Source: a plasmid
DNA length: 64,000 nt
Sequence record: NZ_CP044066.1
Direction: 5' to 3' (one strand)
The notes beneath the pieces were generated by a model. The model was not told the DNA's origin, did not search any database, and saw nothing but the letters and a program-made list of their open reading frames with translations. Shown piece after piece: positions 1-64,000 of the stretch (positions within the stretch are counted from its first letter, which is position 1; each line of letters opens with the position of its first letter). The position numbers were made by a program, and so were the translations under genes.

Positions 1-244
1 CGCGCCGGCGGCGCTTCAGGATCTGACAGCGTCGCTGAATGTGTCGGTGTTCAACGCGGGCATCGGCATGGGCGCAGTGGTCGGCGGCAAGGTCATCGAC
101 GCCGCGGGACTGTCGGATGTCGGTCCTGCCGGCGCGATCGTTGGCGCCCTCGCATTGAGCGTGGCCGCGGTCATCGTCATCGTTGCCCGCCGCCAGTCAC
201 GGATCAGCGTGAAGGCAGCCATAGCGGCCCGTCCCACGCTTTGA
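1..244 (+). CDS. C-terminal fragment of a membrane transporter (MFS-like), 5' end outside window
   Basis: Frame continuous from position 1; translation is hydrophobic Gly/Ala/Val-rich TM helices (AGIGMGAVVGGKVIDAAGL...AVIVIVARRQ) typical of an MFS permease C-terminus; stop at 242-244. Confidence 0.45.
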   Translation, partial: APAALQDLTASLNVSVFNAGIGMGAVVGGKVIDAAGLSDVGPAGAIVGALALSVAAVIVIVARRQSRISVKAAIAARPTL

Positions 245-1115
245 GCGCGTCGAGAAACGCCTTCAGTCGGGAAGGCATGAAGCGCCGCGTTGGATATAGC
301 GCGTGAACGTGGACCTGCGGCGACGACCAATCCGGGAGGACTCGCACGAGGTCACCCGTCGTGAGGCGGGTGTCGGCGTATCCGGATGGGAGCAAGGCGA
401 TGCCGTGTCCGCGTAGTGCAAACGCCGTGACGATGTGGAAATCATGGGCCGCCACAGGGCCCGAGACGCGGACGGTCACCTCCCGCCGCCCCTTTACGAG
501 ATGCCAATCCGCTTCGTTGTTGCGGCCGTTGATCATCACACACGGATACTGGCTCAACTGCTCGGGCCGCGTTGGAAGGTCGTGCCGCGCGACATAGTCC
601 GGCGAGGCGACCAGATACCGCACACTCCTGCCAAGCCGCTGCGCGACCAGGCTCGAATCCCGCAAATCCCCGAAGCGGATCGCCATATCGATGTTGTCGG
701 CGATCAGGTCGAGAAACTCATTGGTGAAATGAAGATCGACGTGGATGCCGGGGTAACTCGTCAGGAACGCCGATAAGAAGTTGTAGAACGGGTCCTGCTC
801 AAGCATCACGGGACCGGATACGCGCAATAGCCCTTCCGGCCTGTTCTGCGTCTGGGTAATCACGCGCTCGGCATCGTATAGGTGGCTGAGCGGCTCGCTG
901 CACTGATCGAAATACGCCCGCCCCTGGGCCGTCAGATTGAGCTTGCGCGTTGTACGCTGCAACAGCGTCACGCCAAGGCGCTCTTCCAGGGTCGTCACCT
1001 TGCGACTGACTGTGGAAACCGGCATGCCAAGTGCCCGCGCGGCGCGGCTGAAACTCTCCAATTGCACCACCCGGACAAACACCGCGATGTCGTTCAAGTC
1101 GGTCTGCTCGGCCAT
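204..1115 (-). CDS. LysR-family transcriptional regulator
   Basis: N-terminal HTH LNDIAVFVRVVQLESFSRAARALGMPVSTVSRKVTTLEERLG; ~300 aa with LysR substrate-binding domain layout; divergent to SDR gene. Confidence 0.85.
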   Translation of the reverse strand: MAEQTDLNDIAVFVRVVQLESFSRAARALGMPVSTVSRKVTTLEERLGVTLLQRTTRKLNLTAQGRAYFDQCSEPLSHLYDAERVITQTQNRPEGLLRVSGPVMLEQDPFYNFLSAFLTSYPGIHVDLHFTNEFLDLIADNIDMAIRFGDLRDSSLVAQRLGRSVRYLVASPDYVARHDLPTRPEQLSQYPCVMINGRNNEADWHLVKGRREVTVRVSGPVAAHDFHIVTAFALRGHGIALLPSGYADTRLTTGDLVRVLPDWSSPQVHVHALYPTRRFMPSRLKAFLDALKAWDGPLWLPSR

Positions 1116-1237
1116 ATCGTCTCCGCCTTTGATTTTTCCGTAGGTGGAAAAAAGAATCCATATATTCCATTCTAATCAAAGCCGCTTCCATCGACCAAAC
1201 TTCCTTCCACGCAGTTCAACAACCCTTGGAGGGAATC

Positions 1238-1969
1238 ATGTCAAGCAAAGTCATTGTCATTACCGGCGCGTCCAGCGGCATCGGCGAAGCCACCGCCAAA
1301 CGCCTTGCATCGGAAGGAGCGATCGTCGCGCTCGCCGCCCGTCGGGTCCACAAGCTAAAGGAAATCGCAGCTGAGATCGAGGAGAAAGGCGGCAAGGCTT
1401 CCATCCATCAGGTCGACGTCACCGACCAGGCGCAGGTAGTCCGTCTGATCGAGGACGTGGTGGCGCGCCACGGCCGTATTGATGTCATGGTCAACAACGC
1501 CGGTCTCATGGCCATTGCACCACTGACGCTGCGGCAAACGGCTGAATGGGACCGCATGATCGACATCAACATCAAAGGCTTGCTGTACGGCATCGCCGCA
1601 GCCTTGCCGGTGTTCGAAGCGCAGCAGTCCGGCCATTTCATCAATATCGCGTCGGTCGTGGGCCTGAAGGTATTCAGCCCCGGTGGCACGGTGTACTCGG
1701 GCACCAAGTTCGCCGTGCGGGCAATCTCGGAGGGGCTGCGTCACGAGGTAGGCGGAAACATCCGCACGACTGTGATCTCACCGGGCGCGGTAGACACAGA
1801 GCTGAAATACGGCTCCGGCCATGACGATAGCCGCAATTTCGTCGTCGACTTCTACAAGATGGCCATTCCGTCTGACGCCATCGCTCAGGCCATCGCCTAC
1901 GCCATCGCGCAACCTCAGTCCGTTGACGTCAACGAGATCGTGATCCGGCCGACCGTGCAGGACTTCTGA
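1238..1969 (+). CDS. SDR-family short-chain dehydrogenase/reductase
   Basis: TGASSGIGEA Rossmann motif, NNAG motif, catalytic S..Y..K region (YSGTKFAVRAI); ATG at 1238 preceded by GGAGGG RBS (track ORF begins at upstream TTG 1226). Confidence 0.85.
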   Translation: MSSKVIVITGASSGIGEATAKRLASEGAIVALAARRVHKLKEIAAEIEEKGGKASIHQVDVTDQAQVVRLIEDVVARHGRIDVMVNNAGLMAIAPLTLRQTAEWDRMIDINIKGLLYGIAAALPVFEAQQSGHFINIASVVGLKVFSPGGTVYSGTKFAVRAISEGLRHEVGGNIRTTVISPGAVDTELKYGSGHDDSRNFVVDFYKMAIPSDAIAQAIAYAIAQPQSVDVNEIVIRPTVQDF

Positions 1970-1979
1970 GAGACGCGCC

Positions 1980-2714
1980 ATGACGCTTCAGACATCCAAA
2001 GCGCGGCGGATCAAGGCGCTGGCCTTCGACATGCAGGGCACCATCTTCAACTTCTACGATCCGATGATGGAGGCGCTGGCGCGGGTCCCTGCCGCGGCGG
2101 CCGATCTGGCGCAATGGTCGACCTTTGCGGGTGTCTGGAGTGCAGCGGCGTATATCGCGTTCGCCGATATCGCCGCCAGGCGGAAGGCGTGGATGCCTGC
2201 CGCCGCCGTCTACGCGGACGAACTGCCCCGCGTGCTTGCGCGCTTTCCCGGTGGCGCAAGCGTGTCGAAGGCCGACCGGGCGCTTCTGCTGGCAGTTTGG
2301 GGCAACGTGAGGCCATGGGACGACGTGCTGCCGGGCCTGACCGCGCTACGGGAATCGTTCGTGCTGGCGACGCTGACCAATGCTTCGATGCGCGGCACGA
2401 TCGACCTTGTCAGGCGGACGGGACTGCCGTTCGACGCCATCCTCTCAGCCGAACTGGCGGGCGCGCTGAAGCCGGATCCGCAGGTGTATCGGCTGGGCTG
2501 CAAGCACCTCGGTTGCGAACCGGAAGAAGCCATGATGGTGTCGGCGCACAAGTGGGATCTGAGAGCCGCGAAGCAATGCGGCATGCAGACGGCGCTGGTG
2601 CTGCGTCCTCGCGAATATGGTCCCGCCACGACGCTCGACGCATCGCCTGACGATCTCATAGACGTAATCGCGCCGGACCTGCCGTCACTAGCATCCCTCC
2701 TCGCGTATAGCTGA
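1980..2714 (+). CDS. HAD-superfamily hydrolase (haloacid dehalogenase-like)
   Basis: N-terminal LAFDMQGTIFNF (DxxGT-type HAD motif I); 244 aa; 10 bp downstream of SDR stop, likely co-transcribed. Confidence 0.7.
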   Translation: MTLQTSKARRIKALAFDMQGTIFNFYDPMMEALARVPAAAADLAQWSTFAGVWSAAAYIAFADIAARRKAWMPAAAVYADELPRVLARFPGGASVSKADRALLLAVWGNVRPWDDVLPGLTALRESFVLATLTNASMRGTIDLVRRTGLPFDAILSAELAGALKPDPQVYRLGCKHLGCEPEEAMMVSAHKWDLRAAKQCGMQTALVLRPREYGPATTLDASPDDLIDVIAPDLPSLASLLAYS

Positions 2715-3147
2715 GCACCAGCACGGCAGGGCACGGACGCGAGTGCTGTGGAGCATAAGTTCCGCTTGCAGCGAAGAAAAGTGTGACCGAAAGATCAGTG
2801 TCCCATTGATGGGCTGCAGCGGATATTCGCCGGCGGTTGCTCGGTGTCTGCCATGGGTCGGAGAGCGTCCATGCAGCGACGGAGTTGAGTCCCGAGTAGC
2901 AAAGAAAGAGACCGCCGCGCGCCCGTGAGCGCACGGCGGTCGAAGTACTTCAGGGTGGACGCGACCAGTATCAACGCCCGCGCCTCCGGTTTCAATTCGA
3001 ATCTGACGCACCAGAATCTCACGCGCGGTGCAGCGCTCGGCGACTCCGCCTATTCACGCCACGACGCGGGAAAAGGCCTCACACACGCTTCAGGCAGAAT
3101 CGCCACCGGCGCAAACTTGATCTCCCTTCATTTGAACGGAGATCATC

Positions 3148-3774
3148 ATGGATACGCCGAACTCTCAATCGACCCAACATGTTCCGTGGAACAAGGGGAA
3201 GCTCACCGGGCAGAAGCCGCCGCTCAAGCTCTGCGAGATCTGGGCGATTCGCACGAGACTGCAGATATCGTCAAACCTACGCGAGCTAGTGCTGTTCAAC
3301 CTCGCGATCGACAGCAAACTCCGGGCGTGCGATCTCACTAGGTTGCTCGTACGGGACGTCTGCCACGGCACCCGCGTCAGTGCTCGGGCAACAGTGGTCC
3401 AACAGAAGACCCATAGACCGGTCCAGTTTGAGATCACAGAACAAACTAGGGCGAGCGTCGAAGCATGGATAGCTGCCCGAGGATTGAGCCCGTCGGATGC
3501 GTTATTCCCGAGTCGCATACAGACTTCGGCCCACCTTTCTACCCGGCAGTACGCCCGATTGGTACACAGATGGGTCGCCTCGATTGGCCTGGATGACACC
3601 GCCTATGGCACGCACACCATGCGTCGAACCAAAGCATCGTTGATCTACCGTCGAACCAAGAACCTCCGAGCCGTGCAATTACTGCTCGGCCACACGAAGC
3701 TCGAAAGTACTGTGCGCTACCTTGGCATAGAAGTCGACGATGCGCTGGAGATGGCTGAGCAGACTGAAGTCTAG
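3148..3774 (+). CDS. short tyrosine-type site-specific recombinase/integrase (catalytic domain only)
   Basis: Catalytic residues present: box I Arg (SKLRACDLTRL), beta-hairpin Lys (VVQQKTHRPVQF), HxxR (GTHTMRRT), LGHTKLESTVRYL with catalytic Tyr; GGAGA RBS before ATG; only ~45 aa precede box I so the core-binding domain is absent. Confidence 0.75.
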   Translation: MDTPNSQSTQHVPWNKGKLTGQKPPLKLCEIWAIRTRLQISSNLRELVLFNLAIDSKLRACDLTRLLVRDVCHGTRVSARATVVQQKTHRPVQFEITEQTRASVEAWIAARGLSPSDALFPSRIQTSAHLSTRQYARLVHRWVASIGLDDTAYGTHTMRRTKASLIYRRTKNLRAVQLLLGHTKLESTVRYLGIEVDDALEMAEQTEV

Positions 3775-3782
3775 TAGGTTCG

Positions 3783-3812
3783 ATGGCCGGCGAGCGGTCG
3801 CTCACCGGCCAT
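3783..3812. repeat. 30-bp near-perfect palindrome immediately after integrase stop
   Basis: ATGGCCGGCGAGCG|GTCGCTCACCGGCCAT; no U-tract; followed by ~300 bp low-GC non-coding DNA. Confidence 0.5.
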
Positions 3813-4272
3813 TTCCGGTCAATCAGACGAACTCTGTGTGTGGCCGAACCGCAACCAAAATCTGCCTGTCGATAGTGACACGGAGTCCACAATGGCTCAC
3901 TTCGCTGCGCCATTCCGACAAGTTTTAAGTTTGGGCGAGGGCTTCCGCGTTCTAGCTGACCTAGGTGCAAAATCACTCTGATGGTTCTTGTTCTTCCTCC
4001 AGTCGGTTGATTGAAAACTCACCGTGCGCTGTCAATGCCCAGCGCTAAGTTCAGTCGAGGTTCCCTCGTGGCAAGGTTCTGCGATAGTCCAGAACAGCCT
4101 GCCGAAGTAAATTGACGAGAGTTGGAGCGAAAGCTTTCTCTTCTTCAAACGTCGATCCATGACATCGTGCGGCAGGTTGCCAGAAAGGCGAGCGTTTCTA
4201 GAACGGAGCGCCCGCCGGGATCGACCAGTTGCCCGTGCCGCAAACGTAGGGAAATCGCGGCAGAGCAATCCC

Positions 4273-4854
4273 TCACTTGACGGTAAGCCGCTCCGCAGTG
4301 CGATGCAACGCGACACCGACGTTGATGACGGCCTTTTCCGCAGCTTTGTCCTTGAGACCGATCCCGCCGTCGAATGCTTGATGGGCAAGTCCGAGCGTAA
4401 ATGCCTCCGGAACAACCACGACACCCAGCTTGTCCAGCACCGTGCGCAACGCAAGCTGCGAACGCAGGCCACCCAGTTGCCCTGGCGATGCAGAAACCAT
4501 TGCCGCTACCTTTCCTGCAAGCAGCGCAACGCCCGAGGTGCCGTCTTCCTGCGGGCGACTTACCCAATCCAGCGCATTCTTCAGCGCGGCGGTATAGCCG
4601 CCGTTGAACTCGGGCGTTGCAATCAGCAATGCATCGTGCTCGGCGAACACCGCCTGCAGCCGACGCACTTCTGCGGGAATCCCTTGATCGGCTTCCAAGT
4701 CGCCGTCATAGATCGGCAACGCAAAATCGCGCAGCCGGATTGACGTCACGGATGCACCCGCATCGCGCGCGCCATTTGCGGCGATATCGAGCAGCTTCTG
4801 ATTCAGCGAGCCGCGACGAGAACTGCCGCTCACCGCAAGGATTCTGATACTCAT
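4273..4854 (-). CDS. NADPH-dependent FMN reductase family protein (NbaA-like nitroreductase candidate)
   Basis: MSIRILAVSGSSRRGSLNQKLL...LLIATPEFNGGYTAALKNALDW flavodoxin-like FMN reductase signature; AGGAG RBS 5 nt before ATG 4854 (track ORF over-extended to 4914). Confidence 0.75.
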   Translation of the reverse strand: MSIRILAVSGSSRRGSLNQKLLDIAANGARDAGASVTSIRLRDFALPIYDGDLEADQGIPAEVRRLQAVFAEHDALLIATPEFNGGYTAALKNALDWVSRPQEDGTSGVALLAGKVAAMVSASPGQLGGLRSQLALRTVLDKLGVVVVPEAFTLGLAHQAFDGGIGLKDKAAEKAVINVGVALHRTAERLTVK

Positions 4855-4879
4855 GCCATCTCCTGAAGAGGTCTTGAAG

Positions 4880-5398
4880 TTACTGCGCCGGCGGGGGTCG
4901 GTATTCGATTTCACCGCCCGGCAAGAAATACATCATCAGGGCCCTGCCCTTGACGGTCGGAAAATGCTCGCTCATCGGCGCAAAGACGCGCCAGCCCGCG
5001 CCATGCTCGCAGAACTGGGCGCCGGGTTCGAGCGGGATGATCATGTTGATTTCGCCTCGCGTGTGGCAGTGATACTGGCCCTTGACGTCGCGCAGCAGCC
5101 CGCTTTCCACGCTCATCTCCGCCGTCTGGTAACCAGGTTCGGCGATCCGACCCCGGCGGTACGCGGCACCGTCGATCTCGACGTAACCCGCCCATCCCTC
5201 TTCCACGCCCAGCTTCAACAGCCTGCACATCTCCTCGTACGCTTGCGTCCCGGCACCGTAGTGTTCGTTCAGGTGCGCTTCGAGTTCTTCATCGAGTGGG
5301 CGCGAACGCATGTCGTCGCACAGGCGACGCACCCATTGAAGCAACTCCTCCTTGTGTGGACCTTGCGGCAGCATCTGGCTCTCCTTATTTATCTGCAT
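4880..5398 (-). CDS. conserved hypothetical protein (172 aa) inside catabolic operon
   Basis: Complete ORF between the FMN reductase and the amidohydrolase on the same strand; no motif recognised (contains HCHTRGEIN, GAGW); position suggests pathway function. Confidence 0.5.
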   Translation of the reverse strand: MQINKESQMLPQGPHKEELLQWVRRLCDDMRSRPLDEELEAHLNEHYGAGTQAYEEMCRLLKLGVEEGWAGYVEIDGAAYRRGRIAEPGYQTAEMSVESGLLRDVKGQYHCHTRGEINMIIPLEPGAQFCEHGAGWRVFAPMSEHFPTVKGRALMMYFLPGGEIEYRPPPAQ

Positions 5399-5406
5399 CG
5401 TCTGCC

Positions 5407-6420
5407 TCAGCCTACGGCCTGGGGCAGACTGAAAAACCTGGCGGCATTACCGCCAAGAATACGGCCTTTGGCCTGATCGCTCAGACCGCCGTGGTTTTCT
5501 ACCAACGCGCCGATTGACTGCTCACCCAGCGGATACGGGTAATCGGACCCCAGTAGCACCCGTTCCTCGCCCATGACGTCTACCAGCAGGCTGAGGGATT
5601 TCGCGTCGAATACCGCGCTGTCCACGGAGAAGCGGTCCACATAGGACGACGGCAGTTTCGGGCAATCCTCACGGACGATGTCGCGATGGCGCCATGCGTT
5701 GTCGACACGCCCCAGCAGGAACGCGAAGCTGCCGCCGCCATGCGCAAAGCACAGCTTCAGGGATCGTGGAATCCGCTCGAATGCACCGGACAGGATCAGC
5801 GACAGGATGCCCAGCTGGGTTTCCGCCGGCATCGCCACCAGCCACGGCAACATCCATTTCTTCATCCGGCCATCAGTCATCATGTCCCACGGATGCACGA
5901 GTACGGGGATGCCTTCGTTGGCGCAGTGACACAGAAACTGGACCAGGCCCTCGTCGTCGAGATCGCGCGCACCCACGTGGTTGCCGATCTGCACGCCGCA
6001 ATGTCCCGAAGCGTGCGCACGCGATGCCTCCTGGCATGCCAGTTCGATATCCTGCAGCGGAACCTGCGCGAGTGCCCTGAGCCGATCCGGTGCGACCGCG
6101 CAGAGTTCGAGCGCCTTGTCGTTTATGCGCTGCGCCCACTGCCACGCCGTGCTGGCGTCGTAGCGATAGCCGAACATCACCGGTGTAGCGCACATCAGTT
6201 GCACATCGATCCGTTGTTCGTCCATCTGTTCCAGACGTCGACGCGGGTCCCACAGCGGACGGTTGACCGGCCGGAACGCCCGGTCGCCCAGCATGATCGT
6301 TCCCGTTTCGCCATCGTCCGAGACGGCAAGCCACGGCACATCCGGCTGGCCGACTTGCGCAGCTTCCTCCCGCGAAATCGTCGGGAAAAAGTGGGAGTGC
6401 ATATCAATTCGCAAGGTCAT
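5407..6420 (-). CDS. amidohydrolase-2 family decarboxylase (ACMSD-like, 2-amino-3-carboxymuconate-6-semialdehyde decarboxylase candidate)
   Basis: [13 protein letters not shown] metal-binding HxH start typical of ACMSD/LigW family; ~337 aa; internal HPWDMM, FAHGGG motifs; start moved to ATG 6420. Confidence 0.75.
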
Positions 6421-6439
6421 GGTTTCGCTATGGAAAAGC

Positions 6440-7207
6440 CTACAGGCGGGTTGTGATATCGACTTCGCCAACCCCGCTCACCAGCACCTGCACATGGCTG
6501 GCCGGCACCAGCGGGTGGGCGGCCGTGGCCGCGCCGGCCATGATGAGCGAGCCTGCCGGCAATGCCGTCTCAGACTCGCTGGCAAGCCGCGAGGCTTCCA
6601 CGACAGCGCGAACCGGATGACCGAGAATGGCCGCGGTCGAGCCGATCTGCATGTCCCTGCCGTCCACGCGCATGATCACGCCCGCATTGCCCAGGCTATC
6701 GAGGTTTCGCGCCCAGTTGCCTACGACGAGTCCGGCGCTGGAACAGTTGTCGGCTACCACATCTTCCAGCGTGAAGCGGAAGTCCTGGTAGCGGGAATCG
6801 ATGATCTCCATTGCCGGCGCCACGGCCTCCAGGTAGTCCTTCGCCTCTAGCGCCGTCAGTGGCCGGTCAATCGTCCTGCGCGTCAGGAAGCAGACCTCGG
6901 GCTCGACACGCGGATGGATGAATCGCCGCAGACTGACGTTACCGCCGTCGTCCTCCAGCATGGCGTCGGTGAGCCAGCCCCAGATCAGATCCGACACTCC
7001 CATCTGCATCATCTTGGCGCGGCTCGTGAAGCCGAGCTTGATGCCGATGCGACGCTCGCCGCGCTGCACGCGGCGATCGATAGACATACGCTGGATGCGA
7101 TACGCGTCATGCACGGAAAACGCATCGACCGTCGTGAGTTGATGGATCGCGGTCGCTTTCACCGCCGCCTCGTCGACCAGGCGCGCGGCATCCTCGATAT
7201 CGATCAT
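6440..7207 (-). CDS. 4-oxalocrotonate decarboxylase / 2-oxopent-4-enoate hydratase family protein
   Basis: 255 aa MhpD/XylI-fold protein ([31 protein letters not shown]); start overlaps aldolase stop (ATGA). Confidence 0.75.
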
Positions 7208-8259
7208 GCGGCCCTCGCTTGCTGTGCATTGCGATGGACGAGATCCAGCGCCACGTCGACGATCATGTCCTCCTGCCCCCCAACCATCCGGCGGTTGCCG
7301 AGTTCGACCAGAATGTCGAACGTCGAGATCCCGTATTTGACCGAGGCCGCTTCCGCATGGCGCAGGAAACTCGAATAGACACCGGCATAGCCAAGTGCGA
7401 GCGTCTCTCTGTCGACGCGCACCGGACGCTCCTGCAACGGCCGGACAATATCGTCTGCGGCATCAATCAGTGTCTTGACGTCGCAACCATGGTTCAACCC
7501 CATGCGATCTACGGCCGCGATGAAGACCTCCAGCGGCGCATTGCCAGCGCCGGCGCCCATTCCGGCCAGCGACGCATCCACGCGGTCGCAACCCTCCTGG
7601 ACCGCGACAATCGAGTTGGCCACGCCCAGCGAGAGATTGTGGTGCGCATGCATGCCAGTCTGCGTTGCAGGATCGAGCGTGGCTTTCAGCGCGCGAAAGC
7701 GTGCCGCCACGTCATCCATGTTCAGTGCACCACCGGAGTCCACCACGTAGACACACTGCGCACCGTATGTTTCCATCAGCTTGGCCTGCTGGGCGAGCAG
7801 TGCCGGCGTGGTCATGTGGCTCATCATCAGGAAGCCAACCGTATCCATGCCGAGCGAGCGCGCGTACTCGATGTGTTGCCGCGAGATATCGGCTTCCGTG
7901 CAATGCGTGGCCACGCGCACCACGCGTGCACCGGCCTCGTAGGCTTCGCGCAAGTCATGCAGCGTGCCGATGCCCGGGATCAGCAGCGTTGCGACCTGGG
8001 CGCGCCGGACCGCTCCGCTCACGGCGGCGATCCAGTCGTAATCCGTGTGTGCGCCGAGACCATAGTTGAAGCTCGATCCGGCCAGGCCGTCACCGTGCGC
8101 CACCTCGATGCTGTCGACACCGGCGGCGTCGAGCGCTTTGGCAATTCGCACGGCCTGGTCCACGGTGTACTGGTGACGGATGGCGTGCATGCCATCGCGC
8201 AGCGTCACATCGGAAACGTAGAGCTTTTTCGTGTGGGTCGTCATTGTGATCTCCTTCAC
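7204..8259 (-). CDS. 4-hydroxy-2-oxovalerate aldolase
   Basis: [21 protein letters not shown]...[10 protein letters not shown]..., 351 aa DmpG/MhpE/BphI family; start overlaps acetaldehyde DH stop. Confidence 0.9.
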
Positions 8260-9191
8260 ATAGCCAGCCGCTTGGCCATCATTTCATCTGCAGTGCGCAG
8301 TGCAGCCGAGGTCATGATGTCGAGGTTCCCGGCATAGGCGGGCAGGTAGTGCGCGGCGCCTTCGACCTCCAGGAACACACTCACCTTGAGCCCGGTGGCG
8401 GGGGCCCCCGTCTTCAGGAAACGCGCCGGCAGATCGACACGATCGAACTGCACCGCCTGCTTCAGCCGATACCCCGGTACATAGGCCGATACGTGTGCTA
8501 CCTGTGCGTGAATTGCCTCGTCGATCCGCACGGTGTCTGCGTCCGCATCCACCAGGCAATACACGGTGTCGCGCATGAGCAGCGGCGGTTCGGCGGGATT
8601 CAGGACGATGATGGCCTTCCCCACGGTGGCGCCACCAATGATCTCGATGGCGCGTGACGTCGTCTCGGTGAACTCGTCGATGTTGGCGCGCGTACCCGGA
8701 CCCGCCGAGCGGCTGGAGATCGAGGCAACGATCTCCCCGTAGTGGACGGATGCAACGTCGGAGACCGCGCGGACGATGGGAATCGTGGCCTGCCCGCCGC
8801 ACGTCACCATGTTGACGTTCGTGGAATCAAGATTCGCCTCCAGATTGACGCACGGTACGACGAAAGGCCCGAGTGCGGCCGGCGTCAGGTCGATGACCGT
8901 CACGCCATGCTGCGCAAGTATCTCGGCGTGATGCGCATGCGCACTGGCCGACGTGGCATCGAACGCGATGCGCACGTCGCGGAACTCCGGCATCGCGACC
9001 AGCCCCTCGATACCATCGGCCGTGGTCGCCACACCAAGCCGCTGGGCACGTGCCAGGCCATCGGAAGCGGGATCGATGCCCACCATGGCCGCCATCTTGA
9101 GATGACGGGCGTTGCGCATCACTTTGATCATCAGATCAGTGCCGATGTTGCCGGACCCGATGATGGCTACAGAAAATTTATTGTCGCTCAC
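8256..9191 (-). CDS. acetaldehyde dehydrogenase (acetylating)
   Basis: [20 protein letters not shown]-binding start, catalytic [13 protein letters not shown] Cys motif; DmpF/MhpF family ~311 aa; likely GTG start at 9191 ([17 protein letters not shown]) with GGAG upstream; track ORF over-extended. Confidence 0.85.
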
Positions 9192-10018
9192 GATTGAAAC
9201 TCCGATGACTTCGAGAAGACGGCGCGCACTTCGCCCAGGCCTTCGATCCTCGCGGAGAAGACATCCCCGGCATGTACCGCAACCATGGGCCCCAATGCGC
9301 CGGTCAGCACCACATCGCCGGCCTGCAAGGGTTGCCCGACGCGAACCATCATGTCGGCAAGCCATACGGCAGCATTCAACGGATTGCCCAGGCATGCGGC
9401 GCCCGCCCCCACGCTGACCTGCTCGCCCCTGCGTTCCATGACCATGCCGCAACGCACGAGATCCAGATCACCCAGCTTGACGGGGCGCGTTCCGAGCACA
9501 AAGAGTCCGCTCGACGCGTTGTCCGCCACGGTATCGAGCAGTCGGATATCCCAGTTCGCGATGCGGCTGCCCACGACCTCGATGGCCGGCAGCGCATAGG
9601 CCGTGGACCCAACGATATCGGCAATCGTATGGCGCTCGTGCGGCAGGTCGTACTCGATCATCAGCGCAATCTCCGCTTCGACCTTGGGCTGATGGGTCCG
9701 GCCGAAGGGTATTTCCTCGCCGTCGCCGAAAGCCATGGTGTCCAGCAGCGTGCCGAAGTCCGGCGTGTCTACACCCAACTGCGCCTGCACGATCTTCGAC
9801 GTCAGGCCAATCTTGCGCCCCACGGTGCGCCCGCCGGCAGCCAACTGCCGTTGAATGTTGATCTGCTGGATGCGGTAGGCGTGTTCGAGCGCCACACCCC
9901 CACGCTTGGCCAATGCTTCGATGGCATCGCGAACAGGAGGAACGGGGCTGAACGGCTGCGCCCCATGCGGCTGCCACAGCGAATCGGCAATGCCCTGCAG
10001 TGTCGGATGACTGTCCAT
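9188..10018 (-). CDS. 2-oxopent-4-enoate (2-keto-4-pentenoate) hydratase
   Basis: 277 aa MhpD/XylJ/AmnF-type ([36 protein letters not shown]); ATG 10018; 4-nt overlap with downstream gene. Confidence 0.8.
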
Positions 10019-10020
10019 GT

Positions 10021-11511
10021 TCAATCGACCCTCACGCAGATGTTCGTGATCTCGGAATAGAAGTCCATGGAGTGGCGTCCCCCCTCCCGTCCGAATCCCG
10101 AGAGCTTTGCGCCGCCGAAGGGCGTACGCAGGTCCCGCGCATACCAAGCGTTGACCCACACGATGCCGGTCTCGATCTGCTGTGCAACGCGGTGGCCTCT
10201 TGCAAGGTGCGTGGTCCACACGCTGGCTGCCAGGCCGTACTTGCTGTTGTTCACCCGTGCCACCACTTCGTCCTCGGCGTCGAACGGCGCGATATGGCAA
10301 ACGGGCCCGAATACTTCTTCGGTGACACACCGTGCGGTATCCGGCAGTCCGGTCCAGATCGTGGGCTGGACGAAGGCGCCGTTGTCGCAGTCATCGCCAA
10401 AATGCGGTACGTCACCGCCAGTCACCACGGTTGCGCCCTCTTCGACGGCGAGCCTGAAGTAGCTCAGCACCTTATCGCGATGACCCTTGGAAATCATGGG
10501 GCCGGTAGTGTTGCCAGCCACGTACGGCGACCCGACGCGCAGCGCCTTCGTGCGCGCCTTCAACTCGGAGACGAAGCGCTCGAAGATCGAACGTTCGACA
10601 TAGACGCGCTCCGTGCACATGCAGACCTGCCCCGCATTGGTGAAGCTGGAGCGCAGGATGCCTTCGACCGCAGCGTCGAAATCCGCGTCGGCGAACACGA
10701 TCGCCGCATTCTTGCCGCCGAGTTCGAAGGACACGTTCTTCACGCCATCGGCCACGGCCTTCATGATGGTGCTGCCGGTCCTGGACTCGCCGGTGAAGGT
10801 AATGGCATCGATCTCCGGATGCCGGGTCAGCCATTCCCCCGCGGCGTTGGGGCCGTGCCCATGAATCAGGTTGAACACACCGTTGGGCAGTCCGGCGTCG
10901 CGAATGACGTCCGCCAGCAGCGTTGCGCTGGTCGGCGACTCCTCCGACGGCTTGGCCACCACCGTGTTGCCCATGGCCAGTGCCGGAGCCACTTTCCACG
11001 TCAGCAGGAGCAGCGGCAGGTTCCAGGGCGATATCACGCCGACCACACCCAGCGGTTTGCGCGTGACGTAGTTGAGCAATTGCGTGCCATCCGCGCCGCT
11101 CGACTCGAAACACTCGCTGTGCGCGGTGCTGACAAGATCGGCAAAGGTCCGGAAGTTCGAGATCGCGCGGGCGACATCGAGCGCCCTGGCCTGTGCAATG
11201 GGCCGGCCGGTATCTGCGACTTCCGCCGCCACGAACTCGTCAAAGCGATCCAGTATCCCGTCTGCGATGCGGCGCAAGGCTTCGGCCCGCTGTGCAGGCG
11301 TGGTCTTGCGCCACGGTCCGTTGTGCGCACGTCGTGCCGCGCGCACCGCCGCGTCGACCGTCGCGGCATCCGCCTCGGTCACCTGCGAAAGCTCCCGGCC
11401 ATCGACGGGACTGAGCTTGGGAAAAGAATCCTTCCATGCGACAAATTCGCCGTCGACGAAACATCGCAATTGCCTGGGCAATCGCTGTGCGATCTCTGCG
11501 TAATAATCCAT
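10021..11511 (-). CDS. NAD+ aldehyde dehydrogenase (2-aminomuconate / 2-hydroxymuconate semialdehyde dehydrogenase type)
   Basis: [23 protein letters not shown] and [10 protein letters not shown] (catalytic Cys) ALDH motifs; 496 aa from ATG 11511. Confidence 0.85.
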
Positions 11512-11636
11512 GAGCACTCCTGCAACGGGTAGTGAGGCAAGTCTAGAAGTGCTGGCCCGGCTTGAATAATCAAACCTTGGGCGGTTGATATAAGGCCGTG
11601 GAATAGCAATAGCCGGGCACGCCCGTGGCGCCACGC

Positions 11637-11682
11637 AAAAAAAAAAGCGCCAGGGCGCTTCTGAAGCAAAGCGCCCTGGCGT
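11637..11682 (-). terminator. rho-independent terminator downstream of porin gene
   Basis: On minus strand: GC-rich hairpin CGCCAGGGCGCTTTGCTTCAGAAGCGCCCTGGCGC followed by T10. Confidence 0.65.
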
Positions 11683-11717
11683 TGCAACGCACCGCAACGG
11701 GTGCGCGTCACCCAATG

Positions 11718-12803
11718 TCAGAAGATGTGCTTGATGCCTGCGGTGACACCCAGCTGGTTGCCGCCTGCCGTGGGCATGGCGGCGGGCGTGGCGCCGGAAC
11801 TGACAGACATCGCAAGCTGGCCGCCGTTATCGATAAATCCAACAGCGGTGTAGACGGTGGTCCGCTTCGAGAACGCGTAGTTGGCGCGCGCCGCATAAAG
11901 CCATGCCTTGTCCGCGCTTTGGTGGTAGCGCAGATAGAGCAGCTCGCCGTCGACGCTGAAGGCTGGCGTGACGGCGTAGGACATCCCACCGTACAGGAGA
12001 TCGCTACGCGGCGTTGCCGCATTGCCATCATTGTCCCGGCGAATCCAGCCGCCGCCGACCTTCGCGCGCCCGATGTTTGTGTAGCCGCTCAACGAGAGGC
12101 GATCATCCTTCAAGCCGCTGCTGGTGAGGCCGCCTGCAGCGCCAGCGCCGCCGCGCAAGGAATCGTAGGCCGCATAGACGCCCCATTGACTGTTGCTGTA
12201 ACCCACCAACGCCGACCACTCGCGACAGGCATTGTGATCGCCGGCGTTTTCACCCGCACAAGACATCCCGGCCGGTGCGGCGTCGCGGCCGAAGCTGTAC
12301 GTTGCACCAAGGGTGAATCCGCCGAACGTACCCTTGTAGGAAATCGCATTGTCCGTGCGCGGATTCGCCATGTAGCTGTCGAGCGACGATGTGCCGAAGG
12401 TATTGGGTCCCAGCATGTCGGCATCGAGGGTTGCCCAGAACAGCATGGTGTACTGACGGCCTAGCGCCACCTGCCCCCAGGGGCCGCTGAGTCCCACCCA
12501 CGCTTGCCGGCCGAACAGCCGGCTGGCCTGATTCGATACGCCAGAGTCGGGCGCAAAGCCGGACTCCAGCACGAACGCGGACTTCAACCCGCCTCCCAAA
12601 TCCTCCGTACCGCGCAGACCCCAGCGCGAAGGGACGGTCCCCGAGAGATTGTTCATTCTCACCAGCCCGTGGTGGTCGTGGCCGACACGATTGACGTACT
12701 CGACGCCGGTATCGACCACGCCATACAGCGTGACGGACTGCGCCATGGCGCAGATTGGCGCCATGGCCAGACCCGCGCAAACCATTTTTCCAAACGTCTT
12801 CAC
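11718..12803 (-). CDS. outer-membrane porin (Gram-negative OmpC-like, Burkholderia-type)
   Basis: N-terminal signal peptide MKTFGKMVCAGLAMAPICAMAQSVTLYG, beta-strand-rich Gly/Tyr pattern, C-terminal ...GIKHIF aromatic terminus. Confidence 0.8.
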   Translation of the reverse strand: MKTFGKMVCAGLAMAPICAMAQSVTLYGVVDTGVEYVNRVGHDHHGLVRMNNLSGTVPSRWGLRGTEDLGGGLKSAFVLESGFAPDSGVSNQASRLFGRQAWVGLSGPWGQVALGRQYTMLFWATLDADMLGPNTFGTSSLDSYMANPRTDNAISYKGTFGGFTLGATYSFGRDAAPAGMSCAGENAGDHNACREWSALVGYSNSQWGVYAAYDSLRGGAGAAGGLTSSGLKDDRLSLSGYTNIGRAKVGGGWIRRDNDGNAATPRSDLLYGGMSYAVTPAFSVDGELLYLRYHQSADKAWLYAARANYAFSKRTTVYTAVGFIDNGGQLAMSVSSGATPAAMPTAGGNQLGVTAGIKHIF

Positions 12804-12935
12804 TGCTTTCTCCCTCTTCGCATATCACTGCTGTTGGCTCTTGTACTGCGGAAAAAAAGCAAAGCGATGCCCTTCCAGCCTGGCTGGAACAGCATGTCAA
12901 AAGGTTGGTTGTGGGCTGCTGCGGAAACCGATGCG

Positions 12936-13898
12936 TCAACCGACCTCGTTGCGACCGGCGACCTCCCTCAGGCACTGGATGAACACTTCACATGCGGGCG
13001 TGAGTGGCTTGTTGGCGCGAACCGAGTAGCCGACCGTCCCGAAGGCGCCCAGTTCCGGAAGGGAAAGCGTTCGCAGCAGGCCGGCTTCGACGAACTGCCG
13101 GGCCGCTACGCGCGGCATGACCGCGATGCGGTGGGTGGTGAGCAGCAGGCCAAGGTTGGTCAGCACGGACATCGACTCCACGAGGTCGCGAGGCAGATCA
13201 ATCCCGGCACTGCGGAACATGCGTTCCACCGCGTAGCGCAACGGTGAATCCGGTGTGGGCAGGATCCACGGAAGGTGACCCAATTCGCGCAACGATGTGA
13301 CCGTTGGCCCCACGGCATCGTTTGCACTGCCCGCGACAACGTCGAGCGAGTCTTCGAAGAGCGGCTGATGGGCAAGTGGAAACGCCTCGGCGAGCGGCAA
13401 CTCCCGCTCTGGCAGGCGTCCGACGACAATATCGACTTCGCCCGTGGCCAGGGCGGGAAAGAGTTGCGCGGTCGGACCTTCGCGCACGGTGACGATGACG
13501 TTCGGCGCGCGCGCCTTCAGCCTGGCAATCGTCGACGGGAGCAGATGCGCGGAAGCGGCGATCATGGTGCCGACAATCACCCTGCCCGCCGTTCCGAAAC
13601 GGAACTGATCGAGTTCCTCCGTCATGTATCGGAACTCCGCGAGCAGCGATTTGACGCGGCGTGCCAGCAGGAGACCCAGGTCCGTTGGCACTACGCCACG
13701 ATTGGAGCGGGCAAACAAGGCCCCGTCCACGCCCGCTTCCAACTCCTGGATGATCTTGGTCACCGCCGGCTGGGTCAAGCCCATGTCGTTGGCCGCGTGC
13801 AGGATCGATCCCGTCTCAATGACACGATCGAAGACCAGCAACTGACTCAGCTTCAGGTTTCGGCTCAGTCGGATTTGCGTTAGCGGATGAACGGGCAT
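12936..13898 (-). CDS. LysR-family transcriptional regulator (pathway regulator candidate)
   Basis: LSQLLVFDRVIETGSILHAANDMGLTQPAVTKIIQELE HTH; 320 aa from ATG 13898; sits inside the catabolic cluster. Confidence 0.8.
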   Translation of the reverse strand: MPVHPLTQIRLSRNLKLSQLLVFDRVIETGSILHAANDMGLTQPAVTKIIQELEAGVDGALFARSNRGVVPTDLGLLLARRVKSLLAEFRYMTEELDQFRFGTAGRVIVGTMIAASAHLLPSTIARLKARAPNVIVTVREGPTAQLFPALATGEVDIVVGRLPERELPLAEAFPLAHQPLFEDSLDVVAGSANDAVGPTVTSLRELGHLPWILPTPDSPLRYAVERMFRSAGIDLPRDLVESMSVLTNLGLLLTTHRIAVMPRVAARQFVEAGLLRTLSLPELGAFGTVGYSVRANKPLTPACEVFIQCLREVAGRNEVG

Positions 13899-13932
13899 GG
13901 CAGCACCATCTCTTGAAGATCCGACAGTCGAT

Positions 13933-15122
<1,190 letters not shown>

Positions 15123-15135
15123 TCAGGCTGATCGA

Positions 15136-15582
15136 TCAGCCTGCTTTCACTTGGGGCGCGTAGGCGATGGCCTTGATCTCGATGACCAGCAACGGGTGCG
15201 GCAACTGGTGCACTGCCACCGTGGTGCGCGTGGGACCGCCTTCGTCGAAGTATTCGGCATAGGTTTCGTTGTAACCCCCGAAATCGTTCATGTTGACCAG
15301 GAATGTGGTGATCTCCACCACATTCGCAAGATCCGCACCTTCGGCCTGGAGGATGTCGCGAATGTTCTCGATCACCGCTCGCGTCTGCTGCCGGATATCG
15401 ACAGTCGTGGTACCGAACGCGTCGCTGGATGCTCCGATGAAGGTGTTGTCCGGACGCCTCGAACTGGTGCCCGACACGAAGAGAAAGTCACCGGCGCGCA
15501 CCACATGGGGAAACCGCCCCCGGGGTGTTGCCTTGCCTTGCACCAGGCGCGCCTGACTGGACTGCGTCATTACCTGCTCCAT
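15136..15582 (-). CDS. RidA/YjgF-family protein (2-aminomuconate deaminase candidate)
   Basis: 148 aa RidA fold ([28 protein letters not shown]...IEIKAIA); adjacent to HAAO. Confidence 0.75.
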
Positions 15583-15622
15583 TGATGTTGTCGTTGAGGA
15601 AATTGATTGGGAAAGGCGCGCC

Positions 15623-17224
15623 CTACTGGTTCACATCGACGTCTTTGGTTTCCTTGAGCACAAAGATGCCGAGAGCGACCGAGACACCACCCACGATGAT
15701 TGCGTACCAGAGTCCGCCCAGCACATCGCCTGACTTCACGGCGAGCGCAGTCGACATGAACGGAGCCAGTCCGCCGAAATATCCGGCGCCGATGTTGTAG
15801 GGAATGGAGATCGACGTGTAGCGAATGGCGGCCGGAAACAGTTCCACGTAATAGGCAGACATCGGGCCATAAGCCATCGCACCCCAGATCATCAGCAGAA
15901 ACAGGAGGCCATACATGACGGGACGATTGATCGCGTCCGTGTCGGCCGCTGGCGGATAACCGGCGGCAACCAGTGCTTCCTTGAACGTGCTGGCATCAAA
16001 CCCGTAGAGCGGCTTGTCGCCGATGTAGGTCACCAGAGGTTCCCCAGCTAGGCCCGGCTCCACGCGGTACGACAAACCCGCTTGTGTCAGGAAGTCTCGT
16101 GCCTTGTCACAGGCGGTATGGGCGTCGGAGAACATGCTGTCATTGCACTCGGATGAGGCGATGCGGATCGTCACGGATTGCTGGAAGTGAGCGAGTCCCG
16201 GATTCACGGCCTTGCTCAGTTGGGAAAAGATCGGGAGGAACGTCACGACTGCCATGCCGCAACCAATCAGGACGATCCATTTGCGGCCCACCTTGTCCGA
16301 CAGCCAGCCAAAGAACACGTAGAGCGGCAGCGAGAAAATCAGCGCGACAACCAAGTAACCGTAGGCGTCGCTGGCTGGCACCTTGAGCGTGGAGGTCAGG
16401 AAGTACAGGACATAGAAGTTGCATGTGTACCAGACCACGCCAACTGCGGCTTGCGCGCCAAACAACACCGCCAGCATGCGGCGCACGTTCTGCCCAACCA
16501 TCAGGCTGTCGCGTAGCGGGGCACTGGACGTCCGGTTCTCCGCTTTCATGCGCCTGAATACGGGAGACTCCGAAAGCGTCGTGCGGATGTACGTGGATAC
16601 GGCCAGGAGTAGCAGGGACGCGAGGAACGGGACACGCCAACCCCACGATGCAAAGTCTTCCGTCGAGATCCAGATCCGGCAGATCTGCGTCACCGCAAGA
16701 GACAACAGGAAGCCGAAAGTTGCGGTGGTCTGAAGCCAGCCCGTCGCGTAACCGCGGCGACCCGACGGCGTGTGTTCCGCGATATAGGCCGCGGCACCGC
16801 CGTACTCACCACCCAATGCCAACCCCTGGAGCAGACGCAGCACAATCAGGATGGCAGGCGACGCCCAGCCGAGCGTCTCGTAGGAAGGCAAGAGGCCGAT
16901 ACCGGCCGTGGAGACACCCATCAATACGACCGTGGCGAGAAACGTTGCCTTGCGCCCGGCCTTGTCGCCAAACCGGCCGAACAAGACCGCACCGAGCGGG
17001 CGGATGATAAAGCCGATACCGAATGTCGCCAGTGAGGCGAGATAACTCGCCGTGGAATTACCGGCGGGAAAAAAATGCGAGGAAAAGAAAATGGCCAGAC
17101 TTCCGTAGAGAAAGAAGTCATACCATTCGAGAACAGTACCGACACACGCCCCTACGACAACCTTGACTTCTTCACGCCTGGCCGTGCCACGCGGCCGCAC
17201 CTCTGCTGTTAGTTCGCTGCTCAT
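15623..17224 (-). CDS. MFS transporter, metabolite:H+ symporter (MHS) family
   Basis: [16 protein letters not shown] signature of MHS (ProP/KgtP-like) permeases; 12 predicted TM-like hydrophobic segments with large central loop; 533 aa. Confidence 0.8.
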
Positions 17225-17942
17225 TCAGGTCTCCTCCACCCTATTGGCTACAGGCTACGGCGCACACTTGCTACCGTTGCAGAGGAGTCTAAAAGCTGGG
17301 TTTCGCGAACCATAATCAATCATGGAGGCACTACTATTCCACGCTGTTATATCAGCGGGATGGTCGCAATTTTTCGTATTTGCACGCACTTTTCATGTGC
17401 GCCTGCACTATGCGCCGCAGGGAAATCCCTCCCTTTTCTGCACCGAAAACAGTCGCGATTTTTGGCGGCAGATGAATTGCACACACCGGCGGTGCAGACG
17501 ATCGGTGTTCCTTCGGTGATTCGCGGTACTTTCGCCTCCTCCTCGATGTATCGCGAAAGCGACATCGTTACCTAACATGTCACGCCGCTTTTTGTAACGA
17601 GCGCCGTTCCAGGAGTTCTTCCAGCGGAGGAAAGCTGTTGATCTGACGGTATTTGTCTTCTATGCGCACGATGCCAGTCATTTCATGACTTAACACCACT
17701 GACCTAGTTGGGTCGATCGCTGCCACTTGAGTAGGTACCGGTCGGCGGTCATCGACCAGGTTCGCTAGTTCGATATGGCCGACGTCAATGACCGGTTATG
17801 TCCGCGGAATGCGAAGAAGGCGACCGCATTGCCTACCGTGAGCGCCAGCGGTGGGCTGGCTCCTGGGCCTATAATCCGCAACCAGCGGCGGGGCACTGAC
17901 CGGCGCCGAGCCCTTCATCCCATTCCTGCCACCTGCCTAGCC

Positions 17943-18989
17943 ATGCGCCCCTTTCGCCGACGTAGCGCCCACGCCGTTCTCTCGCTTGCCCTGAGCACGG
18001 GTATGGCCATCACGGTACCCGGGCTACTTGCGCCAGCTGCGCATGCGCAGCTGGCGCCCGTGGTGTGGCAGATGGCCACTGAGTATCCGGCCACATCGAT
18101 GCCCGGCGAGGGGCTGAGCACGTTTGCCCAGGAAATTGCTGCACGCACGCAGGGTGCGCTGGCCCCGCAGCCAACGTTTGATGCGGTCGCCGGCTTCAAA
18201 TCGGCGCAGATGCCGGCAGCAATCCGAGATGGCAGGCTGCAGGCCGGCGATGCATTCGGCGGGGCGCTGGGCGAGATCGACCCGATCTTCCTGCTGTCTT
18301 CGCTGCCGTTCGTTGCCACGACGGTGGACCAGGCCCACCGACTTGCCGATCTGGCCCGCGCCGATTACGCCCAGGCCTTCGCAAGGCAGGGCCAGCACCT
18401 GATCTACATCACCCCTTGGCCGCCGACCGGCCTGTGGTCGCGCAACGCGGTGGGCTCGCTCGACGCACTGCGGGCACTTTCAGTGCGCGCCTATGACGAG
18501 ACCTCGGCCGAAGTCATGCGCGCAGCCGGCGCCAAGGCGCAGAGCCTGTCGTTTGCCGATGCCATGCCGCGCCTCAAGGACGGCTCGGTGAATGCCGTGC
18601 TGTCGTCGGGCGATGGCGGCGCCGGGCGAAAGTTGTGGGATTACCTGCCCCACTTCACAGCCATCGGCTACGCCATGCCGTTGTCATTTACGACGATCAA
18701 TCTCGCCGCGTGGCAGGCGCTGACGCCTGCGCAACGCGATGCCGTCGCCGCCGCGGGCCGGGCAACCGAAGACCGCCAGTGGGCACGCCTTGACACACGA
18801 CTGGCCGAAAACACTGCTCGCATGCGCGCCAACGGCGTCACGATCGAAGACCATGCCGCTCCAGCCGTGCAGCAGGCCCTGCGCGACGCGGGCATGAGCG
18901 CCGTGGGCGTTTGGCAAGCGCGCGTCGGCGAACGCGGCGCGGACTTGCTGAGGACCTATCTGGGCAACGAGTCGGGGTCACCGCGCTAA
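17943..18989 (+). CDS. TRAP-transporter DctP-like periplasmic solute-binding protein (orphan)
   Basis: Signal peptide MRPFRRRSAHAVLSLALSTGMAITVPGLLAPAAHAQ then DctP-like fold (WQMATEYPATSM...LPF..); no DctQ/DctM nearby; ATG 17943. Confidence 0.55.
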   Translation: MRPFRRRSAHAVLSLALSTGMAITVPGLLAPAAHAQLAPVVWQMATEYPATSMPGEGLSTFAQEIAARTQGALAPQPTFDAVAGFKSAQMPAAIRDGRLQAGDAFGGALGEIDPIFLLSSLPFVATTVDQAHRLADLARADYAQAFARQGQHLIYITPWPPTGLWSRNAVGSLDALRALSVRAYDETSAEVMRAAGAKAQSLSFADAMPRLKDGSVNAVLSSGDGGAGRKLWDYLPHFTAIGYAMPLSFTTINLAAWQALTPAQRDAVAAAGRATEDRQWARLDTRLAENTARMRANGVTIEDHAAPAVQQALRDAGMSAVGVWQARVGERGADLLRTYLGNESGSPR

Positions 18990-19418
18990 GCCGTGAAGGG
19001 ACTCACCCTCCCGTCCCATCCCGTCCGGATGATCGGCCGCCCCGTCCCCCCTTCACTTCCCACTCCTTAGCCTTCCCGTCCCGATGCAAGTTGCGCACGC
19101 GCGTTGGGCTTGAGCTGAGCGTCGCCGCCCAACTGACGCCGGCTGGCGCAAAAACAGCTTGGACCTCCTTTCCAGCATACGAAGATAAAAAATCCGCAAT
19201 TAACTCGTCATCCCGGTCGCGGCAGACGCGCCGGCCGTACACTTTCGAGGCGGATTTATTGCGTTTCCCGGTCACTCTATTTGCCGTCAGCGGATGGTCG
19301 CGCTATATCCCCACCGGCCCTCGGAAGCAGTGCTCCAGGAAGGCGAAATCGGGATGCGGCCTAAATCGTTGCCATCTTCGAACAAGTCCCAACGTTTCGC
19401 ATTCGGTCCGCCGGACGC

Positions 19419-20627
19419 CTACTCTTTCCCTACACCATGCCTCCAACCAGGCACGCTAATGTAATAACGCACCGCTTTGCCCACGCCCTGGCTCCACAGT
19501 TGACCACCCTTCACCATGTCACTCAGGTCGCGAGTAGCCGTCGCCTTCGAGACCCCGGTCATTTTCATGTACTTCTCAGCGTTCAGTCCACCCAAGAAGC
19601 CGCCGTCACCGTCGTCCAAAAGCCGTTGCAGTACTTTGCGCTGCCGTTCGTGAAGACCGCTCCCTTTCTGCTTCTCCCAAAACTGCTTTTTTTCAATTGC
19701 TTGATCGATAACTCCGCTGGCTGCATGGCAAGCAGCCGTGATTTGACGAGCAAACCACTTCACCCATGCCGTGACGTCGCTTTCGCCGCGCTGCGCTCGG
19801 TTCAATTCGTCGTAGTACGCCGAACGGAGAGTGAGGAGTTGCCGCGAAAGACTGTATAGCCGCACTGGCTGCCGCAGGTGCTGCGCCATTGCCATGTCAA
19901 CGATAGCTCGACCAATGCGCCCATTTCCGTCCTCGAACGGGTGGATGCTCTCAAACCACAGGTGCGCAATGGCGGCCCGAGCAAAGCCGTCGGTGGGCTT
20001 CCTACCAACCGCTGGCAAGAGCGAGGCCCGCGCCGGCGTGGTGTCTGCGAACCAGTTGAGGAAGCGATTCATCTGCTCGGGGACGTCCTTTGAAGGCGGA
20101 GCCTCGTAGTGGACAATCTCGCGACCCGGTTGGCCACTAACGATTTGCATTGGATCGGGGTGGTCCCGATAGCGACCAACTGCGATCCGATGGATGCCTG
20201 ACGTCCCGCCGGGAAAAAGCGCGGATTGCCAGCGGCACAGGCGGTCTTCGTCCAAAGGCGTATCGATCGCGGTCGTTGCGTCACTGATAACTTCCACAAG
20301 CCCATCGACGCTGCGGTTGATTGGGCCAGACGTGGACAACCCAAGCCGCCTCATGACGGAGGAGCGTACCGCGTCTAAGGAAAGGCGCTCTCCCTCGATC
20401 GCTGCAGTCGCCAACACTTCATCGGACAGCGCATTCAGGGCCACTTGGCTTGTCGTGCCTATGCCGATGGCGGCTGCCTTGCCTTCCAAAACACCGTGCA
20501 TACGGTAGGCTTCAGCCAGCTCGAGCGCGACCGCGCTGGCATCATAGGCGAGAGCCGCCTCAGGCCAATCCGGGCGCAGCCAGATCCATGGGGAGGTCGA
20601 GCGTGATGTCGTCATGAGGCGCATCAT
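19419..20627 (-). CDS. Fic/DOC family protein
   Basis: Canonical Fic motif IHPFEDGNGRIGRAIVDMA (HPFx[DE]GNGR); ~400 aa with C-terminal wHTH-like tail. Confidence 0.85.
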   Translation of the reverse strand: MMRLMTTSRSTSPWIWLRPDWPEAALAYDASAVALELAEAYRMHGVLEGKAAAIGIGTTSQVALNALSDEVLATAAIEGERLSLDAVRSSVMRRLGLSTSGPINRSVDGLVEVISDATTAIDTPLDEDRLCRWQSALFPGGTSGIHRIAVGRYRDHPDPMQIVSGQPGREIVHYEAPPSKDVPEQMNRFLNWFADTTPARASLLPAVGRKPTDGFARAAIAHLWFESIHPFEDGNGRIGRAIVDMAMAQHLRQPVRLYSLSRQLLTLRSAYYDELNRAQRGESDVTAWVKWFARQITAACHAASGVIDQAIEKKQFWEKQKGSGLHERQRKVLQRLLDDGDGGFLGGLNAEKYMKMTGVSKATATRDLSDMVKGGQLWSQGVGKAVRYYISVPGWRHGVGKE

Positions 20628-21207
20628 ACTATATACGGCTCAATGTATGAGCCGTTTTTGGAGTTTTGCGGCTCAACCGAACGGCCGCTCCCTGACAATG
20701 CGACGCATGCGCAGATCTAACGCGAAAATCTCGCCCCGCGGCAGCGGGCTGGACAGGGCATCAAGCACGCCGAGCCTTTCTCGCACAAGGTTCCCCTGTA
20801 TCTCCGGCATGGAGCGCCCTCTTTGTCAGTTGCGGAACTCTTGCTGCCACCAGACCGTTCGGTGAGCTTTAGACACCTCGCAAGTCCCTCGTCGCAGGGT
20901 CGCGGCACGGAATGCATCGCCGCCGGGGACAGATGGGCGGAGGAATCGCTTATGCCCAGCGCGCTATCGGCGGCTGGCGCCGCAGGCAAGCAAAAAGCGC
21001 TCGCATCTTCGGGCAAGGTCGACCGCGCCGTCTCGCAGGGCGCGGAATCGCCCGACTGTAGATTTGCACCGAAAACTGACCCACAGGCCCTAATGGGTCA
21101 GGTTCGGATGCAACTCAACAGCCCGACCTCGGCGCGACTGTTGCATGTCAACAATGCTCTTACCGCCGCCGAGAAGGGGGAGCCGATAAGCGCGGCCTTG
21201 GCCTCAG

Positions 21208-21591
21208 TTACTGTATCGGGGGAACGATACCGATCTTCTCAGCCAACATACGTTCGTACACGCCAAAGTGCAGGTCTACCTCAGTCTGGTTAACGACGGT
21301 CATCTCCATATTTATCTGATCTGCCTTTAGCCCGAACATCATGGCGAGCGCCCTCTCGAGCTCGGGGACAACATGCTTGTCCTTCGGAAAAGTGGTGCCG
21401 ATACTTATCGAGTACGCGTTGGAGCGATCCGCCACGACTTCGAGCAAACGCGCTGCGGCACTCATATTGTGTTCAATTCCAATGCGGGCCAGCTCCGCAA
21501 TACTGCGCAACTTCTCGGTGGGAAATCCTCGGACACATCGCAGCCGTATCCGATGAGGGCCTAATGTCATCCAATCGGTATCAAAATCCAT
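21208..21591 (-). CDS. hypothetical protein (127 aa)
   Basis: ORF with GAGGT RBS before ATG 21591; lower GC than surroundings; no recognised motif. Confidence 0.4.
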   Translation of the reverse strand: MDFDTDWMTLGPHRIRLRCVRGFPTEKLRSIAELARIGIEHNMSAAARLLEVVADRSNAYSISIGTTFPKDKHVVPELERALAMMFGLKADQINMEMTVVNQTEVDLHFGVYERMLAEKIGIVPPIQ

Positions 21592-21750
21592 AACAACCTC
21601 AGCAGGTAGATCTGGGGGTCCACTCAAACACCAAAGGGGTGTTGTAAATCTTGGTCAAGGCAGTCGCCGCAAAATACTTCGCCGAGTCTTCGCCGCGCGG
21701 CGCGTTCCTCCGTCAGCAGCCGGCATGCCATGCCTAGGTGTCCAGAGCCA

Positions 21751-22317
21751 TTATTGAATGTCGATCTTGCGAATAGAAGACGACGGGCGGTCTATCTTCG
21801 GAAAGCGCATCGTCAATACGCCGTTCGCAAATCGCGCGTCGACATGGTCAAAATCCAGTCCGTCGGGCAAAGGTACGCTCCGCATGAAAGCACCGTATGC
21901 GCGTTCCAGACGGTAGCATCCGTTTTCCTCAGTCTCGGCATCCTGTCTTTTCTCGCCCCGGAGAACCAGAGCGCCATCCTCAATGGTGGTCTGCACCTCG
22001 TTGCGCTCCATTCCGGGCAGTTCGGCCGTGACCCTCAGCACGTTTCCATCATCCACGACGTCGATGCGCGGCTGGAAACGCGCGGAACTATAGTCGCCAA
22101 ACCAACGATCCAAGCCCGGAAAGCTGGCGAAGGGCTCCTGCAACAATCCTCCCATCGCCCGCCAGGGCTCAATGGAAAACAACCGAGACACGTCCGGGAA
22201 GTCTGTCAGACGATGGCGAGGCGCCGGCGTCTCGGCGGCTTGACTGCCGCGCTCCTCGGTACCGGAGGATTTGCGCAGAAACTTGAAAGGATTCCACTTC
22301 CCAACTTCGGTTTTCAT
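21751..22317 (-). CDS. Hsp20/alpha-crystallin family small heat-shock protein
   Basis: alpha-crystallin domain: PRIDVVDDGNVLRVTAELPGMERNEV...ANGVLTMRFPK. Confidence 0.8.
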   Translation of the reverse strand: MKTEVGKWNPFKFLRKSSGTEERGSQAAETPAPRHRLTDFPDVSRLFSIEPWRAMGGLLQEPFASFPGLDRWFGDYSSARFQPRIDVVDDGNVLRVTAELPGMERNEVQTTIEDGALVLRGEKRQDAETEENGCYRLERAYGAFMRSVPLPDGLDFDHVDARFANGVLTMRFPKIDRPSSSIRKIDIQ

Positions 22318-22412
22318 CTCGCACTCCTATATTCATGACTGAAACACGAGACAGGCTCGGCCTGCTGGGGACAAGATCGAATACGACGACTCGCCCCCTC
22401 GCACACCGAGCG

Positions 22413-22817
22413 CTAAGACAGATTAACTGCAATTCGCCGCGGCCTCGCTTCCTCGCGCCGAGCGATAGTCAGCTTCAGGACGCCGTCCTTCAGTTGCGCG
22501 TCGATGTGCCCAGCATCCAGATCAGGGCTCAACGAGAATGACCTCGCAAAGTGCGGCTGACGAATTTCCGCATGTTGCACGCGGAGCCCCGATGGCGTGG
22601 CCACGACCGCTTGTCCTTCGATGTGCAATGCGCCGTCATTGAAACTGACCTGGAGGTTTTCCCGGCTCACGCCCGGGAGGTCAGCCCACAGCGTGACGCC
22701 ATTAGCGTCTTCCACGATGTCCACGGCCGGTACAACAGTGACTCGCGGCGCGCCCTTGTCTTCGGCGCGTTGAGCAATCGCACTGCCATTACGTTGCGCA
22801 AGTTGGGTGTCGTTCAT
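22413..22817 (-). CDS. Hsp20/alpha-crystallin family small heat-shock protein
   Basis: PAVDIVEDANGVTLWADLPGVSRENL...KDGVLKLTIARRE. Confidence 0.8.
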   Translation of the reverse strand: MNDTQLAQRNGSAIAQRAEDKGAPRVTVVPAVDIVEDANGVTLWADLPGVSRENLQVSFNDGALHIEGQAVVATPSGLRVQHAEIRQPHFARSFSLSPDLDAGHIDAQLKDGVLKLTIARREEARPRRIAVNLS

Positions 22818-22833
22818 GACAGCCTCCGTGACG

Positions 22834-23274
22834 TTACTGTACAGAGATCGCGCGTGGCTTCGATGCCTCTCTTTTGCCCACGCTCACCGAGAGACAACCG
22901 TTGGCATACCGGGCCTGAACTTTGTCGGGATCGGCGCTGTCGGGCAGTTCCACCACCCTTCTGAACCCGCCGACAAAGCGTTCCTGGGCGTAATGTCGAA
23001 ACTCCGGCATGGAGTCTTGCCAGAGTGGTCGTCGTTCACCGCTGATCGTCAACAGCCCGCGGTCGATGGTGACTTCGATGTCTTCCTGCTTGAGCCCAGG
23101 CGCAAAGGCCACGATCTCGATAGAGTCGTCCGTTGTCCCAATGTTGATCGCAGGAAATGCGCCGGCTCGCCCGGCGCGGATGCTGGACGGAAACCCGCCG
23201 AACAGGCTCGTCATCTGCCTTTGCAAACGATCGAAGTCACTGAAAAGGTCGGCTCCGTAGAGTGCGTCAGTCAT
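22834..23274 (-). CDS. Hsp20/alpha-crystallin family small heat-shock protein
   Basis: PAINIGTTDDSIEIVAFAPGLKQEDIEV...ANGCLSVSVGK; ATG 23274. Confidence 0.8.
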   Translation of the reverse strand: MTDALYGADLFSDFDRLQRQMTSLFGGFPSSIRAGRAGAFPAINIGTTDDSIEIVAFAPGLKQEDIEVTIDRGLLTISGERRPLWQDSMPEFRHYAQERFVGGFRRVVELPDSADPDKVQARYANGCLSVSVGKREASKPRAISVQ

Positions 23275-23440
23275 GGTCGTATCCTCCTGTAACGCGCAGC
23301 GAGGAGTGAAGGGCATCACGCGCTCCCATTCACCTGCCTCACCGCTGGCAAACAAACAGAAACACGCAGCGCGACATCGCGACTGCCTGAGCGGAAATAA
23401 AAATAGCAACAGTAAGCGACGATTTCAAGAGTCTAATAAA

Positions 23441-24532
23441 TCACTCATTCAGTATCATCGCGGGGGCGATGTGGATCGTCAATGTCGGAATCTTCCCCGT
23501 CTTGAAGGACCACGAGAAACTCACCGGCTGGCCGGCGCGTCGCCCTGAAAAGGTGGCGGTGTAAGTTTCACGGGCAGCGAGCTGCGCCAGTGGCAACAGA
23601 AATGCAGCATTATTCCGAACATAAGCATCAGCCAATCCTTCAGAACCATCCCCCTTTGCCGCGGGCAACACCAGGATCCTTGCCGGTACGGCGACACCGT
23701 CTGAATTGACGATCTTGAACGTCCCAACCGACAGGACCTCTCCAAACGCCCCATTTGCATAAACCATCAGCGGGCGGCCCGGCGTCTTCAGGTCCGGAGC
23801 AGGATCAGGTGTCTCACTGTCAGCGTTAAAGGCGGGATCTACGTCCGTTTCGCCGTTATGCGGTACTGTCACGAGCAACCCGACATCAAATTGCTGGCCG
23901 CCAACATAGGGCACGCCATTTGGAGCGGGGTCTGCCTGCGCAGCGGTCGACGTTCCGAAATCCAGCACGCAGAGGTTCAGCCCAAGAGCCCCCCTATGGC
24001 TGTAGCCGACGCCTACGGACTCCTGATTACCAACCAGCGACTGCAAGTGGTACACCGTGTGATACAGCTGCCGGAAGCACTTCTCCCCGATGTCGCTATC
24101 ATTCCCACCCTTGGCCGCCGCGACAACCTCTCCCACCCACTGCGCCGCTGGTGCGCCAGCCTTGCGTGCCCTAGACAGCGGGCTGACCTCATAGAAGTCG
24201 GGATTCTCGACGGCCTCATCGTGCTGAGCCAGACTATTGCTGCTCAGGTAGACCGCATGGGCCTGCGCCGCGGCATCGAGGGTCGCGTCCTGCATCAGCA
24301 AGCCCACACCCAGCTGTTCACGTAGCGCGTTTATCGCCTTATACAGAGCAAGGTGTCCTGAGTCTTTTGCATAAGTCGGATCGGAAATGCTCTTGCGAAG
24401 AGTAAAGTCTCCGGGTGCCGGTGAGCTCGCGGAACTTACCGGAGCATCGCCCACCGGCGCTGAAGCGCTGGCAGAGCCGACCCATAGTGCGCTCGCCACA
24501 AGCCCCGGCAGATAGAAGGCCTTGTCGTTCAT
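23441..24532 (-). CDS. secreted CAP (SCP/PR-1-like) domain protein with C-terminal extension
   Basis: Signal peptide MNDKAFYLPGLVASALWVGSASASA; CAP-like pattern INALREQLGVGLL..DATLDAAAQAHAVYL...VGVGYS; ~130 aa extra C-terminal domain. Confidence 0.55.
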   Translation of the reverse strand: MNDKAFYLPGLVASALWVGSASASAPVGDAPVSSASSPAPGDFTLRKSISDPTYAKDSGHLALYKAINALREQLGVGLLMQDATLDAAAQAHAVYLSSNSLAQHDEAVENPDFYEVSPLSRARKAGAPAAQWVGEVVAAAKGGNDSDIGEKCFRQLYHTVYHLQSLVGNQESVGVGYSHRGALGLNLCVLDFGTSTAAQADPAPNGVPYVGGQQFDVGLLVTVPHNGETDVDPAFNADSETPDPAPDLKTPGRPLMVYANGAFGEVLSVGTFKIVNSDGVAVPARILVLPAAKGDGSEGLADAYVRNNAAFLLPLAQLAARETYTATFSGRRAGQPVSFSWSFKTGKIPTLTIHIAPAMILNE

Positions 24533-25147
24533 CGTGCCGCGTGTTCGTTGTCCAATAGCCGGAAGTGCTATCTCGGCATTACGGACACGCAGTGGGGTTT
24601 TTTGAGGTCGCGGCTTCCTAGTCAGTCGCAATTCCCGTGGAGCCGAGCGAATGCCGAGCTTCCGTAGATCCGATTTCGCTCAAACTCGCTAATGAGCTAT
24701 CCAGTAGCCACCCGCTCCCCGAATCCGCACCGGCGGTGTGAAAGCGTCGGGGCGACGTCCAGATCAGGCCCGAGCTTTCACGCCCGCGCTGCGGATACGT
24801 CTTGCCGCAGCGCGGGCTGTGTCACCGACTGAAGACCAGTCGTGGTGCCACCACGTAATTATCGCTGCCGCCTCACTAAGAGTACGCGCGGCGAGGACGC
24901 CGGATAACTCCGCGCCAACCTCCGACCACCATGCATCGCCCTCACCGTCACTCGCGCTCGGGTCGATTGCTTGACGATAAATAGCTTTAACGATGTGGGG
25001 ATGGAGGAGAGCCGTCATTCGCGGATAGTTGGGTAGTAGTTTGGGTCCACGGCATCAGGCGTTAATGAGGAATCGACTGCGTTTCTTGCAGGCGATCCAG
25101 CCAGGCTCACGCCCGCGGCCTGACCAAGTCTTTCCTGTCTTAGGGTC

Positions 25148-25360
25148 CTAATACAGCGCTACAGGCACAGCCATGTGAGTGCTCTTGCTACCCGGCTTCC
25201 TGCCTCGCCGCCTCATAATGATGTCATCAGGCAAGAGGCTATGTTGGGCCATCAGCTCTTGGATGCGCGCAATCACCGCACCGACCTCCTGCTCACGCAT
25301 CGCTGCGATTCGTTGTTCAAGCTCGGCGCGTTGCGCGAGAAGTTCCTTGCATGTGGACAT
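25148..25360 (-). CDS. truncated H-NS-like protein (N-terminal dimerisation region + AT-hook-like RGRKPG, no C-terminal DNA-binding domain)
   Basis: MSTCKELLAQRAELEQRIAAMREQE... matches N-terminal coiled-coil of Burkholderiales H-NS-like proteins; ends at 70 aa right after RRRGRKPGSKS. Confidence 0.5.
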   Translation of the reverse strand: MSTCKELLAQRAELEQRIAAMREQEVGAVIARIQELMAQHSLLPDDIIMRRRGRKPGSKSTHMAVPVALY

Positions 25361-26165
25361 ATGCTCCCCTGTCTGTGTTCAGTGGTAGCGCGATGGAAAC
25401 TGTCGGCAAGACTAATCCGAGCCCGAGCTTGAATCCGGCGCCTTCCACAACTTGCAGGCTCGGCAACCTCACTCTATGCAGGAGGACCCCAGTTGAAGCA
25501 ATTTCGATCGTCGAGATCTCCTTTAATTACAGCACAGTGATCGACGAACGGAAAATGAGCGGGCGTGGAGTTCGTTACCGCTCCACTCCGCTCCGCTCCG
25601 GAGCAACTTGCTCCTTGAACTGGCTAGAATAGCAATCAAGCGGAACTGCGCACCACAAGATTCAGCTGGTCTAGGACAGGCGCCCAGTCGGCGTCATCAG
25701 TGAACTAGTCGCGTAGCAAGGCTGCCTGAGAATACGTCCAAAAGGAGGCCTCGCACAGGTTGATGCTGCGTGGCAAAGGAGAATGGACGGCAAGGAACTT
25801 CGCGATCGAGACTTCGTGGCGGGTAGCCCGAGTTGAGCAAAGAGGTCGCCGAAGGTCGGAAACTGCTGCGTCATGATGCGTTTCTCAATGAGAGTACGCG
25901 CCTCTGATTCCTGTCGTCCTGCTTGCCGATAACAACATTGTACCTGCCGACGGCGCGCGATCAAGGCACAAACCTTGAAAGTGCCAGCCAAGACGCCGAG
26001 GGAGGACGAAGTGTGTGGGTCGTGAATCCTGTCGCGAAGGCGACGGCGGCCGTTTTTTAGGGTGCGGCCGAGTTTTTGGTTGCGTATCTTAGCGGTGTGC
26101 GCCCGTCACCTGCGTGATCGTTCATGGTGGCGCAGCTTTGATGCCGCGCCACCGCTCGTGTGACA

Positions 26166-26864
26166 TCAGTATTCGGTCACCGGCGCGTGGACCGGTGCGA
26201 TCGATGCGTGCGGGGTCTGCGTGCGCTGGGCGGCCTTGTGGACCATCGTGTAGGCGTAGTCGATGCCCATGCCGTAGGCGCCCGAGTGTTCCTTGGCCAG
26301 GCCCGTCACGGCATCGTACGTTTCCTTGTTCTTCCAGTCGCGCTGCCACTCGAGCAGCACCTGCTGCCACGTCACGGGCACCACGCCGGCCTGGATCATG
26401 CGCTGCATCGCGTAGTCGTGCGCTTCCTTGGTCGTGCCGCCCGAGGCGTCGGCCACCATGTAGATCTCGTAGTCGCCTTCGAGCATCGCGCTCAGCGCGA
26501 AGGTCGTGTTGCAGACTTCGGTCCACAGGCCGGCCACGACGATCTTCCTGCGGCCATTGGCGGCCAGCGCGTCACGCACCTTCTGGTCGTCCCACGAGTT
26601 CATCGAGGTGCGCTCCAGCGTTTCCTTGCCGGGGAACACGTCGAGCAGCTCGGGGTAGGTGTAGCCGGAGAACGAATCGGACTCGACCGTGGTGATGGTG
26701 GTCGGCACGTCGAAGATCTTTGCTGCCTTGGCCAGGCCCACGACATTGTTCTTCATGGTCTGGCGGTCCATCGACTGCACGCCGAAGGCCATCTGGGGCT
26801 GGTGGTCGATGAAGATCAGCTGGCTGTTGCGCGGGGTCAGGACTTGCAGCTTGGCGTTCGACAT
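26166..26864 (-). CDS. isochorismatase-family cysteine hydrolase (YcaC-like)
   Basis: 232 aa; LIFIDHQ...; VVAGLWTEVCNT (catalytic Cys); typical isochorismatase-fold order D..K..C. Confidence 0.8.
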   Translation of the reverse strand: MSNAKLQVLTPRNSQLIFIDHQPQMAFGVQSMDRQTMKNNVVGLAKAAKIFDVPTTITTVESDSFSGYTYPELLDVFPGKETLERTSMNSWDDQKVRDALAANGRRKIVVAGLWTEVCNTTFALSAMLEGDYEIYMVADASGGTTKEAHDYAMQRMIQAGVVPVTWQQVLLEWQRDWKNKETYDAVTGLAKEHSGAYGMGIDYAYTMVHKAAQRTQTPHASIAPVHAPVTEY

Positions 26865-27421
26865 GGTTCCTCTCCGGAAAAAGGTAATTCAATAAGTTTG
26901 AGGTTGTTGTTGGCAGTGCTGGCTGTTGCTGCGCTGTCCATGGGTTGAACTATAGCGGTCGCCCTCCCGGAGAAAGTCGGCTATCGCTGTCATAGTTATT
27001 CAAAAAAATTGAATATTTGTAATGCGAACGACTCAGCGGAAAAGCCGCCCCCGCGTCGGTCGGAGAAGGCGTCAACAACAGTCGTTGGCGCTTATTAATC
27101 CCTTGGCCTCGCCCCCGAAAGCAGTTCACGCTTGGGCCGGCCAGCAATCGGACAGCTAACCGTATTGCCGCCACTATCGAGGCCGCAGATATCCAAGTGT
27201 GATTCCGCTTTTCATCCTATGCATGCCGCCTCAAACTTTCGAGGTCCTGACGAGACGACTGATGGCACATTCGGATAGCTGCCAAGGTCACCATACTCTC
27301 GCGTGGGGATCTACGCCCTTAGCTATCATCGCTGCGCCAATTACTTCCTGCGCCCGATTTTCCAGAGCAACATCGACTAGGCTCGGTCAAACGCCGTCCC
27401 GTATAGCCTGTCGCACCGTGA

Positions 27422-28474
27422 CAAACAATTCCGATAAAGCATCGCCCCGCGGTAGCTTCCCTTGCCCGCCTTCATGCCGCGACCAGGCTGCAGGGCTTCG
27501 TCTGCCACACGGCCGTATGGCACAGCGTCAGCGCGACGGTTATCCTCGAATGTGCCAACGGCCATCAATTCGAGCGCCGCGCGTATGGCGTCCTATACAA
27601 GGAGTCCAACTGCCCCGAATGCAGCCGCGCCAGCATTGCGGCGAAGTTCGCCGCCGTCGTAGCCGCTCGAGGCGGCAAGTGTCTGAACCAAGGGGGCTTT
27701 CTCGGCGGAGCGGCTATCCACAGAATCCGCTGCGAGCGCGGCCATGAATGGGCTCCGGAGGGCCGCAGCGTATTGGCTGGCTATTGGTGTCCCCGCTGCG
27801 CGGGCAAGCCGATCAAGCCGGCCTCGCAAGCTCGCGCTTCGAAGTACGGTCTCGCCGATCTACAGGCGGCAGCCGCTACTCGCGGGGGTAAATGTCTCGC
27901 GACAACTTGGAAGACGGGGCGCGATCACTACTCATTCGAATGCGCAGCTGGCCACCGCTGGAACGCGATGGGCTATAAGGTACTCAGGCAGGGGAACTGG
28001 TGCCGAGCGTGCACCGACGCGAAACTTGGAGCGCAAAGGAGCAATCCCGACGGCTTGGCGCGCGTACGCGAGATCGCCCAAGCGCGCGGTGGCCAGTGTC
28101 TGAGCCGCTCCTACCACGGAACCAGTGCTTCTTACAGGTTCCGGTGTTGGGCCGGTCACGAGTTGGATGCGCTCGGCAATAACATCCTGCAGGGCGGCTG
28201 GTGCCGGCTGTGTCGCAACGAAGGACAGAAGCTGGGCATCGAGGCCATGCGCGCACTCGCGCGGGAGCGTGGGGGCATTTGCCACTCTGAGGTCTATCTC
28301 CACGGAAAATCCAAACTCAAGTGGGAATGCCATCGCGGCCACCTCTGGAACGCAACGCCCTCCGGCGTCAAGAGGGGTCACTGGTGCCCGTCCTGCGCGA
28401 TCCTCAATACTATCGACGCAAAGAATGAGCACAAGCGGAAGCGCTATGAGGCTGTGGGAAAAACACCAAAATAG
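27422..28474 (+). CDS. tandem zinc-ribbon (treble-clef-like) repeat protein, 5 modules, start codon unclear
   Basis: Five ~65-aa repeats each RGG[KQ]CL...Y.F.C..GH.W.A....L.G.WC..C; frame open from 27422 to stop 28474 but no in-frame ATG/GTG before residue ~117 (track ORF starts at TTG 27773). Confidence 0.45.
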   Translation, partial: QTIPIKHRPAVASLARLHAATRLQGFVCHTAVWHSVSATVILECANGHQFERRAYGVLYKESNCPECSRASIAAKFAAVVAARGGKCLNQGGFLGGAAIHRIRCERGHEWAPEGRSVLAGYWCPRCAGKPIKPASQARASKYGLADLQAAAATRGGKCLATTWKTGRDHYSFECAAGHRWNAMGYKVLRQGNWCRACTDAKLGAQRSNPDGLARVREIAQARGGQCLSRSYHGTSASYRFRCWAGHELDALGNNILQGGWCRLCRNEGQKLGIEAMRALARERGGICHSEVYLHGKSKLKWECHRGHLWNATPSGVKRGHWCPSCAILNTIDAKNEHKRKRYEAVGKTPK

Positions 28475-28560
28475 CGCTTCTTCACCGTTGCAAAGTGCAG
28501 GTCCTCTTCGCTAAGCTTTGCGATCCGGCCGCGTGCCGGCATTCTCAACACAGGAGCTCC

Positions 28561-28983
28561 ATGGCAACGAAGAAGACAGCCGCCCCGAAGACTGCGGCAA
28601 AGAAACCGGCAGCCCCGGCGAAGAAGGTTGCGCCCGCAGCCAAGAAAGCTGCAACCGCCCTTGTCGCCAAGCCGCTGAAGGAAACGTTCAACAAGTCGAG
28701 CCTGCTGGCACATCTGGTCGCACAAACCGAGCTGGACAAGAAGACGGTACAAACCGTGCTCGTCCACCTCGAGAACACGATCGCCAGTGCCATCCACAAG
28801 AAGGGAGCGGGCGAATTCACGTTCCCGGGCCTGTTCAAGGTGGCGGCCATCCAGGTGCCCGCGACTAAGAAGCGCTTCGGGAAAAATCCCTTCACTGGCC
28901 AGGACCAATGGTTCGCCGCGAAGCCGGCTTCCGTGAAGGTGAAAGTGCGCCCGCTGAAGAAGCTCAAGGATGCGGCCCTGTAA
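28561..28983 (+). CDS. HU/IHF-family DNA-binding protein with N-terminal lysine/alanine/proline-rich (histone H1-like) tail
   Basis: N-terminal MATKKTAAPKTAAKKPAAPAKKVAPAAKKAATA low-complexity tail, then HU fold (LVAHLVAQTELDKKTVQTV...FTFPGLFKVAAIQVPATKKRFGKNPFTGQ); CAGGAG RBS; followed by terminator. Confidence 0.8.
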   Translation: MATKKTAAPKTAAKKPAAPAKKVAPAAKKAATALVAKPLKETFNKSSLLAHLVAQTELDKKTVQTVLVHLENTIASAIHKKGAGEFTFPGLFKVAAIQVPATKKRFGKNPFTGQDQWFAAKPASVKVKVRPLKKLKDAAL

Positions 28984-29016
28984 AACGGTACGCTGCCCGT
29001 AAGCAGAGGCCTGGCA

Positions 29017-29040
29017 ATGCCAGGCCTTTTCGTTTGTACG
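29017..29040 (+). terminator. rho-independent terminator of HU-like gene
   Basis: AGGCCTGGCAATGCCAGGCCT hairpin + TTTT. Confidence 0.65.
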
Positions 29041-29049
29041 CCGTCCACG

Positions 29050-29086
29050 AAAAAAAAAGCCCCTGACGTCCGATTAGACGTAGGGG
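29050..29086 (-). terminator. terminator for convergent minus-strand gene
   Basis: A9 then hairpin GCCCCTGACGTC..GACGTAGGGG; on minus strand hairpin followed by T9. Confidence 0.55.
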
Positions 29087-29231
29087 TTGTTTGAAGGGAT
29101 GAGCGGCGCGCAAACTGCGCTCGCTCACTAACGGGCCCAACTGCCGCTTGACCCGTTAAATTGGCAAATGGAAATGCCCACCGTCCTTCTGGATATGCGG
29201 GCATTGGGATGCAGAGATGGTCCGCCCGACT

Positions 29232-29516
29232 TCAAGCCTCCTTGCGCGGCAGTGGCAACAGGCCATACTTGGCCAGCGCTTTCAGGTTGGTTTCGATGTA
29301 CGTTTCCATGCCATCGATCTTCACCGCAAGGTAGTGATCGAAACAGGCCGCGTCTTGCGAAACCTCCACGTTCTTGGCAGCTTGAAATGCGTCCAGCAGC
29401 TTCTCGCGGTCCATATCAGCGCCCATCCAGCCAACGACGCGGATGAACGTGTGAACCCTCCGCCGACGCGGCAGCAGCTTTTCGGCCTCTTCGGCCGTGA
29501 CAAATACTTTAGACAT
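29232..29516 (-). CDS. hypothetical protein (94 aa)
   Basis: ORF MSKVFVTAEEAEKLLPRRRRVHTFIRVVGW...; last gene before convergent terminators. Confidence 0.4.
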   Translation of the reverse strand: MSKVFVTAEEAEKLLPRRRRVHTFIRVVGWMGADMDREKLLDAFQAAKNVEVSQDAACFDHYLAVKIDGMETYIETNLKALAKYGLLPLPRKEA

Positions 29517-29558
29517 GGTTAGAGCCTTAGAGCAGGGCTAGGCCTGCATGGTTAACGG

Positions 29559-29885
29559 TCAATCCGGCCGAACATCCTGCCCTTCAGAAGGGGGATAAAA
29601 GCCAACGGGCATTTCGGTTTCTGCGTCGATGCCGTACTGGCAAACAGAACCCGTGCCGCAATAGCCACCGCCGCAGATCTGCTGGCAGTAGCTCTCAATG
29701 CCATGGGCCCGGAGTTGGGCAAAGGCTTCCTCACGATTCCGGTCGCTGGGATTTCGTTCCCAAGAATCTTTGGCAACATCGCCGAGCCGACTCCAGCTTG
29801 GTCTTCGCGGTCCATCCTGGTAGTTTGGCCGCGCTGCCAGATCGCGCTCATATGCAAGCTGCCCAGGTGACTTCCACAGATTCAT
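29559..29885 (-). CDS. hypothetical Cys/Gly-rich protein (108 aa)
   Basis: AAGGAAG RBS before ATG 29885; C-terminal CQQICGGGYCGTGSVCQYG cluster; track ORF over-extended upstream. Confidence 0.4.
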   Translation of the reverse strand: MNLWKSPGQLAYERDLAARPNYQDGPRRPSWSRLGDVAKDSWERNPSDRNREEAFAQLRAHGIESYCQQICGGGYCGTGSVCQYGIDAETEMPVGFYPPSEGQDVRPD

Positions 29886-29991
29886 AACATGCTTCCTTGC
29901 TTGAAGTTTCAGACCTACGCCAGGAGCGGGGTTATCCCGTCTGAATTGGATTGAATGACGCCGTTGCCGGCGGTTCCGGGACAAGCCGCGG

Positions 29992-30543
29992 CTAGCCGAG
30001 ACTTCCCGTCGACTCACGCGCGTGCGCAGGGTGCGGGTCGAGCGCCCGGAGCTCGCAGACAACGTAGCGACGCAGAATCTCTTCAATGGTCCGCTGTTCC
30101 TGGTCCACGAAGAACGCCGCGGCCGTATCGCCGCTGCGGATATCAAGCTGGCTCTGAACGGAGCGGCACGCCGAATTCAGAGCGTCGTCGACAAGCTTGG
30201 TAATCAGGTCGGCGTTGCGCTCATCGAAACTCGGGAGCCAATCGTCGAGCGCATCCATCACGCTCTTCACGGCTACAGCGAAAGCCTCGACGCCGCCCGC
30301 GTCTGACTTTGGGAACAACGCCGAGATTTCTTCGACCTCGCCGAGCACCGCTGTGATCTCACCGATCGTGACGTGATCGCGGACCGCGAGCAGGCTTGCG
30401 GCAGTCGGCGGGATGCGCCCTTCTGCGATGGCTCGCTGGATGTAGGCCGTGCCGCGCTCGACCGCGCGCGACACAAAGGCCTCCTGCACGGCGTTGAGCG
30501 TGGTTCGTGATTCGAGCGCATTGGGGTAGTTGATAAATTTCAT
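29992..30543 (-). CDS. hypothetical protein (183 aa)
   Basis: complete ORF, acidic/helical; follows SbcC-like terminator. Confidence 0.4.
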   Translation of the reverse strand: MKFINYPNALESRTTLNAVQEAFVSRAVERGTAYIQRAIAEGRIPPTAASLLAVRDHVTIGEITAVLGEVEEISALFPKSDAGGVEAFAVAVKSVMDALDDWLPSFDERNADLITKLVDDALNSACRSVQSQLDIRSGDTAAAFFVDQEQRTIEEILRRYVVCELRALDPHPAHARESTGSLG

Positions 30544-30642
30544 GAAGTGCTCCAGGAAGATGAGGATTGCCCACCGTGTTCAGTGGCTAGGGATGCCGCC
30601 AGCGGCCTTACCCGATGCGGGATAGACGCCAACGTGCATGCA

Positions 30643-30679
30643 GAGAAAAGAAAGCCCGCTCCCTTTCGGTGAGCGGGCA
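30643..30679 (-). terminator. rho-independent terminator after SbcC-like gene
   Basis: minus strand: GCCCGCTCACCGAAAGGGAGCGGGC hairpin followed by TTTCTTTTCTCT. Confidence 0.55.
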
Positions 30680-30702
30680 GAGTGAAGAGAGCCGCGGGCG
30701 AA

Positions 30703-33027
30703 CTACGACTGCGCCAGCGCGACGACATCGATGACGCCGTCGGCGTCGTCCACGAGATCGGGCGTCTGCGAGATGAAGAACTCCCGCTGATACCCGCCAA
30801 CCCGCAGCACTTCGCGCTTCATCTTCATGAAGGCACGCTTGCGCTCCGGATCCAGCGGACCGTCAGCCTCATCGGTGAACAGCGTCTGGAAAGGCTGCTG
30901 CGCGTCCTGCGCCCGATACAGGGCAATTCCGCGCGTCAGGCACTCGTTGATCCAGACCTTCTGGCCCCCTGACATCACACCGAACTCCTTCATGGTGTCG
31001 TTGTCGGCATCGATCACGTTGATGGAGAAGCCCTCGCGCATCTCGCCGCTGGCCAGCGCCGTCTGCGTCTGGATCGCGATAGTGAATCGCGGTCCATAGC
31101 AGGCCAGGAGCAGGTCATTGACGATCTGCGTGATAGCCGGGCCCGCGTCATCGATGGACAACGCGATCACACCATCGTTGCCAAGGCCTTTCGCAAGCAG
31201 CTTCCACTTCGCGATCTCGTCAGAGATGGCCTGCGCCTTGGTCTCGAGCGCCGGCATGCCGGCGAGCTCAAGATCCAAACGACCGCGCTCGACCACCAGC
31301 ATGCTCTCCTGCCGAATCAGCGCTTCGATCCGGCCGGCAATGGCAGCGACAGCCTCACGGCCCGCTGCAATCTGGCGATCCAGCTGCGCCAGCATGCCGG
31401 TCACGTCCTCCGTGGCCAACGTTGCCAGCTCCCGACGCACCGTTTCGAGCTGGGATTGCACGTCCGCAACGTCGCGCTTGTGACGCTCAACTCGCGATGC
31501 ATCCTCCTCGATCAATGCCGCCAGATCTCGCTCGGCCTGCGCCAATCCTTCCCGCGCGGTAGCCATTAGCGGCATCTTGGCAGCCGTCGCGGTGAGGCGC
31601 TGCAAAAGCTGCTGATCGCGCAACAGATCCGCCTCGAGGGCGGAAAGCGCAGCCCGCGCCGTGGCACGTTCAGACACCTGCCCTTGCATCGACTGCATCT
31701 GCTCAAGCTTCTTGCGATAGCTTTCACGCAGCGCCTTGACGGATACGACCTGATCGCCGAGTTTCGCCTTGGCATTGCGGGCTTGCGCCAGCAATGGACA
31801 GGCGGCGTGCATCGGATCATCCCGGCATGGCACGGTGTCGATGACATCGGCCTGCAGCTTCAACGAGTCGGCCAATTTCGCGCCGGCAACGCCTTGCTGC
31901 TCCAGGCCCTTGAGCTCGGTGCTGAGCGAGGCATGCTCGACATAAGCCGCGTCGAACTTCTCCACGATGGCACGCTGGCTGGCAATGGCGTCCTGCCGCC
32001 GGCCGACGACCAGTTGCAAGGCATCCCGCTCGCCGGCCGCCGCCTTAATAGCCGAAGCCTCCGTCAGTACAGCACGATTGCCTGACAACTGCCGCTCGAG
32101 ATCCCGCCTGCGCGCCACAGCACGACCGGCCGCAACGTGATCATCGCTGGCAAGCGATGCCCTACGCTGGTCCAATTCGGCCCTGCGCTGGTTCAGCTCT
32201 CGCAACCGTGCTTCCGTACCGGCATTGGCCTCCTGCTTCGCCGCCAGCGTTGCGCGCTCCTGCAGCAGCTTCGCGCCCTTCGCCATTTCCTCATCACGGG
32301 CGCCCCGCTCGGTATCCAGGCTCTCGCCCATCTGCCAGATCTCCCGGGCGACCACCGCCGCCCGATCGCGCTTCCCCGTGAGGGTCAGTAGATTCCGCTG
32401 AAGGGTGTCCAGCGAGCGCGTCAACAGCTTGGCCACATCACCCGCCTTCGCGGACAATTCGCGCAAATGATCGATGCCCAGCAGTTCGGCGAGCAGCTTC
32501 TTGATCTCGCCCGGCTGGTAGCTGGCGAGCGGCCGCCGATTCTGCGCGGAGAAGACACTGGTAAAGAACGCTTCCGGCGAGCCGAGAACCGCTTCGATGC
32601 ACCGGTTGTAGGTGTCGGCTTTGCCGTCTGACAGGGTGCCGTCCGCAAGCTGCAGGGGCGACCAACTGCCATCCGAGGCCTTCTCGAACAGGTAGTACTC
32701 GGCCTTGCGGCTTTTGCCAGGGTTGCGAAACGCGAACGCGGAGCGATAGGTCTTGCCGCCGTGCTCCCATTCCAGATCCTTCTCCGCGCGCGGAGCGCAC
32801 AGGTGGTCCCAGTACGAGAACGCGTCGACCGACATCTTGCTCGCGTGGCTCGGCATGATCGGATACGGATGCAGGTTGTCCATGATCGTCGTCTTGCCGG
32901 CTCCGTTGGGGCCAACCAGCGCAATCAGGCCAGTCGGCAGCGTCGTCAGGTCAACCGTGACGCTATCGCGGTGCATACCGTCGCGGATGCCGTGGAACCC
33001 AGCCAGCGTCAGTTTCAGTGGGCGCAT
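30703..33027 (-). CDS. SbcC/Rad50-like SMC-family ATPase (774 aa)
   Basis: N-terminal Walker A LIALVGPNGAGKTTIMD, ~450 aa coiled-coil region (Ala/Leu/Gln/Arg heptads) with central CxxxxxxxxC (VPCRDDPMHAACP), C-terminal signature MSGGQK, Walker B/D-loop LFTDEADGPLD. Confidence 0.8.
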   Translation of the reverse strand: MRPLKLTLAGFHGIRDGMHRDSVTVDLTTLPTGLIALVGPNGAGKTTIMDNLHPYPIMPSHASKMSVDAFSYWDHLCAPRAEKDLEWEHGGKTYRSAFAFRNPGKSRKAEYYLFEKASDGSWSPLQLADGTLSDGKADTYNRCIEAVLGSPEAFFTSVFSAQNRRPLASYQPGEIKKLLAELLGIDHLRELSAKAGDVAKLLTRSLDTLQRNLLTLTGKRDRAAVVAREIWQMGESLDTERGARDEEMAKGAKLLQERATLAAKQEANAGTEARLRELNQRRAELDQRRASLASDDHVAAGRAVARRRDLERQLSGNRAVLTEASAIKAAAGERDALQLVVGRRQDAIASQRAIVEKFDAAYVEHASLSTELKGLEQQGVAGAKLADSLKLQADVIDTVPCRDDPMHAACPLLAQARNAKAKLGDQVVSVKALRESYRKKLEQMQSMQGQVSERATARAALSALEADLLRDQQLLQRLTATAAKMPLMATAREGLAQAERDLAALIEEDASRVERHKRDVADVQSQLETVRRELATLATEDVTGMLAQLDRQIAAGREAVAAIAGRIEALIRQESMLVVERGRLDLELAGMPALETKAQAISDEIAKWKLLAKGLGNDGVIALSIDDAGPAITQIVNDLLLACYGPRFTIAIQTQTALASGEMREGFSINVIDADNDTMKEFGVMSGGQKVWINECLTRGIALYRAQDAQQPFQTLFTDEADGPLDPERKRAFMKMKREVLRVGGYQREFFISQTPDLVDDADGVIDVVALAQS

Positions 33028-33530
33028 TCAGACAACTCCGCGCCGGAGAAGGAGTGCAGATATTCCGAAGAGACCTCCATCACGTTCTCGTCGAACGTAG
33101 GCATCTCTGAGGCGACCGGGGCATCGCGCTCGGGCTTTCCCACAATCGCGCGTTCCACAGAGCGGCGAGCCGCGGTAAACTGCGCAGCAGCCATCTTCAT
33201 CACGGCGGCCCAGTCCTCCAAGCCCGTGAGGGCTCGCAGTTCCAGCTGGCTCCACTGGGAAGCCAGGCCGTTGGTGAACGACCAGATGAGGTCCTGCAGT
33301 TCCTTGGATGGCGCCACGGCGAAGAAGGTGTTACTACCCGCCTCGCCAAGCGCCATCACGAGCATGTGATCGCGCTTGGCGATCACCGCGCCGCGGCCGG
33401 TGCCGAACGGCTCGTACATCATGCATTGCGTGAAGCCATGCTGCTCGGACAAGCGTTTGGCCATGTCGGAGCGATTGATAAAGGTCTCTTCGACGAACAA
33501 CCAGTCGGGTCCAGCGTGGTAGAGAATCAT
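33015..33530 (-). CDS. hypothetical protein (171 aa) translationally coupled to SbcC-like gene
   Basis: ATG 33530; 3' end overlaps SbcC-like start by 13 nt; no recognised motif. Confidence 0.5.
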   Translation of the reverse strand: MILYHAGPDWLFVEETFINRSDMAKRLSEQHGFTQCMMYEPFGTGRGAVIAKRDHMLVMALGEAGSNTFFAVAPSKELQDLIWSFTNGLASQWSQLELRALTGLEDWAAVMKMAAAQFTAARRSVERAIVGKPERDAPVASEMPTFDENVMEVSSEYLHSFSGAELSECAH

Positions 33531-33610
33531 GGTGCACTCCTGAAAAATGACGGAGTGCGACCCGGACGGGCGGCACCCGTCTGGGTAAGGGAAAGGGAAT
33601 AGATACTTCG

Positions 33611-33640
33611 GGGTCGATGCGTCAGAGACGCGGGTAAAAC
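33611..33640 (-). promoter_or_regulatory. conserved island dyad motif copy 1 (GGTCGATGCGTC-n3-GACGCGGGTAAAAC)
   Basis: ~85 bp upstream of start 33530; one of 6 copies (see finding). Confidence 0.55.
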
Positions 33641-33706
33641 CAGTTTTCGACAGCCGCGTGGGCTGTCGGAACATGGCTCTGCCAGGTTCAAAGGGTTGGC
33701 GTATGG

Positions 33707-35137
33707 CTACGCAAAGAGATCGTCAGTGAGCCAGTTCATCGCCGGTTCCGCGGCAGCCAGCGAAGGTGCCGCCGAATCCTTCGGTCCGGCGGTACCAGCG
33801 TCGAACTCCATGTCGACCAGACTGGCGACGACAGGCGGGCCAGTGACGACCTGCGCGGCGCGCTCCAACTGCACAGCCACCGCTTGCTCCGGCAATCCGC
33901 CAAGCACCCGATCGGCGATCGACTGTGCGTCTAGCGTCTCGAGCATCGACAGGCCGTCGATCAACGGATTTGCCTCCACGCCCGTCAGCTCACACCAGCG
34001 CGTAAGCTTCTCAGGCAACGTGGCCGCGCGGCTGATGCCTTCCGCACGGCTGCGCACCGCAGGCAGGACGCGCGCTTCCAGCTTGATCTCCGCACTGGCA
34101 CTGAACAGCGCCAGAATGGCGTCGCGATCGACCAGCTGGCGATGCTCCTCGTTGACCGTCCATCGTACCCGCACGAACTTGTCGGCGGCGCCTGCGGCGA
34201 CCTCGGTGAGCTTCACCATGTCTGGCGGACCATCGAAGTCCACGCATAGCGTCTCCCGCGCAGGCGTCTGCACCTGCGTGGCAGCGGCATGGCCAGGACT
34301 GACCTGCCATTGCAGATAGCCCTTCGCACCGATCTCGCCATAGTGGAAGCGCCCGATAGAACCCGGATACGCGACCACCCTGCCCTCACGCTCCCATTGC
34401 TGCGCGCGATGGATGTGGCCGAGCATAAATGCATCGCAGTCTGCGTCGAAGAGCGCACCAATGGTGAACTCGTGATCGAAGCCCGCCATTGGTACGCCAT
34501 GCTCGGTCTGGCAGCCGTTGACGGTGCCATGCGAGACCCCGATGGTGCGCACACCATGTGCCCGCCATAGACGATTGATGGCACCGGCGGCCCCAAGGTA
34601 GTCAGCCAGGTGATCGCCCACCGCTGTTGCTGCACTGGCGACGCCGGCAGCAGCTGCAAGCACCGCCTTGTTGACCGTAGGCACGCAGGTGAACACGACA
34701 TCGGGCGTGCCGCGCAGCGCAAGCAGGACTTCGATCTCCTCGGGAGCAAAGACGGCCCCATCCGACGGCACGAACTGCCCGTCGCAAAGCGCAACCTGAT
34801 GGATCCTATCCGCGACATACACGGGGTGTTGCGATCCGATCAGTCGGAATAGATCCAGCGTCCCGGGAGGTTCGTGACTGAACGTACCCTGCAGCATGAG
34901 TACCGGCATGTGCGCGGTCAGTTGGTGAATGCGCCGCGCGAGCGCCGAAAGCGCGGGCGTGTGAGCGTCGAGACGGTGATCGGTCGAATCGCCCGACACC
35001 ACACCGACGTGGCAACCGGCATCGATCGCGTCGCCGGCGGCGAAGCCGAAGCAGCGGTCAGCCTCGGCCAGGTGGCCCGGCGAATAATGCAAGTCCGAGA
35101 AATGGCCCACGAGCAGGCTCTCGCCTTCTTTGAGCAT
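33707..35137 (-). CDS. SbcD/Mre11-like calcineurin-type metallophosphoesterase (476 aa)
   Basis: Phosphoesterase motifs I-V: HFSDLHYS (DxH), VVSGDSTDH (GDxxD), GHIHRAQ; GGAGG RBS before ATG 35137; long C-terminal extension. Confidence 0.75.
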   Translation of the reverse strand: MLKEGESLLVGHFSDLHYSPGHLAEADRCFGFAAGDAIDAGCHVGVVSGDSTDHRLDAHTPALSALARRIHQLTAHMPVLMLQGTFSHEPPGTLDLFRLIGSQHPVYVADRIHQVALCDGQFVPSDGAVFAPEEIEVLLALRGTPDVVFTCVPTVNKAVLAAAAGVASAATAVGDHLADYLGAAGAINRLWRAHGVRTIGVSHGTVNGCQTEHGVPMAGFDHEFTIGALFDADCDAFMLGHIHRAQQWEREGRVVAYPGSIGRFHYGEIGAKGYLQWQVSPGHAAATQVQTPARETLCVDFDGPPDMVKLTEVAAGAADKFVRVRWTVNEEHRQLVDRDAILALFSASAEIKLEARVLPAVRSRAEGISRAATLPEKLTRWCELTGVEANPLIDGLSMLETLDAQSIADRVLGGLPEQAVAVQLERAAQVVTGPPVVASLVDMEFDAGTAGPKDSAAPSLAAAEPAMNWLTDDLFA

Positions 35138-35233
35138 GATGTACCTCCAAGGGAATGTGCCGGCATTGCGGCGAGAAAGGAAAAAGGGAAGCCGCATGGC
35201 TTCCCCTGAAGTGCCGGCACGAAGCTGGCGGAA

Positions 35234-36445
35234 TTACATGGAGACGTCTGCCGCGATTGCAGCAACCTGTTCGCGGAACGCGAACGGGTTGGTGAGCGCG
35301 GTGCGCATCTCCTCGAGCAGCGCGCGCACATCGTGATCGCGTTTGGTCCAGCCGCGGCCGAAGCTGGCCACAGCGTAGAGGCGGAGTTGGTCGCGGCCCT
35401 CCTGCGTCGCAAGGCCGAGACGGGCTACGAGATCCTCGAACTGGCTCTGGGTATCCTCATCCTCCGACGTCTCGGCAGGCGTTTGGCCCGACAGCTCTTC
35501 GCTGACGCGATCAGGCTGCGGTGGGTCTTCGTCGGTAGCAAGCGGCGATTCCAATGCCGCCACGGCCTGCGTCGCCAGCTCGAGGGCCGGGGCCGCTCGG
35601 TCAGAGCCGTCGAGAAGCGCGCCGATATCGATCTCAGCGTCCAGCGTGATGAGCCATTGCATCTGGCGCATCGCGTTGCCATTCTCATCGATCCGGCTGA
35701 TCTCGGCTTCCTGCTTCGACATCCAGAACTTGACGCCCACCAGCTTGCCACGTGCCATCGCGACGGTCTGCATGGCGGCATATGCCTTCTGCAGAACGTA
35801 GATGGAGCTTGTAGGCATCTCGATGAGGCCGAGCCCGAGGATGTGCGGGATCGAAAAGTAGAACTTGGCCGACAAATTACACGCCCCCGACTGGTACTGC
35901 GGGCATGCCTGCGGATCGCAGAGGCCGTCCGGGATGTGGTCATCCTGACGCAGGATGATCGTGCGGCCGCCAAACATTCGTCGGGCCCGGCTGGCGCGCT
36001 CGTCGCGCACTGGCGGCGCGTAGCGCTTGCAGTACCGCCGGCCATCGCTGCCGTACTCGGAGAAGTACTGGCGTCCGCTTGCGGTCCACGCAACGAGCTG
36101 GTTGGGCATGTTGCTCAGCCAGTCGTCGAAAGCGAAGATCACAGGAAAGCGCCACAGCCGATGACCCTGGCCGTCTCCACGGTCTTCACCGTAGCGCTGC
36201 ACGATGTCTTCTGCAACTGCCGGGTTCGCGAAGTCCGAACCGCGGCATGTGAACCACGGAACGTTCTTGGGATAAAGCGCGTTCTTGATTCCGGTGGCGC
36301 GCTGAATCTCAGTACCGATGTGCTCGAACGATTTGCCCTGCGCGAGCAGCGCGTCATGAATGGCAACGGCTTTGGCATTCTCGCGCGCAGTCTTGGTAAG
36401 TACCTTAATTCCAGGGCGAATGGTGCCGATGATTGGCGGCCGCAT
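35234..36445 (-). CDS. hypothetical protein (403 aa), first large gene of SbcD-containing operon
   Basis: complete ORF from ATG 36445 (MRPPIIGTIRPGIKVL...); acidic C-terminal tail (DEDPPQPDRVSEELSGQTPAETSEDEDTQSQFEDL); no recognised catalytic motif. Confidence 0.5.
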   Translation of the reverse strand: MRPPIIGTIRPGIKVLTKTARENAKAVAIHDALLAQGKSFEHIGTEIQRATGIKNALYPKNVPWFTCRGSDFANPAVAEDIVQRYGEDRGDGQGHRLWRFPVIFAFDDWLSNMPNQLVAWTASGRQYFSEYGSDGRRYCKRYAPPVRDERASRARRMFGGRTIILRQDDHIPDGLCDPQACPQYQSGACNLSAKFYFSIPHILGLGLIEMPTSSIYVLQKAYAAMQTVAMARGKLVGVKFWMSKQEAEISRIDENGNAMRQMQWLITLDAEIDIGALLDGSDRAAPALELATQAVAALESPLATDEDPPQPDRVSEELSGQTPAETSEDEDTQSQFEDLVARLGLATQEGRDQLRLYAVASFGRGWTKRDHDVRALLEEMRTALTNPFAFREQVAAIAADVSM

Positions 36446-36456
36446 GGGCCGCTCTT

Positions 36457-36759
36457 CTAGGAGGCTTCGGCGTTCGCCGGGCTCGCTGTAGGTGATGGGT
36501 GCATGCATGCGTTTCTCCTTTCCAGGAATTGAACGACAGCGGCACGGATCGACGCAGCATGCTCCCGAAGGCGCAGGGCTGTGTCGGCCCCGCGCTGGGT
36601 CGTTACGCGATTGAGGAAGGTCGCTTGCGCGGCTTCCGGGAGACTGGCGACGTGAGCCGCCTCACAAAGTGCGCGCCAGGCCTGCGGCATGTCCTTGTAC
36701 TGCGGACGGCGCAGATCCAGCGTTGCCGCAATGACGGCGGAAATCTCGTTCTGGTGCAT
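36457..36759 (-). CDS. hypothetical protein (~100 aa)
   Basis: AGGAG RBS 6 nt before ATG 36759; 11-nt gap to next gene. Confidence 0.4.
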   Translation of the reverse strand: MHQNEISAVIAATLDLRRPQYKDMPQAWRALCEAAHVASLPEAAQATFLNRVTTQRGADTALRLREHAASIRAAVVQFLERRNACMHPSPTASPANAEAS

Positions 36760-37418
36760 GAGCATCTCCTGAGGGTAGGAAGATCGAGGTCTCTCACCAG
36801 AAACAAAAAAAGCCCGCTCCGGATTTCTCCGGCAGCGAGCTTGTCGAGGTATGCACCAGCAATGCCACGCCCCTTCCGGGGGCGTGGCATCGAGGGAGCG
36901 GCGCGCCGATGCGCGCTGCTCTATGTTGAGGACGTAAAGTCGTCCTCGTGCAGCATGGTCACGCTGCACAACAACCCTTTTCGCGAACCCACAGGTTCGG
37001 CCGCAGGTTCACGGATCGGCCCGACGTCTGCCGTTCTGCCTAGGAGGGGCCTTTGAGAGAGATCCACATGGTCCCAGGCTCGAACGGTGTCCTGCGTGCG
37101 CTCATGAAGAGGCACAGCGAAGAACGCGTATTACGAGCTGATGAGGGGAAGTGTTCGGCGAAAACACTTAGCACAAGAGATATCCACACTGGTAGCCAAC
37201 CAGTCGGTGCGTGCGCATGTGCACGGCTTGATGCAGAAGATGGACTCGCCAGGAGTCGAGGTCGATGCGTCTGTGACGCGGGGTATGGGAAGCATTGTGG
37301 CAGATATTTAGTCGAATAAAAGGCAGAAAGCTCAGCAATTTCATATAGCTTTCTCGGCTCGACGACATGCATTTGTGGCGGACAATTTCAAACGAGAGAG
37401 TTCTACACGTATGGAAAA

Positions 37419-38051
37419 ATGGCCGAATCATCTGATCCCCACTTTCGGGGTACGGAGCCCGACGCTCAGCCGCAGTCGTCCGAATCTGACCGCAGCCCCC
37501 AAGGCAACAGCATTTCCTCCCAGTCACCGGCCTCGCCTGCCGGACCGAGGCCAATCCAACGGCTGCTCAGTCAGGATCGTGTCTCGCGAATCATTCCGGA
37601 CACTAACAGCACAGCGGTACTCAGCTATTGCTCGGACTTCGTTCGCGACTTCCTGCGCAGCGACTACCTGTTCTGCACCGCCAAGATGAGCGTCGCGACG
37701 AAAGGCAAGATTCTTGCGCTCGACAATCGCTTCCGCGATGCGAACGCGTGGATGGACGAGAAGCTGACGTGGGCAAGACGGCTACGCCCGCGCCTTATTA
37801 GTCTGCGCTATGACACGCGCGAGGTCGTGGTCACCCACTCGCTCGGTGGTCGTCTCGTCCGGCTGATGAATCAGCATGACCAACTTTTCGCGAACGTTCT
37901 TGGGGCGTACATGGGCGGAAAGATCGACGCCGCAGAAAAGGATAACGCGCTCTTGGGTGCGGGTCGCCACATTCGAGCGATTCACCGCCTCTGCATCCCC
38001 GACAACGATCGATTCTCCCGCGATGGCACGCTCATCGGGACGGACTGCTGA
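37419..38051 (+). CDS. hypothetical protein (210 aa)
   Basis: complete ORF after low-GC divergent intergenic region; Ser/Pro-rich N-terminus. Confidence 0.4.
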   Translation: MAESSDPHFRGTEPDAQPQSSESDRSPQGNSISSQSPASPAGPRPIQRLLSQDRVSRIIPDTNSTAVLSYCSDFVRDFLRSDYLFCTAKMSVATKGKILALDNRFRDANAWMDEKLTWARRLRPRLISLRYDTREVVVTHSLGGRLVRLMNQHDQLFANVLGAYMGGKIDAAEKDNALLGAGRHIRAIHRLCIPDNDRFSRDGTLIGTDC

Positions 38052-38073
38052 TCATCTCAATCTGAGGACACCC

Positions 38074-38703
38074 ATGGACTTTCAAGAGATTGCCCGGCTG
38101 CATAGCCGGTACAACGAGGCGCCGCTTATCATCGATATGCCCGCCGACGGCTCTGGCGCTCCGTTGCTACAAGCGCCCAACCAATCCACGCCTGCGCCTT
38201 CGAAGCCGTTCTGGACACGTCTGAGCGAAGCACAGCGCCTCGTCCTCGCGCTGCTTATCGTCGCCGGCATCGCGTTTCCCGTCGGCATGTTGGCCGCATC
38301 GGGGGGCAAGTACAACCGAGAGCTGGCCAGCGCGAGATCCGATGAAGCTATGAAGTCAACCCTGCGTGCGAGTAATCCGCCAGTCGAACGGGATCAAGCG
38401 TGGCCGGCGAAGACGCCGACGGCAGAGGCGGAGCCGATTCCGCAAGCACCCGTGCAATCTGAACCGCAAAGTCACCGCACCGACGCTAATCCCACGGCCG
38501 CCTCGGCGGTGATCGCCGGCCCAGCGAGTTCACCGTCCTCAGCGGTCGCCCCCGCGTCTATGCCCAAGCCTGCGGCAAAGGCACCGTCCGTCGCCGCGCG
38601 ACAAACTGCCGCCGCCGCGGCCGCTCCGCCTGCCCCTTCGGCAGCGAAAACGACGCCTCAGACCGACGACTCGCGGCGTGGCAACGAGATCAAACTATTC
38701 TGA
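38074..38703 (+). CDS. membrane-anchored Pro/Ala-rich protein (209 aa)
   Basis: GAGGA RBS before ATG 38074; one TM segment (LVLALLIVAGIAFPVGMLAASG); C-terminal low-complexity PAAKAPSVAARQTAAAAAAPPAPSAAKTTPQ; ends 10 bp before bactofilin gene. Confidence 0.45.
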   Translation: MDFQEIARLHSRYNEAPLIIDMPADGSGAPLLQAPNQSTPAPSKPFWTRLSEAQRLVLALLIVAGIAFPVGMLAASGGKYNRELASARSDEAMKSTLRASNPPVERDQAWPAKTPTAEAEPIPQAPVQSEPQSHRTDANPTAASAVIAGPASSPSSAVAPASMPKPAAKAPSVAARQTAAAAAAPPAPSAAKTTPQTDDSRRGNEIKLF

Positions 38704-38712
38704 AAAATCGCC

Positions 38713-39096
38713 ATGAAAACAGCAAACTTCAGTCTGATCCAGGCGGGCCTTAGTGTCGAAGGGAACATCATCGCTGACCATGGCCTGAGTTGCTTCGGCC
38801 TTGTCGGTGGCGATCTGCTGTCATCTGTCGGCCTGGTGCATGTGGGCGCCGAGGGCCTAGTTCGCGGGACCGTCCAGGCTGAGCACGTACTCGTCGATGG
38901 CACGGTCGAAGGCGATATTGTTGCCCGTGTCTCGTTGCACATCAACGGTCGAGTGAAAGGTCGAATCTCCTACGCTGGCACTATCCGGCTCGGCCCTAAC
39001 GCCATCCTCGAAGGCACGATCTCTCGAGTCTCAGGCGTCGGCTATGAGGCCCCGGGACCCGGCGCCGAAGCTCTCGAGGCGGCTCCCACGATATGA
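38713..39096 (+). CDS. bactofilin-family cytoskeletal protein
   Basis: 127 aa; repetitive beta-helical G-x-[VI]-x-G pattern (VEGNIIADHGLSCFGLVGGDLLSSVGLVHVGAEGLVRGTVQAEHVLVDGTVEGDIVA...) typical of DUF583/bactofilin. Confidence 0.7.
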   Translation: MKTANFSLIQAGLSVEGNIIADHGLSCFGLVGGDLLSSVGLVHVGAEGLVRGTVQAEHVLVDGTVEGDIVARVSLHINGRVKGRISYAGTIRLGPNAILEGTISRVSGVGYEAPGPGAEALEAAPTI

Positions 39097-39170
39097 AAAA
39101 GTGTAAGCATGCTCGACCTATTTCCGCAGTAAGCTCACATAAAACAATACTGTTTCAGCGGAATTAGGAC

Positions 39171-39206
39171 AAAAAAAGCCCGACGAACCATTTCGTCGGG
39201 CTTTTT
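39171..39206. terminator. bidirectional rho-independent terminator
   Basis: AAAAAAAGCCCGACGAACCATTTCGTCGGGCTTTTT. Confidence 0.7.
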
Positions 39207-39740
39207 CTAAGGCTGAGGCGTCATACTCACGCATTCTTCGATCGTGAAGAGCTTGGGAATTGTTACCCAAGGACCGCGGCGCCCCTGATCGTCTATGAAC
39301 GCGACGATAGGAAGGCGGCCATCGATCCGGCATTCGAACACTCGTGCACCGCGCACGCTATCGAAGATCGCGTAACGCACGCCATGGCAGATGACAAAGC
39401 TGAAGTCATCCTGCAGGATTCGCAACCCGGCACGGGCCGCAGATACGGGCAATGCCATGCCCTCCAACCAGTCGTCGAAGCCTAGGCCTGTGCGACCTCG
39501 TCGCGTCTCGGCAGACCATTCATCGACCCTGTTCCCCAGCCCTCGTCGTGGGAGATCGGAGATCTTTACTTCCAACGGTTCGGTAGTCAAGCGAGCCTCC
39601 ACGGCTGCGCCGCTCCCCCGCCAGAACGATTGCAGAATCTCCCGGCATCGCGCCGGTGCCAGTGCGAATAGACAGACAGCCAGTGCGATCTCGCAAATCA
39701 TGGCAATCTGTCCAACCATATTGTTCGTAGGGATTTGCAT
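39207..39740 (-). CDS. hypothetical membrane-anchored protein (178 aa)
   Basis: ORF with N-terminal TM (MVGQIAMICEIALAVCLFALAP); no SD; start lies 11 nt after an upstream terminator T-run, so expression is uncertain. Confidence 0.35.
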   Translation of the reverse strand: MQIPTNNMVGQIAMICEIALAVCLFALAPARCREILQSFWRGSGAAVEARLTTEPLEVKISDLPRRGLGNRVDEWSAETRRGRTGLGFDDWLEGMALPVSAARAGLRILQDDFSFVICHGVRYAIFDSVRGARVFECRIDGRLPIVAFIDDQGRRGPWVTIPKLFTIEECVSMTPQP

Positions 39741-39751
39741 AGCGTAGCCAG

Positions 39752-39780
39752 AAAAAAAAAGCCCCGGACTTAGCCGGGGC
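39752..39780 (-). terminator. rho-independent terminator after DUF932 gene
   Basis: minus strand: GCCCCGGCTAAGTCCGGGGC + T9. Confidence 0.6.
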
Positions 39781-39864
39781 ACACGCCTGAAACGACCACA
39801 TCAGTGCCTTTTTCATCGGCACATTCAGTGATCGCTTAAGACTCAGTAGAGGAAGACCTCGGGT

Positions 39865-40833
39865 TCAGGACAGGAGCTCGACGGCCGCATCCCAGGCCTT
39901 TTGCTTGAGCATCGCGCCGGCCCCGAACCACGCCGAATCCAGCCGATTGCCCGGATTGCGGGCACGCTGCTGGTGGTCAACGTACTCGGTCACGCTGTTC
40001 ACGAGGCCCCAGGCCGTACCGGCAGCGGATGGCAGGTTCGCCCCGCGGCCAGCGCCCTCGAAGAGATTGAGTACAGCCTTGAGACCGCGCTCGTTCATCT
40101 TCATGGGGCCATCTGCTTCCGGCTTTGCCCACTGATACGTGAACAGACGCTGGAAGAAGCGTTCGGACTCGCTCTGGCTAACCTTGCGATCAGCCAGCTC
40201 GTGCATGCGGACCATGAAGCCATCCCACGAGGAGATGGCGATGCCCAGCTGGTCTTTGACGGCCTGCGCGTCAAACTGGCTGCGATGCGGTACCTTCACC
40301 GCACCGCGGTCACGGCCGAGAGCAATTTGCAGGGTGTTATTGCAGACCACACGAACAGATGTGAACTGGGCAGTGGTGGCCAGAGTCCCATCGCAGGCGG
40401 TAGCGAGCAGCAGGTAACCTCGCACTTCATCGCCGCCGGCGAGCGTGGTCGACTGCCCCGTGCGCGCGAGCGCCCAGAGCTTGCGGCCACCCTTGAGCAC
40501 TCCAGCCGTTTCCAGCTGGTAGCCGCCGACTTCGGTGAGGTCGCGGTAGAACTCGAGCACCTGCGACGGTTGCACGACCTGATAGCGCTTCGACACGGTC
40601 GAGAGCGGCGCAAGCGTGTCCGAGCGATACAGCACCTTCTGCGCGGAGAACGCCTTCATGGCATCCAGCTCGTGAGAGCCGGCGCGGAACATGACGTCGG
40701 TCTCTTCGATGCGCCAGTTCATACCGGCGGCATCGGCCCAGACTTCGAGCGGCTGAAATGCTTCGAGTCGGTTGCCGAGGCCATGCCAGGGAGTTGCGCC
40801 AACATAAGCCATGGTTTGGACGAGATGAGACAT
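39865..40833 (-). CDS. DUF932-family protein (phage/plasmid-like, typical of ICEs and conjugative plasmids)
   Basis: 322 aa from ATG 40833; MSHLVQTMAYVGATPWHGLGN... N-terminus and length match the DUF932 (TIGR03299-like) family seen next to PRTRC cassettes. Confidence 0.65.
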   Translation of the reverse strand: MSHLVQTMAYVGATPWHGLGNRLEAFQPLEVWADAAGMNWRIEETDVMFRAGSHELDAMKAFSAQKVLYRSDTLAPLSTVSKRYQVVQPSQVLEFYRDLTEVGGYQLETAGVLKGGRKLWALARTGQSTTLAGGDEVRGYLLLATACDGTLATTAQFTSVRVVCNNTLQIALGRDRGAVKVPHRSQFDAQAVKDQLGIAISSWDGFMVRMHELADRKVSQSESERFFQRLFTYQWAKPEADGPMKMNERGLKAVLNLFEGAGRGANLPSAAGTAWGLVNSVTEYVDHQQRARNPGNRLDSAWFGAGAMLKQKAWDAAVELLS

Positions 40834-41114
40834 GGGATTGCTCCTGAAAATGGAATGACGCGAGCGCGGCGATGCCATAGGGCGCCGCCGATCGCGAGAC
40901 AAGAAGGAAGGAAGGAATGGAGTGCGCAACGAGCGAGGCGCCCCTTGCGAATGACGGATAGCGAACCGCGCGTGGCCCGGTTAGGGCGGCTGACGCGATA
41001 CGCCAAACGGCTACTGCGAGAAGGAAGGGTTCATGTGGGTGGAGTGATTCAGGCCCACGCGAGACGTCCCCAGCAGGGAGATGTCCCTGTGGGAAGTGGA
41101 AGGAAATGGCCGGC

Positions 41115-41146
41115 GGACCGGCTTGGGAGTCGATGCGGCAAAGCCG
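41115..41146 (-). promoter_or_regulatory. conserved island dyad motif copy 2 (variant GAGTCGATGCGGCAAAGCCGCGGGTAAAAC)
   Basis: ~290 bp upstream of DUF932 start; compensatory change keeps palindrome (GCGGC..GCCGC). Confidence 0.45.
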
Positions 41147-41307
41147 CGGGTAAAACTCGGTTTGGACTGAACTGGCTTCAGTGCGAACAGAGCTCTGTTC
41201 GGTATCGGCTAGGCTATCGCAATAATCCGCGTTGCCACCGGCGAAAGCACAGCTTTTCCCGTGTGTTTTAGAGAAACTCCCCCGACCGATGGCCGGGGGA
41301 TCTCGAA

Positions 41308-42870
41308 TCAAGCAGCGATCGCCGCAGCAGGCGCCTGCAGTTCAGCCAGGCGCGCACGGGCATAGGCCAGCGTGCCGTCCTTGGCCCGCAGCGGCCGCGA
41401 CACGCGCCGCGACGGATCGTAGATCCCGTAGCGGGTGACGCTGCCCCGCTTCTGCTCGAGCAGCTGCGAAAAGCCCGCATCGATGCAGAAATCCACATAC
41501 TCGCGGCCGTTCATCGTCTGCCCGGTCTCGAGGCGGTACGTCGTCGCTTCCGCATCCCGCTTGGCATCTGCCATCGCACGATCCTCGCGCCGCTGTGCAT
41601 GGGCGATGGTGGCCTGCGCCTCCCATTCCGCCTGCTCGTCCTCGGAAAAGCCGCAGAGGTCGAACAGCCGTCGCCGGCGCTCGGCCGCAGTGCAATGCAT
41701 GACATCGATGCCCAGCTCGTCGCGCAATGCGCGCTTGGAGTCGGTGTTCGAGTCGCGCGGACCGTCGAAGATCTGCAGGATGGCTGCGATATCGCGCTGC
41801 ATGACGGCGAGCGAGACACGGTTCGGCCATTCGAATCCGTACTGCCCGCGGTACCTCTCCGCCGAATGAGTGCGGTACTCATACTCGCGCTGGCTGATCG
41901 TCCGTGCATTGCGCTCGGATTGTGCGGCATCCACATTCTCACGATAATGACGCTGCGAGATCTTCTCGTGAATTCTTGCAGCAAGCGGGGTAACCGGCTG
42001 TGCACTCCCTCGCGAGAGTTGTCGCGGCGCTGGCATTGTGCGGACAGACACAATGCCAGCGGCATAGAGGGCGTCATCGACGTCCACAAGACCCCCATCA
42101 CTGGGAACATGACGGAGCGACGCGAGCAGCTTACCGACGTTGTGGCAAGTGATCTCGATCTTCTCGTGTCGCATGACGCTGCACAGCGCCTGCAGCACGC
42201 TCTTCGACAAAGCGCCGCGTAGCGCAGGCACGTCGATCAGTGGGCGCAGCACCCACAGATCGTACTGCCCGTGGTGCAGATTCTCGCGATACGTGCTGAG
42301 GATACATTCGCGTACCTTGTCACCGCGCATGAGCGCGTAGGCGACGTGGACCTCATGCCGGCTGTTCGGACTCTGGCTCGGGTCATACAACGGACCATTC
42401 GTGCCAAAGCCGAAGCGACGCATAAACTCGGTGTGGACGTAGTTTCCGACATCGAAGGCACCCTGCTCTTCGAAGAGATCCGCAGTCTGGAAGAGCGGAC
42501 CTGCATCGTCCTGCGTCATATCAAGGGCAGCCTCCGGCGAGTAGGCAAGAGCGCCCGCCGCAACGACGGCGCCCCAGGAGGCGCGGCTCATCTCGTACGG
42601 CTGCAGAACCCTGCCATTCGGCCGGACAATAAATCGATCCACTTCATCGATGACGGCGCTGATGATGCTGCGCCGGGTGCCCGTGGGTCTGACAGCAAAA
42701 CTGCCGGACCGGAGACGCACGATAGCAACCGCGCCACGTTCGATATGCCGTACGGTGATGTCCTCGAGCCGTGGCGCTGCTCGTTCGTTACGGTCCTCGT
42801 TCAGGTACTCGAGCACGCCGGCGAGCGTCGTGCGGTGTTCGGCGCGCTGGCCGATGTAAATAACGTACAT
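41308..42870 (-). CDS. hypothetical protein (520 aa)
   Basis: complete ORF from ATG 42870 (MYVIYIGQRAEHR...); no recognised motif. Confidence 0.5.
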   Translation of the reverse strand: MYVIYIGQRAEHRTTLAGVLEYLNEDRNERAAPRLEDITVRHIERGAVAIVRLRSGSFAVRPTGTRRSIISAVIDEVDRFIVRPNGRVLQPYEMSRASWGAVVAAGALAYSPEAALDMTQDDAGPLFQTADLFEEQGAFDVGNYVHTEFMRRFGFGTNGPLYDPSQSPNSRHEVHVAYALMRGDKVRECILSTYRENLHHGQYDLWVLRPLIDVPALRGALSKSVLQALCSVMRHEKIEITCHNVGKLLASLRHVPSDGGLVDVDDALYAAGIVSVRTMPAPRQLSRGSAQPVTPLAARIHEKISQRHYRENVDAAQSERNARTISQREYEYRTHSAERYRGQYGFEWPNRVSLAVMQRDIAAILQIFDGPRDSNTDSKRALRDELGIDVMHCTAAERRRRLFDLCGFSEDEQAEWEAQATIAHAQRREDRAMADAKRDAEATTYRLETGQTMNGREYVDFCIDAGFSQLLEQKRGSVTRYGIYDPSRRVSRPLRAKDGTLAYARARLAELQAPAAAIAA

Positions 42871-42937
42871 GGTGGCTCCAGAGACGGAGCACGCCCATCC
42901 GGGGACGTGCCCCGATTGGGTTGGAAGGAATGGTGAC

Positions 42938-43333
42938 TCAGGCGGCGACTGCGGTGCGACGCTTCGAGTTGCCGCGACTGGCGACAATGCGCGCTGCCGC
43001 GATCTGCGAGAGCAGCTCGGCATCGGCGATGCGCCAGATTTCGCCACGGCCGTGACCGATCTGGTTCCAGCGGCCTGTCTGCACAAACTTGCCGGTCGCG
43101 AGCAGTGCCCCCTTGAGGTCAGCCGGGAGATTCCAGTCCGCAGCGACAAGGATCTCGTCGTCCGCGAGTTCGGTCTGAGGCAGGTTCACTGTCAGCGCGC
43201 CGTAGGGCATGCCGTCATCTGCGCAGACGAGCGAGATGGCGGCGCGCAGGTTGGTCGAATACACGGATGCGCGCAGCAGGACACCGGCGGGATAGCTGGC
43301 CAGGCCAGCGGCATAAACGGTGGTGGCGTCCAT
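42938..43333 (-). CDS. hypothetical protein (131 aa)
   Basis: complete ORF; followed downstream by terminator hairpin at ~43395-43425. Confidence 0.4.
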   Translation of the reverse strand: MDATTVYAAGLASYPAGVLLRASVYSTNLRAAISLVCADDGMPYGALTVNLPQTELADDEILVAADWNLPADLKGALLATGKFVQTGRWNQIGHGRGEIWRIADAELLSQIAAARIVASRGNSKRRTAVAA

Positions 43334-43464
43334 CGGGATACTCCTTTGGTGGGGAGTCGCCCCGACGGGACGACGCCCGTATGGGTGGGGAAAAGAAAAA
43401 ACGCACCCCGAGGGGTGCGCTTAAGCGGTGAGCCGACGAATCGGCTCCTGAGAATGGATTGGCG

Positions 43465-43557
43465 TCAGTCCTTGTGAACGCGACGGCCGTTGCGGTCTGC
43501 CCACAGCAAGAACGCCGAAATTCCGACCGATAAGACCAGAACTACGATACCCATCAT
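43465..43557 (-). CDS. small hydrophobic peptide (30 aa, single TM)
   Basis: AAGGAG RBS 7 nt before ATGATG at 43557; MMGIVVLVLSVGISAFLLWADRNGRRVHKD; stop followed by intrinsic terminator (GCACCCCTCGGGGTGC + T-rich) at ~43395-43425. Confidence 0.45.
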   Translation of the reverse strand: MMGIVVLVLSVGISAFLLWADRNGRRVHKD

Positions 43558-43558
43558 G

Positions 43559-44029
43559 TCAATCTCCTTTGGCTAGGACTGCTCCTGCCATGAATAATAC
43601 AACACCACCGGCCAACATGCTGAACGCCTGCAACGCGGAATAAAGCGACCAAGCCGAAACCGAGTTGACATAGCCGGCGAGCCCGATCAGTGCGGCCGCT
43701 GAGAGTGTATGGGCGAAGCGCCCATACTGCTGGCGCTGGTCCTTATGGGGCGCCGTGATCGCACGCCATGCAAGGCTCAGGAGCCCAGGGCGCAAACGGG
43801 AACTTCCGTCCAGCCGGTACTGACTGCCCGACACATGCAACAGCGGATACAGGTATCCGTTGTCATGGGCCACGACCTCGAACCCCTCTCCCGCAGATTT
43901 GGCACGGTCGATGGACGCCGAGATGCGTGTCGGCAATGTCACGAGGCCATTGGGACGATCGATCTTTGCCTTCCCAGACACCTCTTCCCCCGACGTGGCG
44001 AGAAAGGTCACCTTGATTAGCGTGGACAT
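43559..44029 (-). CDS. hypothetical protein with C-terminal TM anchor (156 aa)
   Basis: complete ORF; C-terminal hydrophobic AFSMLAGGVVLFMAGAVLA; stop 1 nt before small peptide start. Confidence 0.45.
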   Translation of the reverse strand: MSTLIKVTFLATSGEEVSGKAKIDRPNGLVTLPTRISASIDRAKSAGEGFEVVAHDNGYLYPLLHVSGSQYRLDGSSRLRPGLLSLAWRAITAPHKDQRQQYGRFAHTLSAAALIGLAGYVNSVSAWSLYSALQAFSMLAGGVVLFMAGAVLAKGD

Positions 44030-44038
44030 AGATTCCCC

Positions 44039-44422
44039 CTAACCACGACGCCCGGCTACCACGCGTAGCGTGGCAACGAGATCGGCATAGCCTTGGGCGC
44101 TGGCCAACGACTCCATGGTGACCGCATTGTCACGGCCACCCGTAAGGTCATCACGGCCGCGGCACGTGCGGTAGGACATGCGCACTCCACCCTCCGCACC
44201 GGCAGGGTGGTGAATCTCGACCAGCAAGGAATCGGTGTGCAAGGCGAACACGTTCACCTTACGACGACGCTGGCGGTGCTCACGAATCGTGAAATCGCGT
44301 GGTCGCAGTGCCATATCACCAGCAAAACGGCGCAACACGCGGCAGGCATCCTGACGGACAGCCTCGCATGCGGCAGGATGGGTCGGCGGATGCCGACGGG
44401 TAAAGGATTTGGGGAGTTTCAT
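44039..44422 (-). CDS. hypothetical basic protein (127 aa)
   Basis: first ORF downstream of motif copy 3. Confidence 0.35.
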   Translation of the reverse strand: MKLPKSFTRRHPPTHPAACEAVRQDACRVLRRFAGDMALRPRDFTIREHRQRRRKVNVFALHTDSLLVEIHHPAGAEGGVRMSYRTCRGRDDLTGGRDNAVTMESLASAQGYADLVATLRVVAGRRG

Positions 44423-44504
44423 GGGTGTCCAAGGTAAGAACGGGACACCCCCTCCCTGCGGGACGAGTGTGTCCCAGCTGGGTTGGTCCGGGCAGTGCCG
44501 GACA

Positions 44505-44535
44505 GGGTCGATGCGTCATTGACGCGGGTGAAAAC
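44505..44535 (-). promoter_or_regulatory. conserved island dyad motif copy 3
   Basis: GGGTCGATGCGTCATTGACGCGGGTGAAAAC, ~90 bp upstream of start 44422. Confidence 0.55.
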
Positions 44536-44645
44536 GGCTTGCCGAAGCCGCAGGGCTTGGGCAAGCCCTCTCGGGCTTGCGATGGGTTGGCCCGCGCGGC
44601 AAGCCGCGCGGGAGACAAAGATATGGAGCCCCGACGGGAGCCCGC

Positions 44646-45119
44646 TTAACGCGTCAGGCGATAACCGTTGCCGGACGACACCAGGTAAAGCTGCTGCCCG
44701 GTGGCGAATTGCTGATCGGCATCCTGCGTGACCACGATCTGTGTGCCATTTTCCTTGCGGACAATGACTTCCACGCCAGCACGACGGTTGAGCTGCGACG
44801 CGACGCCCTGTGCCAGCACTGCCGAGACAGTGCCGGACATGGCGCCTGCAACATAGCGACCGATTCCGCCGCCAATCACACGCGCGCCGAGCAAGCCGCC
44901 GACGAGCGCGCCAACAACGCCAGGAATGCCGCTGTTGGCCGACGAATAGCCGTCACTGTCGATGATCGTCACCTGACGGAGACGAACGACGGTCACGACT
45001 TCCGCGGAGCCCGTGCGCAGCGCTTCCGAACTGCGGTAGCTGTTCGGAGACGTCTGCTGAGCAGCGCAGCCGGTGAAGACAATCGAAGCAAGGAAAAGCG
45101 AAATGACGCGCTTGAGCAT
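44646..45119 (-). CDS. SlyB-like glycine-zipper outer-membrane lipoprotein
   Basis: lipobox LASIVFTGC; Gly-zipper GIPGVVGALVGGLLGARVIGGGIGRYVAGAMSG. Confidence 0.65.
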   Translation of the reverse strand: MLKRVISLFLASIVFTGCAAQQTSPNSYRSSEALRTGSAEVVTVVRLRQVTIIDSDGYSSANSGIPGVVGALVGGLLGARVIGGGIGRYVAGAMSGTVSAVLAQGVASQLNRRAGVEVIVRKENGTQIVVTQDADQQFATGQQLYLVSSGNGYRLTR

Positions 45120-45208
45120 GATGGCCTCTGAAAAAATGGGCCAACATGCCTACGGGCAGGATGGCCCGTAGGTGGGAGAAAAACAAATGTCCGGCTATAC
45201 AACCGGAA

Positions 45209-45240
45209 AGGTCGATGCGTCTGAGACGCGGGTGATGAAG
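45209..45240 (-). promoter_or_regulatory. conserved island dyad motif copy 4
   Basis: AGGTCGATGCGTCTGAGACGCGGGTGATGAAG, ~95 bp upstream of lipoprotein start. Confidence 0.55.
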
Positions 45241-45387
45241 TAATGGTAGCAGGCTTACCCCGCGTTCAGCAATTGCTGATCGCAGCTATCGTTTTGACAC
45301 CTTCCGCGAGATGGCTTATTCGAAGACCGGATCCACCTCCGTGGCATAGCCATCGCAGAAGAACGGACCTTTCAATGGCTTCAGCCG

Positions 45388-45726
45388 TCAGGACAGCAGC
45401 TTAAGGACTACCGAGCGGGTCGTCACCTTGATGCGGATCTTCTTGACGGCCGGCTTAGCGAGTGCTTCTCGCAGGTCGGCGACTTCCATGTCTATCCCGA
45501 CATCGTCGCCGCCAAAAATCAGGAGAGTGTTCTCGTAGTAGTCCTCGTCCTTAGACGGATCGCAGCCTTTAAAGTAGAAAATGCATTGCTTGTCCGGGGT
45601 GAACCCAGTCATATAGCCGACGAAAGCGCCGCGGTCTCTGGCAACGTAGTACCTCTCAGATCCGGCGGCTTCGCAGAATGCGACCAGGGATTCGACTTGG
45701 GAACGGGAAAGGGTGATTTGCGCCAT
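45388..45726 (-). CDS. hypothetical protein (112 aa)
   Basis: complete ORF MAQITLSRSQVESLVAFCEAAGSERYYVARDRGAFVGY... Confidence 0.4.
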   Translation of the reverse strand: MAQITLSRSQVESLVAFCEAAGSERYYVARDRGAFVGYMTGFTPDKQCIFYFKGCDPSKDEDYYENTLLIFGGDDVGIDMEVADLREALAKPAVKKIRIKVTTRSVVLKLLS

Positions 45727-45804
45727 GGATAAGTGCTCCAGAGGATTGGCGGAGCACTCCCCTACGGGAGACGCCCCGCACGGGTTAGAAAGGGTTGGTT
45801 GGGT

Positions 45805-46515
45805 TCAGATTCCGGCGACTTCGCGTGCCAGTTGGTCGAGCATGGCTTCGACAATGCGCTCGCGTCGATGCTGCAACGCCAGCGCATTAAAGGTCGCATC
45901 GGAACTCAGGTGCGCAAGCGCATCCACGATGCCGACCCTGCTCTCCACCACTACGGCGACGCGGACGACATTCGGGCCGACTGGCGTCTTGCTTGCGATA
46001 CACAGGAGTGCCTCGAAGCGCGAGAGATCCAGCGCGTGCTGAAGCTCCATACGTTGTTCGACGTAACCGGCAATCAGGAAGGAGCAGAAAGCGGACTGGC
46101 CAACGTACGCGTCGGCGGCCAGCGACTGAATCCACTCCAGCACGGCGGGCCGCACGTTCACAAATAGCGGCTCGCCAGAGGGCACTCGGTCAACTTCCGA
46201 CAGCTTCCAACCCCAGTCCGGGCCGATGGTATAGAACTCCATCATCTTGCCATCGATGACCTGAGGCGAGACGTCAAACCACGTCACGCGCCCATCCTCG
46301 ACCAGCGCGAACGCGTTCCGGCTCTTGTCGAAGCTCAGGCTGCGTATGTATTGGCACAACTGCAGGCCTTCGTGCCGCGTGAACAAAGGCGCTCGGAGTG
46401 GTTGCCAAGGCTTCCCGTTCGAGAATGCGATAGCGACCACGGGCATCCGCTGGCACGTCACAAAGATGCGACGTAGGGCCAGAGGCGATTGAGATTCAGC
46501 AACAGAGATACTCAT
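45805..46515 (-). CDS. hypothetical protein (236 aa)
   Basis: ATG 46515 (MSISVAESQSPLALRRIFV...); downstream of motif copy 5. Confidence 0.45.
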   Translation of the reverse strand: MSISVAESQSPLALRRIFVTCQRMPVVAIAFSNGKPWQPLRAPLFTRHEGLQLCQYIRSLSFDKSRNAFALVEDGRVTWFDVSPQVIDGKMMEFYTIGPDWGWKLSEVDRVPSGEPLFVNVRPAVLEWIQSLAADAYVGQSAFCSFLIAGYVEQRMELQHALDLSRFEALLCIASKTPVGPNVVRVAVVVESRVGIVDALAHLSSDATFNALALQHRRERIVEAMLDQLAREVAGI

Positions 46516-46596
46516 GAATGTGCTCCAAAAAAAGTGGAGCACTCCGCCAGGGCAGGTGCCCCAACGGGTTGAGAAAGATGTGTGGCCATGGCCACG

Positions 46597-46623
46597 AAGT
46601 CGATGCGCCTATGGCGCGAGGTG
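46597..46623 (-). promoter_or_regulatory. conserved island dyad motif copy 5 (variant)
   Basis: AAGTCGATGCGCCTATGGCGCGAGGTG; palindrome preserved by compensatory GCGCC..GGCGC. Confidence 0.45.
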
Positions 46624-46711
46624 TGGCGGCATCTTAGCAGCCAGGTACGCGCGATTGCAACGGTGCCACATAAGAAAAAGGCCACTCTCGACGTGAGTCG
46701 AGAGTGGCTGT

Positions 46712-47506
46712 TCAAACGGTCTGGCGCGACTTGCGCTTCTTCGGGGCGTTCAGCGTGTAGCCAAAGCGTTCCCATGCTGCAGGATCGACGGGCAGAGGAC
46801 TTGTCCTGCCCGTTGCGAGGTTCACGAAGGCGCCGCAAAACTGCAGCGTGCCTGTACGGAACAACGTCCACAGCAGGTTGTAGGCCTGCACCGCGATCGC
46901 CATGTTGATAACGAGCGACTGCTTCTGCAATGCCTCCGCCATCGAGCAGGACGGCGCGGCGTCCGCCTTGTCCCCTTTCGGGTCCAGCAGCTGCGGATAC
47001 AGATCGCCAACGTGCGGCAGACGCTCCGTTGCCTTGCCGCGGACTTGGCCGAGAATTACCTGACCGTCGTCCGCGTTGTTGCCGCAGTCGAGGTAGTAGC
47101 CACCGGTGCCGCGCTGCATGGCGTCCACGATCGCCTTGCGGGCGGCGCGGCTATCGACACAGCCAATGACCATGTCACACGCAAGGCGGTCAGCAGAGCC
47201 GATCCGCTGGACATGCGCTTCCCAGCGCGTACCCATCAGGTTGTTGAGCCGGTTCACGATCAGCGGCGCCTTGTGCTGGCCGACGTCGACCGGATAAAAG
47301 CCCTGCCGGCCGACGTTGGTCTCGCTGACCGTATCGTCATCGTAGACCGTACAGTCAATGCCACCGGGGTGTCCGAGTTCGAGCATCGCATGATGCAAGC
47401 GCGCGAGATTCGGCAACAGCGCACTGCCAGTACCGCCGGCACCGACTACCACGACACGCCAGGCCCGTCTCAGCATATGCTCAGGAATGCGATGAACATA
47501 CGTCAT
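46712..47506 (-). CDS. PRTRC-system ThiF-family (E1-like) protein
   Basis: VVVVGAGGTGSALLPNLARL Rossmann/ThiF motif, CVDSRAARKAI; GGAGG RBS before ATG 47506; last gene of PRTRC operon. Confidence 0.8.
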   Translation of the reverse strand: MTYVHRIPEHMLRRAWRVVVVGAGGTGSALLPNLARLHHAMLELGHPGGIDCTVYDDDTVSETNVGRQGFYPVDVGQHKAPLIVNRLNNLMGTRWEAHVQRIGSADRLACDMVIGCVDSRAARKAIVDAMQRGTGGYYLDCGNNADDGQVILGQVRGKATERLPHVGDLYPQLLDPKGDKADAAPSCSMAEALQKQSLVINMAIAVQAYNLLWTLFRTGTLQFCGAFVNLATGRTSPLPVDPAAWERFGYTLNAPKKRKSRQTV

Positions 47507-48144
47507 ACCGCAACCTCCGCCCGTGCAGCCGCGTACCACTCAAACGGGACCTTCTCGACGTTCTCGAAGATCCCCTTGGCGCACAGCCTCAGCGCCAGCG
47601 ATGGCACCACGGCGTTGCAGCTACCCATGACGAACGCGAACTTCACGTCGTGGCGGTCGTCCGTATCATCGGTAGACGAGAAGAATGCCGGATGGCCACC
47701 ATGAGAGTGGCAGTCCACCACCAGCACTTCGTCATCCGCCAGCGTGGGGCGTTCGTACTTCAGATGGCCCATCCCCTGATCCAGCACTCGCACGGGCATC
47801 AACCGAAACGCATGCGTGCGACAGTTCCAGACCACGAAAGCGCCCGTCTCGTTGGGATACGCAGCGCGCGCCATCACCGCGAACTCACCAATGACGTCTG
47901 GCGGGACACAACCGCAGAGCAACTCCGTCACCTCCACCGCCTCACCGTACGGAATGGCGGTGCGATGCTCGAACTTACCAAGGAGACGGACGACGCGAAT
48001 CCATGGCCGCACGATCTCAAGAAACACCCCATTGGCAGCGATGAGCAGTCGCTCACCGGAGCCACCCATGGGAGCAACCTCGCCGAAGCGCGGCACCATC
48101 ACGGAGGGAAACGATTGCTGCAATGCCATATCGGCAGGATGCAT
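47503..48144 (-). CDS. PRTRC-system protein A (JAB/MPN metalloprotease domain)
   Basis: JAMM motif VVDCHSHGGHPAFFSSTDDTDD (HxHx7Sx2D) with upstream Glu; overlaps ThiF start by 4 nt. Confidence 0.75.
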   Translation of the reverse strand: MHPADMALQQSFPSVMVPRFGEVAPMGGSGERLLIAANGVFLEIVRPWIRVVRLLGKFEHRTAIPYGEAVEVTELLCGCVPPDVIGEFAVMARAAYPNETGAFVVWNCRTHAFRLMPVRVLDQGMGHLKYERPTLADDEVLVVDCHSHGGHPAFFSSTDDTDDRHDVKFAFVMGSCNAVVPSLALRLCAKGIFENVEKVPFEWYAAARAEVAV

Positions 48145-48146
48145 GA

Positions 48147-48866
48147 TTAATTCTCCAGTTTGCCGGCGATCAGATCGGCCAGCTTCCATTTCATAGGGAC
48201 GAGAACCTGCTTCGGAAAGTCAGCGAACTGACCATCGAGCATGTCCTTCCAGAAAGCAAAAGCACCGCGCTCGTACTCGACGCGCCTGGTGCCGTGATTC
48301 GGATGAGTGAAGGCGGAGTTAAAGAAGCCCTCCTCCCAGCCGGCGATTGAGGCGACGTCGATCTGCTTCGGTACGTGTGCGGTGCCGATGCAGATCCGCC
48401 CGCGGTCCCACGTGTTGAAGTACGGCGGCTCGAACAGCGCGCTGCCCGGCACCGGACGTTCTTCGTCCTGCAGCGCGAAAACGCTGAAGCCGGCATGAGA
48501 CGCCTGAAACACCAACGCGGGATGCGGCACGATCGCGTTGCGCTGCCCCAGCTCTTTGCAATCGAAGAACACGCGGCGCTTCGCTGCCGGACACCACCAC
48601 GTCACGGCCTCGGTGCTGACTGAAAGCACGTTCGGTGTCAGGAACTCGCCCTTGGGTAACGCATGCTCTGCAATTTCACGAACGGCGTGAAAAACAGCAT
48701 CGCGGTTGAGCGGAACGCCGGCGCCAAGAATCGGCTGCCCGGTAGGGGTGGTCTCGATGCGGTGCGCGGTACCGTAGGAAAACTCGCCGGGCCGTGAGCC
48801 ATAAAGCAAAATGGCCCCCTGAAGAGCCACGTCATGCGACCGCGATGCGGTCTGAAGTTCGGCCAT
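48147..48866 (-). CDS. PRTRC-system protein B candidate (239 aa)
   Basis: position and size in the ParB-E-C-F-B-A-ThiF order; no independent motif. Confidence 0.5.
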   Translation of the reverse strand: MAELQTASRSHDVALQGAILLYGSRPGEFSYGTAHRIETTPTGQPILGAGVPLNRDAVFHAVREIAEHALPKGEFLTPNVLSVSTEAVTWWCPAAKRRVFFDCKELGQRNAIVPHPALVFQASHAGFSVFALQDEERPVPGSALFEPPYFNTWDRGRICIGTAHVPKQIDVASIAGWEEGFFNSAFTHPNHGTRRVEYERGAFAFWKDMLDGQFADFPKQVLVPMKWKLADLIAGKLEN

Positions 48867-48878
48867 GTGGCCCTCCTT

Positions 48879-50012
48879 TCATAAGAGATGCTCGAGCATT
48901 CGATCCAGTGCAGCGATCAGCTCAAGGGTGTTTTCAAGAACTGCGTATTGCTTGCGAATTGCAGCAGGCTTGCTAGCCAGGGGAATGAAGCACTGGAAGT
49001 ACGTCGCAAAGCCACCCCCGCTTGCGCACTCGTAGTGGTCATCCAGCACTTCACCGACGTAGTCGCTATCCGCGTATGCGATCGTCGCCGCGGAATAGGC
49101 AGGCTCGGCCCATTGGGAGTTGGCCAGCAGCGAGCCCTTTCCCAGATGCTCCAGAGCGAGGTCGAGATCAGCAAGCGCGCCGCACAGCTTCCCGCGCCAG
49201 TCCTTCGGGCCGCGTCGTGCCAGCTCACGGAGCCGCCGCCGGCTCAACGCGGACAATTTCCTGTCCTTCTGCATCCAGGCATGTTTTGGCAGCGACTCGT
49301 CAGGCGCCAACTCCGGCCGAACCACCGACGGCAGGCAACGCTCGATATCCGAGTCGCCCTCCCCGAACCGCTCCGCAAGGCACTCACGCGCCGCGTTGTC
49401 GTCAGTGAGTGCCTCGAAGTCCCAATGCCAGCGCGCGAACATATCGAGCAGGTCGTCCGGTGTACGTACGTACAGCGATTTACCGGTCGCCGCACGAATG
49501 AGATGGAACAAGGTGTATATGAGGCAGGGATGCAGACTGCGCAATGCCTCGGCGCGTTCGGTCGTGAGCGTGTAGACGTTTTCTTCTTCGAGCCGTATGC
49601 CAAGGTAGAGCGCCGACTCCTCGCGCGGGTCCCAGCCGAACTCGGAGAGTTCATTTAGGACGCTGGCATGGTCAACCAGAACAAAGTCGAACTTCAGTGC
49701 TCGGGTCTTCGGCAGGCGCGGACCGAGCCATGCATTGAAGCCCTGCGCGAACGCGTCGCCAGCAGAATGCGGGGACACGACGGCCTCAGTGTCGAGCACC
49801 CCCGCGCGGAACTGCGCGATGACGAATTCCTTCAGATCGGCCTCGTCTCCGTAGTTCAGAAGACCGTGTGCGGGTACGACTGGCGGCAGCGCCGGCAGCG
49901 TCAGAAAATCATGGGCAGGTCGATGTCTGGCAACGGGATGTTGTCGCGCAAACGACCATCCGGGTTGCCCTCCATCGAGCGCTGGAACAGACGACCGAGG
50001 ATCGAACAGCAT
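48879..50012 (-). CDS. PRTRC-system protein F candidate (377 aa)
   Basis: position in cassette; GAGGAG RBS before ATG 50012 placed immediately after an internal terminator. Confidence 0.5.
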   Translation of the reverse strand: MLFDPRSSVPALDGGQPGWSFARQHPVARHRPAHDFLTLPALPPVVPAHGLLNYGDEADLKEFVIAQFRAGVLDTEAVVSPHSAGDAFAQGFNAWLGPRLPKTRALKFDFVLVDHASVLNELSEFGWDPREESALYLGIRLEEENVYTLTTERAEALRSLHPCLIYTLFHLIRAATGKSLYVRTPDDLLDMFARWHWDFEALTDDNAARECLAERFGEGDSDIERCLPSVVRPELAPDESLPKHAWMQKDRKLSALSRRRLRELARRGPKDWRGKLCGALADLDLALEHLGKGSLLANSQWAEPAYSAATIAYADSDYVGEVLDDHYECASGGGFATYFQCFIPLASKPAAIRKQYAVLENTLELIAALDRMLEHLL

Positions 50013-50032
50013 TGTTGAGTCTCCTCAGAATG

Positions 50033-50056
50033 AAAAAAAACCGCCCTTCCGGGCGG
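50033..50056 (-). terminator. intra-operon intrinsic terminator between PRTRC C and F
   Basis: minus strand: CCGCCCGGAAGGGCGG hairpin + T8, immediately followed by GAGGAG RBS of next gene. Confidence 0.55.
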
Positions 50057-50097
50057 CTCAGTGGTTGTGGGGAACTGGCCAGCGGCCAGTGCCTTCA

Positions 50098-50328
50098 TCA
50101 GGTCAGCTTTGCGCATGCCGCGCCCTTGGCGCCGGCGGCGCGCACGAACGTGTAACGGGCAATCCCGTCCTTCACCTCCGGGCCGTCCACCGCAGCGGTG
50201 GTCAACTCGGGGTACTGGGCGGAATAAACGTCGCGCACCTGGTCCGGAGTGAACTGCGGACCCACGTCGACAAACGTCATGCCGTTGTAGGAGAACTGAC
50301 GGATCAGCTTGATGACTTCGAGTGCCAT
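50098..50328 (-). CDS. PRTRC-system protein C candidate (76 aa, small ubiquitin-size protein)
   Basis: perfect AAGGAG RBS before ATG 50328; 76 aa MALEVIKLIRQFSYNGMTFVDVGPQF...; track ORF hugely over-extended. Confidence 0.55.
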   Translation of the reverse strand: MALEVIKLIRQFSYNGMTFVDVGPQFTPDQVRDVYSAQYPELTTAAVDGPEVKDGIARYTFVRAAGAKGAACAKLT

Positions 50329-50338
50329 GACAGTCTCC

Positions 50339-50794
50339 TTACAGCAGCGATGAGAGGTCGGTGCCCGAAGACACCGGCGTGGTGGTCGGCGCAGCTTCCG
50401 ATCCGGCCTGTGCTTCACCCGTTGCCGGGGTAGCACCTTCCGTATCGTCGTCCGCGTCATCGTCATCGTTCGGCTTCGACGGCGTGGCCGCTTTCGCCAG
50501 CGCCTTCGTTGCCTTCGACGACTGGGTGGTCTTGGCCGCGTCGAGGATCGACTTCGTTGCTTCAACCTGCTCGGCAAGCGAGCGGTGCGAAGCAGTGACG
50601 CCCGCAACCGCAGCCGCAAACTCGCCGTCCAACTCCACGGGTGTCGCCGACAGCGAAAGAGGAGTGGTCAACGCAGCATCCGCAGCGCTCTTGATGACCG
50701 GAAGCACAACGACGGACATGCTGTCGCCCTGCATCGTGAGCGTAATGACCACCTTGTCGCTCGCGCGTACGAGCGGTACCAATTCAGTGAACAT
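50339..50794 (-). CDS. PRTRC-system protein E candidate (151 aa, acidic low-complexity C-terminus)
   Basis: position after ParB-like gene; C-terminal KPNDDDDADDDTEGATPATGEAQAGSEAAPTTTP. Confidence 0.5.
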   Translation of the reverse strand: MFTELVPLVRASDKVVITLTMQGDSMSVVVLPVIKSAADAALTTPLSLSATPVELDGEFAAAVAGVTASHRSLAEQVEATKSILDAAKTTQSSKATKALAKAATPSKPNDDDDADDDTEGATPATGEAQAGSEAAPTTTPVSSGTDLSSLL

Positions 50795-50871
50795 GGTGAA
50801 TCCTTTTGAGGGAATAGGAAGACAGATGGGCGCCGGCGGCGCCCATCTGCAGAGTGGAGAGTGAATCCCGG

Positions 50872-52554
50872 TCAGCAGCCCAGCACTTTGGGCACCTTGC
50901 CGGTGTAGTCGAAGCCCTCGACCGCCAGAAGACCGGCGACGACTTCGGCCTTCGACTTGTTGAACAGCTTGGCGAACCCATCGCCCAGCGCCTTGCGAAT
51001 GCCCAGCTCGTCCGCGAGCACCTTCATTTCGGACTTAGTGAGCATCTCCAGGAAGTCCTGCGACTTCTGCAGGTTCCAGTGCAGCTTGAGGTCAAGCTTG
51101 TGATAGCGGCAAAGGTCACGAAGATTCGTGACCTCCATGCCGTCAATCGCCGCCACAGTCAGCGCGACGGTCAGCTGATGACGCTTGCCGTCGTCCAGCG
51201 ACTGCACGGCGCCAAGGCAGCCTTGCAGGGTCGAAGACGCCTTCTGCTCGGTCAGCTTCTCGAAGATCTTGCCCATCTTGTCGCCGGCGATGTTGCGCGC
51301 CAGTCCGCTCAGAGCGATCGAGATCAGATACGAGTTGGCCAGCGCAGCGTTCTGCGCGACTTCCTTGCGCAGGGCCTTACGCCAGAGATCGGTCCGATAG
51401 GCCTTGACCTTCTCCGACTCGCTGATCGACGTCACGGGTTTCTCGGTCGGTACAGCGGCTTTGCCGTCCCCCTTGGCGGGAGCCGACTTGCCTGCACCAG
51501 GTGCGCTCGCCGCAGGCTTCTGCGCTGCCGCTTTCGCGTCGCGCTCCGCCTTGAGTCGGGCGGCAACCTTCTCGGAATTGCAGACCGTGTCGAAGCACTG
51601 GCCACCATAGACCTTGCCGAGAGATCCCGGGAGGCCGCTCACCGCGGCGCCAAAATTCTGGCAGCCGTGGCAGGCCTTCGCCTGTTCCTCGCCAACCCCG
51701 GTCGGGCCATCGACCAACAACTGGACGCGAGTCTCGTTGTCGCCCGCGCGAACGATGCGGATGACCTGGTACTCGTCCTTCAGCCCGTAGGCAATGCCTT
51801 CGAGCTTTCGATCGGTCTTCTCGGTGTAGCAGGCGCGATTGGTACAGTTGCCCGTCGCGATTGCCTCGCCGAACATCTCCGTCTGCAACGAGGAATTGTG
51901 CTGGCAGGTGGTGCATTGCGCCTTATCGAAGATCGCCTTCTCAAGGCTGCACGCGGCGGCCTCGATCGTCTTCTTCAGTTCGGCAACAGGCTTTTTCTCG
52001 CTCACAATGACAGGCAGCAGCTTGTCCTGCGTGCCCTTCTCGAGCGTTGCCAGCAGTTCGGCATGGCCGAGCTGAATTGTGCGGGTGTTGAGCGATTCCA
52101 GAACGGTTTCGCTGCAGTTCATCAGCGCCAGGCGCTTGTCGAGCGTCGATCGCGACCAGCCTAGCTGACGAGCCGCCTCATCGCGGTCGCCCTGCAGCCA
52201 GCCGACGATCTTAGCCGCTTGCACCGCCTCCTCGGAGGGGGCCATGTCGGCACGCTGGATATTCTCGATGAGCGCAAAGCTATCTGCTTCGGCATCGGTC
52301 ATAACTTTGATGATGACCGGGACGGGATAGCCTTCGCCGTGGGCCGCAAGGGCTGCGCGGTAGCGGCGTTCACCTGCCACGACCTCGTACTCACGGCCGC
52401 CCTCGTCTTCTTCGACAGGGCGAATCAGGATGGACTGAAGCACACCATTGACCCGGACGGACTCGGTGAGCTCGCCCATTTCGGCAGGATCGAAGTACTT
52501 GCGCGGATTACGGCCAGGACGGATCTTGCCAACAACTACGGTGGGAGTTTGCAT
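50872..52554 (-). CDS. ParB/Spo0J-family nuclease-like protein (PRTRC ParB-related protein), 560 aa
   Basis: ParB N-terminal box GVLQSILIRPVEED..EYEVVAGERRYRAALAA (GERR motif), HTH region, long Cys-rich C-terminal extension (CTTCQHN, CTNRAC, CHGCQNFG, CFDTVC); ATG 52554. Confidence 0.85.
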   Translation of the reverse strand: MQTPTVVVGKIRPGRNPRKYFDPAEMGELTESVRVNGVLQSILIRPVEEDEGGREYEVVAGERRYRAALAAHGEGYPVPVIIKVMTDAEADSFALIENIQRADMAPSEEAVQAAKIVGWLQGDRDEAARQLGWSRSTLDKRLALMNCSETVLESLNTRTIQLGHAELLATLEKGTQDKLLPVIVSEKKPVAELKKTIEAAACSLEKAIFDKAQCTTCQHNSSLQTEMFGEAIATGNCTNRACYTEKTDRKLEGIAYGLKDEYQVIRIVRAGDNETRVQLLVDGPTGVGEEQAKACHGCQNFGAAVSGLPGSLGKVYGGQCFDTVCNSEKVAARLKAERDAKAAAQKPAASAPGAGKSAPAKGDGKAAVPTEKPVTSISESEKVKAYRTDLWRKALRKEVAQNAALANSYLISIALSGLARNIAGDKMGKIFEKLTEQKASSTLQGCLGAVQSLDDGKRHQLTVALTVAAIDGMEVTNLRDLCRYHKLDLKLHWNLQKSQDFLEMLTKSEMKVLADELGIRKALGDGFAKLFNKSKAEVVAGLLAVEGFDYTGKVPKVLGC

Positions 52555-52683
52555 TTGTGGGTTCTCGCGGAAATGGGGAACCCGTTGCCGCACCGGGAAC
52601 GTGGTTCCCGATGGGATCGAAAGGCGAACTGCCAGGCTATGCCGGCGAGTCGCTTACTACAGATGCTGGCACCTTGCGGTGCA

Positions 52684-52712
52684 GGGTCGATGCGTCTTGG
52701 ACGCGGTAGGTG
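52684..52712 (-). promoter_or_regulatory. conserved island dyad motif copy 6 upstream of PRTRC operon
   Basis: GGGTCGATGCGTCTTGGACGCGGTAGGTG, ~130 bp upstream of ParB-like start. Confidence 0.55.
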
Positions 52713-52930
52713 CGCAGAGAATACCTAAAATGCTTCCGGCTTTCAAGCTGGTAAGCACGGGGGTAATGGCGACAGGAGCGGCGATCGGCTCAGCGTCCCG
52801 TGTGGCTCGACCATCGACGGCTTATCGGCATCTGTGCAACACCCCTCCTCAGCAGCAGGCCGCCTCCGCCGCCCATTCGATATCATCGCATCCAACATCC
52901 AATGCATCGCGAGGCGGGAAGAACCGGGCT

Positions 52931-53356
52931 ATGAGCCAACATCAGATGTGGTTTCGATCGACCTTGTTTGACGCCGAAGCTGGTGGGCCGAATTACGCGA
53001 AAGCCCCGGCGGGGCGACAGTTGGCCGAATGGTTGCGCGACCGCCTCGAGAGTGAGGGGCAAGCCGTCGAGGCCGTTATCCCCGAAGACTGGGGGTGGTG
53101 CATCGTCGTGCAGCGAAAACCCTCTCGACTATGGATCGGCTGTGGTCGCGTCGAGGAGGACCCGGCCGACGCCGAGAGATCGACTGGGCGCTCTCCTGCA
53201 ACGGAGGTGATCTGGTCATGCTTTGTGGCCGCTGAACGCTCGATCTTGGGAAAGCTGTTGGGCGGCCGGTCCTCGGGGAGCGCAGATGTTCTCTACCGGC
53301 AGATGTTAGCGATCGTTGAGAAAGATCCCGCAAACATGCTGGTCGAAGAACCGTGA
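52931..53356 (+). CDS. hypothetical protein (141 aa)
   Basis: ATG 52931 (MSQHQMWFRSTLFDAEAGGPNYAK...); divergent from PRTRC operon. Confidence 0.4.
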   Translation: MSQHQMWFRSTLFDAEAGGPNYAKAPAGRQLAEWLRDRLESEGQAVEAVIPEDWGWCIVVQRKPSRLWIGCGRVEEDPADAERSTGRSPATEVIWSCFVAAERSILGKLLGGRSSGSADVLYRQMLAIVEKDPANMLVEEP

Positions 53357-53619
53357 TCCCTCGACAGTGACGCGCCGTGACCGTACACAGCGTCCCAAAA
53401 CGGCCAAGAGGAGTCATTTCATTGTGGCACCCAAGCAGCCGGTGTGTGCTTAGGATCGGCCATCAGGTAGCCGATCGGAGCCTTTGAGCGGCAGCTAGAC
53501 GTCGCCGCTTACGGACGCGCCGGCAAGGCCCCAGCCCACGGGTCGTGAGTTATTGCGGCAGTTGGAGCAGCCGACTATCTGAGCTCACGTGTATCGTTTA
53601 ATCGGACTAGGCGGTCCAG

Positions 53620-55128
53620 CTACGCGGCGGGCTGCAGGGCACGCATTAACGCGGTGACCTGCGCCTCGGCCTGTTCGGCGGAGGTGATATTGGTGTATCC
53701 AAGCAGCAGCGCGCGCCGGCCGGCCTTTCCTTTGCGCCAGGCCGTGAGCGAGAATACCTCAATGCCTGCTTTCCGAGCCCGATGGGCGAGTTCTACGTCG
53801 TCCTCGCCTTCCGGGACATCCAGCAGCAGATTCATGCCGCCGCTTTCCAGCGTGACCGAGTAGCCCTTGTCCGAATGGCGCCGCAGCGCCTGGACCAGCA
53901 GCGTGCGCCGCCGTGCGTATAGCGCCCGCATGCGCTTGATGTGGCGCGAGAAGTGACCCTGTTCGATAAACTCCGCAAGCGCGGCTTGCATCAGTTCGGG
54001 GCAACCGCCGTATACCGCGCGCTGGCTGGCCTGCGCGAACGCCGTGACGAGCGCCTTGGGTGCCACGATATAGGCAATACGCATCCCCGGAAACATGACT
54101 TTCGACATGGTCCCGGCGTAGATCACGCGATCCGCATTGTCCAGCGCCTTGAGCGCGGGAAGCGGGTGTCCGCGGAAGCGATACTCGCCATCGTAATCGT
54201 CTTCGAAAATCCACGCCCTGTTGGTCCTTGCCCAATTGAGCAATGCCACCCTGCGCGGCAGCGCCAGCGACACGCCGGTGGGACTCTGATGCGAGGGGGT
54301 CACGATCGCGACCCTTGCACTTCGGAACGACTGGGCGGCCATGCCGACGTTGATGCCTTGCTGATCGACCGGCACATGGCAGGGCCGAGCGTTCAGGCGC
54401 TCCACCATTACTGCGGTGGTAGGGAACCCGGGGCACTCGACCCACACGTCCGAAGGGCTCTCACGGCCTATTTCCCCGGCCAGTTTCAGCGCCGTGAACG
54501 CCAGCTCGAGTCCAGACGCATAGCAAGGCACCACGAACACCTGTGATGGCTCGACATCGAGGCCGCGCGCACGATTCAGGTGTCCAGCCAGGGCGTCTCG
54601 CAGTGGCGCATAGCCGTGCAATGCTGGCTTGAGCAGCGTGGTGATACGTCGGGCCTGACGCCCTATCAGTCTGGCCCAAACCTTATGCGGGAACTCATCC
54701 AGGGCGGGGTATCCCGGCTGCAGGATGGTCGGCGGTACGCCGGTGGCGCCGAGCGCCAGACTCTCGTCGTGCTCCATCGCTCGGAAGCATGCCATGGTCG
54801 CGGTGTTGCCGGCCGCGCCATCCGCGCCATCGCGGCTAGGCCGCTGGCGGAGGAGCGGCGTAGAGTCGGACACGAACGTGCCGGCGGGCCCTCGGGCCAC
54901 CAAATATCCCTCACCCACAAGCCGGTCGTAGGCGACCTGAACGGTGCCACGCGCGACGCCGAGCTCCATGGCCATCGCCCTCAGTGAGGCAACGCGCTGA
55001 CCGGGCCGGAGACGGCCCTGCTCGATTTGCGATCGAAACCGTTCATAGATTTGATCGTGAAGCGTTGTGACCGGATAAGACAGTTCGTAATCCTTGCGAT
55101 CCAAATCAAATTGCTTGTTTAACAGCAT
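53620..55128 (-). CDS. MocR-family (GntR HTH + PLP aminotransferase-like) transcriptional regulator
   Basis: N-terminal GntR wHTH (LRPGQRVASLRAMAMELGVARGTVQVAYDRL) + class I aminotransferase fold with SKVMFPGMR (PLP-Lys region); ATG 55128. Confidence 0.85.
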   Translation of the reverse strand: MLLNKQFDLDRKDYELSYPVTTLHDQIYERFRSQIEQGRLRPGQRVASLRAMAMELGVARGTVQVAYDRLVGEGYLVARGPAGTFVSDSTPLLRQRPSRDGADGAAGNTATMACFRAMEHDESLALGATGVPPTILQPGYPALDEFPHKVWARLIGRQARRITTLLKPALHGYAPLRDALAGHLNRARGLDVEPSQVFVVPCYASGLELAFTALKLAGEIGRESPSDVWVECPGFPTTAVMVERLNARPCHVPVDQQGINVGMAAQSFRSARVAIVTPSHQSPTGVSLALPRRVALLNWARTNRAWIFEDDYDGEYRFRGHPLPALKALDNADRVIYAGTMSKVMFPGMRIAYIVAPKALVTAFAQASQRAVYGGCPELMQAALAEFIEQGHFSRHIKRMRALYARRRTLLVQALRRHSDKGYSVTLESGGMNLLLDVPEGEDDVELAHRARKAGIEVFSLTAWRKGKAGRRALLLGYTNITSAEQAEAQVTALMRALQPAA

Positions 55129-55674
55129 ATCAATTACTAAAAGCACCGAACATAAGAAAAACAAACAATTTTAATATTTCATCCGCAATCCACCATTCTT
55201 CTGGCAGATTCTTATGTGTGATTGTTTTCGTTCTTTCGCCAGTAAGCTGAGCACGACGCCCTGGTTTGTTCCTCGTGCAGCAACGATGGTATCCATCAGC
55301 AGTGCCGCCGTTCGCAGTGTCGTATAGGTTGACCAACGTTTGCTAGGCGCACTGACAGCATAACTGAGTGGACCATCTGTGCCATAACTACGCTGGATTC
55401 CGTTGGTCCCGGTAGTGGATTCTTGTCGCGGTCGGCCAACATGGTGACGCAACGCGGTTACCGGCAACGCACCAAAATGGAACGAATCTTCATCGACCAT
55501 GGACCAGTCCAAGCTGCTGAATATGGCAAGATTTGGTCTTATTAAACAGACCATCCGCTGATAGGCTCGCTTGAACTGCGTCATCGAAGTCACATAACAT
55601 CGATGGGTCGAGAATGAAATCAATCGCCTCAACGGAATCTGCGCACCTATCGGCAGTCGCAGGAAGGATTACCC

Positions 55675-56442
55675 ATGCACAGCTCACTCGAGCCGATAGA
55701 AACGGTCTTGATCGTCGACGATGATGTGGGCGCCCGTCTGGCTCTCTCGAACCTGCTCCGCTCGGTCGATTTGCGTGTGCTTCTGTTCGCGTCAGCAGAG
55801 GAACTGCTCGCGATAACGCCGCCCGAGGGGCCAACGTGCCTCGTGCTGGACGTTCGGCTCAAGGGGCTCAGTGGCCTGGCATTGCAGTCGATTCTTGTGC
55901 AGGGACGGCGCGCGCTGCCGATCATTTTCATCTCCGGATATGCGGATGTTCCGATGGCCGTCGGGGCAATGAAGGCGGGTGCCGTGGACTTTATCGAGAA
56001 GCCTTTTCGCGATCAAGAGATGCTGGAGGCAGTCCGTGAAGCTCTGAAGATCGACATCGCGCGTTACAAGCGCCTGCGGGCGGCGGACGACCTGCGGCAG
56101 AAGTACGTGTCATTGACGCCCCGCGAAAGGGACGTCATGGCGCTGGTCACCTGCGGACTGCTGAACAAGCAGGTGGCGGATCGCCTAGGACTGAGCGTCG
56201 TCACGGTGAAGATTCACCGTCGTCAGGTCATGCGAAAGATGACCGCCGGTTCGTTCGCGGAACTGGTGAGAATGAAGGAACTCGTGGAAATCGCCATCTT
56301 GCCGCGCCACATGCCGGACGGCATCCCGGCCGTGACATATGTCGACAATGCTTCGCCACGGCTGGAGCTGCAATCCGAAAATGAAGTGTGTGGCGTTCAC
56401 TTCAAGATGCCATCGTCTGGTGGGGGCGTGAACCTCGAATAA
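55675..56442 (+). CDS. two-component response regulator, FixJ/NarL (LuxR-type HTH) family, orphan
   Basis: REC domain (VLIVDDD...LVLDVRLKGLSG...), LuxR HTH LTPRERDVMALVTCGLLNKQVADRLGLSVVTVKIHR; no cognate kinase in window. Confidence 0.85.
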   Translation: MHSSLEPIETVLIVDDDVGARLALSNLLRSVDLRVLLFASAEELLAITPPEGPTCLVLDVRLKGLSGLALQSILVQGRRALPIIFISGYADVPMAVGAMKAGAVDFIEKPFRDQEMLEAVREALKIDIARYKRLRAADDLRQKYVSLTPRERDVMALVTCGLLNKQVADRLGLSVVTVKIHRRQVMRKMTAGSFAELVRMKELVEIAILPRHMPDGIPAVTYVDNASPRLELQSENEVCGVHFKMPSSGGGVNLE

Positions 56443-56539
56443 CGTCCCTATGGCTGAGCATCTCAATATTGTCGTCACGCTGGAGCGAGGTGTGTCAGAC
56501 TCTGGAGTTGCCCCCGTATCCCCGGACATGGTCACACCG

Positions 56540-57421
56540 TTAGATTGATAAGGCCATTGCACGCCTGAACTCCCGCGGGGAGCGGTAATTCAGGGCGCTA
56601 TGGGGGTGCTGCTCGTTGTAATGCTCAAAGGCGATCGCCAGATTGCGAGCCGCCGTCTGCGCATCGGGCTTGGGCATGAACGCGACGTAGTCGCGCTTCA
56701 TGGTCTTCACGAAGCTCTCGGCCATTCCGTTGCTCTGCGGACTGCAGACCGGCGTGGTCAACGGCTTCAGGCCGATCGCTGACGCAAACGCCTTGGTCTT
56801 GTCGGCCGTGTAGCCCGAGCCGTTATCAGTCAGCCATTCGACTTCTGCTGGAGCTCTCATAGCGTTGCCGAAGCGGTGCTCGACGGCGGCCAGCATTACG
56901 TCGCGGACTACGTCTCCACTATGCCCACCGGTGGTTGCCGCCCAGCGCAGGGCCTCGCGATCGCAGCAGTCCAGGGCGAACGTCACGCGCAGTGGCTCAC
57001 CGTTGTCGCAGCGGAACTCGAAGCCGTCGGAACACCAACGCTGATTCGTCTTGTCAACAGCGACCTTGCCGTCGTGTCGCCGTCGAGGCCTTGGTGGAAT
57101 CGGCCTGCGCTGCAGCATCAGTCCGTGTACGCGCATGACCCGGTAGACACGCTTCACGTTCACGGGCGGCACTCCATGGCGCTCGCGTTCCCGGCGCAAT
57201 ACACCCCACACGCGCCGATAGCCGTAACTGGGCAAGTGTGCCACCGCATCTCGGATCTCTTTGACCAACCCTGCGTCATCGATCCTTCTGGCGCCGCGAC
57301 CATCCTGCCAGTCAGCAGGACGAGCCAGCTTCTCTGCCACATTCGAGCGCGCTACACCGAGAACTTCGCAGACCCGCTTCACAGGTCGTCCCCGGGCAAT
57401 GAGGGTGAGCGCGCAATCCAT
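56540..57421 (-). CDS. IS3-family transposase OrfB (DDE integrase core)
   Basis: [14 protein letters not shown] (D), [10 protein letters not shown] (D), [10 protein letters not shown] (E) DDE triad region; overlaps orfA in -1 frame. Confidence 0.85.
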
Positions 57422-57774
57422 TTTCGCGACTTCATTACCTCCACGGCCTCGCGGAGAATTTCGTTCTCCATCGTCTTCTTGCCCAGCAGCCGTTGTAGTT
57501 CTCGAATTTGCTTGAGCGCGTCACCCAGTTCGGAGGCAGGAACCACTTCCTCGCCAGCGCTGACCGCGGACAGACTGCCGTCCTGATACAGCTTCCGCCA
57601 TTGGAAGAGCTGGTTGGGATTGACGCCATGCTGACGCGCAACCATCGATACGGTCTTGCCTGGCTCGCAGCTCTCGCGCACCATCGCAAGCTTCTCCTCA
57701 GGCGACCACCGCCGCCGGCGCTCCGGCCCCGTCAACACTTCTACCAATTCCTGCTTCGTTTTAGTCATAAACAC
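57379..57774 (-). CDS. IS3-family transposase OrfA (HTH)
   Basis: [48 protein letters not shown] + leucine zipper; 43-nt overlap with orfB consistent with programmed -1 frameshift. Confidence 0.85.
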
Positions 57775-58272
57775 AGTCGTATGCCTACCCGCTATTGTAA
57801 GTGGGTGACTGTGTCCGGCGATTCAGGGGGCTGTTCCAGACTCGGAACGAGTGAGTATCGTATCGGATCTATCGAGACTTTACGCATCGTACTTCGGGAA
57901 CATTCAAGACGTTTGTCGCATCAGTTGCCGGACGGGAGAAGCCCGTTGCAAGTCCTGGCCTACGGCAAGAGGCATGCTGGAATTCCCTCTGACTGTCGAC
58001 GAACTTTTGTTCATTTATGGTGAAAAACTGGATCCATCCGGTATTAGAGGTAGCGTCCACATTGTCGCAATCGCAGGAGCACAGGATCAATTAATACTAC
58101 TGGCACGTGCCCCGCTACGGCCATCGGCCTGATTCAAAGGTATGCGTCACCATACCAAGTCGCAATTCCGGTTGCGCCTGATAATCAAGAATTGGATCTA
58201 AAATGCAATAGGCATACGCCATTGTTGCCGTGCATTCGGCACGTATCAAACATTAACGAGGATCTATCTTTG

Positions 58273-59262
58273 ATGACCGATATCGATAACGCCATGCAGG
58301 TTAATTCCGCACGGCGGGACCTGCTCGCACTCGGCTTAGGGACGTTGTCCTTCGCGATGCTTCCGGCCATGCCGGCAATTGCCCAATCCACAACTCGAGT
58401 TCCAACCTCTCAGGGAAGTACGACGATGAGCTCTGTTACTACGCGCGACGGCGTTGAGATTTTCTATAAGGACTGGGGGCCCAAGACAGCTCAGCCCATC
58501 GTGTTCCACCACGGTTGGCCGCTGTCGGCCGATGACTGGGATAACCAGATGCTGTTCTTTCTGCAAAACGGCTATCGCGTGGTGGCACACGATCGGCGCG
58601 GGCATGGTCGTTCCACTCAGGTCAGCGAAGGGCATGACATGGACCATTATGCAGCGGACGTCGCCGCTGTGGTCGAGCATCTCAACCTCAAGAATGCCGT
58701 GCACATTGGTCATTCGACGGGTGGAGGGGAGGCGCTGCACTATGTGGTTCGTCACGGCCAACCGCAGAAGCGGGTGGCAAAGCTGGTGTTGATCGGGGCG
58801 GTTCCGCCGTTGATGGTCAAGACCGCGAGCAATCCTGGCGGCCTGCCCATCGAGGCGTTCGACGGACTGCGCAAGTCTTTGGCGGACAATCGCTCGAAGT
58901 TCTACGTCGATCTGCCGACGGGACCCTTCTACGGCTTCAACCGGCCGGGCGTGACACCGATACAGCCGGTGATTCAAAACTGGTGGCGACAGGGCATGAT
59001 GGGCGGTGCCAAGGCTCATTATGACGGTATCAAGGCCTTCTCCGAAACCGACTTCACCGAAGATCTCAAAGCGGTGGAAGTACCGACACTGGTCATGCAC
59101 GGTGACGACGATCAGATCGTACCGATTGCGGACTCGGCGCTGCTGTCGGTCAAGCTGCTGAGGAACGGCATGCTCAAGGTGTATGAGAAATTCCCGCACG
59201 GCATGTGCACCACGCATGCGGGCGTCATCAATCCGGATCTGCTGGCCTTTGTGAAGAAGTAG
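58273..59262 (+). CDS. alpha/beta-hydrolase, non-haem haloperoxidase/esterase-like, with N-terminal Tat signal peptide
   Basis: Tat motif ARRDLLALGLGTLSFAMLPAMPAIAQ; then VTTRDGVEIFYKDWGP..HHGWPLSADDW..GHSTGGGE nucleophile elbow (GHSTGG); ATG 58273. Confidence 0.8.
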   Translation: MTDIDNAMQVNSARRDLLALGLGTLSFAMLPAMPAIAQSTTRVPTSQGSTTMSSVTTRDGVEIFYKDWGPKTAQPIVFHHGWPLSADDWDNQMLFFLQNGYRVVAHDRRGHGRSTQVSEGHDMDHYAADVAAVVEHLNLKNAVHIGHSTGGGEALHYVVRHGQPQKRVAKLVLIGAVPPLMVKTASNPGGLPIEAFDGLRKSLADNRSKFYVDLPTGPFYGFNRPGVTPIQPVIQNWWRQGMMGGAKAHYDGIKAFSETDFTEDLKAVEVPTLVMHGDDDQIVPIADSALLSVKLLRNGMLKVYEKFPHGMCTTHAGVINPDLLAFVKK

Positions 59263-59725
59263 TATCGGGGATAAAGCGTGGAGGGATGGTCGATGGCAAC
59301 GTCGATAGCTCCCGCCACGCCCGAGCACATGATTGCTTCAATGACTTTTCTCGGGCTCCCATCTGGAGATGCGCTGAGACCTTCGTACCGGTGCAGCCCA
59401 GATGGTTGACAAGCACCCCATACTGAGACTTTTCGGCGTACGCGTGATGTCCATACGACGGCGCGCGCACGTGGGCAATGCCGGAGAGTGTCCGTCGGAA
59501 GCACCGGCCTCGATCCATACCTTGAACCCTCAAGTAGCAATAGAAATGATTAGCCCGATCTACCTCCAAAGATCCGGCTCTCATTCGGATGATCGGCTGA
59601 TTGGGAACGGAAAATGGCGGCCTGCTCTTCGAGCACTCCTCGGTCGACAAAGGAGTGTTGAAGGATCAGTGTTCAATTGTCTGGGCTAACCGGCTGAATG
59701 CATGCGGGTGGATTGCGTGCCTCGA

Positions 59726-60172
59726 TTACGCCTTTGCCGCAACTGGAAGCCGAAACGGGGCGCCGAGACGATTGAATGCGTTCATGGCGGCAATCGTTAT
59801 CGTGAGATCAACGAGGTCCTTGGGCGAAAATGCTGCCGATGCGGCCGCATAGGCTTCGTCTGAGGCATGCGTCTCACTGACGCGCGTCACTTCCTCCGCC
59901 CAGGCCAATGCGGCCCGCTCTTGCTCGGCGAATAGGTGCGGAACTTCATCCCACACCGGAACCAGCGTGATCTTGTCGACCGACATGGTCTTTCTGAGAT
60001 CGCGACTATGCATGTCAATGCAATGCGCGCATCCGTTGATCTGGGAGACGCGGAGGAACACGAGGTGGACAAGCTCCTCGGGGAGATCCGTCTTCTTCGT
60101 GACGTAGTGGTGGATACCAAAAAGCGCCTTCGCGCCGTCAGGCGCTATCTCTTGCCAGTTCAAGCGGGTCAT
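59726..60172 (-). CDS. carboxymuconolactone decarboxylase / AhpD-like family protein
   Basis: 148 aa; INGCAHCIDMH AhpD CxxxC-type motif; divergent to MocR regulator. Confidence 0.75.
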   Translation of the reverse strand: MTRLNWQEIAPDGAKALFGIHHYVTKKTDLPEELVHLVFLRVSQINGCAHCIDMHSRDLRKTMSVDKITLVPVWDEVPHLFAEQERAALAWAEEVTRVSETHASDEAYAAASAAFSPKDLVDLTITIAAMNAFNRLGAPFRLPVAAKA

Positions 60173-60326
60173 CTCGGTCCTTTTCTGTTGGTGATTCGGT
60201 CCAGCGTCGCGGTCAGCGCGCCCGAGCCGCCTATCGACTTGGGCCGCGATTCGTGTCATAACGCAAAGTTACTCCGCCAGGCATTGAAGATACAGGCCCA
60301 AAAATTGGAGAAACGACTGGCCCAAA

Positions 60327-61760
60327 ATGACTCACCCGAACTCGCCCGCTGCGCTGTCCATCCTGGTGGACCGTGCCACTGCCATGCCGATCGGCGATCA
60401 GATCCATGCGAGCTTGCGACAGGCAATCGTCGAGGGTCGGCTTGCACCTGGACAGCGTCTTCCTTCCGGTCGAGACCTCGCTGCGCAGCTTGGTGTCGCC
60501 CGCGGCACCATTCGCGTGGTCTACGACCGTCTGATCGCCGAGAATCTGGTGTTCGGCGCAGGCTCTTCGGGCACACACGTATGCTCGCGGCTGGACGTCG
60601 GGAGAGCAGGCCGCGAAGCTTCGCTCGACGGGCCTCTGGCGGATTTCAACCGCCCATTTTCGAGCGCGCCGCTTCCGTTTCAAATGGGCGTACCTGCCCA
60701 GGACGCGTTTCCCGCCAAGCTCTGGGCTCGCATGCGGACGCGCGCCGTACGTGCCGATGCTATCGCTTACACGGCCTATGGCGATCCACGCGGCGAACCT
60801 GCCCTGCGGGCTCAGATAGCGAGCCACCTAGCCGTAAGCCGACAGATGCAGTGTCATCCCGACCAGATCCTCGTCACCAGCGGATACCGGCAGGGCCTGA
60901 TGCTTGCACTCACCGCACTGCGCGCGCATGGACGCAAGGCGTGGCTCGAGGAGCCAGGGTATCCGCTGGGAAGACGCGCGCTGGAGGTGATTGGAGCCGA
61001 GGTCGTACCCGTACCCGTTGATGCCGAGGGGTTGCGCGTGGAAGCTGGCGTCGCCAGCGCGCCAGACGCCTTGCTGGCGCTGGTCACGCCGGGCCAGCAT
61101 GCACCGCTGGGCGTGACCATGTCGCCTGAACGAAGGCGCGCGCTGCTTGACTGGGCGGCGGCACGGGGTGCCTGGATCATCGAGGACGACTATCTCGGAG
61201 AAATACAGCTCGACGGACGAGCCGCACCGGCCCTTGCGGCTGGCGAAGGTGCCGAACACGTAGTTCACATCGGAGCGTTCAGCAAGACGATCAGCCCGGC
61301 GCTGGGCCTCGGGTTCGTCGTCGCCCCACGTTCAGCGGCGGAGCGCCTGGTGGAGGTCTCCGCCGTGCTGGCCCCAGCTCCGAACCGGACAACCCAATTG
61401 GCGGTGACAGAGTTTCTGCGGGATGGGCACTACCTGCGGCACCTGCGCCAGATGAAGGCTCTCTACGCCGAGCGCCGCCGCCTCACATTAACGCATGTAA
61501 GGGAATTTTTGCCAGGCACGCTGATGGCGGGCCTTGGAGTAATCGCACCGCTCCCACAATCCGCCGACGACCGCGTCATCGTCGGCATCGCCCGCGCACA
61601 CGGCCTCGCGCCTTCGGCCCTCTCTGCCTGGTACCTTCGCCGCAGTCACGCGCAAGGTGGCTTGATACTCAGCGCGACGAACGTGCACCCCGACAACATC
61701 GGTGCCGTTTGCGCGAAGCTTGCGAGTATCGTTGCTTCATCGAGTTCTGGCACACATTAG
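60327..61760 (+). CDS. MocR-family (GntR HTH + aminotransferase-like) transcriptional regulator
   Basis: GntR wHTH (LAPGQRLPSGRDLAAQLGVARGTIRVVYDRL) + aminotransferase fold, SKTISPALGLG (PLP-Lys). Confidence 0.85.
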   Translation: MTHPNSPAALSILVDRATAMPIGDQIHASLRQAIVEGRLAPGQRLPSGRDLAAQLGVARGTIRVVYDRLIAENLVFGAGSSGTHVCSRLDVGRAGREASLDGPLADFNRPFSSAPLPFQMGVPAQDAFPAKLWARMRTRAVRADAIAYTAYGDPRGEPALRAQIASHLAVSRQMQCHPDQILVTSGYRQGLMLALTALRAHGRKAWLEEPGYPLGRRALEVIGAEVVPVPVDAEGLRVEAGVASAPDALLALVTPGQHAPLGVTMSPERRRALLDWAAARGAWIIEDDYLGEIQLDGRAAPALAAGEGAEHVVHIGAFSKTISPALGLGFVVAPRSAAERLVEVSAVLAPAPNRTTQLAVTEFLRDGHYLRHLRQMKALYAERRRLTLTHVREFLPGTLMAGLGVIAPLPQSADDRVIVGIARAHGLAPSALSAWYLRRSHAQGGLILSATNVHPDNIGAVCAKLASIVASSSSGTH

Positions 61761-62121
61761 TCCAACGATCACGAACGCGGCCTCGGAACGTGGTCCCGGA
61801 AGCGGCCCTGACTGTCCGAATCAAGAAGACTTTCGATACTCTCGTCCTTCTTGGACTCTCGAAGCGATGCCAGCGGACCCCAGTTGACATCACCGGATCG
61901 ACACTGGCGCCGCGCGTTGCGCTATGGCCGATCTGCCCCCAAGAACGGACAGAATAAGGGGAACGCTGACAGGCCGGAAAGGGTCGGAAGCGGCCATCCC
62001 GGGTAAAGACAAGGTCCTCATTTCGAGCATCGAACAAGTGCCGCATCGGTAACCCAAAGCTCAGTGGTCCGCCCCAACGCGCCACCTAGTCAACGAGCGG
62101 CAATCGCAATTGCTGTCTCAT

Positions 62122-62147
62122 AAAAAAAGCCCCTCGCAAGGAGGGGC
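62122..62147 (-). terminator. rho-independent terminator after methyltransferase-like gene
   Basis: minus strand: GCCCCTCCTTGCGAGGGGC hairpin + T7. Confidence 0.6.
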
Positions 62148-62267
62148 TGGTAGGAACGGGTCCATCTGAGAGAGCCTGTAGCGGTGTCGTGCTACAGAGA
62201 TCATCTTATCGTCAGACCCCCGCCCCGCAGGAGGCGAAAGCTCGCCAATTTCGGGGGTGTTTTGCGG

Positions 62268-63161
62268 TTAGAACAGCGCGAGCTGGTCGTCAGGCACAAG
62301 GACGCGCAGTGCCGCTGCGGGAATGGGAGCTTCGTCAGCGCGCAACGACACGTCGGCCGTACGGTCGGCGCCCTCCGTCTCGTCTACGCGCTTCTGGCTC
62401 TGGAGCAGCTCCCGCATGGCCTCGGCCAGCCGGCGAAACCTGAGCTTTTCTCCCCAGCCGCCCACAACATGCGCGGGCGTGAACCACGTGGACCACGCCT
62501 CGACAGACAACGCATTGCCGTGAACGACGATGGCGGGAATGTGCAGCAGGGACAGCTGGACATAAGTCATGTGCACGCACCGCGGATCGATATCGATGCA
62601 CGTGGCGTGCATCGTCAGCTGGTAGTTGTGGCCGGCATCGTGCAGCGCATCGGCACAGGCAATCGCCATGCCGCCTGCGCCGCAGGCTGGTTCGCTGAGC
62701 GTCACGAACCCATCACGCTGGATGAACGGAGCACCATCGCCGATGTTCATCCGTGCCATGAGCCGCGAGACGCTGTACGGTGTAAAAAACTGCCCTGCCT
62801 TGTCGTTTCCGAGCTCGAGCATCATGTACGTCTGGCCAAGGACATCGGCCAGGCCGTCACCGTTCGGTACCCATCCCTGCACCAAATCCTCGAACGTCTG
62901 CACGAGCGCCCCGAACATCTGGGGAAAGCGCTCGCGGTCCGCGCGCTCGTACCGCTTGATGATCTCTTCGTACCGCTTCTCGCGAGCCTCGGCTTGGTGG
63001 CGATCAACGGTGTTGCTGATGGACAGGGATGCGATCTCCACGAAATCGGAGAACACCTCGTGGACCGGGTATCGGGGGCCGAACTGCTTGAAGTGCGAGA
63101 GCAAGGCCTTGTGAGGCTCGCTCGCGGTGCCTTCGAACTTTCGTTTCGCGGCGCGGCTCAT
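62268..63161 (-). CDS. class-I SAM-dependent methyltransferase-like protein (N6-adenine MTase-like motif I, atypical motif IV)
   Basis: motif I EPACGAGGMAIA (compare HsdM DPACGSGG), acidic motif CIDIDPR; expected NPPF/DPPY position reads VVHGNALS; ATG 63161. Confidence 0.5.
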   Translation of the reverse strand: MSRAAKRKFEGTASEPHKALLSHFKQFGPRYPVHEVFSDFVEIASLSISNTVDRHQAEAREKRYEEIIKRYERADRERFPQMFGALVQTFEDLVQGWVPNGDGLADVLGQTYMMLELGNDKAGQFFTPYSVSRLMARMNIGDGAPFIQRDGFVTLSEPACGAGGMAIACADALHDAGHNYQLTMHATCIDIDPRCVHMTYVQLSLLHIPAIVVHGNALSVEAWSTWFTPAHVVGGWGEKLRFRRLAEAMRELLQSQKRVDETEGADRTADVSLRADEAPIPAAALRVLVPDDQLALF

Positions 63162-63252
63162 TTCGCCCACCCACGCAGAAACGGGTACGCTGCGGTGCCG
63201 GGGCAAGCCATCGGCGGATGTGTGTGGGGCATTTCGATCAGCTTTTTGGCCG

Positions 63253-63285
63253 GAGAAACGCCCCACCGGGACGTATCCCGGCAGG
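63253..63285 (-). promoter_or_regulatory. second conserved dyad motif, copy 1 (GAAACGCCCCACCGGGAcgtaTCCCGG)
   Basis: ~95 bp upstream of start 63161; inverted repeat CCGGGA..TCCCGG. Confidence 0.45.
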
Positions 63286-63299
63286 GTTAAAGAATTGGT

Positions 63300-63779
63300 T
63301 CAGTGCAGACGGTAAGCCGTCGTGACAGGCGTGAACCCCATGGCCCACCATTGGGCGATGGGATGGTTGGGAAACTGCGGGATCTGCCCGCTCCGGAACA
63401 CGTCCGGTACGAAGGCGAGTGCTTCGGGACGGACCATCACGGTCGCCCGCCATTTCGCCTGAAGCTCGAGCCAGGTGAGTTCGGCGCGCGCGATGTGGTC
63501 CCACTGCATCGGAAGCATTGCCTCGTCGAAGCGCTTCGCGCCCTCGGCCGTCATGACGGCCACCACTTCGTGGTAGCGCCCGAGTTCATGCGGAAAGCCG
63601 CAACGAACAAATCGGAGTTCCGCCGGATCGGGATTACCGAAGATTCGCTGCAACTGCCGGATGTACACGGCACACTCGCGCCGCGATCGTTCGCTGTAGT
63701 CGTCGTGGCCCACCTGCGCGCACGGCTCTTCCGCGGGCACGGGGCCGACTTCGATGCGGGTAGTTCTGGGGTAAGACAT
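63300..63779 (-). CDS. hypothetical protein (159 aa)
   Basis: ATG 63779 (MSYPRTTRIEVGPVPAEEP...); preceded by motif copy 2. Confidence 0.4.
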   Translation of the reverse strand: MSYPRTTRIEVGPVPAEEPCAQVGHDDYSERSRRECAVYIRQLQRIFGNPDPAELRFVRCGFPHELGRYHEVVAVMTAEGAKRFDEAMLPMQWDHIARAELTWLELQAKWRATVMVRPEALAFVPDVFRSGQIPQFPNHPIAQWWAMGFTPVTTAYRLH

Positions 63780-63801
63780 GTTGCGTTTCCTTTGTGGATA
63801 T

Positions 63802-63836
63802 GGGAAACGCCCCAACCGGGAGGTTTCCCGGTGAGG
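63802..63836 (-). promoter_or_regulatory. second conserved dyad motif, copy 2 (GGAAACGCCCCAACCGGGAggttTCCCGG)
   Basis: 25-55 bp upstream of start 63779; additional flanking inverted repeat GCGTTTCC..GGAAACGC. Confidence 0.45.
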
Positions 63837-63878
63837 AGGAGCCGCGCGAGCCCGATGAAGGACTGCGCGCGGCGATGC

Positions 63879-64000
63879 TCAGGCCAGATGGCCAGAGAGA
63901 TGCGAGAACTTCGACAACACCCAGGCGGCGGCAACCACAAGGACGGCCGTTGCGAGAGAGGTCAGTTGGAAGTACAGCAGTGCGAGGCTCGCCGTCGTGA
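63879..64000 (-). CDS. 3' end of a membrane protein gene continuing beyond window end
   Basis: minus-strand frame open to window edge; C-terminal ...TTASLALLYFQLTSLATAVLVVAAAWVLSKFSHLSGHLA* TM helix; stop at 63879-63881. Confidence 0.3.
   Translation of the reverse strand, partial: TTASLALLYFQLTSLATAVLVVAAAWVLSKFSHLSGHLA

Follow-up and report, generated by a model that had tools for sequence, protein, structure and literature searches.

A conserved dyad as the probable front end of a structured 5'-leader RNA shared by establishment genes of pMOL28/pHG1-type megaplasmids

Results

Seven copies of a dyad motif in a plasmid backbone block

The window, i.e., the whole stretch of 64,000 nucleotides of plasmid DNA that was analyzed (NZ_CP044066.1), contains the ParB/PRTRC–DUF932–SbcCD-like backbone of pMOL28/pHG1-type Cupriavidus megaplasmids. 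A sequence-only reading had called these genes an island, for which plasmid-backbone block is the better description, and had reported six copies of a dyad element upstream of their operons. A scan with the pattern GTCGATGCG-N7-CGCG revealed seven exact matches in the window, with motif starts at 33613, 37261, 41129, 44507, 45211, 46599 and 52686. All seven were on the plus strand, and, thus, the minus (gene) strand reads CGCG-TC-NNN-GA-CGC-ATCGAC. The element itself was therefore confirmed, but the count of six was too low because of the copy at 37261-37280, and the copy placed at 41115 starts at 41129 instead. The copies were assigned to class 1 (promoter-associated) or class 2 (without promoter):

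52686-52705, minus strand: copy G, class 1, CGCGTC CAA GACGC ATCGAC, upstream of ParB/PRTRC; match to the 36-nt model at 52678-52713, 46.2 bits, E 1.4e-11
46599-46618, minus strand: copy F, class 1, CGCGCC ATA GGCGC ATCGAC, compensated stem GCGCC/GGCGC, upstream of a 236/245-aa gene
45211-45230, minus strand: copy E, class 1, CGCGTC TCA GACGC ATCGAC, upstream of the SlyB-like lipoprotein gene
44507-44526, minus strand: copy D, class 2, upstream of the 127-aa/156-aa genes
41129-41148, minus strand: copy C, class 2, CGCGGC TTT GCCGC ATCGAC, compensated stem GCGGC/GCCGC, upstream of DUF932
37261-37280, minus strand: copy B, class 1, CGCGTC ACA GACGC ATCGAC, heads a long leader containing the sbcD RNA
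33613-33632, minus strand: copy A, class 2, upstream of a 176-aa gene and the SbcC-like gene

When up to one mismatch was allowed, the window contained eight matches, as compared with an expectation of 0.91, and in 100 shuffles this number was never attained. A covariance model of the 36-nt unit retrieved the same seven window copies with E values of 1e-9 to 1e-11; the next-best window match had an E value of 3. The compensatory arms described before (GCGTC/GACGC, GCGGC/GCCGC and GCGCC/GGCGC) were indeed present, and the distances to the downstream start codons also agreed: four copies are 83-92 nt away from theirs, and in the others the distance is about 200 nt or longer. The flank CGCGGGT[AG]AAAC, which had been regarded as conserved in all copies, was found only at 33613, 41129 and 44507, and the other four copies have promoter-derived flanks.

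The covariance model detected about 124 copies across 29 related loci (722 kb searched), all of them on the gene strand. In the window the seven copies lie inside 19 kb, and the remaining 45 kb contain none. The ten copies of pMOL28 are all gene-oriented and lie within the block at 71-137 kb, with none elsewhere in the 171 kb. A REP-like repeat was rejected after the window and pMOL28 had been scanned, because the copies are confined to one block and one orientation. The operons behind the leaders encode ParB/PRTRC, a SlyB-like protein, DUF932, an N6-methylase, AAA/MoxR, the ssb operon and a Toprim primase, and the gene content behind orthologous leaders varies between plasmids. In pMOL28, which is typed as conjugative (MOBH, MPF_T), the copies head the parB2/PRTRC, slyB, DUF932 and ssb operons, Rmet_6245 and others. 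Rmet_6245 is a hypothetical gene two genes upstream of the N6-methylase gene, with one same-strand gene between them. The earlier proposal of one regulon held up, as the motif marks seven units in the window and ten in pMOL28, always within the establishment block and in gene orientation. Judged from sequence, a conserved sequence that heads several operons in one sector would agree with the concept of a plasmid establishment regulon (PMC8708921).

A scan of the whole window with Rfam 15 at gathering thresholds returned a single family:

36853-37007, minus strand: sbcD RNA (RF01757), 148.8 bits, E 3e-29, in the same 5' UTR as copy B and 254 nt downstream of it

At E ≤ 5, no match covered any motif copy in the region 33300-53000, and no description of the dyad leader was found in the databases and literature searched.

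The motif is located at +7 to +26 of the transcripts

Published Cappable-seq data of pMOL28 were used for start sites (PMC9045368, Table S1), and starts in the window were predicted from them by homology. At all seven promoter-associated pMOL28 copies a start was present exactly 6 nt before CGCG (PMC9045368), and, thus, the motif comprises +7 to +26 of the transcript. The starts are TSS_137004, 90669, 83384, 93740, 84558, 130858 and 75119 (PMC9045368, Table S1). In the same order they rank 28, 34, 39, 47, 102, 899 and 1119 of the 5,763 starts in the cell, whereby the score behind these ranks reflects enrichment (a ratio, after ±5-nt clustering) and not abundance (PMC9045368). In dozens of homologues the -10 element is at a constant distance from the motif. 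The location downstream of a mapped start and upstream of the start codon is that of a 5'-UTR element, in the window via homology. Four window copies have a strong predicted sigma-70 promoter with an extended -10 and a predicted start 6 nt upstream of the motif:

52718-52746, minus strand: sigma-70 promoter of copy G, TTGAAA-17-TATTCT (promoter scan), predicted start A at 52711, 6 nt before CGCG; pMOL28 homologue TSS_90669-5, rank 34
46631-46660, minus strand: promoter of copy F, TTGCAA-18-TG-c-TAAGAT, extended -10 (read from sequence), predicted start A at 46624; pMOL28 homologue TSS_84558-5, rank 102
45243-45272, minus strand: promoter of copy E, TTGCTG-18-TG-c-TACCAT, predicted start A at 45236; pMOL28 homologue TSS_83384-5, rank 39
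minus strand: promoter of copy B, extended -10 TGcCACAAT, predicted start 37286; pMOL28 homologue TSS_75119-5

The homologue of copy D in pMOL28 (82670) has no start site in the Cappable-seq data. Altogether, three of the seven copies in the window and three of the ten in pMOL28 are without promoter or start site.

The leader begins with a covarying hairpin

The leader RNA starts with about seven unpaired, G-free bases, followed by the 5-bp hairpin HP1 (GCGUC-N3/4-GACGC) and the invariant AUCGAC. The HP1 pairing was retained in 99.7% of the alignment cells, two of the five pairs covary, and the score was not reached by any of 500 shuffles; the other three pairs are invariant in the seed alignment, for which the sequences had been selected by a pattern that fixed those pairs. 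The compensated stem GCGCC/GGCGC was present at at least three independent paralogous sites, and further compensated stems were GCGGC/GCCGC, GCGCU/AGCGC, GCGCA/UGCGC and GCUCG/CGAGC. A structure kept by compensatory change is typical for a 5'-UTR element. The loop is 3 or 4 nt long and variable in sequence, and the wobbles on the sense strand comprised five G·U and no A·C. HP1 and AUCGAC (19-20 nt) are nearly invariant across paralogues and genera, whereas HP2 and the promoter hexamers vary freely. HP1 as an intrinsic terminator was rejected, because it is followed by AUCGAC and never by a U-run.

The complete leader has a length of about 110 nt. AUCGAC is followed by HP2, which can have any sequence, a pyrimidine run, HP3 and HP4, and this last hairpin sequesters the Shine-Dalgarno sequence:

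45190-45207, minus strand: HP2 of leader E, a GC-rich hairpin of arbitrary sequence that begins 2-6 nt after ATCGAC and is followed by the G-poor pyrimidine run CA-N-CUYYUU
46582-46595, 41109-41122, 44486-44503, 52669-52682 and 37243-37257, minus strand: HP2 of other leaders, same features
45149-45172, minus strand: HP3 of leader E, recurring pattern CCCA..GGG(A/C)-loop-(G/U)CCC..GGG
46544-46567, 44454-44482, 41067-41095 and 33560-33586, minus strand: HP3 of other leaders, same pattern
45117-45148, minus strand: HP4 of leader E, 3' arm is the Shine-Dalgarno sequence, pyrimidine-rich loop, AUG 3-6 nt further on
46520-46542, 44423-44450 and 33534-33558, minus strand: HP4 of other leaders, same features

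HP2 was found in 110 of 132 distinct leaders (83%) versus 18 ± 3.5 in shuffles (14%), where it begins 2-3 nt behind AUCGAC, with five G·U wobbles against one A·C, and in 31 of 111 leaders it has the intrinsic-terminator feature of a hairpin followed by a U-run. The conservation of HP3 is limited to the short recurring blocks CCCA..GGG and UCCC..GGG. HP4 paired the Shine-Dalgarno sequence in ten of ten sequences, and the distance from the predicted RNA 5' end to the start codon was 117, 109, 110 and 108 nt for the four window leaders with HP4. One orthologue group has three invariant G·U pairs in HP3 (3 G·U : 0 A·C); HP3 mismatches overall had no G·U bias (16 vs 13), and folding of the whole leader was more stable for the antisense strand (-45.2 vs -42.1 kcal/mol). 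Therefore, the assignment to the sense strand rests on the mapped starts, HP1, HP2 and the one HP3 group. A conserved pairing of AUCGAC with the ribosome-binding site was not found in the leaders, and, thus, there is no visible route from HP1 to translation.

Copies without promoter follow terminator-like hairpins

The class-2 copies of the window (33613, 41129 and 44507) each lie inside an operon, directly 3' of a terminator-like hairpin:

44536-44567, minus strand: terminator-like 14-bp hairpin followed by GUUUUCACC, directly 5' of copy D and downstream of the slyB-like stop codon
41152-41196, minus strand: long imperfect hairpin ending in GAGUUUUACC, directly 5' of copy C, with an A/G-tract that pairs with a U-tract, a feature of intrinsic terminators, z = -2.45
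33636-33680, minus strand: long imperfect hairpin ending in UGGUUUUACC, directly 5' of copy A, -26.7 kcal/mol, z = -4.19

All have the GC-rich hairpin and U-run of intrinsic terminators, and their stems (14-20 bp) contain no -10-like hexamer. Despite the absent promoter the entire leader is retained, which fits an RNA module that belongs to the single cistron.

Discussion

The best reading of these results is that a structured 5'-leader, common to establishment genes of pMOL28/pHG1-type plasmids, has the dyad as its front end, which is conserved in sequence. The sequence-only reading had offered an operator or a 5'-UTR hairpin. The mapped starts, the covariation, the sense-strand G·U wobbles, the loop of 3 or 4 nt and the copies without promoter favor the hairpin, and the same observations speak against a rigid dimeric operator. 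Chances are about even that the leader is an undescribed cis-acting RNA module on which a conserved trans-acting factor docks, and that it thereby defines an establishment regulon. HP1 and AUCGAC on the RNA would be the docking site, and the candidate factor could be a protein or an RNA, encoded by the plasmid or the host. A scan of about 60 proteins of the backbone detected no domain of the RNA-binding, NusG-like or ProQ-like kind. The factor would set the fate of the mRNA of each cistron after initiation, via 5'-end-dependent stability and/or translation through the leader, and about ten otherwise unrelated operons would thus be joined in one regulon. In class-2 copies, a terminator or processing site between cistrons would precede the same module, which would give every cistron a copy of its own.

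It is unlikely that the leader is a co-transcriptional antitermination or anti-Rho site. In this reading, nascent HP1-AUCGAC-HP2 would modify RNA polymerase just after promoter escape and enable it to read through intrinsic terminators of the operon, either unaided, as HK022 put does, or together with a factor, as in lambda nut/N and pLS20 conAn. The fixed promoter-proximal position (+7 to +47) behind very strong promoters, the two adjacent hairpins and the resemblance of the G-poor C/U-rich linker to a Rho loading site would be consistent with this, and the extreme conservation across genera would suit a universal partner such as RNA polymerase. Terminator-like hairpins are also present at 50850-50822 and 50059-50038 between the ParB and PRTRC genes, with no promoter between, and before each class-2 copy. 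However, these class-2 copies argue against antitermination, because a modified polymerase needs no site 3' of a terminator and an unmodified one never arrives there. A nut-type site, with boxA GCUCUUUA beside a hairpin with a conserved loop, was not recognized: the HP1 loop is unconserved, unlike that of boxB, and boxA (GCTCTTTA) was not enriched (31 leaders vs 35 ± 4.7 in shuffles with two mismatches, none with one mismatch). Also, no NusG/RfaH/N/Q-like gene was found.

The dyad is less likely to be a DNA operator than part of an RNA leader module. We regard it as rather improbable that a plasmid-encoded repressor, e.g., the candidate PRTRC ParB-like protein, occupies it at +7 to +26 and keeps the establishment promoters in check in a cell that already carries the plasmid, in analogy to KorB, ArdK or the RHH repressor of p576. 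A 13-bp dyad does overlap the early transcribed region at several promoters of one regulon, and the block is headed by a ParB-family gene with an HTH. Repeated operators before establishment operons are known for p576 (EGeRS2, PMC8708921) and for IncN plasmids (CUP/ArdK, PMC6289460). However, the promoters are among the most enriched starts in plasmid-carrying cells and are thus not silenced. Judged from the letters alone, the element also differs from a dimeric operator of the KorB/ArdK type, because 3 or 4 bp separate the arms, both of which change jointly with only G·T intermediates, because the conserved tail is asymmetric, and because some copies of the window and of pMOL28 are without promoter.

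The probability is similarly low that HP1-AUCGAC is read by a universal host machine instead of a plasmid protein, either as a put-type, factor-independent RNA-polymerase-binding element or as a 5'-end tag that floods a host RNA-binding or RNA-degrading factor. Such a tag would be used by about ten of the cell's most enriched promoters (Cappable-seq TSS score), and, if flooding occurs, the leaders would be abundant trans-acting decoy RNAs that aid the newly arrived plasmid.

Even less probable is a passive expression cassette, in which a 5' stabilizer and a translation-tuning structure were spread by duplication and HP1 has no dedicated reader. The modular architecture with a near-constant length (108-117 nt) and unrelated genes behind it, the differing genes behind orthologous leaders and the lack of a candidate factor would be in accordance with it. 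Yet HP1 and AUCGAC are nearly invariant while HP2 and the promoter hexamers are free, although a purely structural stabilizer would leave the sequence unconstrained and gene conversion would homogenize the flanks, too.

Very improbable, lastly, is an ssDNA signal in conjugative entry (a priming site for the zinc-ribbon/Toprim primase, an ssDNA promoter or a recombination site): the strand-specific unit of hairpin, conserved tail and 3-nt loop is typical of ssDNA-recognized sites, the block has leading-region-like genes (ssb, primase, methylase) and the antisense strand starts with (G)GGTC, but priming gives no role to the fixed distance from a canonical double-stranded sigma-70 promoter and mapped start, the G·T wobbles are on the coding and not the template strand, and an Frpo-type promoter was rejected because HP1 is located downstream of +1 and its 5-bp stem is much too short for reconstituting -35 and -10.

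Comparison with known systems

The KorB OB operators of the IncP plasmid RK2 are 13-bp dyads in many backbone promoter regions, with a ParB-family protein encoded nearby; they are invariant perfect palindromes at variable distances to the promoters. The dyad element shares the 13-bp dyad and the nearby ParB-family gene, but has covarying arms, a spacing of 3 or 4, an asymmetric tail and a fixed +7 position. Lambda nut (boxA/boxB), HK022 put and pLS20 conAn combine promoter-proximal RNA hairpins with an adjacent conserved linear box and occur in long operons with internal terminators. In contrast, the leader has an unconserved loop, no enriched boxA and no detected N/Q/NusG-like gene, and its copies occur also downstream of terminators. 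The Frpo-type ssDNA promoters of the F and ColIb leading regions are likewise structured, strand-specific elements before leading or establishment genes, and their long hairpin rebuilds -35 and -10 in single-stranded DNA (summarized in PMC8708921), whereas the leader has ordinary duplex sigma-70 promoters, mapped starts and a hairpin downstream of +1. The sbcD RNA (RF01757) is also a 5'-UTR motif of Burkholderiales, occurs in the same gene block and lies within the copy B transcript, but it has a different, 155-nt structure and is present in a single copy.

The CUP (conserved upstream) repeats of the IncN plasmid pKM101 contain, according to PMC6289460 (citing Delver & Belogurov 1997), double-stranded DNA sites for the repressor ArdK, and as repeated conserved elements before leading-region genes they tie these genes to one regulator. 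The dyad element differs in that it is transcribed, forms a covarying hairpin and occurs also without a promoter. The establishment-gene regulatory sequences EGeRS1 and EGeRS2 belong to the pLS20 family (Val-Calvo et al. 2021, PMC8708921). EGeRS1 spans 400-750 bp with many inverted repeats, has no strong promoter and acts by an unknown mechanism, and in donors an RHH protein keeps the EGeRS2 promoters under strict repression (PMC8708921). Their hosts are Gram-positive and their sequence is unrelated to the dyad leader, the conserved core of which comprises 20-26 nt, located at +7 to +26 behind strong promoters with activity in cells that carry the plasmid. The likeness is in the arrangement, i.e., a conserved sequence that is repeated directly upstream of several variable establishment operons in one sector of a conjugative plasmid and forms an "establishment regulon" (PMC8708921).

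Copies of the element in the window

A search of the window for the exact pattern GTCGATGCG-N7-CGCG gave seven matches, all on the plus strand: 33613, 37261, 41129, 44507, 45211, 46599 and 52686. The sequence-only reading had described six copies. All six are real and match its description, except that the second starts at 41129 and not at 41115, but it had overlooked a seventh, copy 37261 (copies are named by their start). When up to one mismatch was allowed, eight matches were found versus 0.91 expected, a number reached in none of 100 dinucleotide-preserving shuffles, and the motif is real and beyond chance. The minus strand carries every gene in 29-53 kb, except that two plus-strand genes at 37876-39096 break the block between copy 37261 and the DUF932 gene. 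On this gene strand the element reads C-GCGTC-NNN-GACGC-ATCGAC. The copies belong to two classes.

Classes of copies
52686, 46599, 45211, 37261, gene strand minus: class 1, sigma-70 promoter at a fixed distance upstream
44507, 41129, 33613, gene strand minus: class 2, no -10, preceded by a long imperfect hairpin

The class 1 promoters usually have an extended -10 (TGnTAnnAT), and in the gene-strand reading the end of the -10 lies 13-14 nt before CGCG. The hairpins upstream of the class 2 copies have a 3'-terminal U-run (GUUUUACC) that is paired with an upstream A/G-tract, their folding z-scores are -4.2, -2.5 and -2.5, and in the predicted fold they are shaped like an intrinsic terminator. As the three hairpins are unrelated in sequence, they represent structures and not protein sites. 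A role as activator sites or as ssDNA promoters was rejected for them (three unrelated palindromes, stems too short, no -10), and a sigma-54 or ECF promoter in the motif or the class 2 flanks was rejected upon sequence reading, as the -24/-12 or -35/-10 spacing is inconsistent.

The gene block and its surroundings

Domains detected with Pfam
50872-52593, minus: ParB-family
46712-50619, minus: PRTRC ubiquitin-like/E2/JAB/E1 cassette
45388-45726, minus: DUF3085
44646-45119, minus: glycine-zipper (SlyB-like) lipoprotein
39865-40929, minus: DUF932
35234-36508, minus: Gp3-like
33707-35197, minus: metallophosphatase
30703-33027, minus: SbcC-like ATPase

Megablast revealed that the block forms the backbone of Cupriavidus megaplasmids, including pMOL28 (C. 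metallidurans CH34) and pHG1 (C. necator H16). Typing as conjugative applies to 24 of the 32 plasmid records matched, and pMOL28 is typed MOBH/MPF_T. Outside the block the window contains catabolic or chromosomal-type genes; no transfer genes, NusG-like gene or tRNA were found in the rest of it. The plasmid-type block ends abruptly at about 52.8 kb, beside a GntR/aminotransferase (MocR-type) gene (regions noted: 52750-53600 and 1-29000), and is without the ssb, primase, methylase, FlhC-like and T4SS sectors present in pMOL28. The pMOL28 equivalent of 37876-39096 has three plus-strand genes, one encoding a bactofilin-like 'polymer-forming cytoskeletal protein'. Elsewhere in the window there are a short phage-integrase fragment (3148-3774) and three tandem HSP20 genes (21751-23409).

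The ParB-PRTRC operon contains two internal terminator-like hairpins (50822-50850 and 50038-50059, minus strand), and one of the two has a strong U-run. Neither a promoter nor the motif lies after them; the distal PRTRC genes would need read-through. The mechanical ORF start of the 245-aa gene, GTG 46542 (minus), lies within HP4, the last leader hairpin, and a Shine-Dalgarno-supported ATG is found at 46515 (236 aa). The 219-aa ORF 33015-33674 overlaps the copy at 33613 (copy A); its likely start is ATG 33530 (171 aa in the ORF scan), and the Pfam/NCBIfam scans used a 176-aa frame, 33015-33545.

Mapped transcription starts

For CH34, 5,763 start sites were mapped by Cappable-seq in the same pMOL28 coordinates (Große et al. 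2022, PMC9045368). In these data, which are for pMOL28 and not for the window, a mapped start precedes CGCG by exactly 6 nt at all seven class 1 copies.

Starts of the pMOL28 class 1 copies (score, enrichment ratio; positions clustered within ±5 nt)
TSS_137004-5, rank 28, ssb operon
TSS_90669-5, rank 34, parB2
TSS_83384-5, rank 39, slyB
TSS_93740-5, rank 47, Rmet_6245
TSS_84558-5, rank 102, Rmet_6234
TSS_130858-5, rank 899, Rmet_6399
TSS_75119-5, rank 1119, Rmet_6222

All seven are RpoD promoters of the strong or medium class (PMC9045368), and they are clearly active in cells already carrying the plasmid. The three class 2 copies of pMOL28 (82670, 78877 and 71409) have no listed start closer than about 20 nt. 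A start 6 nt before CGCG makes the motif positions +7 to +26 of the RNA. The association with transcription starts, which the sequence-only reading had proposed to examine, was therefore found at all seven pMOL28 class 1 copies, and it places the motif within the UTR. A likeness of the antisense strand (GTCG...hairpin...GGGTAAAAC) to CRISPR repeats or RNA anti-CRISPRs was rejected, since the AAAC tail occurs only in class 2 and mapped transcription comes from the opposite strand.

The hairpin of the element

In the seed alignment, the pairing of the 5-bp motif hairpin (HP1) is kept in 99.7% of cells, with the three outer pairs fixed by the pattern used for selection, and the score was reached by none of 500 shuffles. 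Covariation is seen at the two pairs next to the loop (UA to CG, GC or UG; CG to UA or UG). A covariance-model search, which reaches beyond the seed pattern, revealed the stem variant GCGCC/GGCGC at no fewer than three different paralogous sites, the further variants GCGCU/AGCGC, GCGCA/UGCGC and GCUCG/CGAGC, a form with 4 bp and a 4-nt loop, and at least eight copies with a 4-nt loop. Outside Watson-Crick pairing there are two mismatches, both at the loop-closing pair, and five G·U as read on the gene strand; A·C does not occur. A hairpin easily accommodates arms that change in concert and a spacing that shifts by one base, whereas a dimeric DNA-binding protein would do so with difficulty.

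The rest of the leader

About ten operons have a single leader in common. The second hairpin, HP2, begins 2-3 nt past ATCGAC in 110 of 132 distinct leaders versus 18 ± 3.5 in shuffles; its sequence is free, with five G·U versus one A·C. It is followed by a G-poor run (consensus C-A-N-C-U-Y-Y-U-U), which is U-rich enough to resemble a terminator in 31 of 111 leaders. BoxA/Nus antitermination was rejected as a candidate, the boxA consensus not being enriched after HP2. The third hairpin, HP3, recurs as CCCA..GGG(A/C)-loop-(G/U)CCC..GGG and may be a second recognition element.

Recurring HP3 pattern in the window
33560-33586, 41067-41095, 44454-44482, 45149-45172, 46544-46567, minus

An A·C mismatch or bulge often adjoins its CCC/GGG helix. 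HP4 pairs the Shine-Dalgarno sequence, has a pyrimidine-rich loop, and is retained throughout one orthologue group (ten members). In four window leaders the start codon lies 108, 110, 117 and 109 nt from the 5' end.

The leader headed by copy 37261 is longer and encloses the Rfam sbcD RNA. This orphan Burkholderiales motif (RF01757, 148.8 bits) lies at 36853-37007 (minus), within the long 5' UTR from the motif-bearing promoter; TSS_75119-5, the start of the pMOL28 homologue of that promoter, is 316 nt upstream of Rmet_6222.

Minimum free energies of whole leaders gave no support for the sense strand: the antisense strand is the stabler one, probably due to its G-rich composition. HP3 mismatches show no G·U versus A·C bias. 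The strand argument is thus carried by the mapped starts together with HP1, HP2 and a single HP3 group.

Distribution among relatives

With the PRTRC E1 protein as query, 25 loci were retrieved from a genome collection. Apart from one distant Bacteroidales locus they belong to Cupriavidus, Ralstonia, Burkholderia, Paraburkholderia and Pararobbsia, and many of the loci are plasmids. The pattern search of these loci gave 94 copies, all on the gene strand. A 36-nt covariance model, applied to the window, the fetched loci and the entire pMOL28 (722 kb in all) at E < 0.01, gave about 124 matches, again every one on the gene strand, with a clear score gap above noise. The ten pMOL28 copies are confined to 71-137 kb. 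By its distribution in the window and pMOL28 the motif is not REP-like, a possibility raised by the sequence-only reading; it is absent from the metal-resistance, pilus and T4SS sectors of the plasmid. The ten copies precede sbcCD-like, DUF932, slyB and parB2/PRTRC units, an integrase-domain gene, the ssb-primase operon and Rmet_6245, a hypothetical gene two genes upstream of the N6-methylase gene with one same-strand gene in between. Directly before the zinc-ribbon/Toprim primase gene, pMOL28 134295-134332 (minus) reads CCTGT-TTT-ACAGG-CATCGAC, an entirely different stem with the same tail and without a significant model score (E = 1).

The commonest 20-mer matched at least 120 metagenome stretches. 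Among the matches listed, 43 of 126 exact copies were leader-type by strict flank criteria, and the remainder were coincidences within GC-rich coding sequence, e.g., histidine-kinase genes. Viral contigs were rejected as carriers, as all five matches were coincidental in coding sequence. Few gene families follow leader-type copies: SlyB-like (23 loci), ParB (22), a 127-aa protein (19), a 245-aa protein (11) and an AAA/MoxR ATPase (10), further DUF932, N6-methylase, DUF3717 and a zinc-ribbon/Toprim primase. Behind orthologous leaders after the PRTRC E1 gene (loci L001-L016 versus the window), at least two unrelated proteins follow in different plasmids (MSISVAES... and MNKKSLNQ...), which suggests that the leader stays constant while the gene cassettes behind it are exchanged.

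Regulator and literature searches

No regulator emerged from Pfam and NCBIfam scans of about 70 proteins, drawn from the window and the backbone of pMOL28, or from a PDB sequence search with two conserved unknowns; these revealed no RNA-binding, NusG, ProQ/FinO or ANTAR domain. Of regulator-type domains, a Fis-type HTH_8 was seen in ParB and in an integrase-domain protein; LysR and GntR/MocR regulators of chromosomal type lie in the flanks of the window, and an FlhC-like activator lies outside the block. No Rfam family covers the motif at the gathering threshold or at E ≤ 5. A full-text search for the motif string returned unrelated primers only; the motif is unmentioned in the three C. metallidurans transcriptome papers compared and has no description in the searchable literature.

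Possible mode of action

The element is transcribed, forms a hairpin, is orientation-specific and occupies +7 to +26, and its promoterless copies sit behind terminator-like hairpins. HP1 and AUCGAC would be the docking site on the RNA for a conserved factor, which would act after initiation; for this RNA-level reading as a whole we see about an even chance. A per-cistron module that controls mRNA fate, by stability dependent on the 5' end and/or by translation via the leader, is favoured because the class 2 copies retain the complete leader, including the G-free lead-in of about 7 nt, without a promoter.

An antitermination or anti-Rho element would agree with the promoter-proximal position and with terminators inside operons, but copies are sited after terminators and boxA is absent, which makes it unlikely. 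Somewhat less probable still is a DNA operator: high promoter activity, variable spacing and promoterless copies speak against it, in spite of the precedent in other plasmids. A passive cassette would leave the invariant sequence unexplained and is improbable, and an ssDNA signal, which offers no reason why the motif is locked to the start site, is very improbable. Overall, the element is best described as a widely distributed new 5'-leader RNA module of megaplasmid establishment genes.

Comparison with known systems

In model plasmids, establishment genes are switched on from ssDNA promoters (F/ColIb) or by repressor-operator circuits (IncN/IncP/p576). To our knowledge, the switch-on of such genes of conjugative plasmids (anti-restriction, ssDNA handling, partition-like) is understood in a few model plasmids only, and EGeRS1, discussed below, is unexplained. 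In pMOL28 and pHG1, Cupriavidus/Ralstonia/Burkholderia megaplasmids of environmental and biotechnological importance, the leader would add one more solution. Published start-site maps, the plasmid-free strain AE104 and a 20-nt element open to mutation and compensation offer an experimental handle. The motif is also a sequence tag for establishment genes, unknown anti-defence candidates included, in plasmid and metagenome data, and the orphan sbcD RNA is now assigned to a defined transcript and to a regulon.

The pLS20-family plasmids offer the closest concept, an 'establishment regulon' whose mark is the pair of repeated upstream sequences EGeRS1 and EGeRS2 (PMC8708921). CUP/ArdK of IncN plasmids comes near as well (PMC6289460). 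Like these, the motif serves as a regulon tag. It is not a member of either system, as it has no sequence relation to them and is far shorter. In contrast to both, it is transcribed and not silenced in resident cells.
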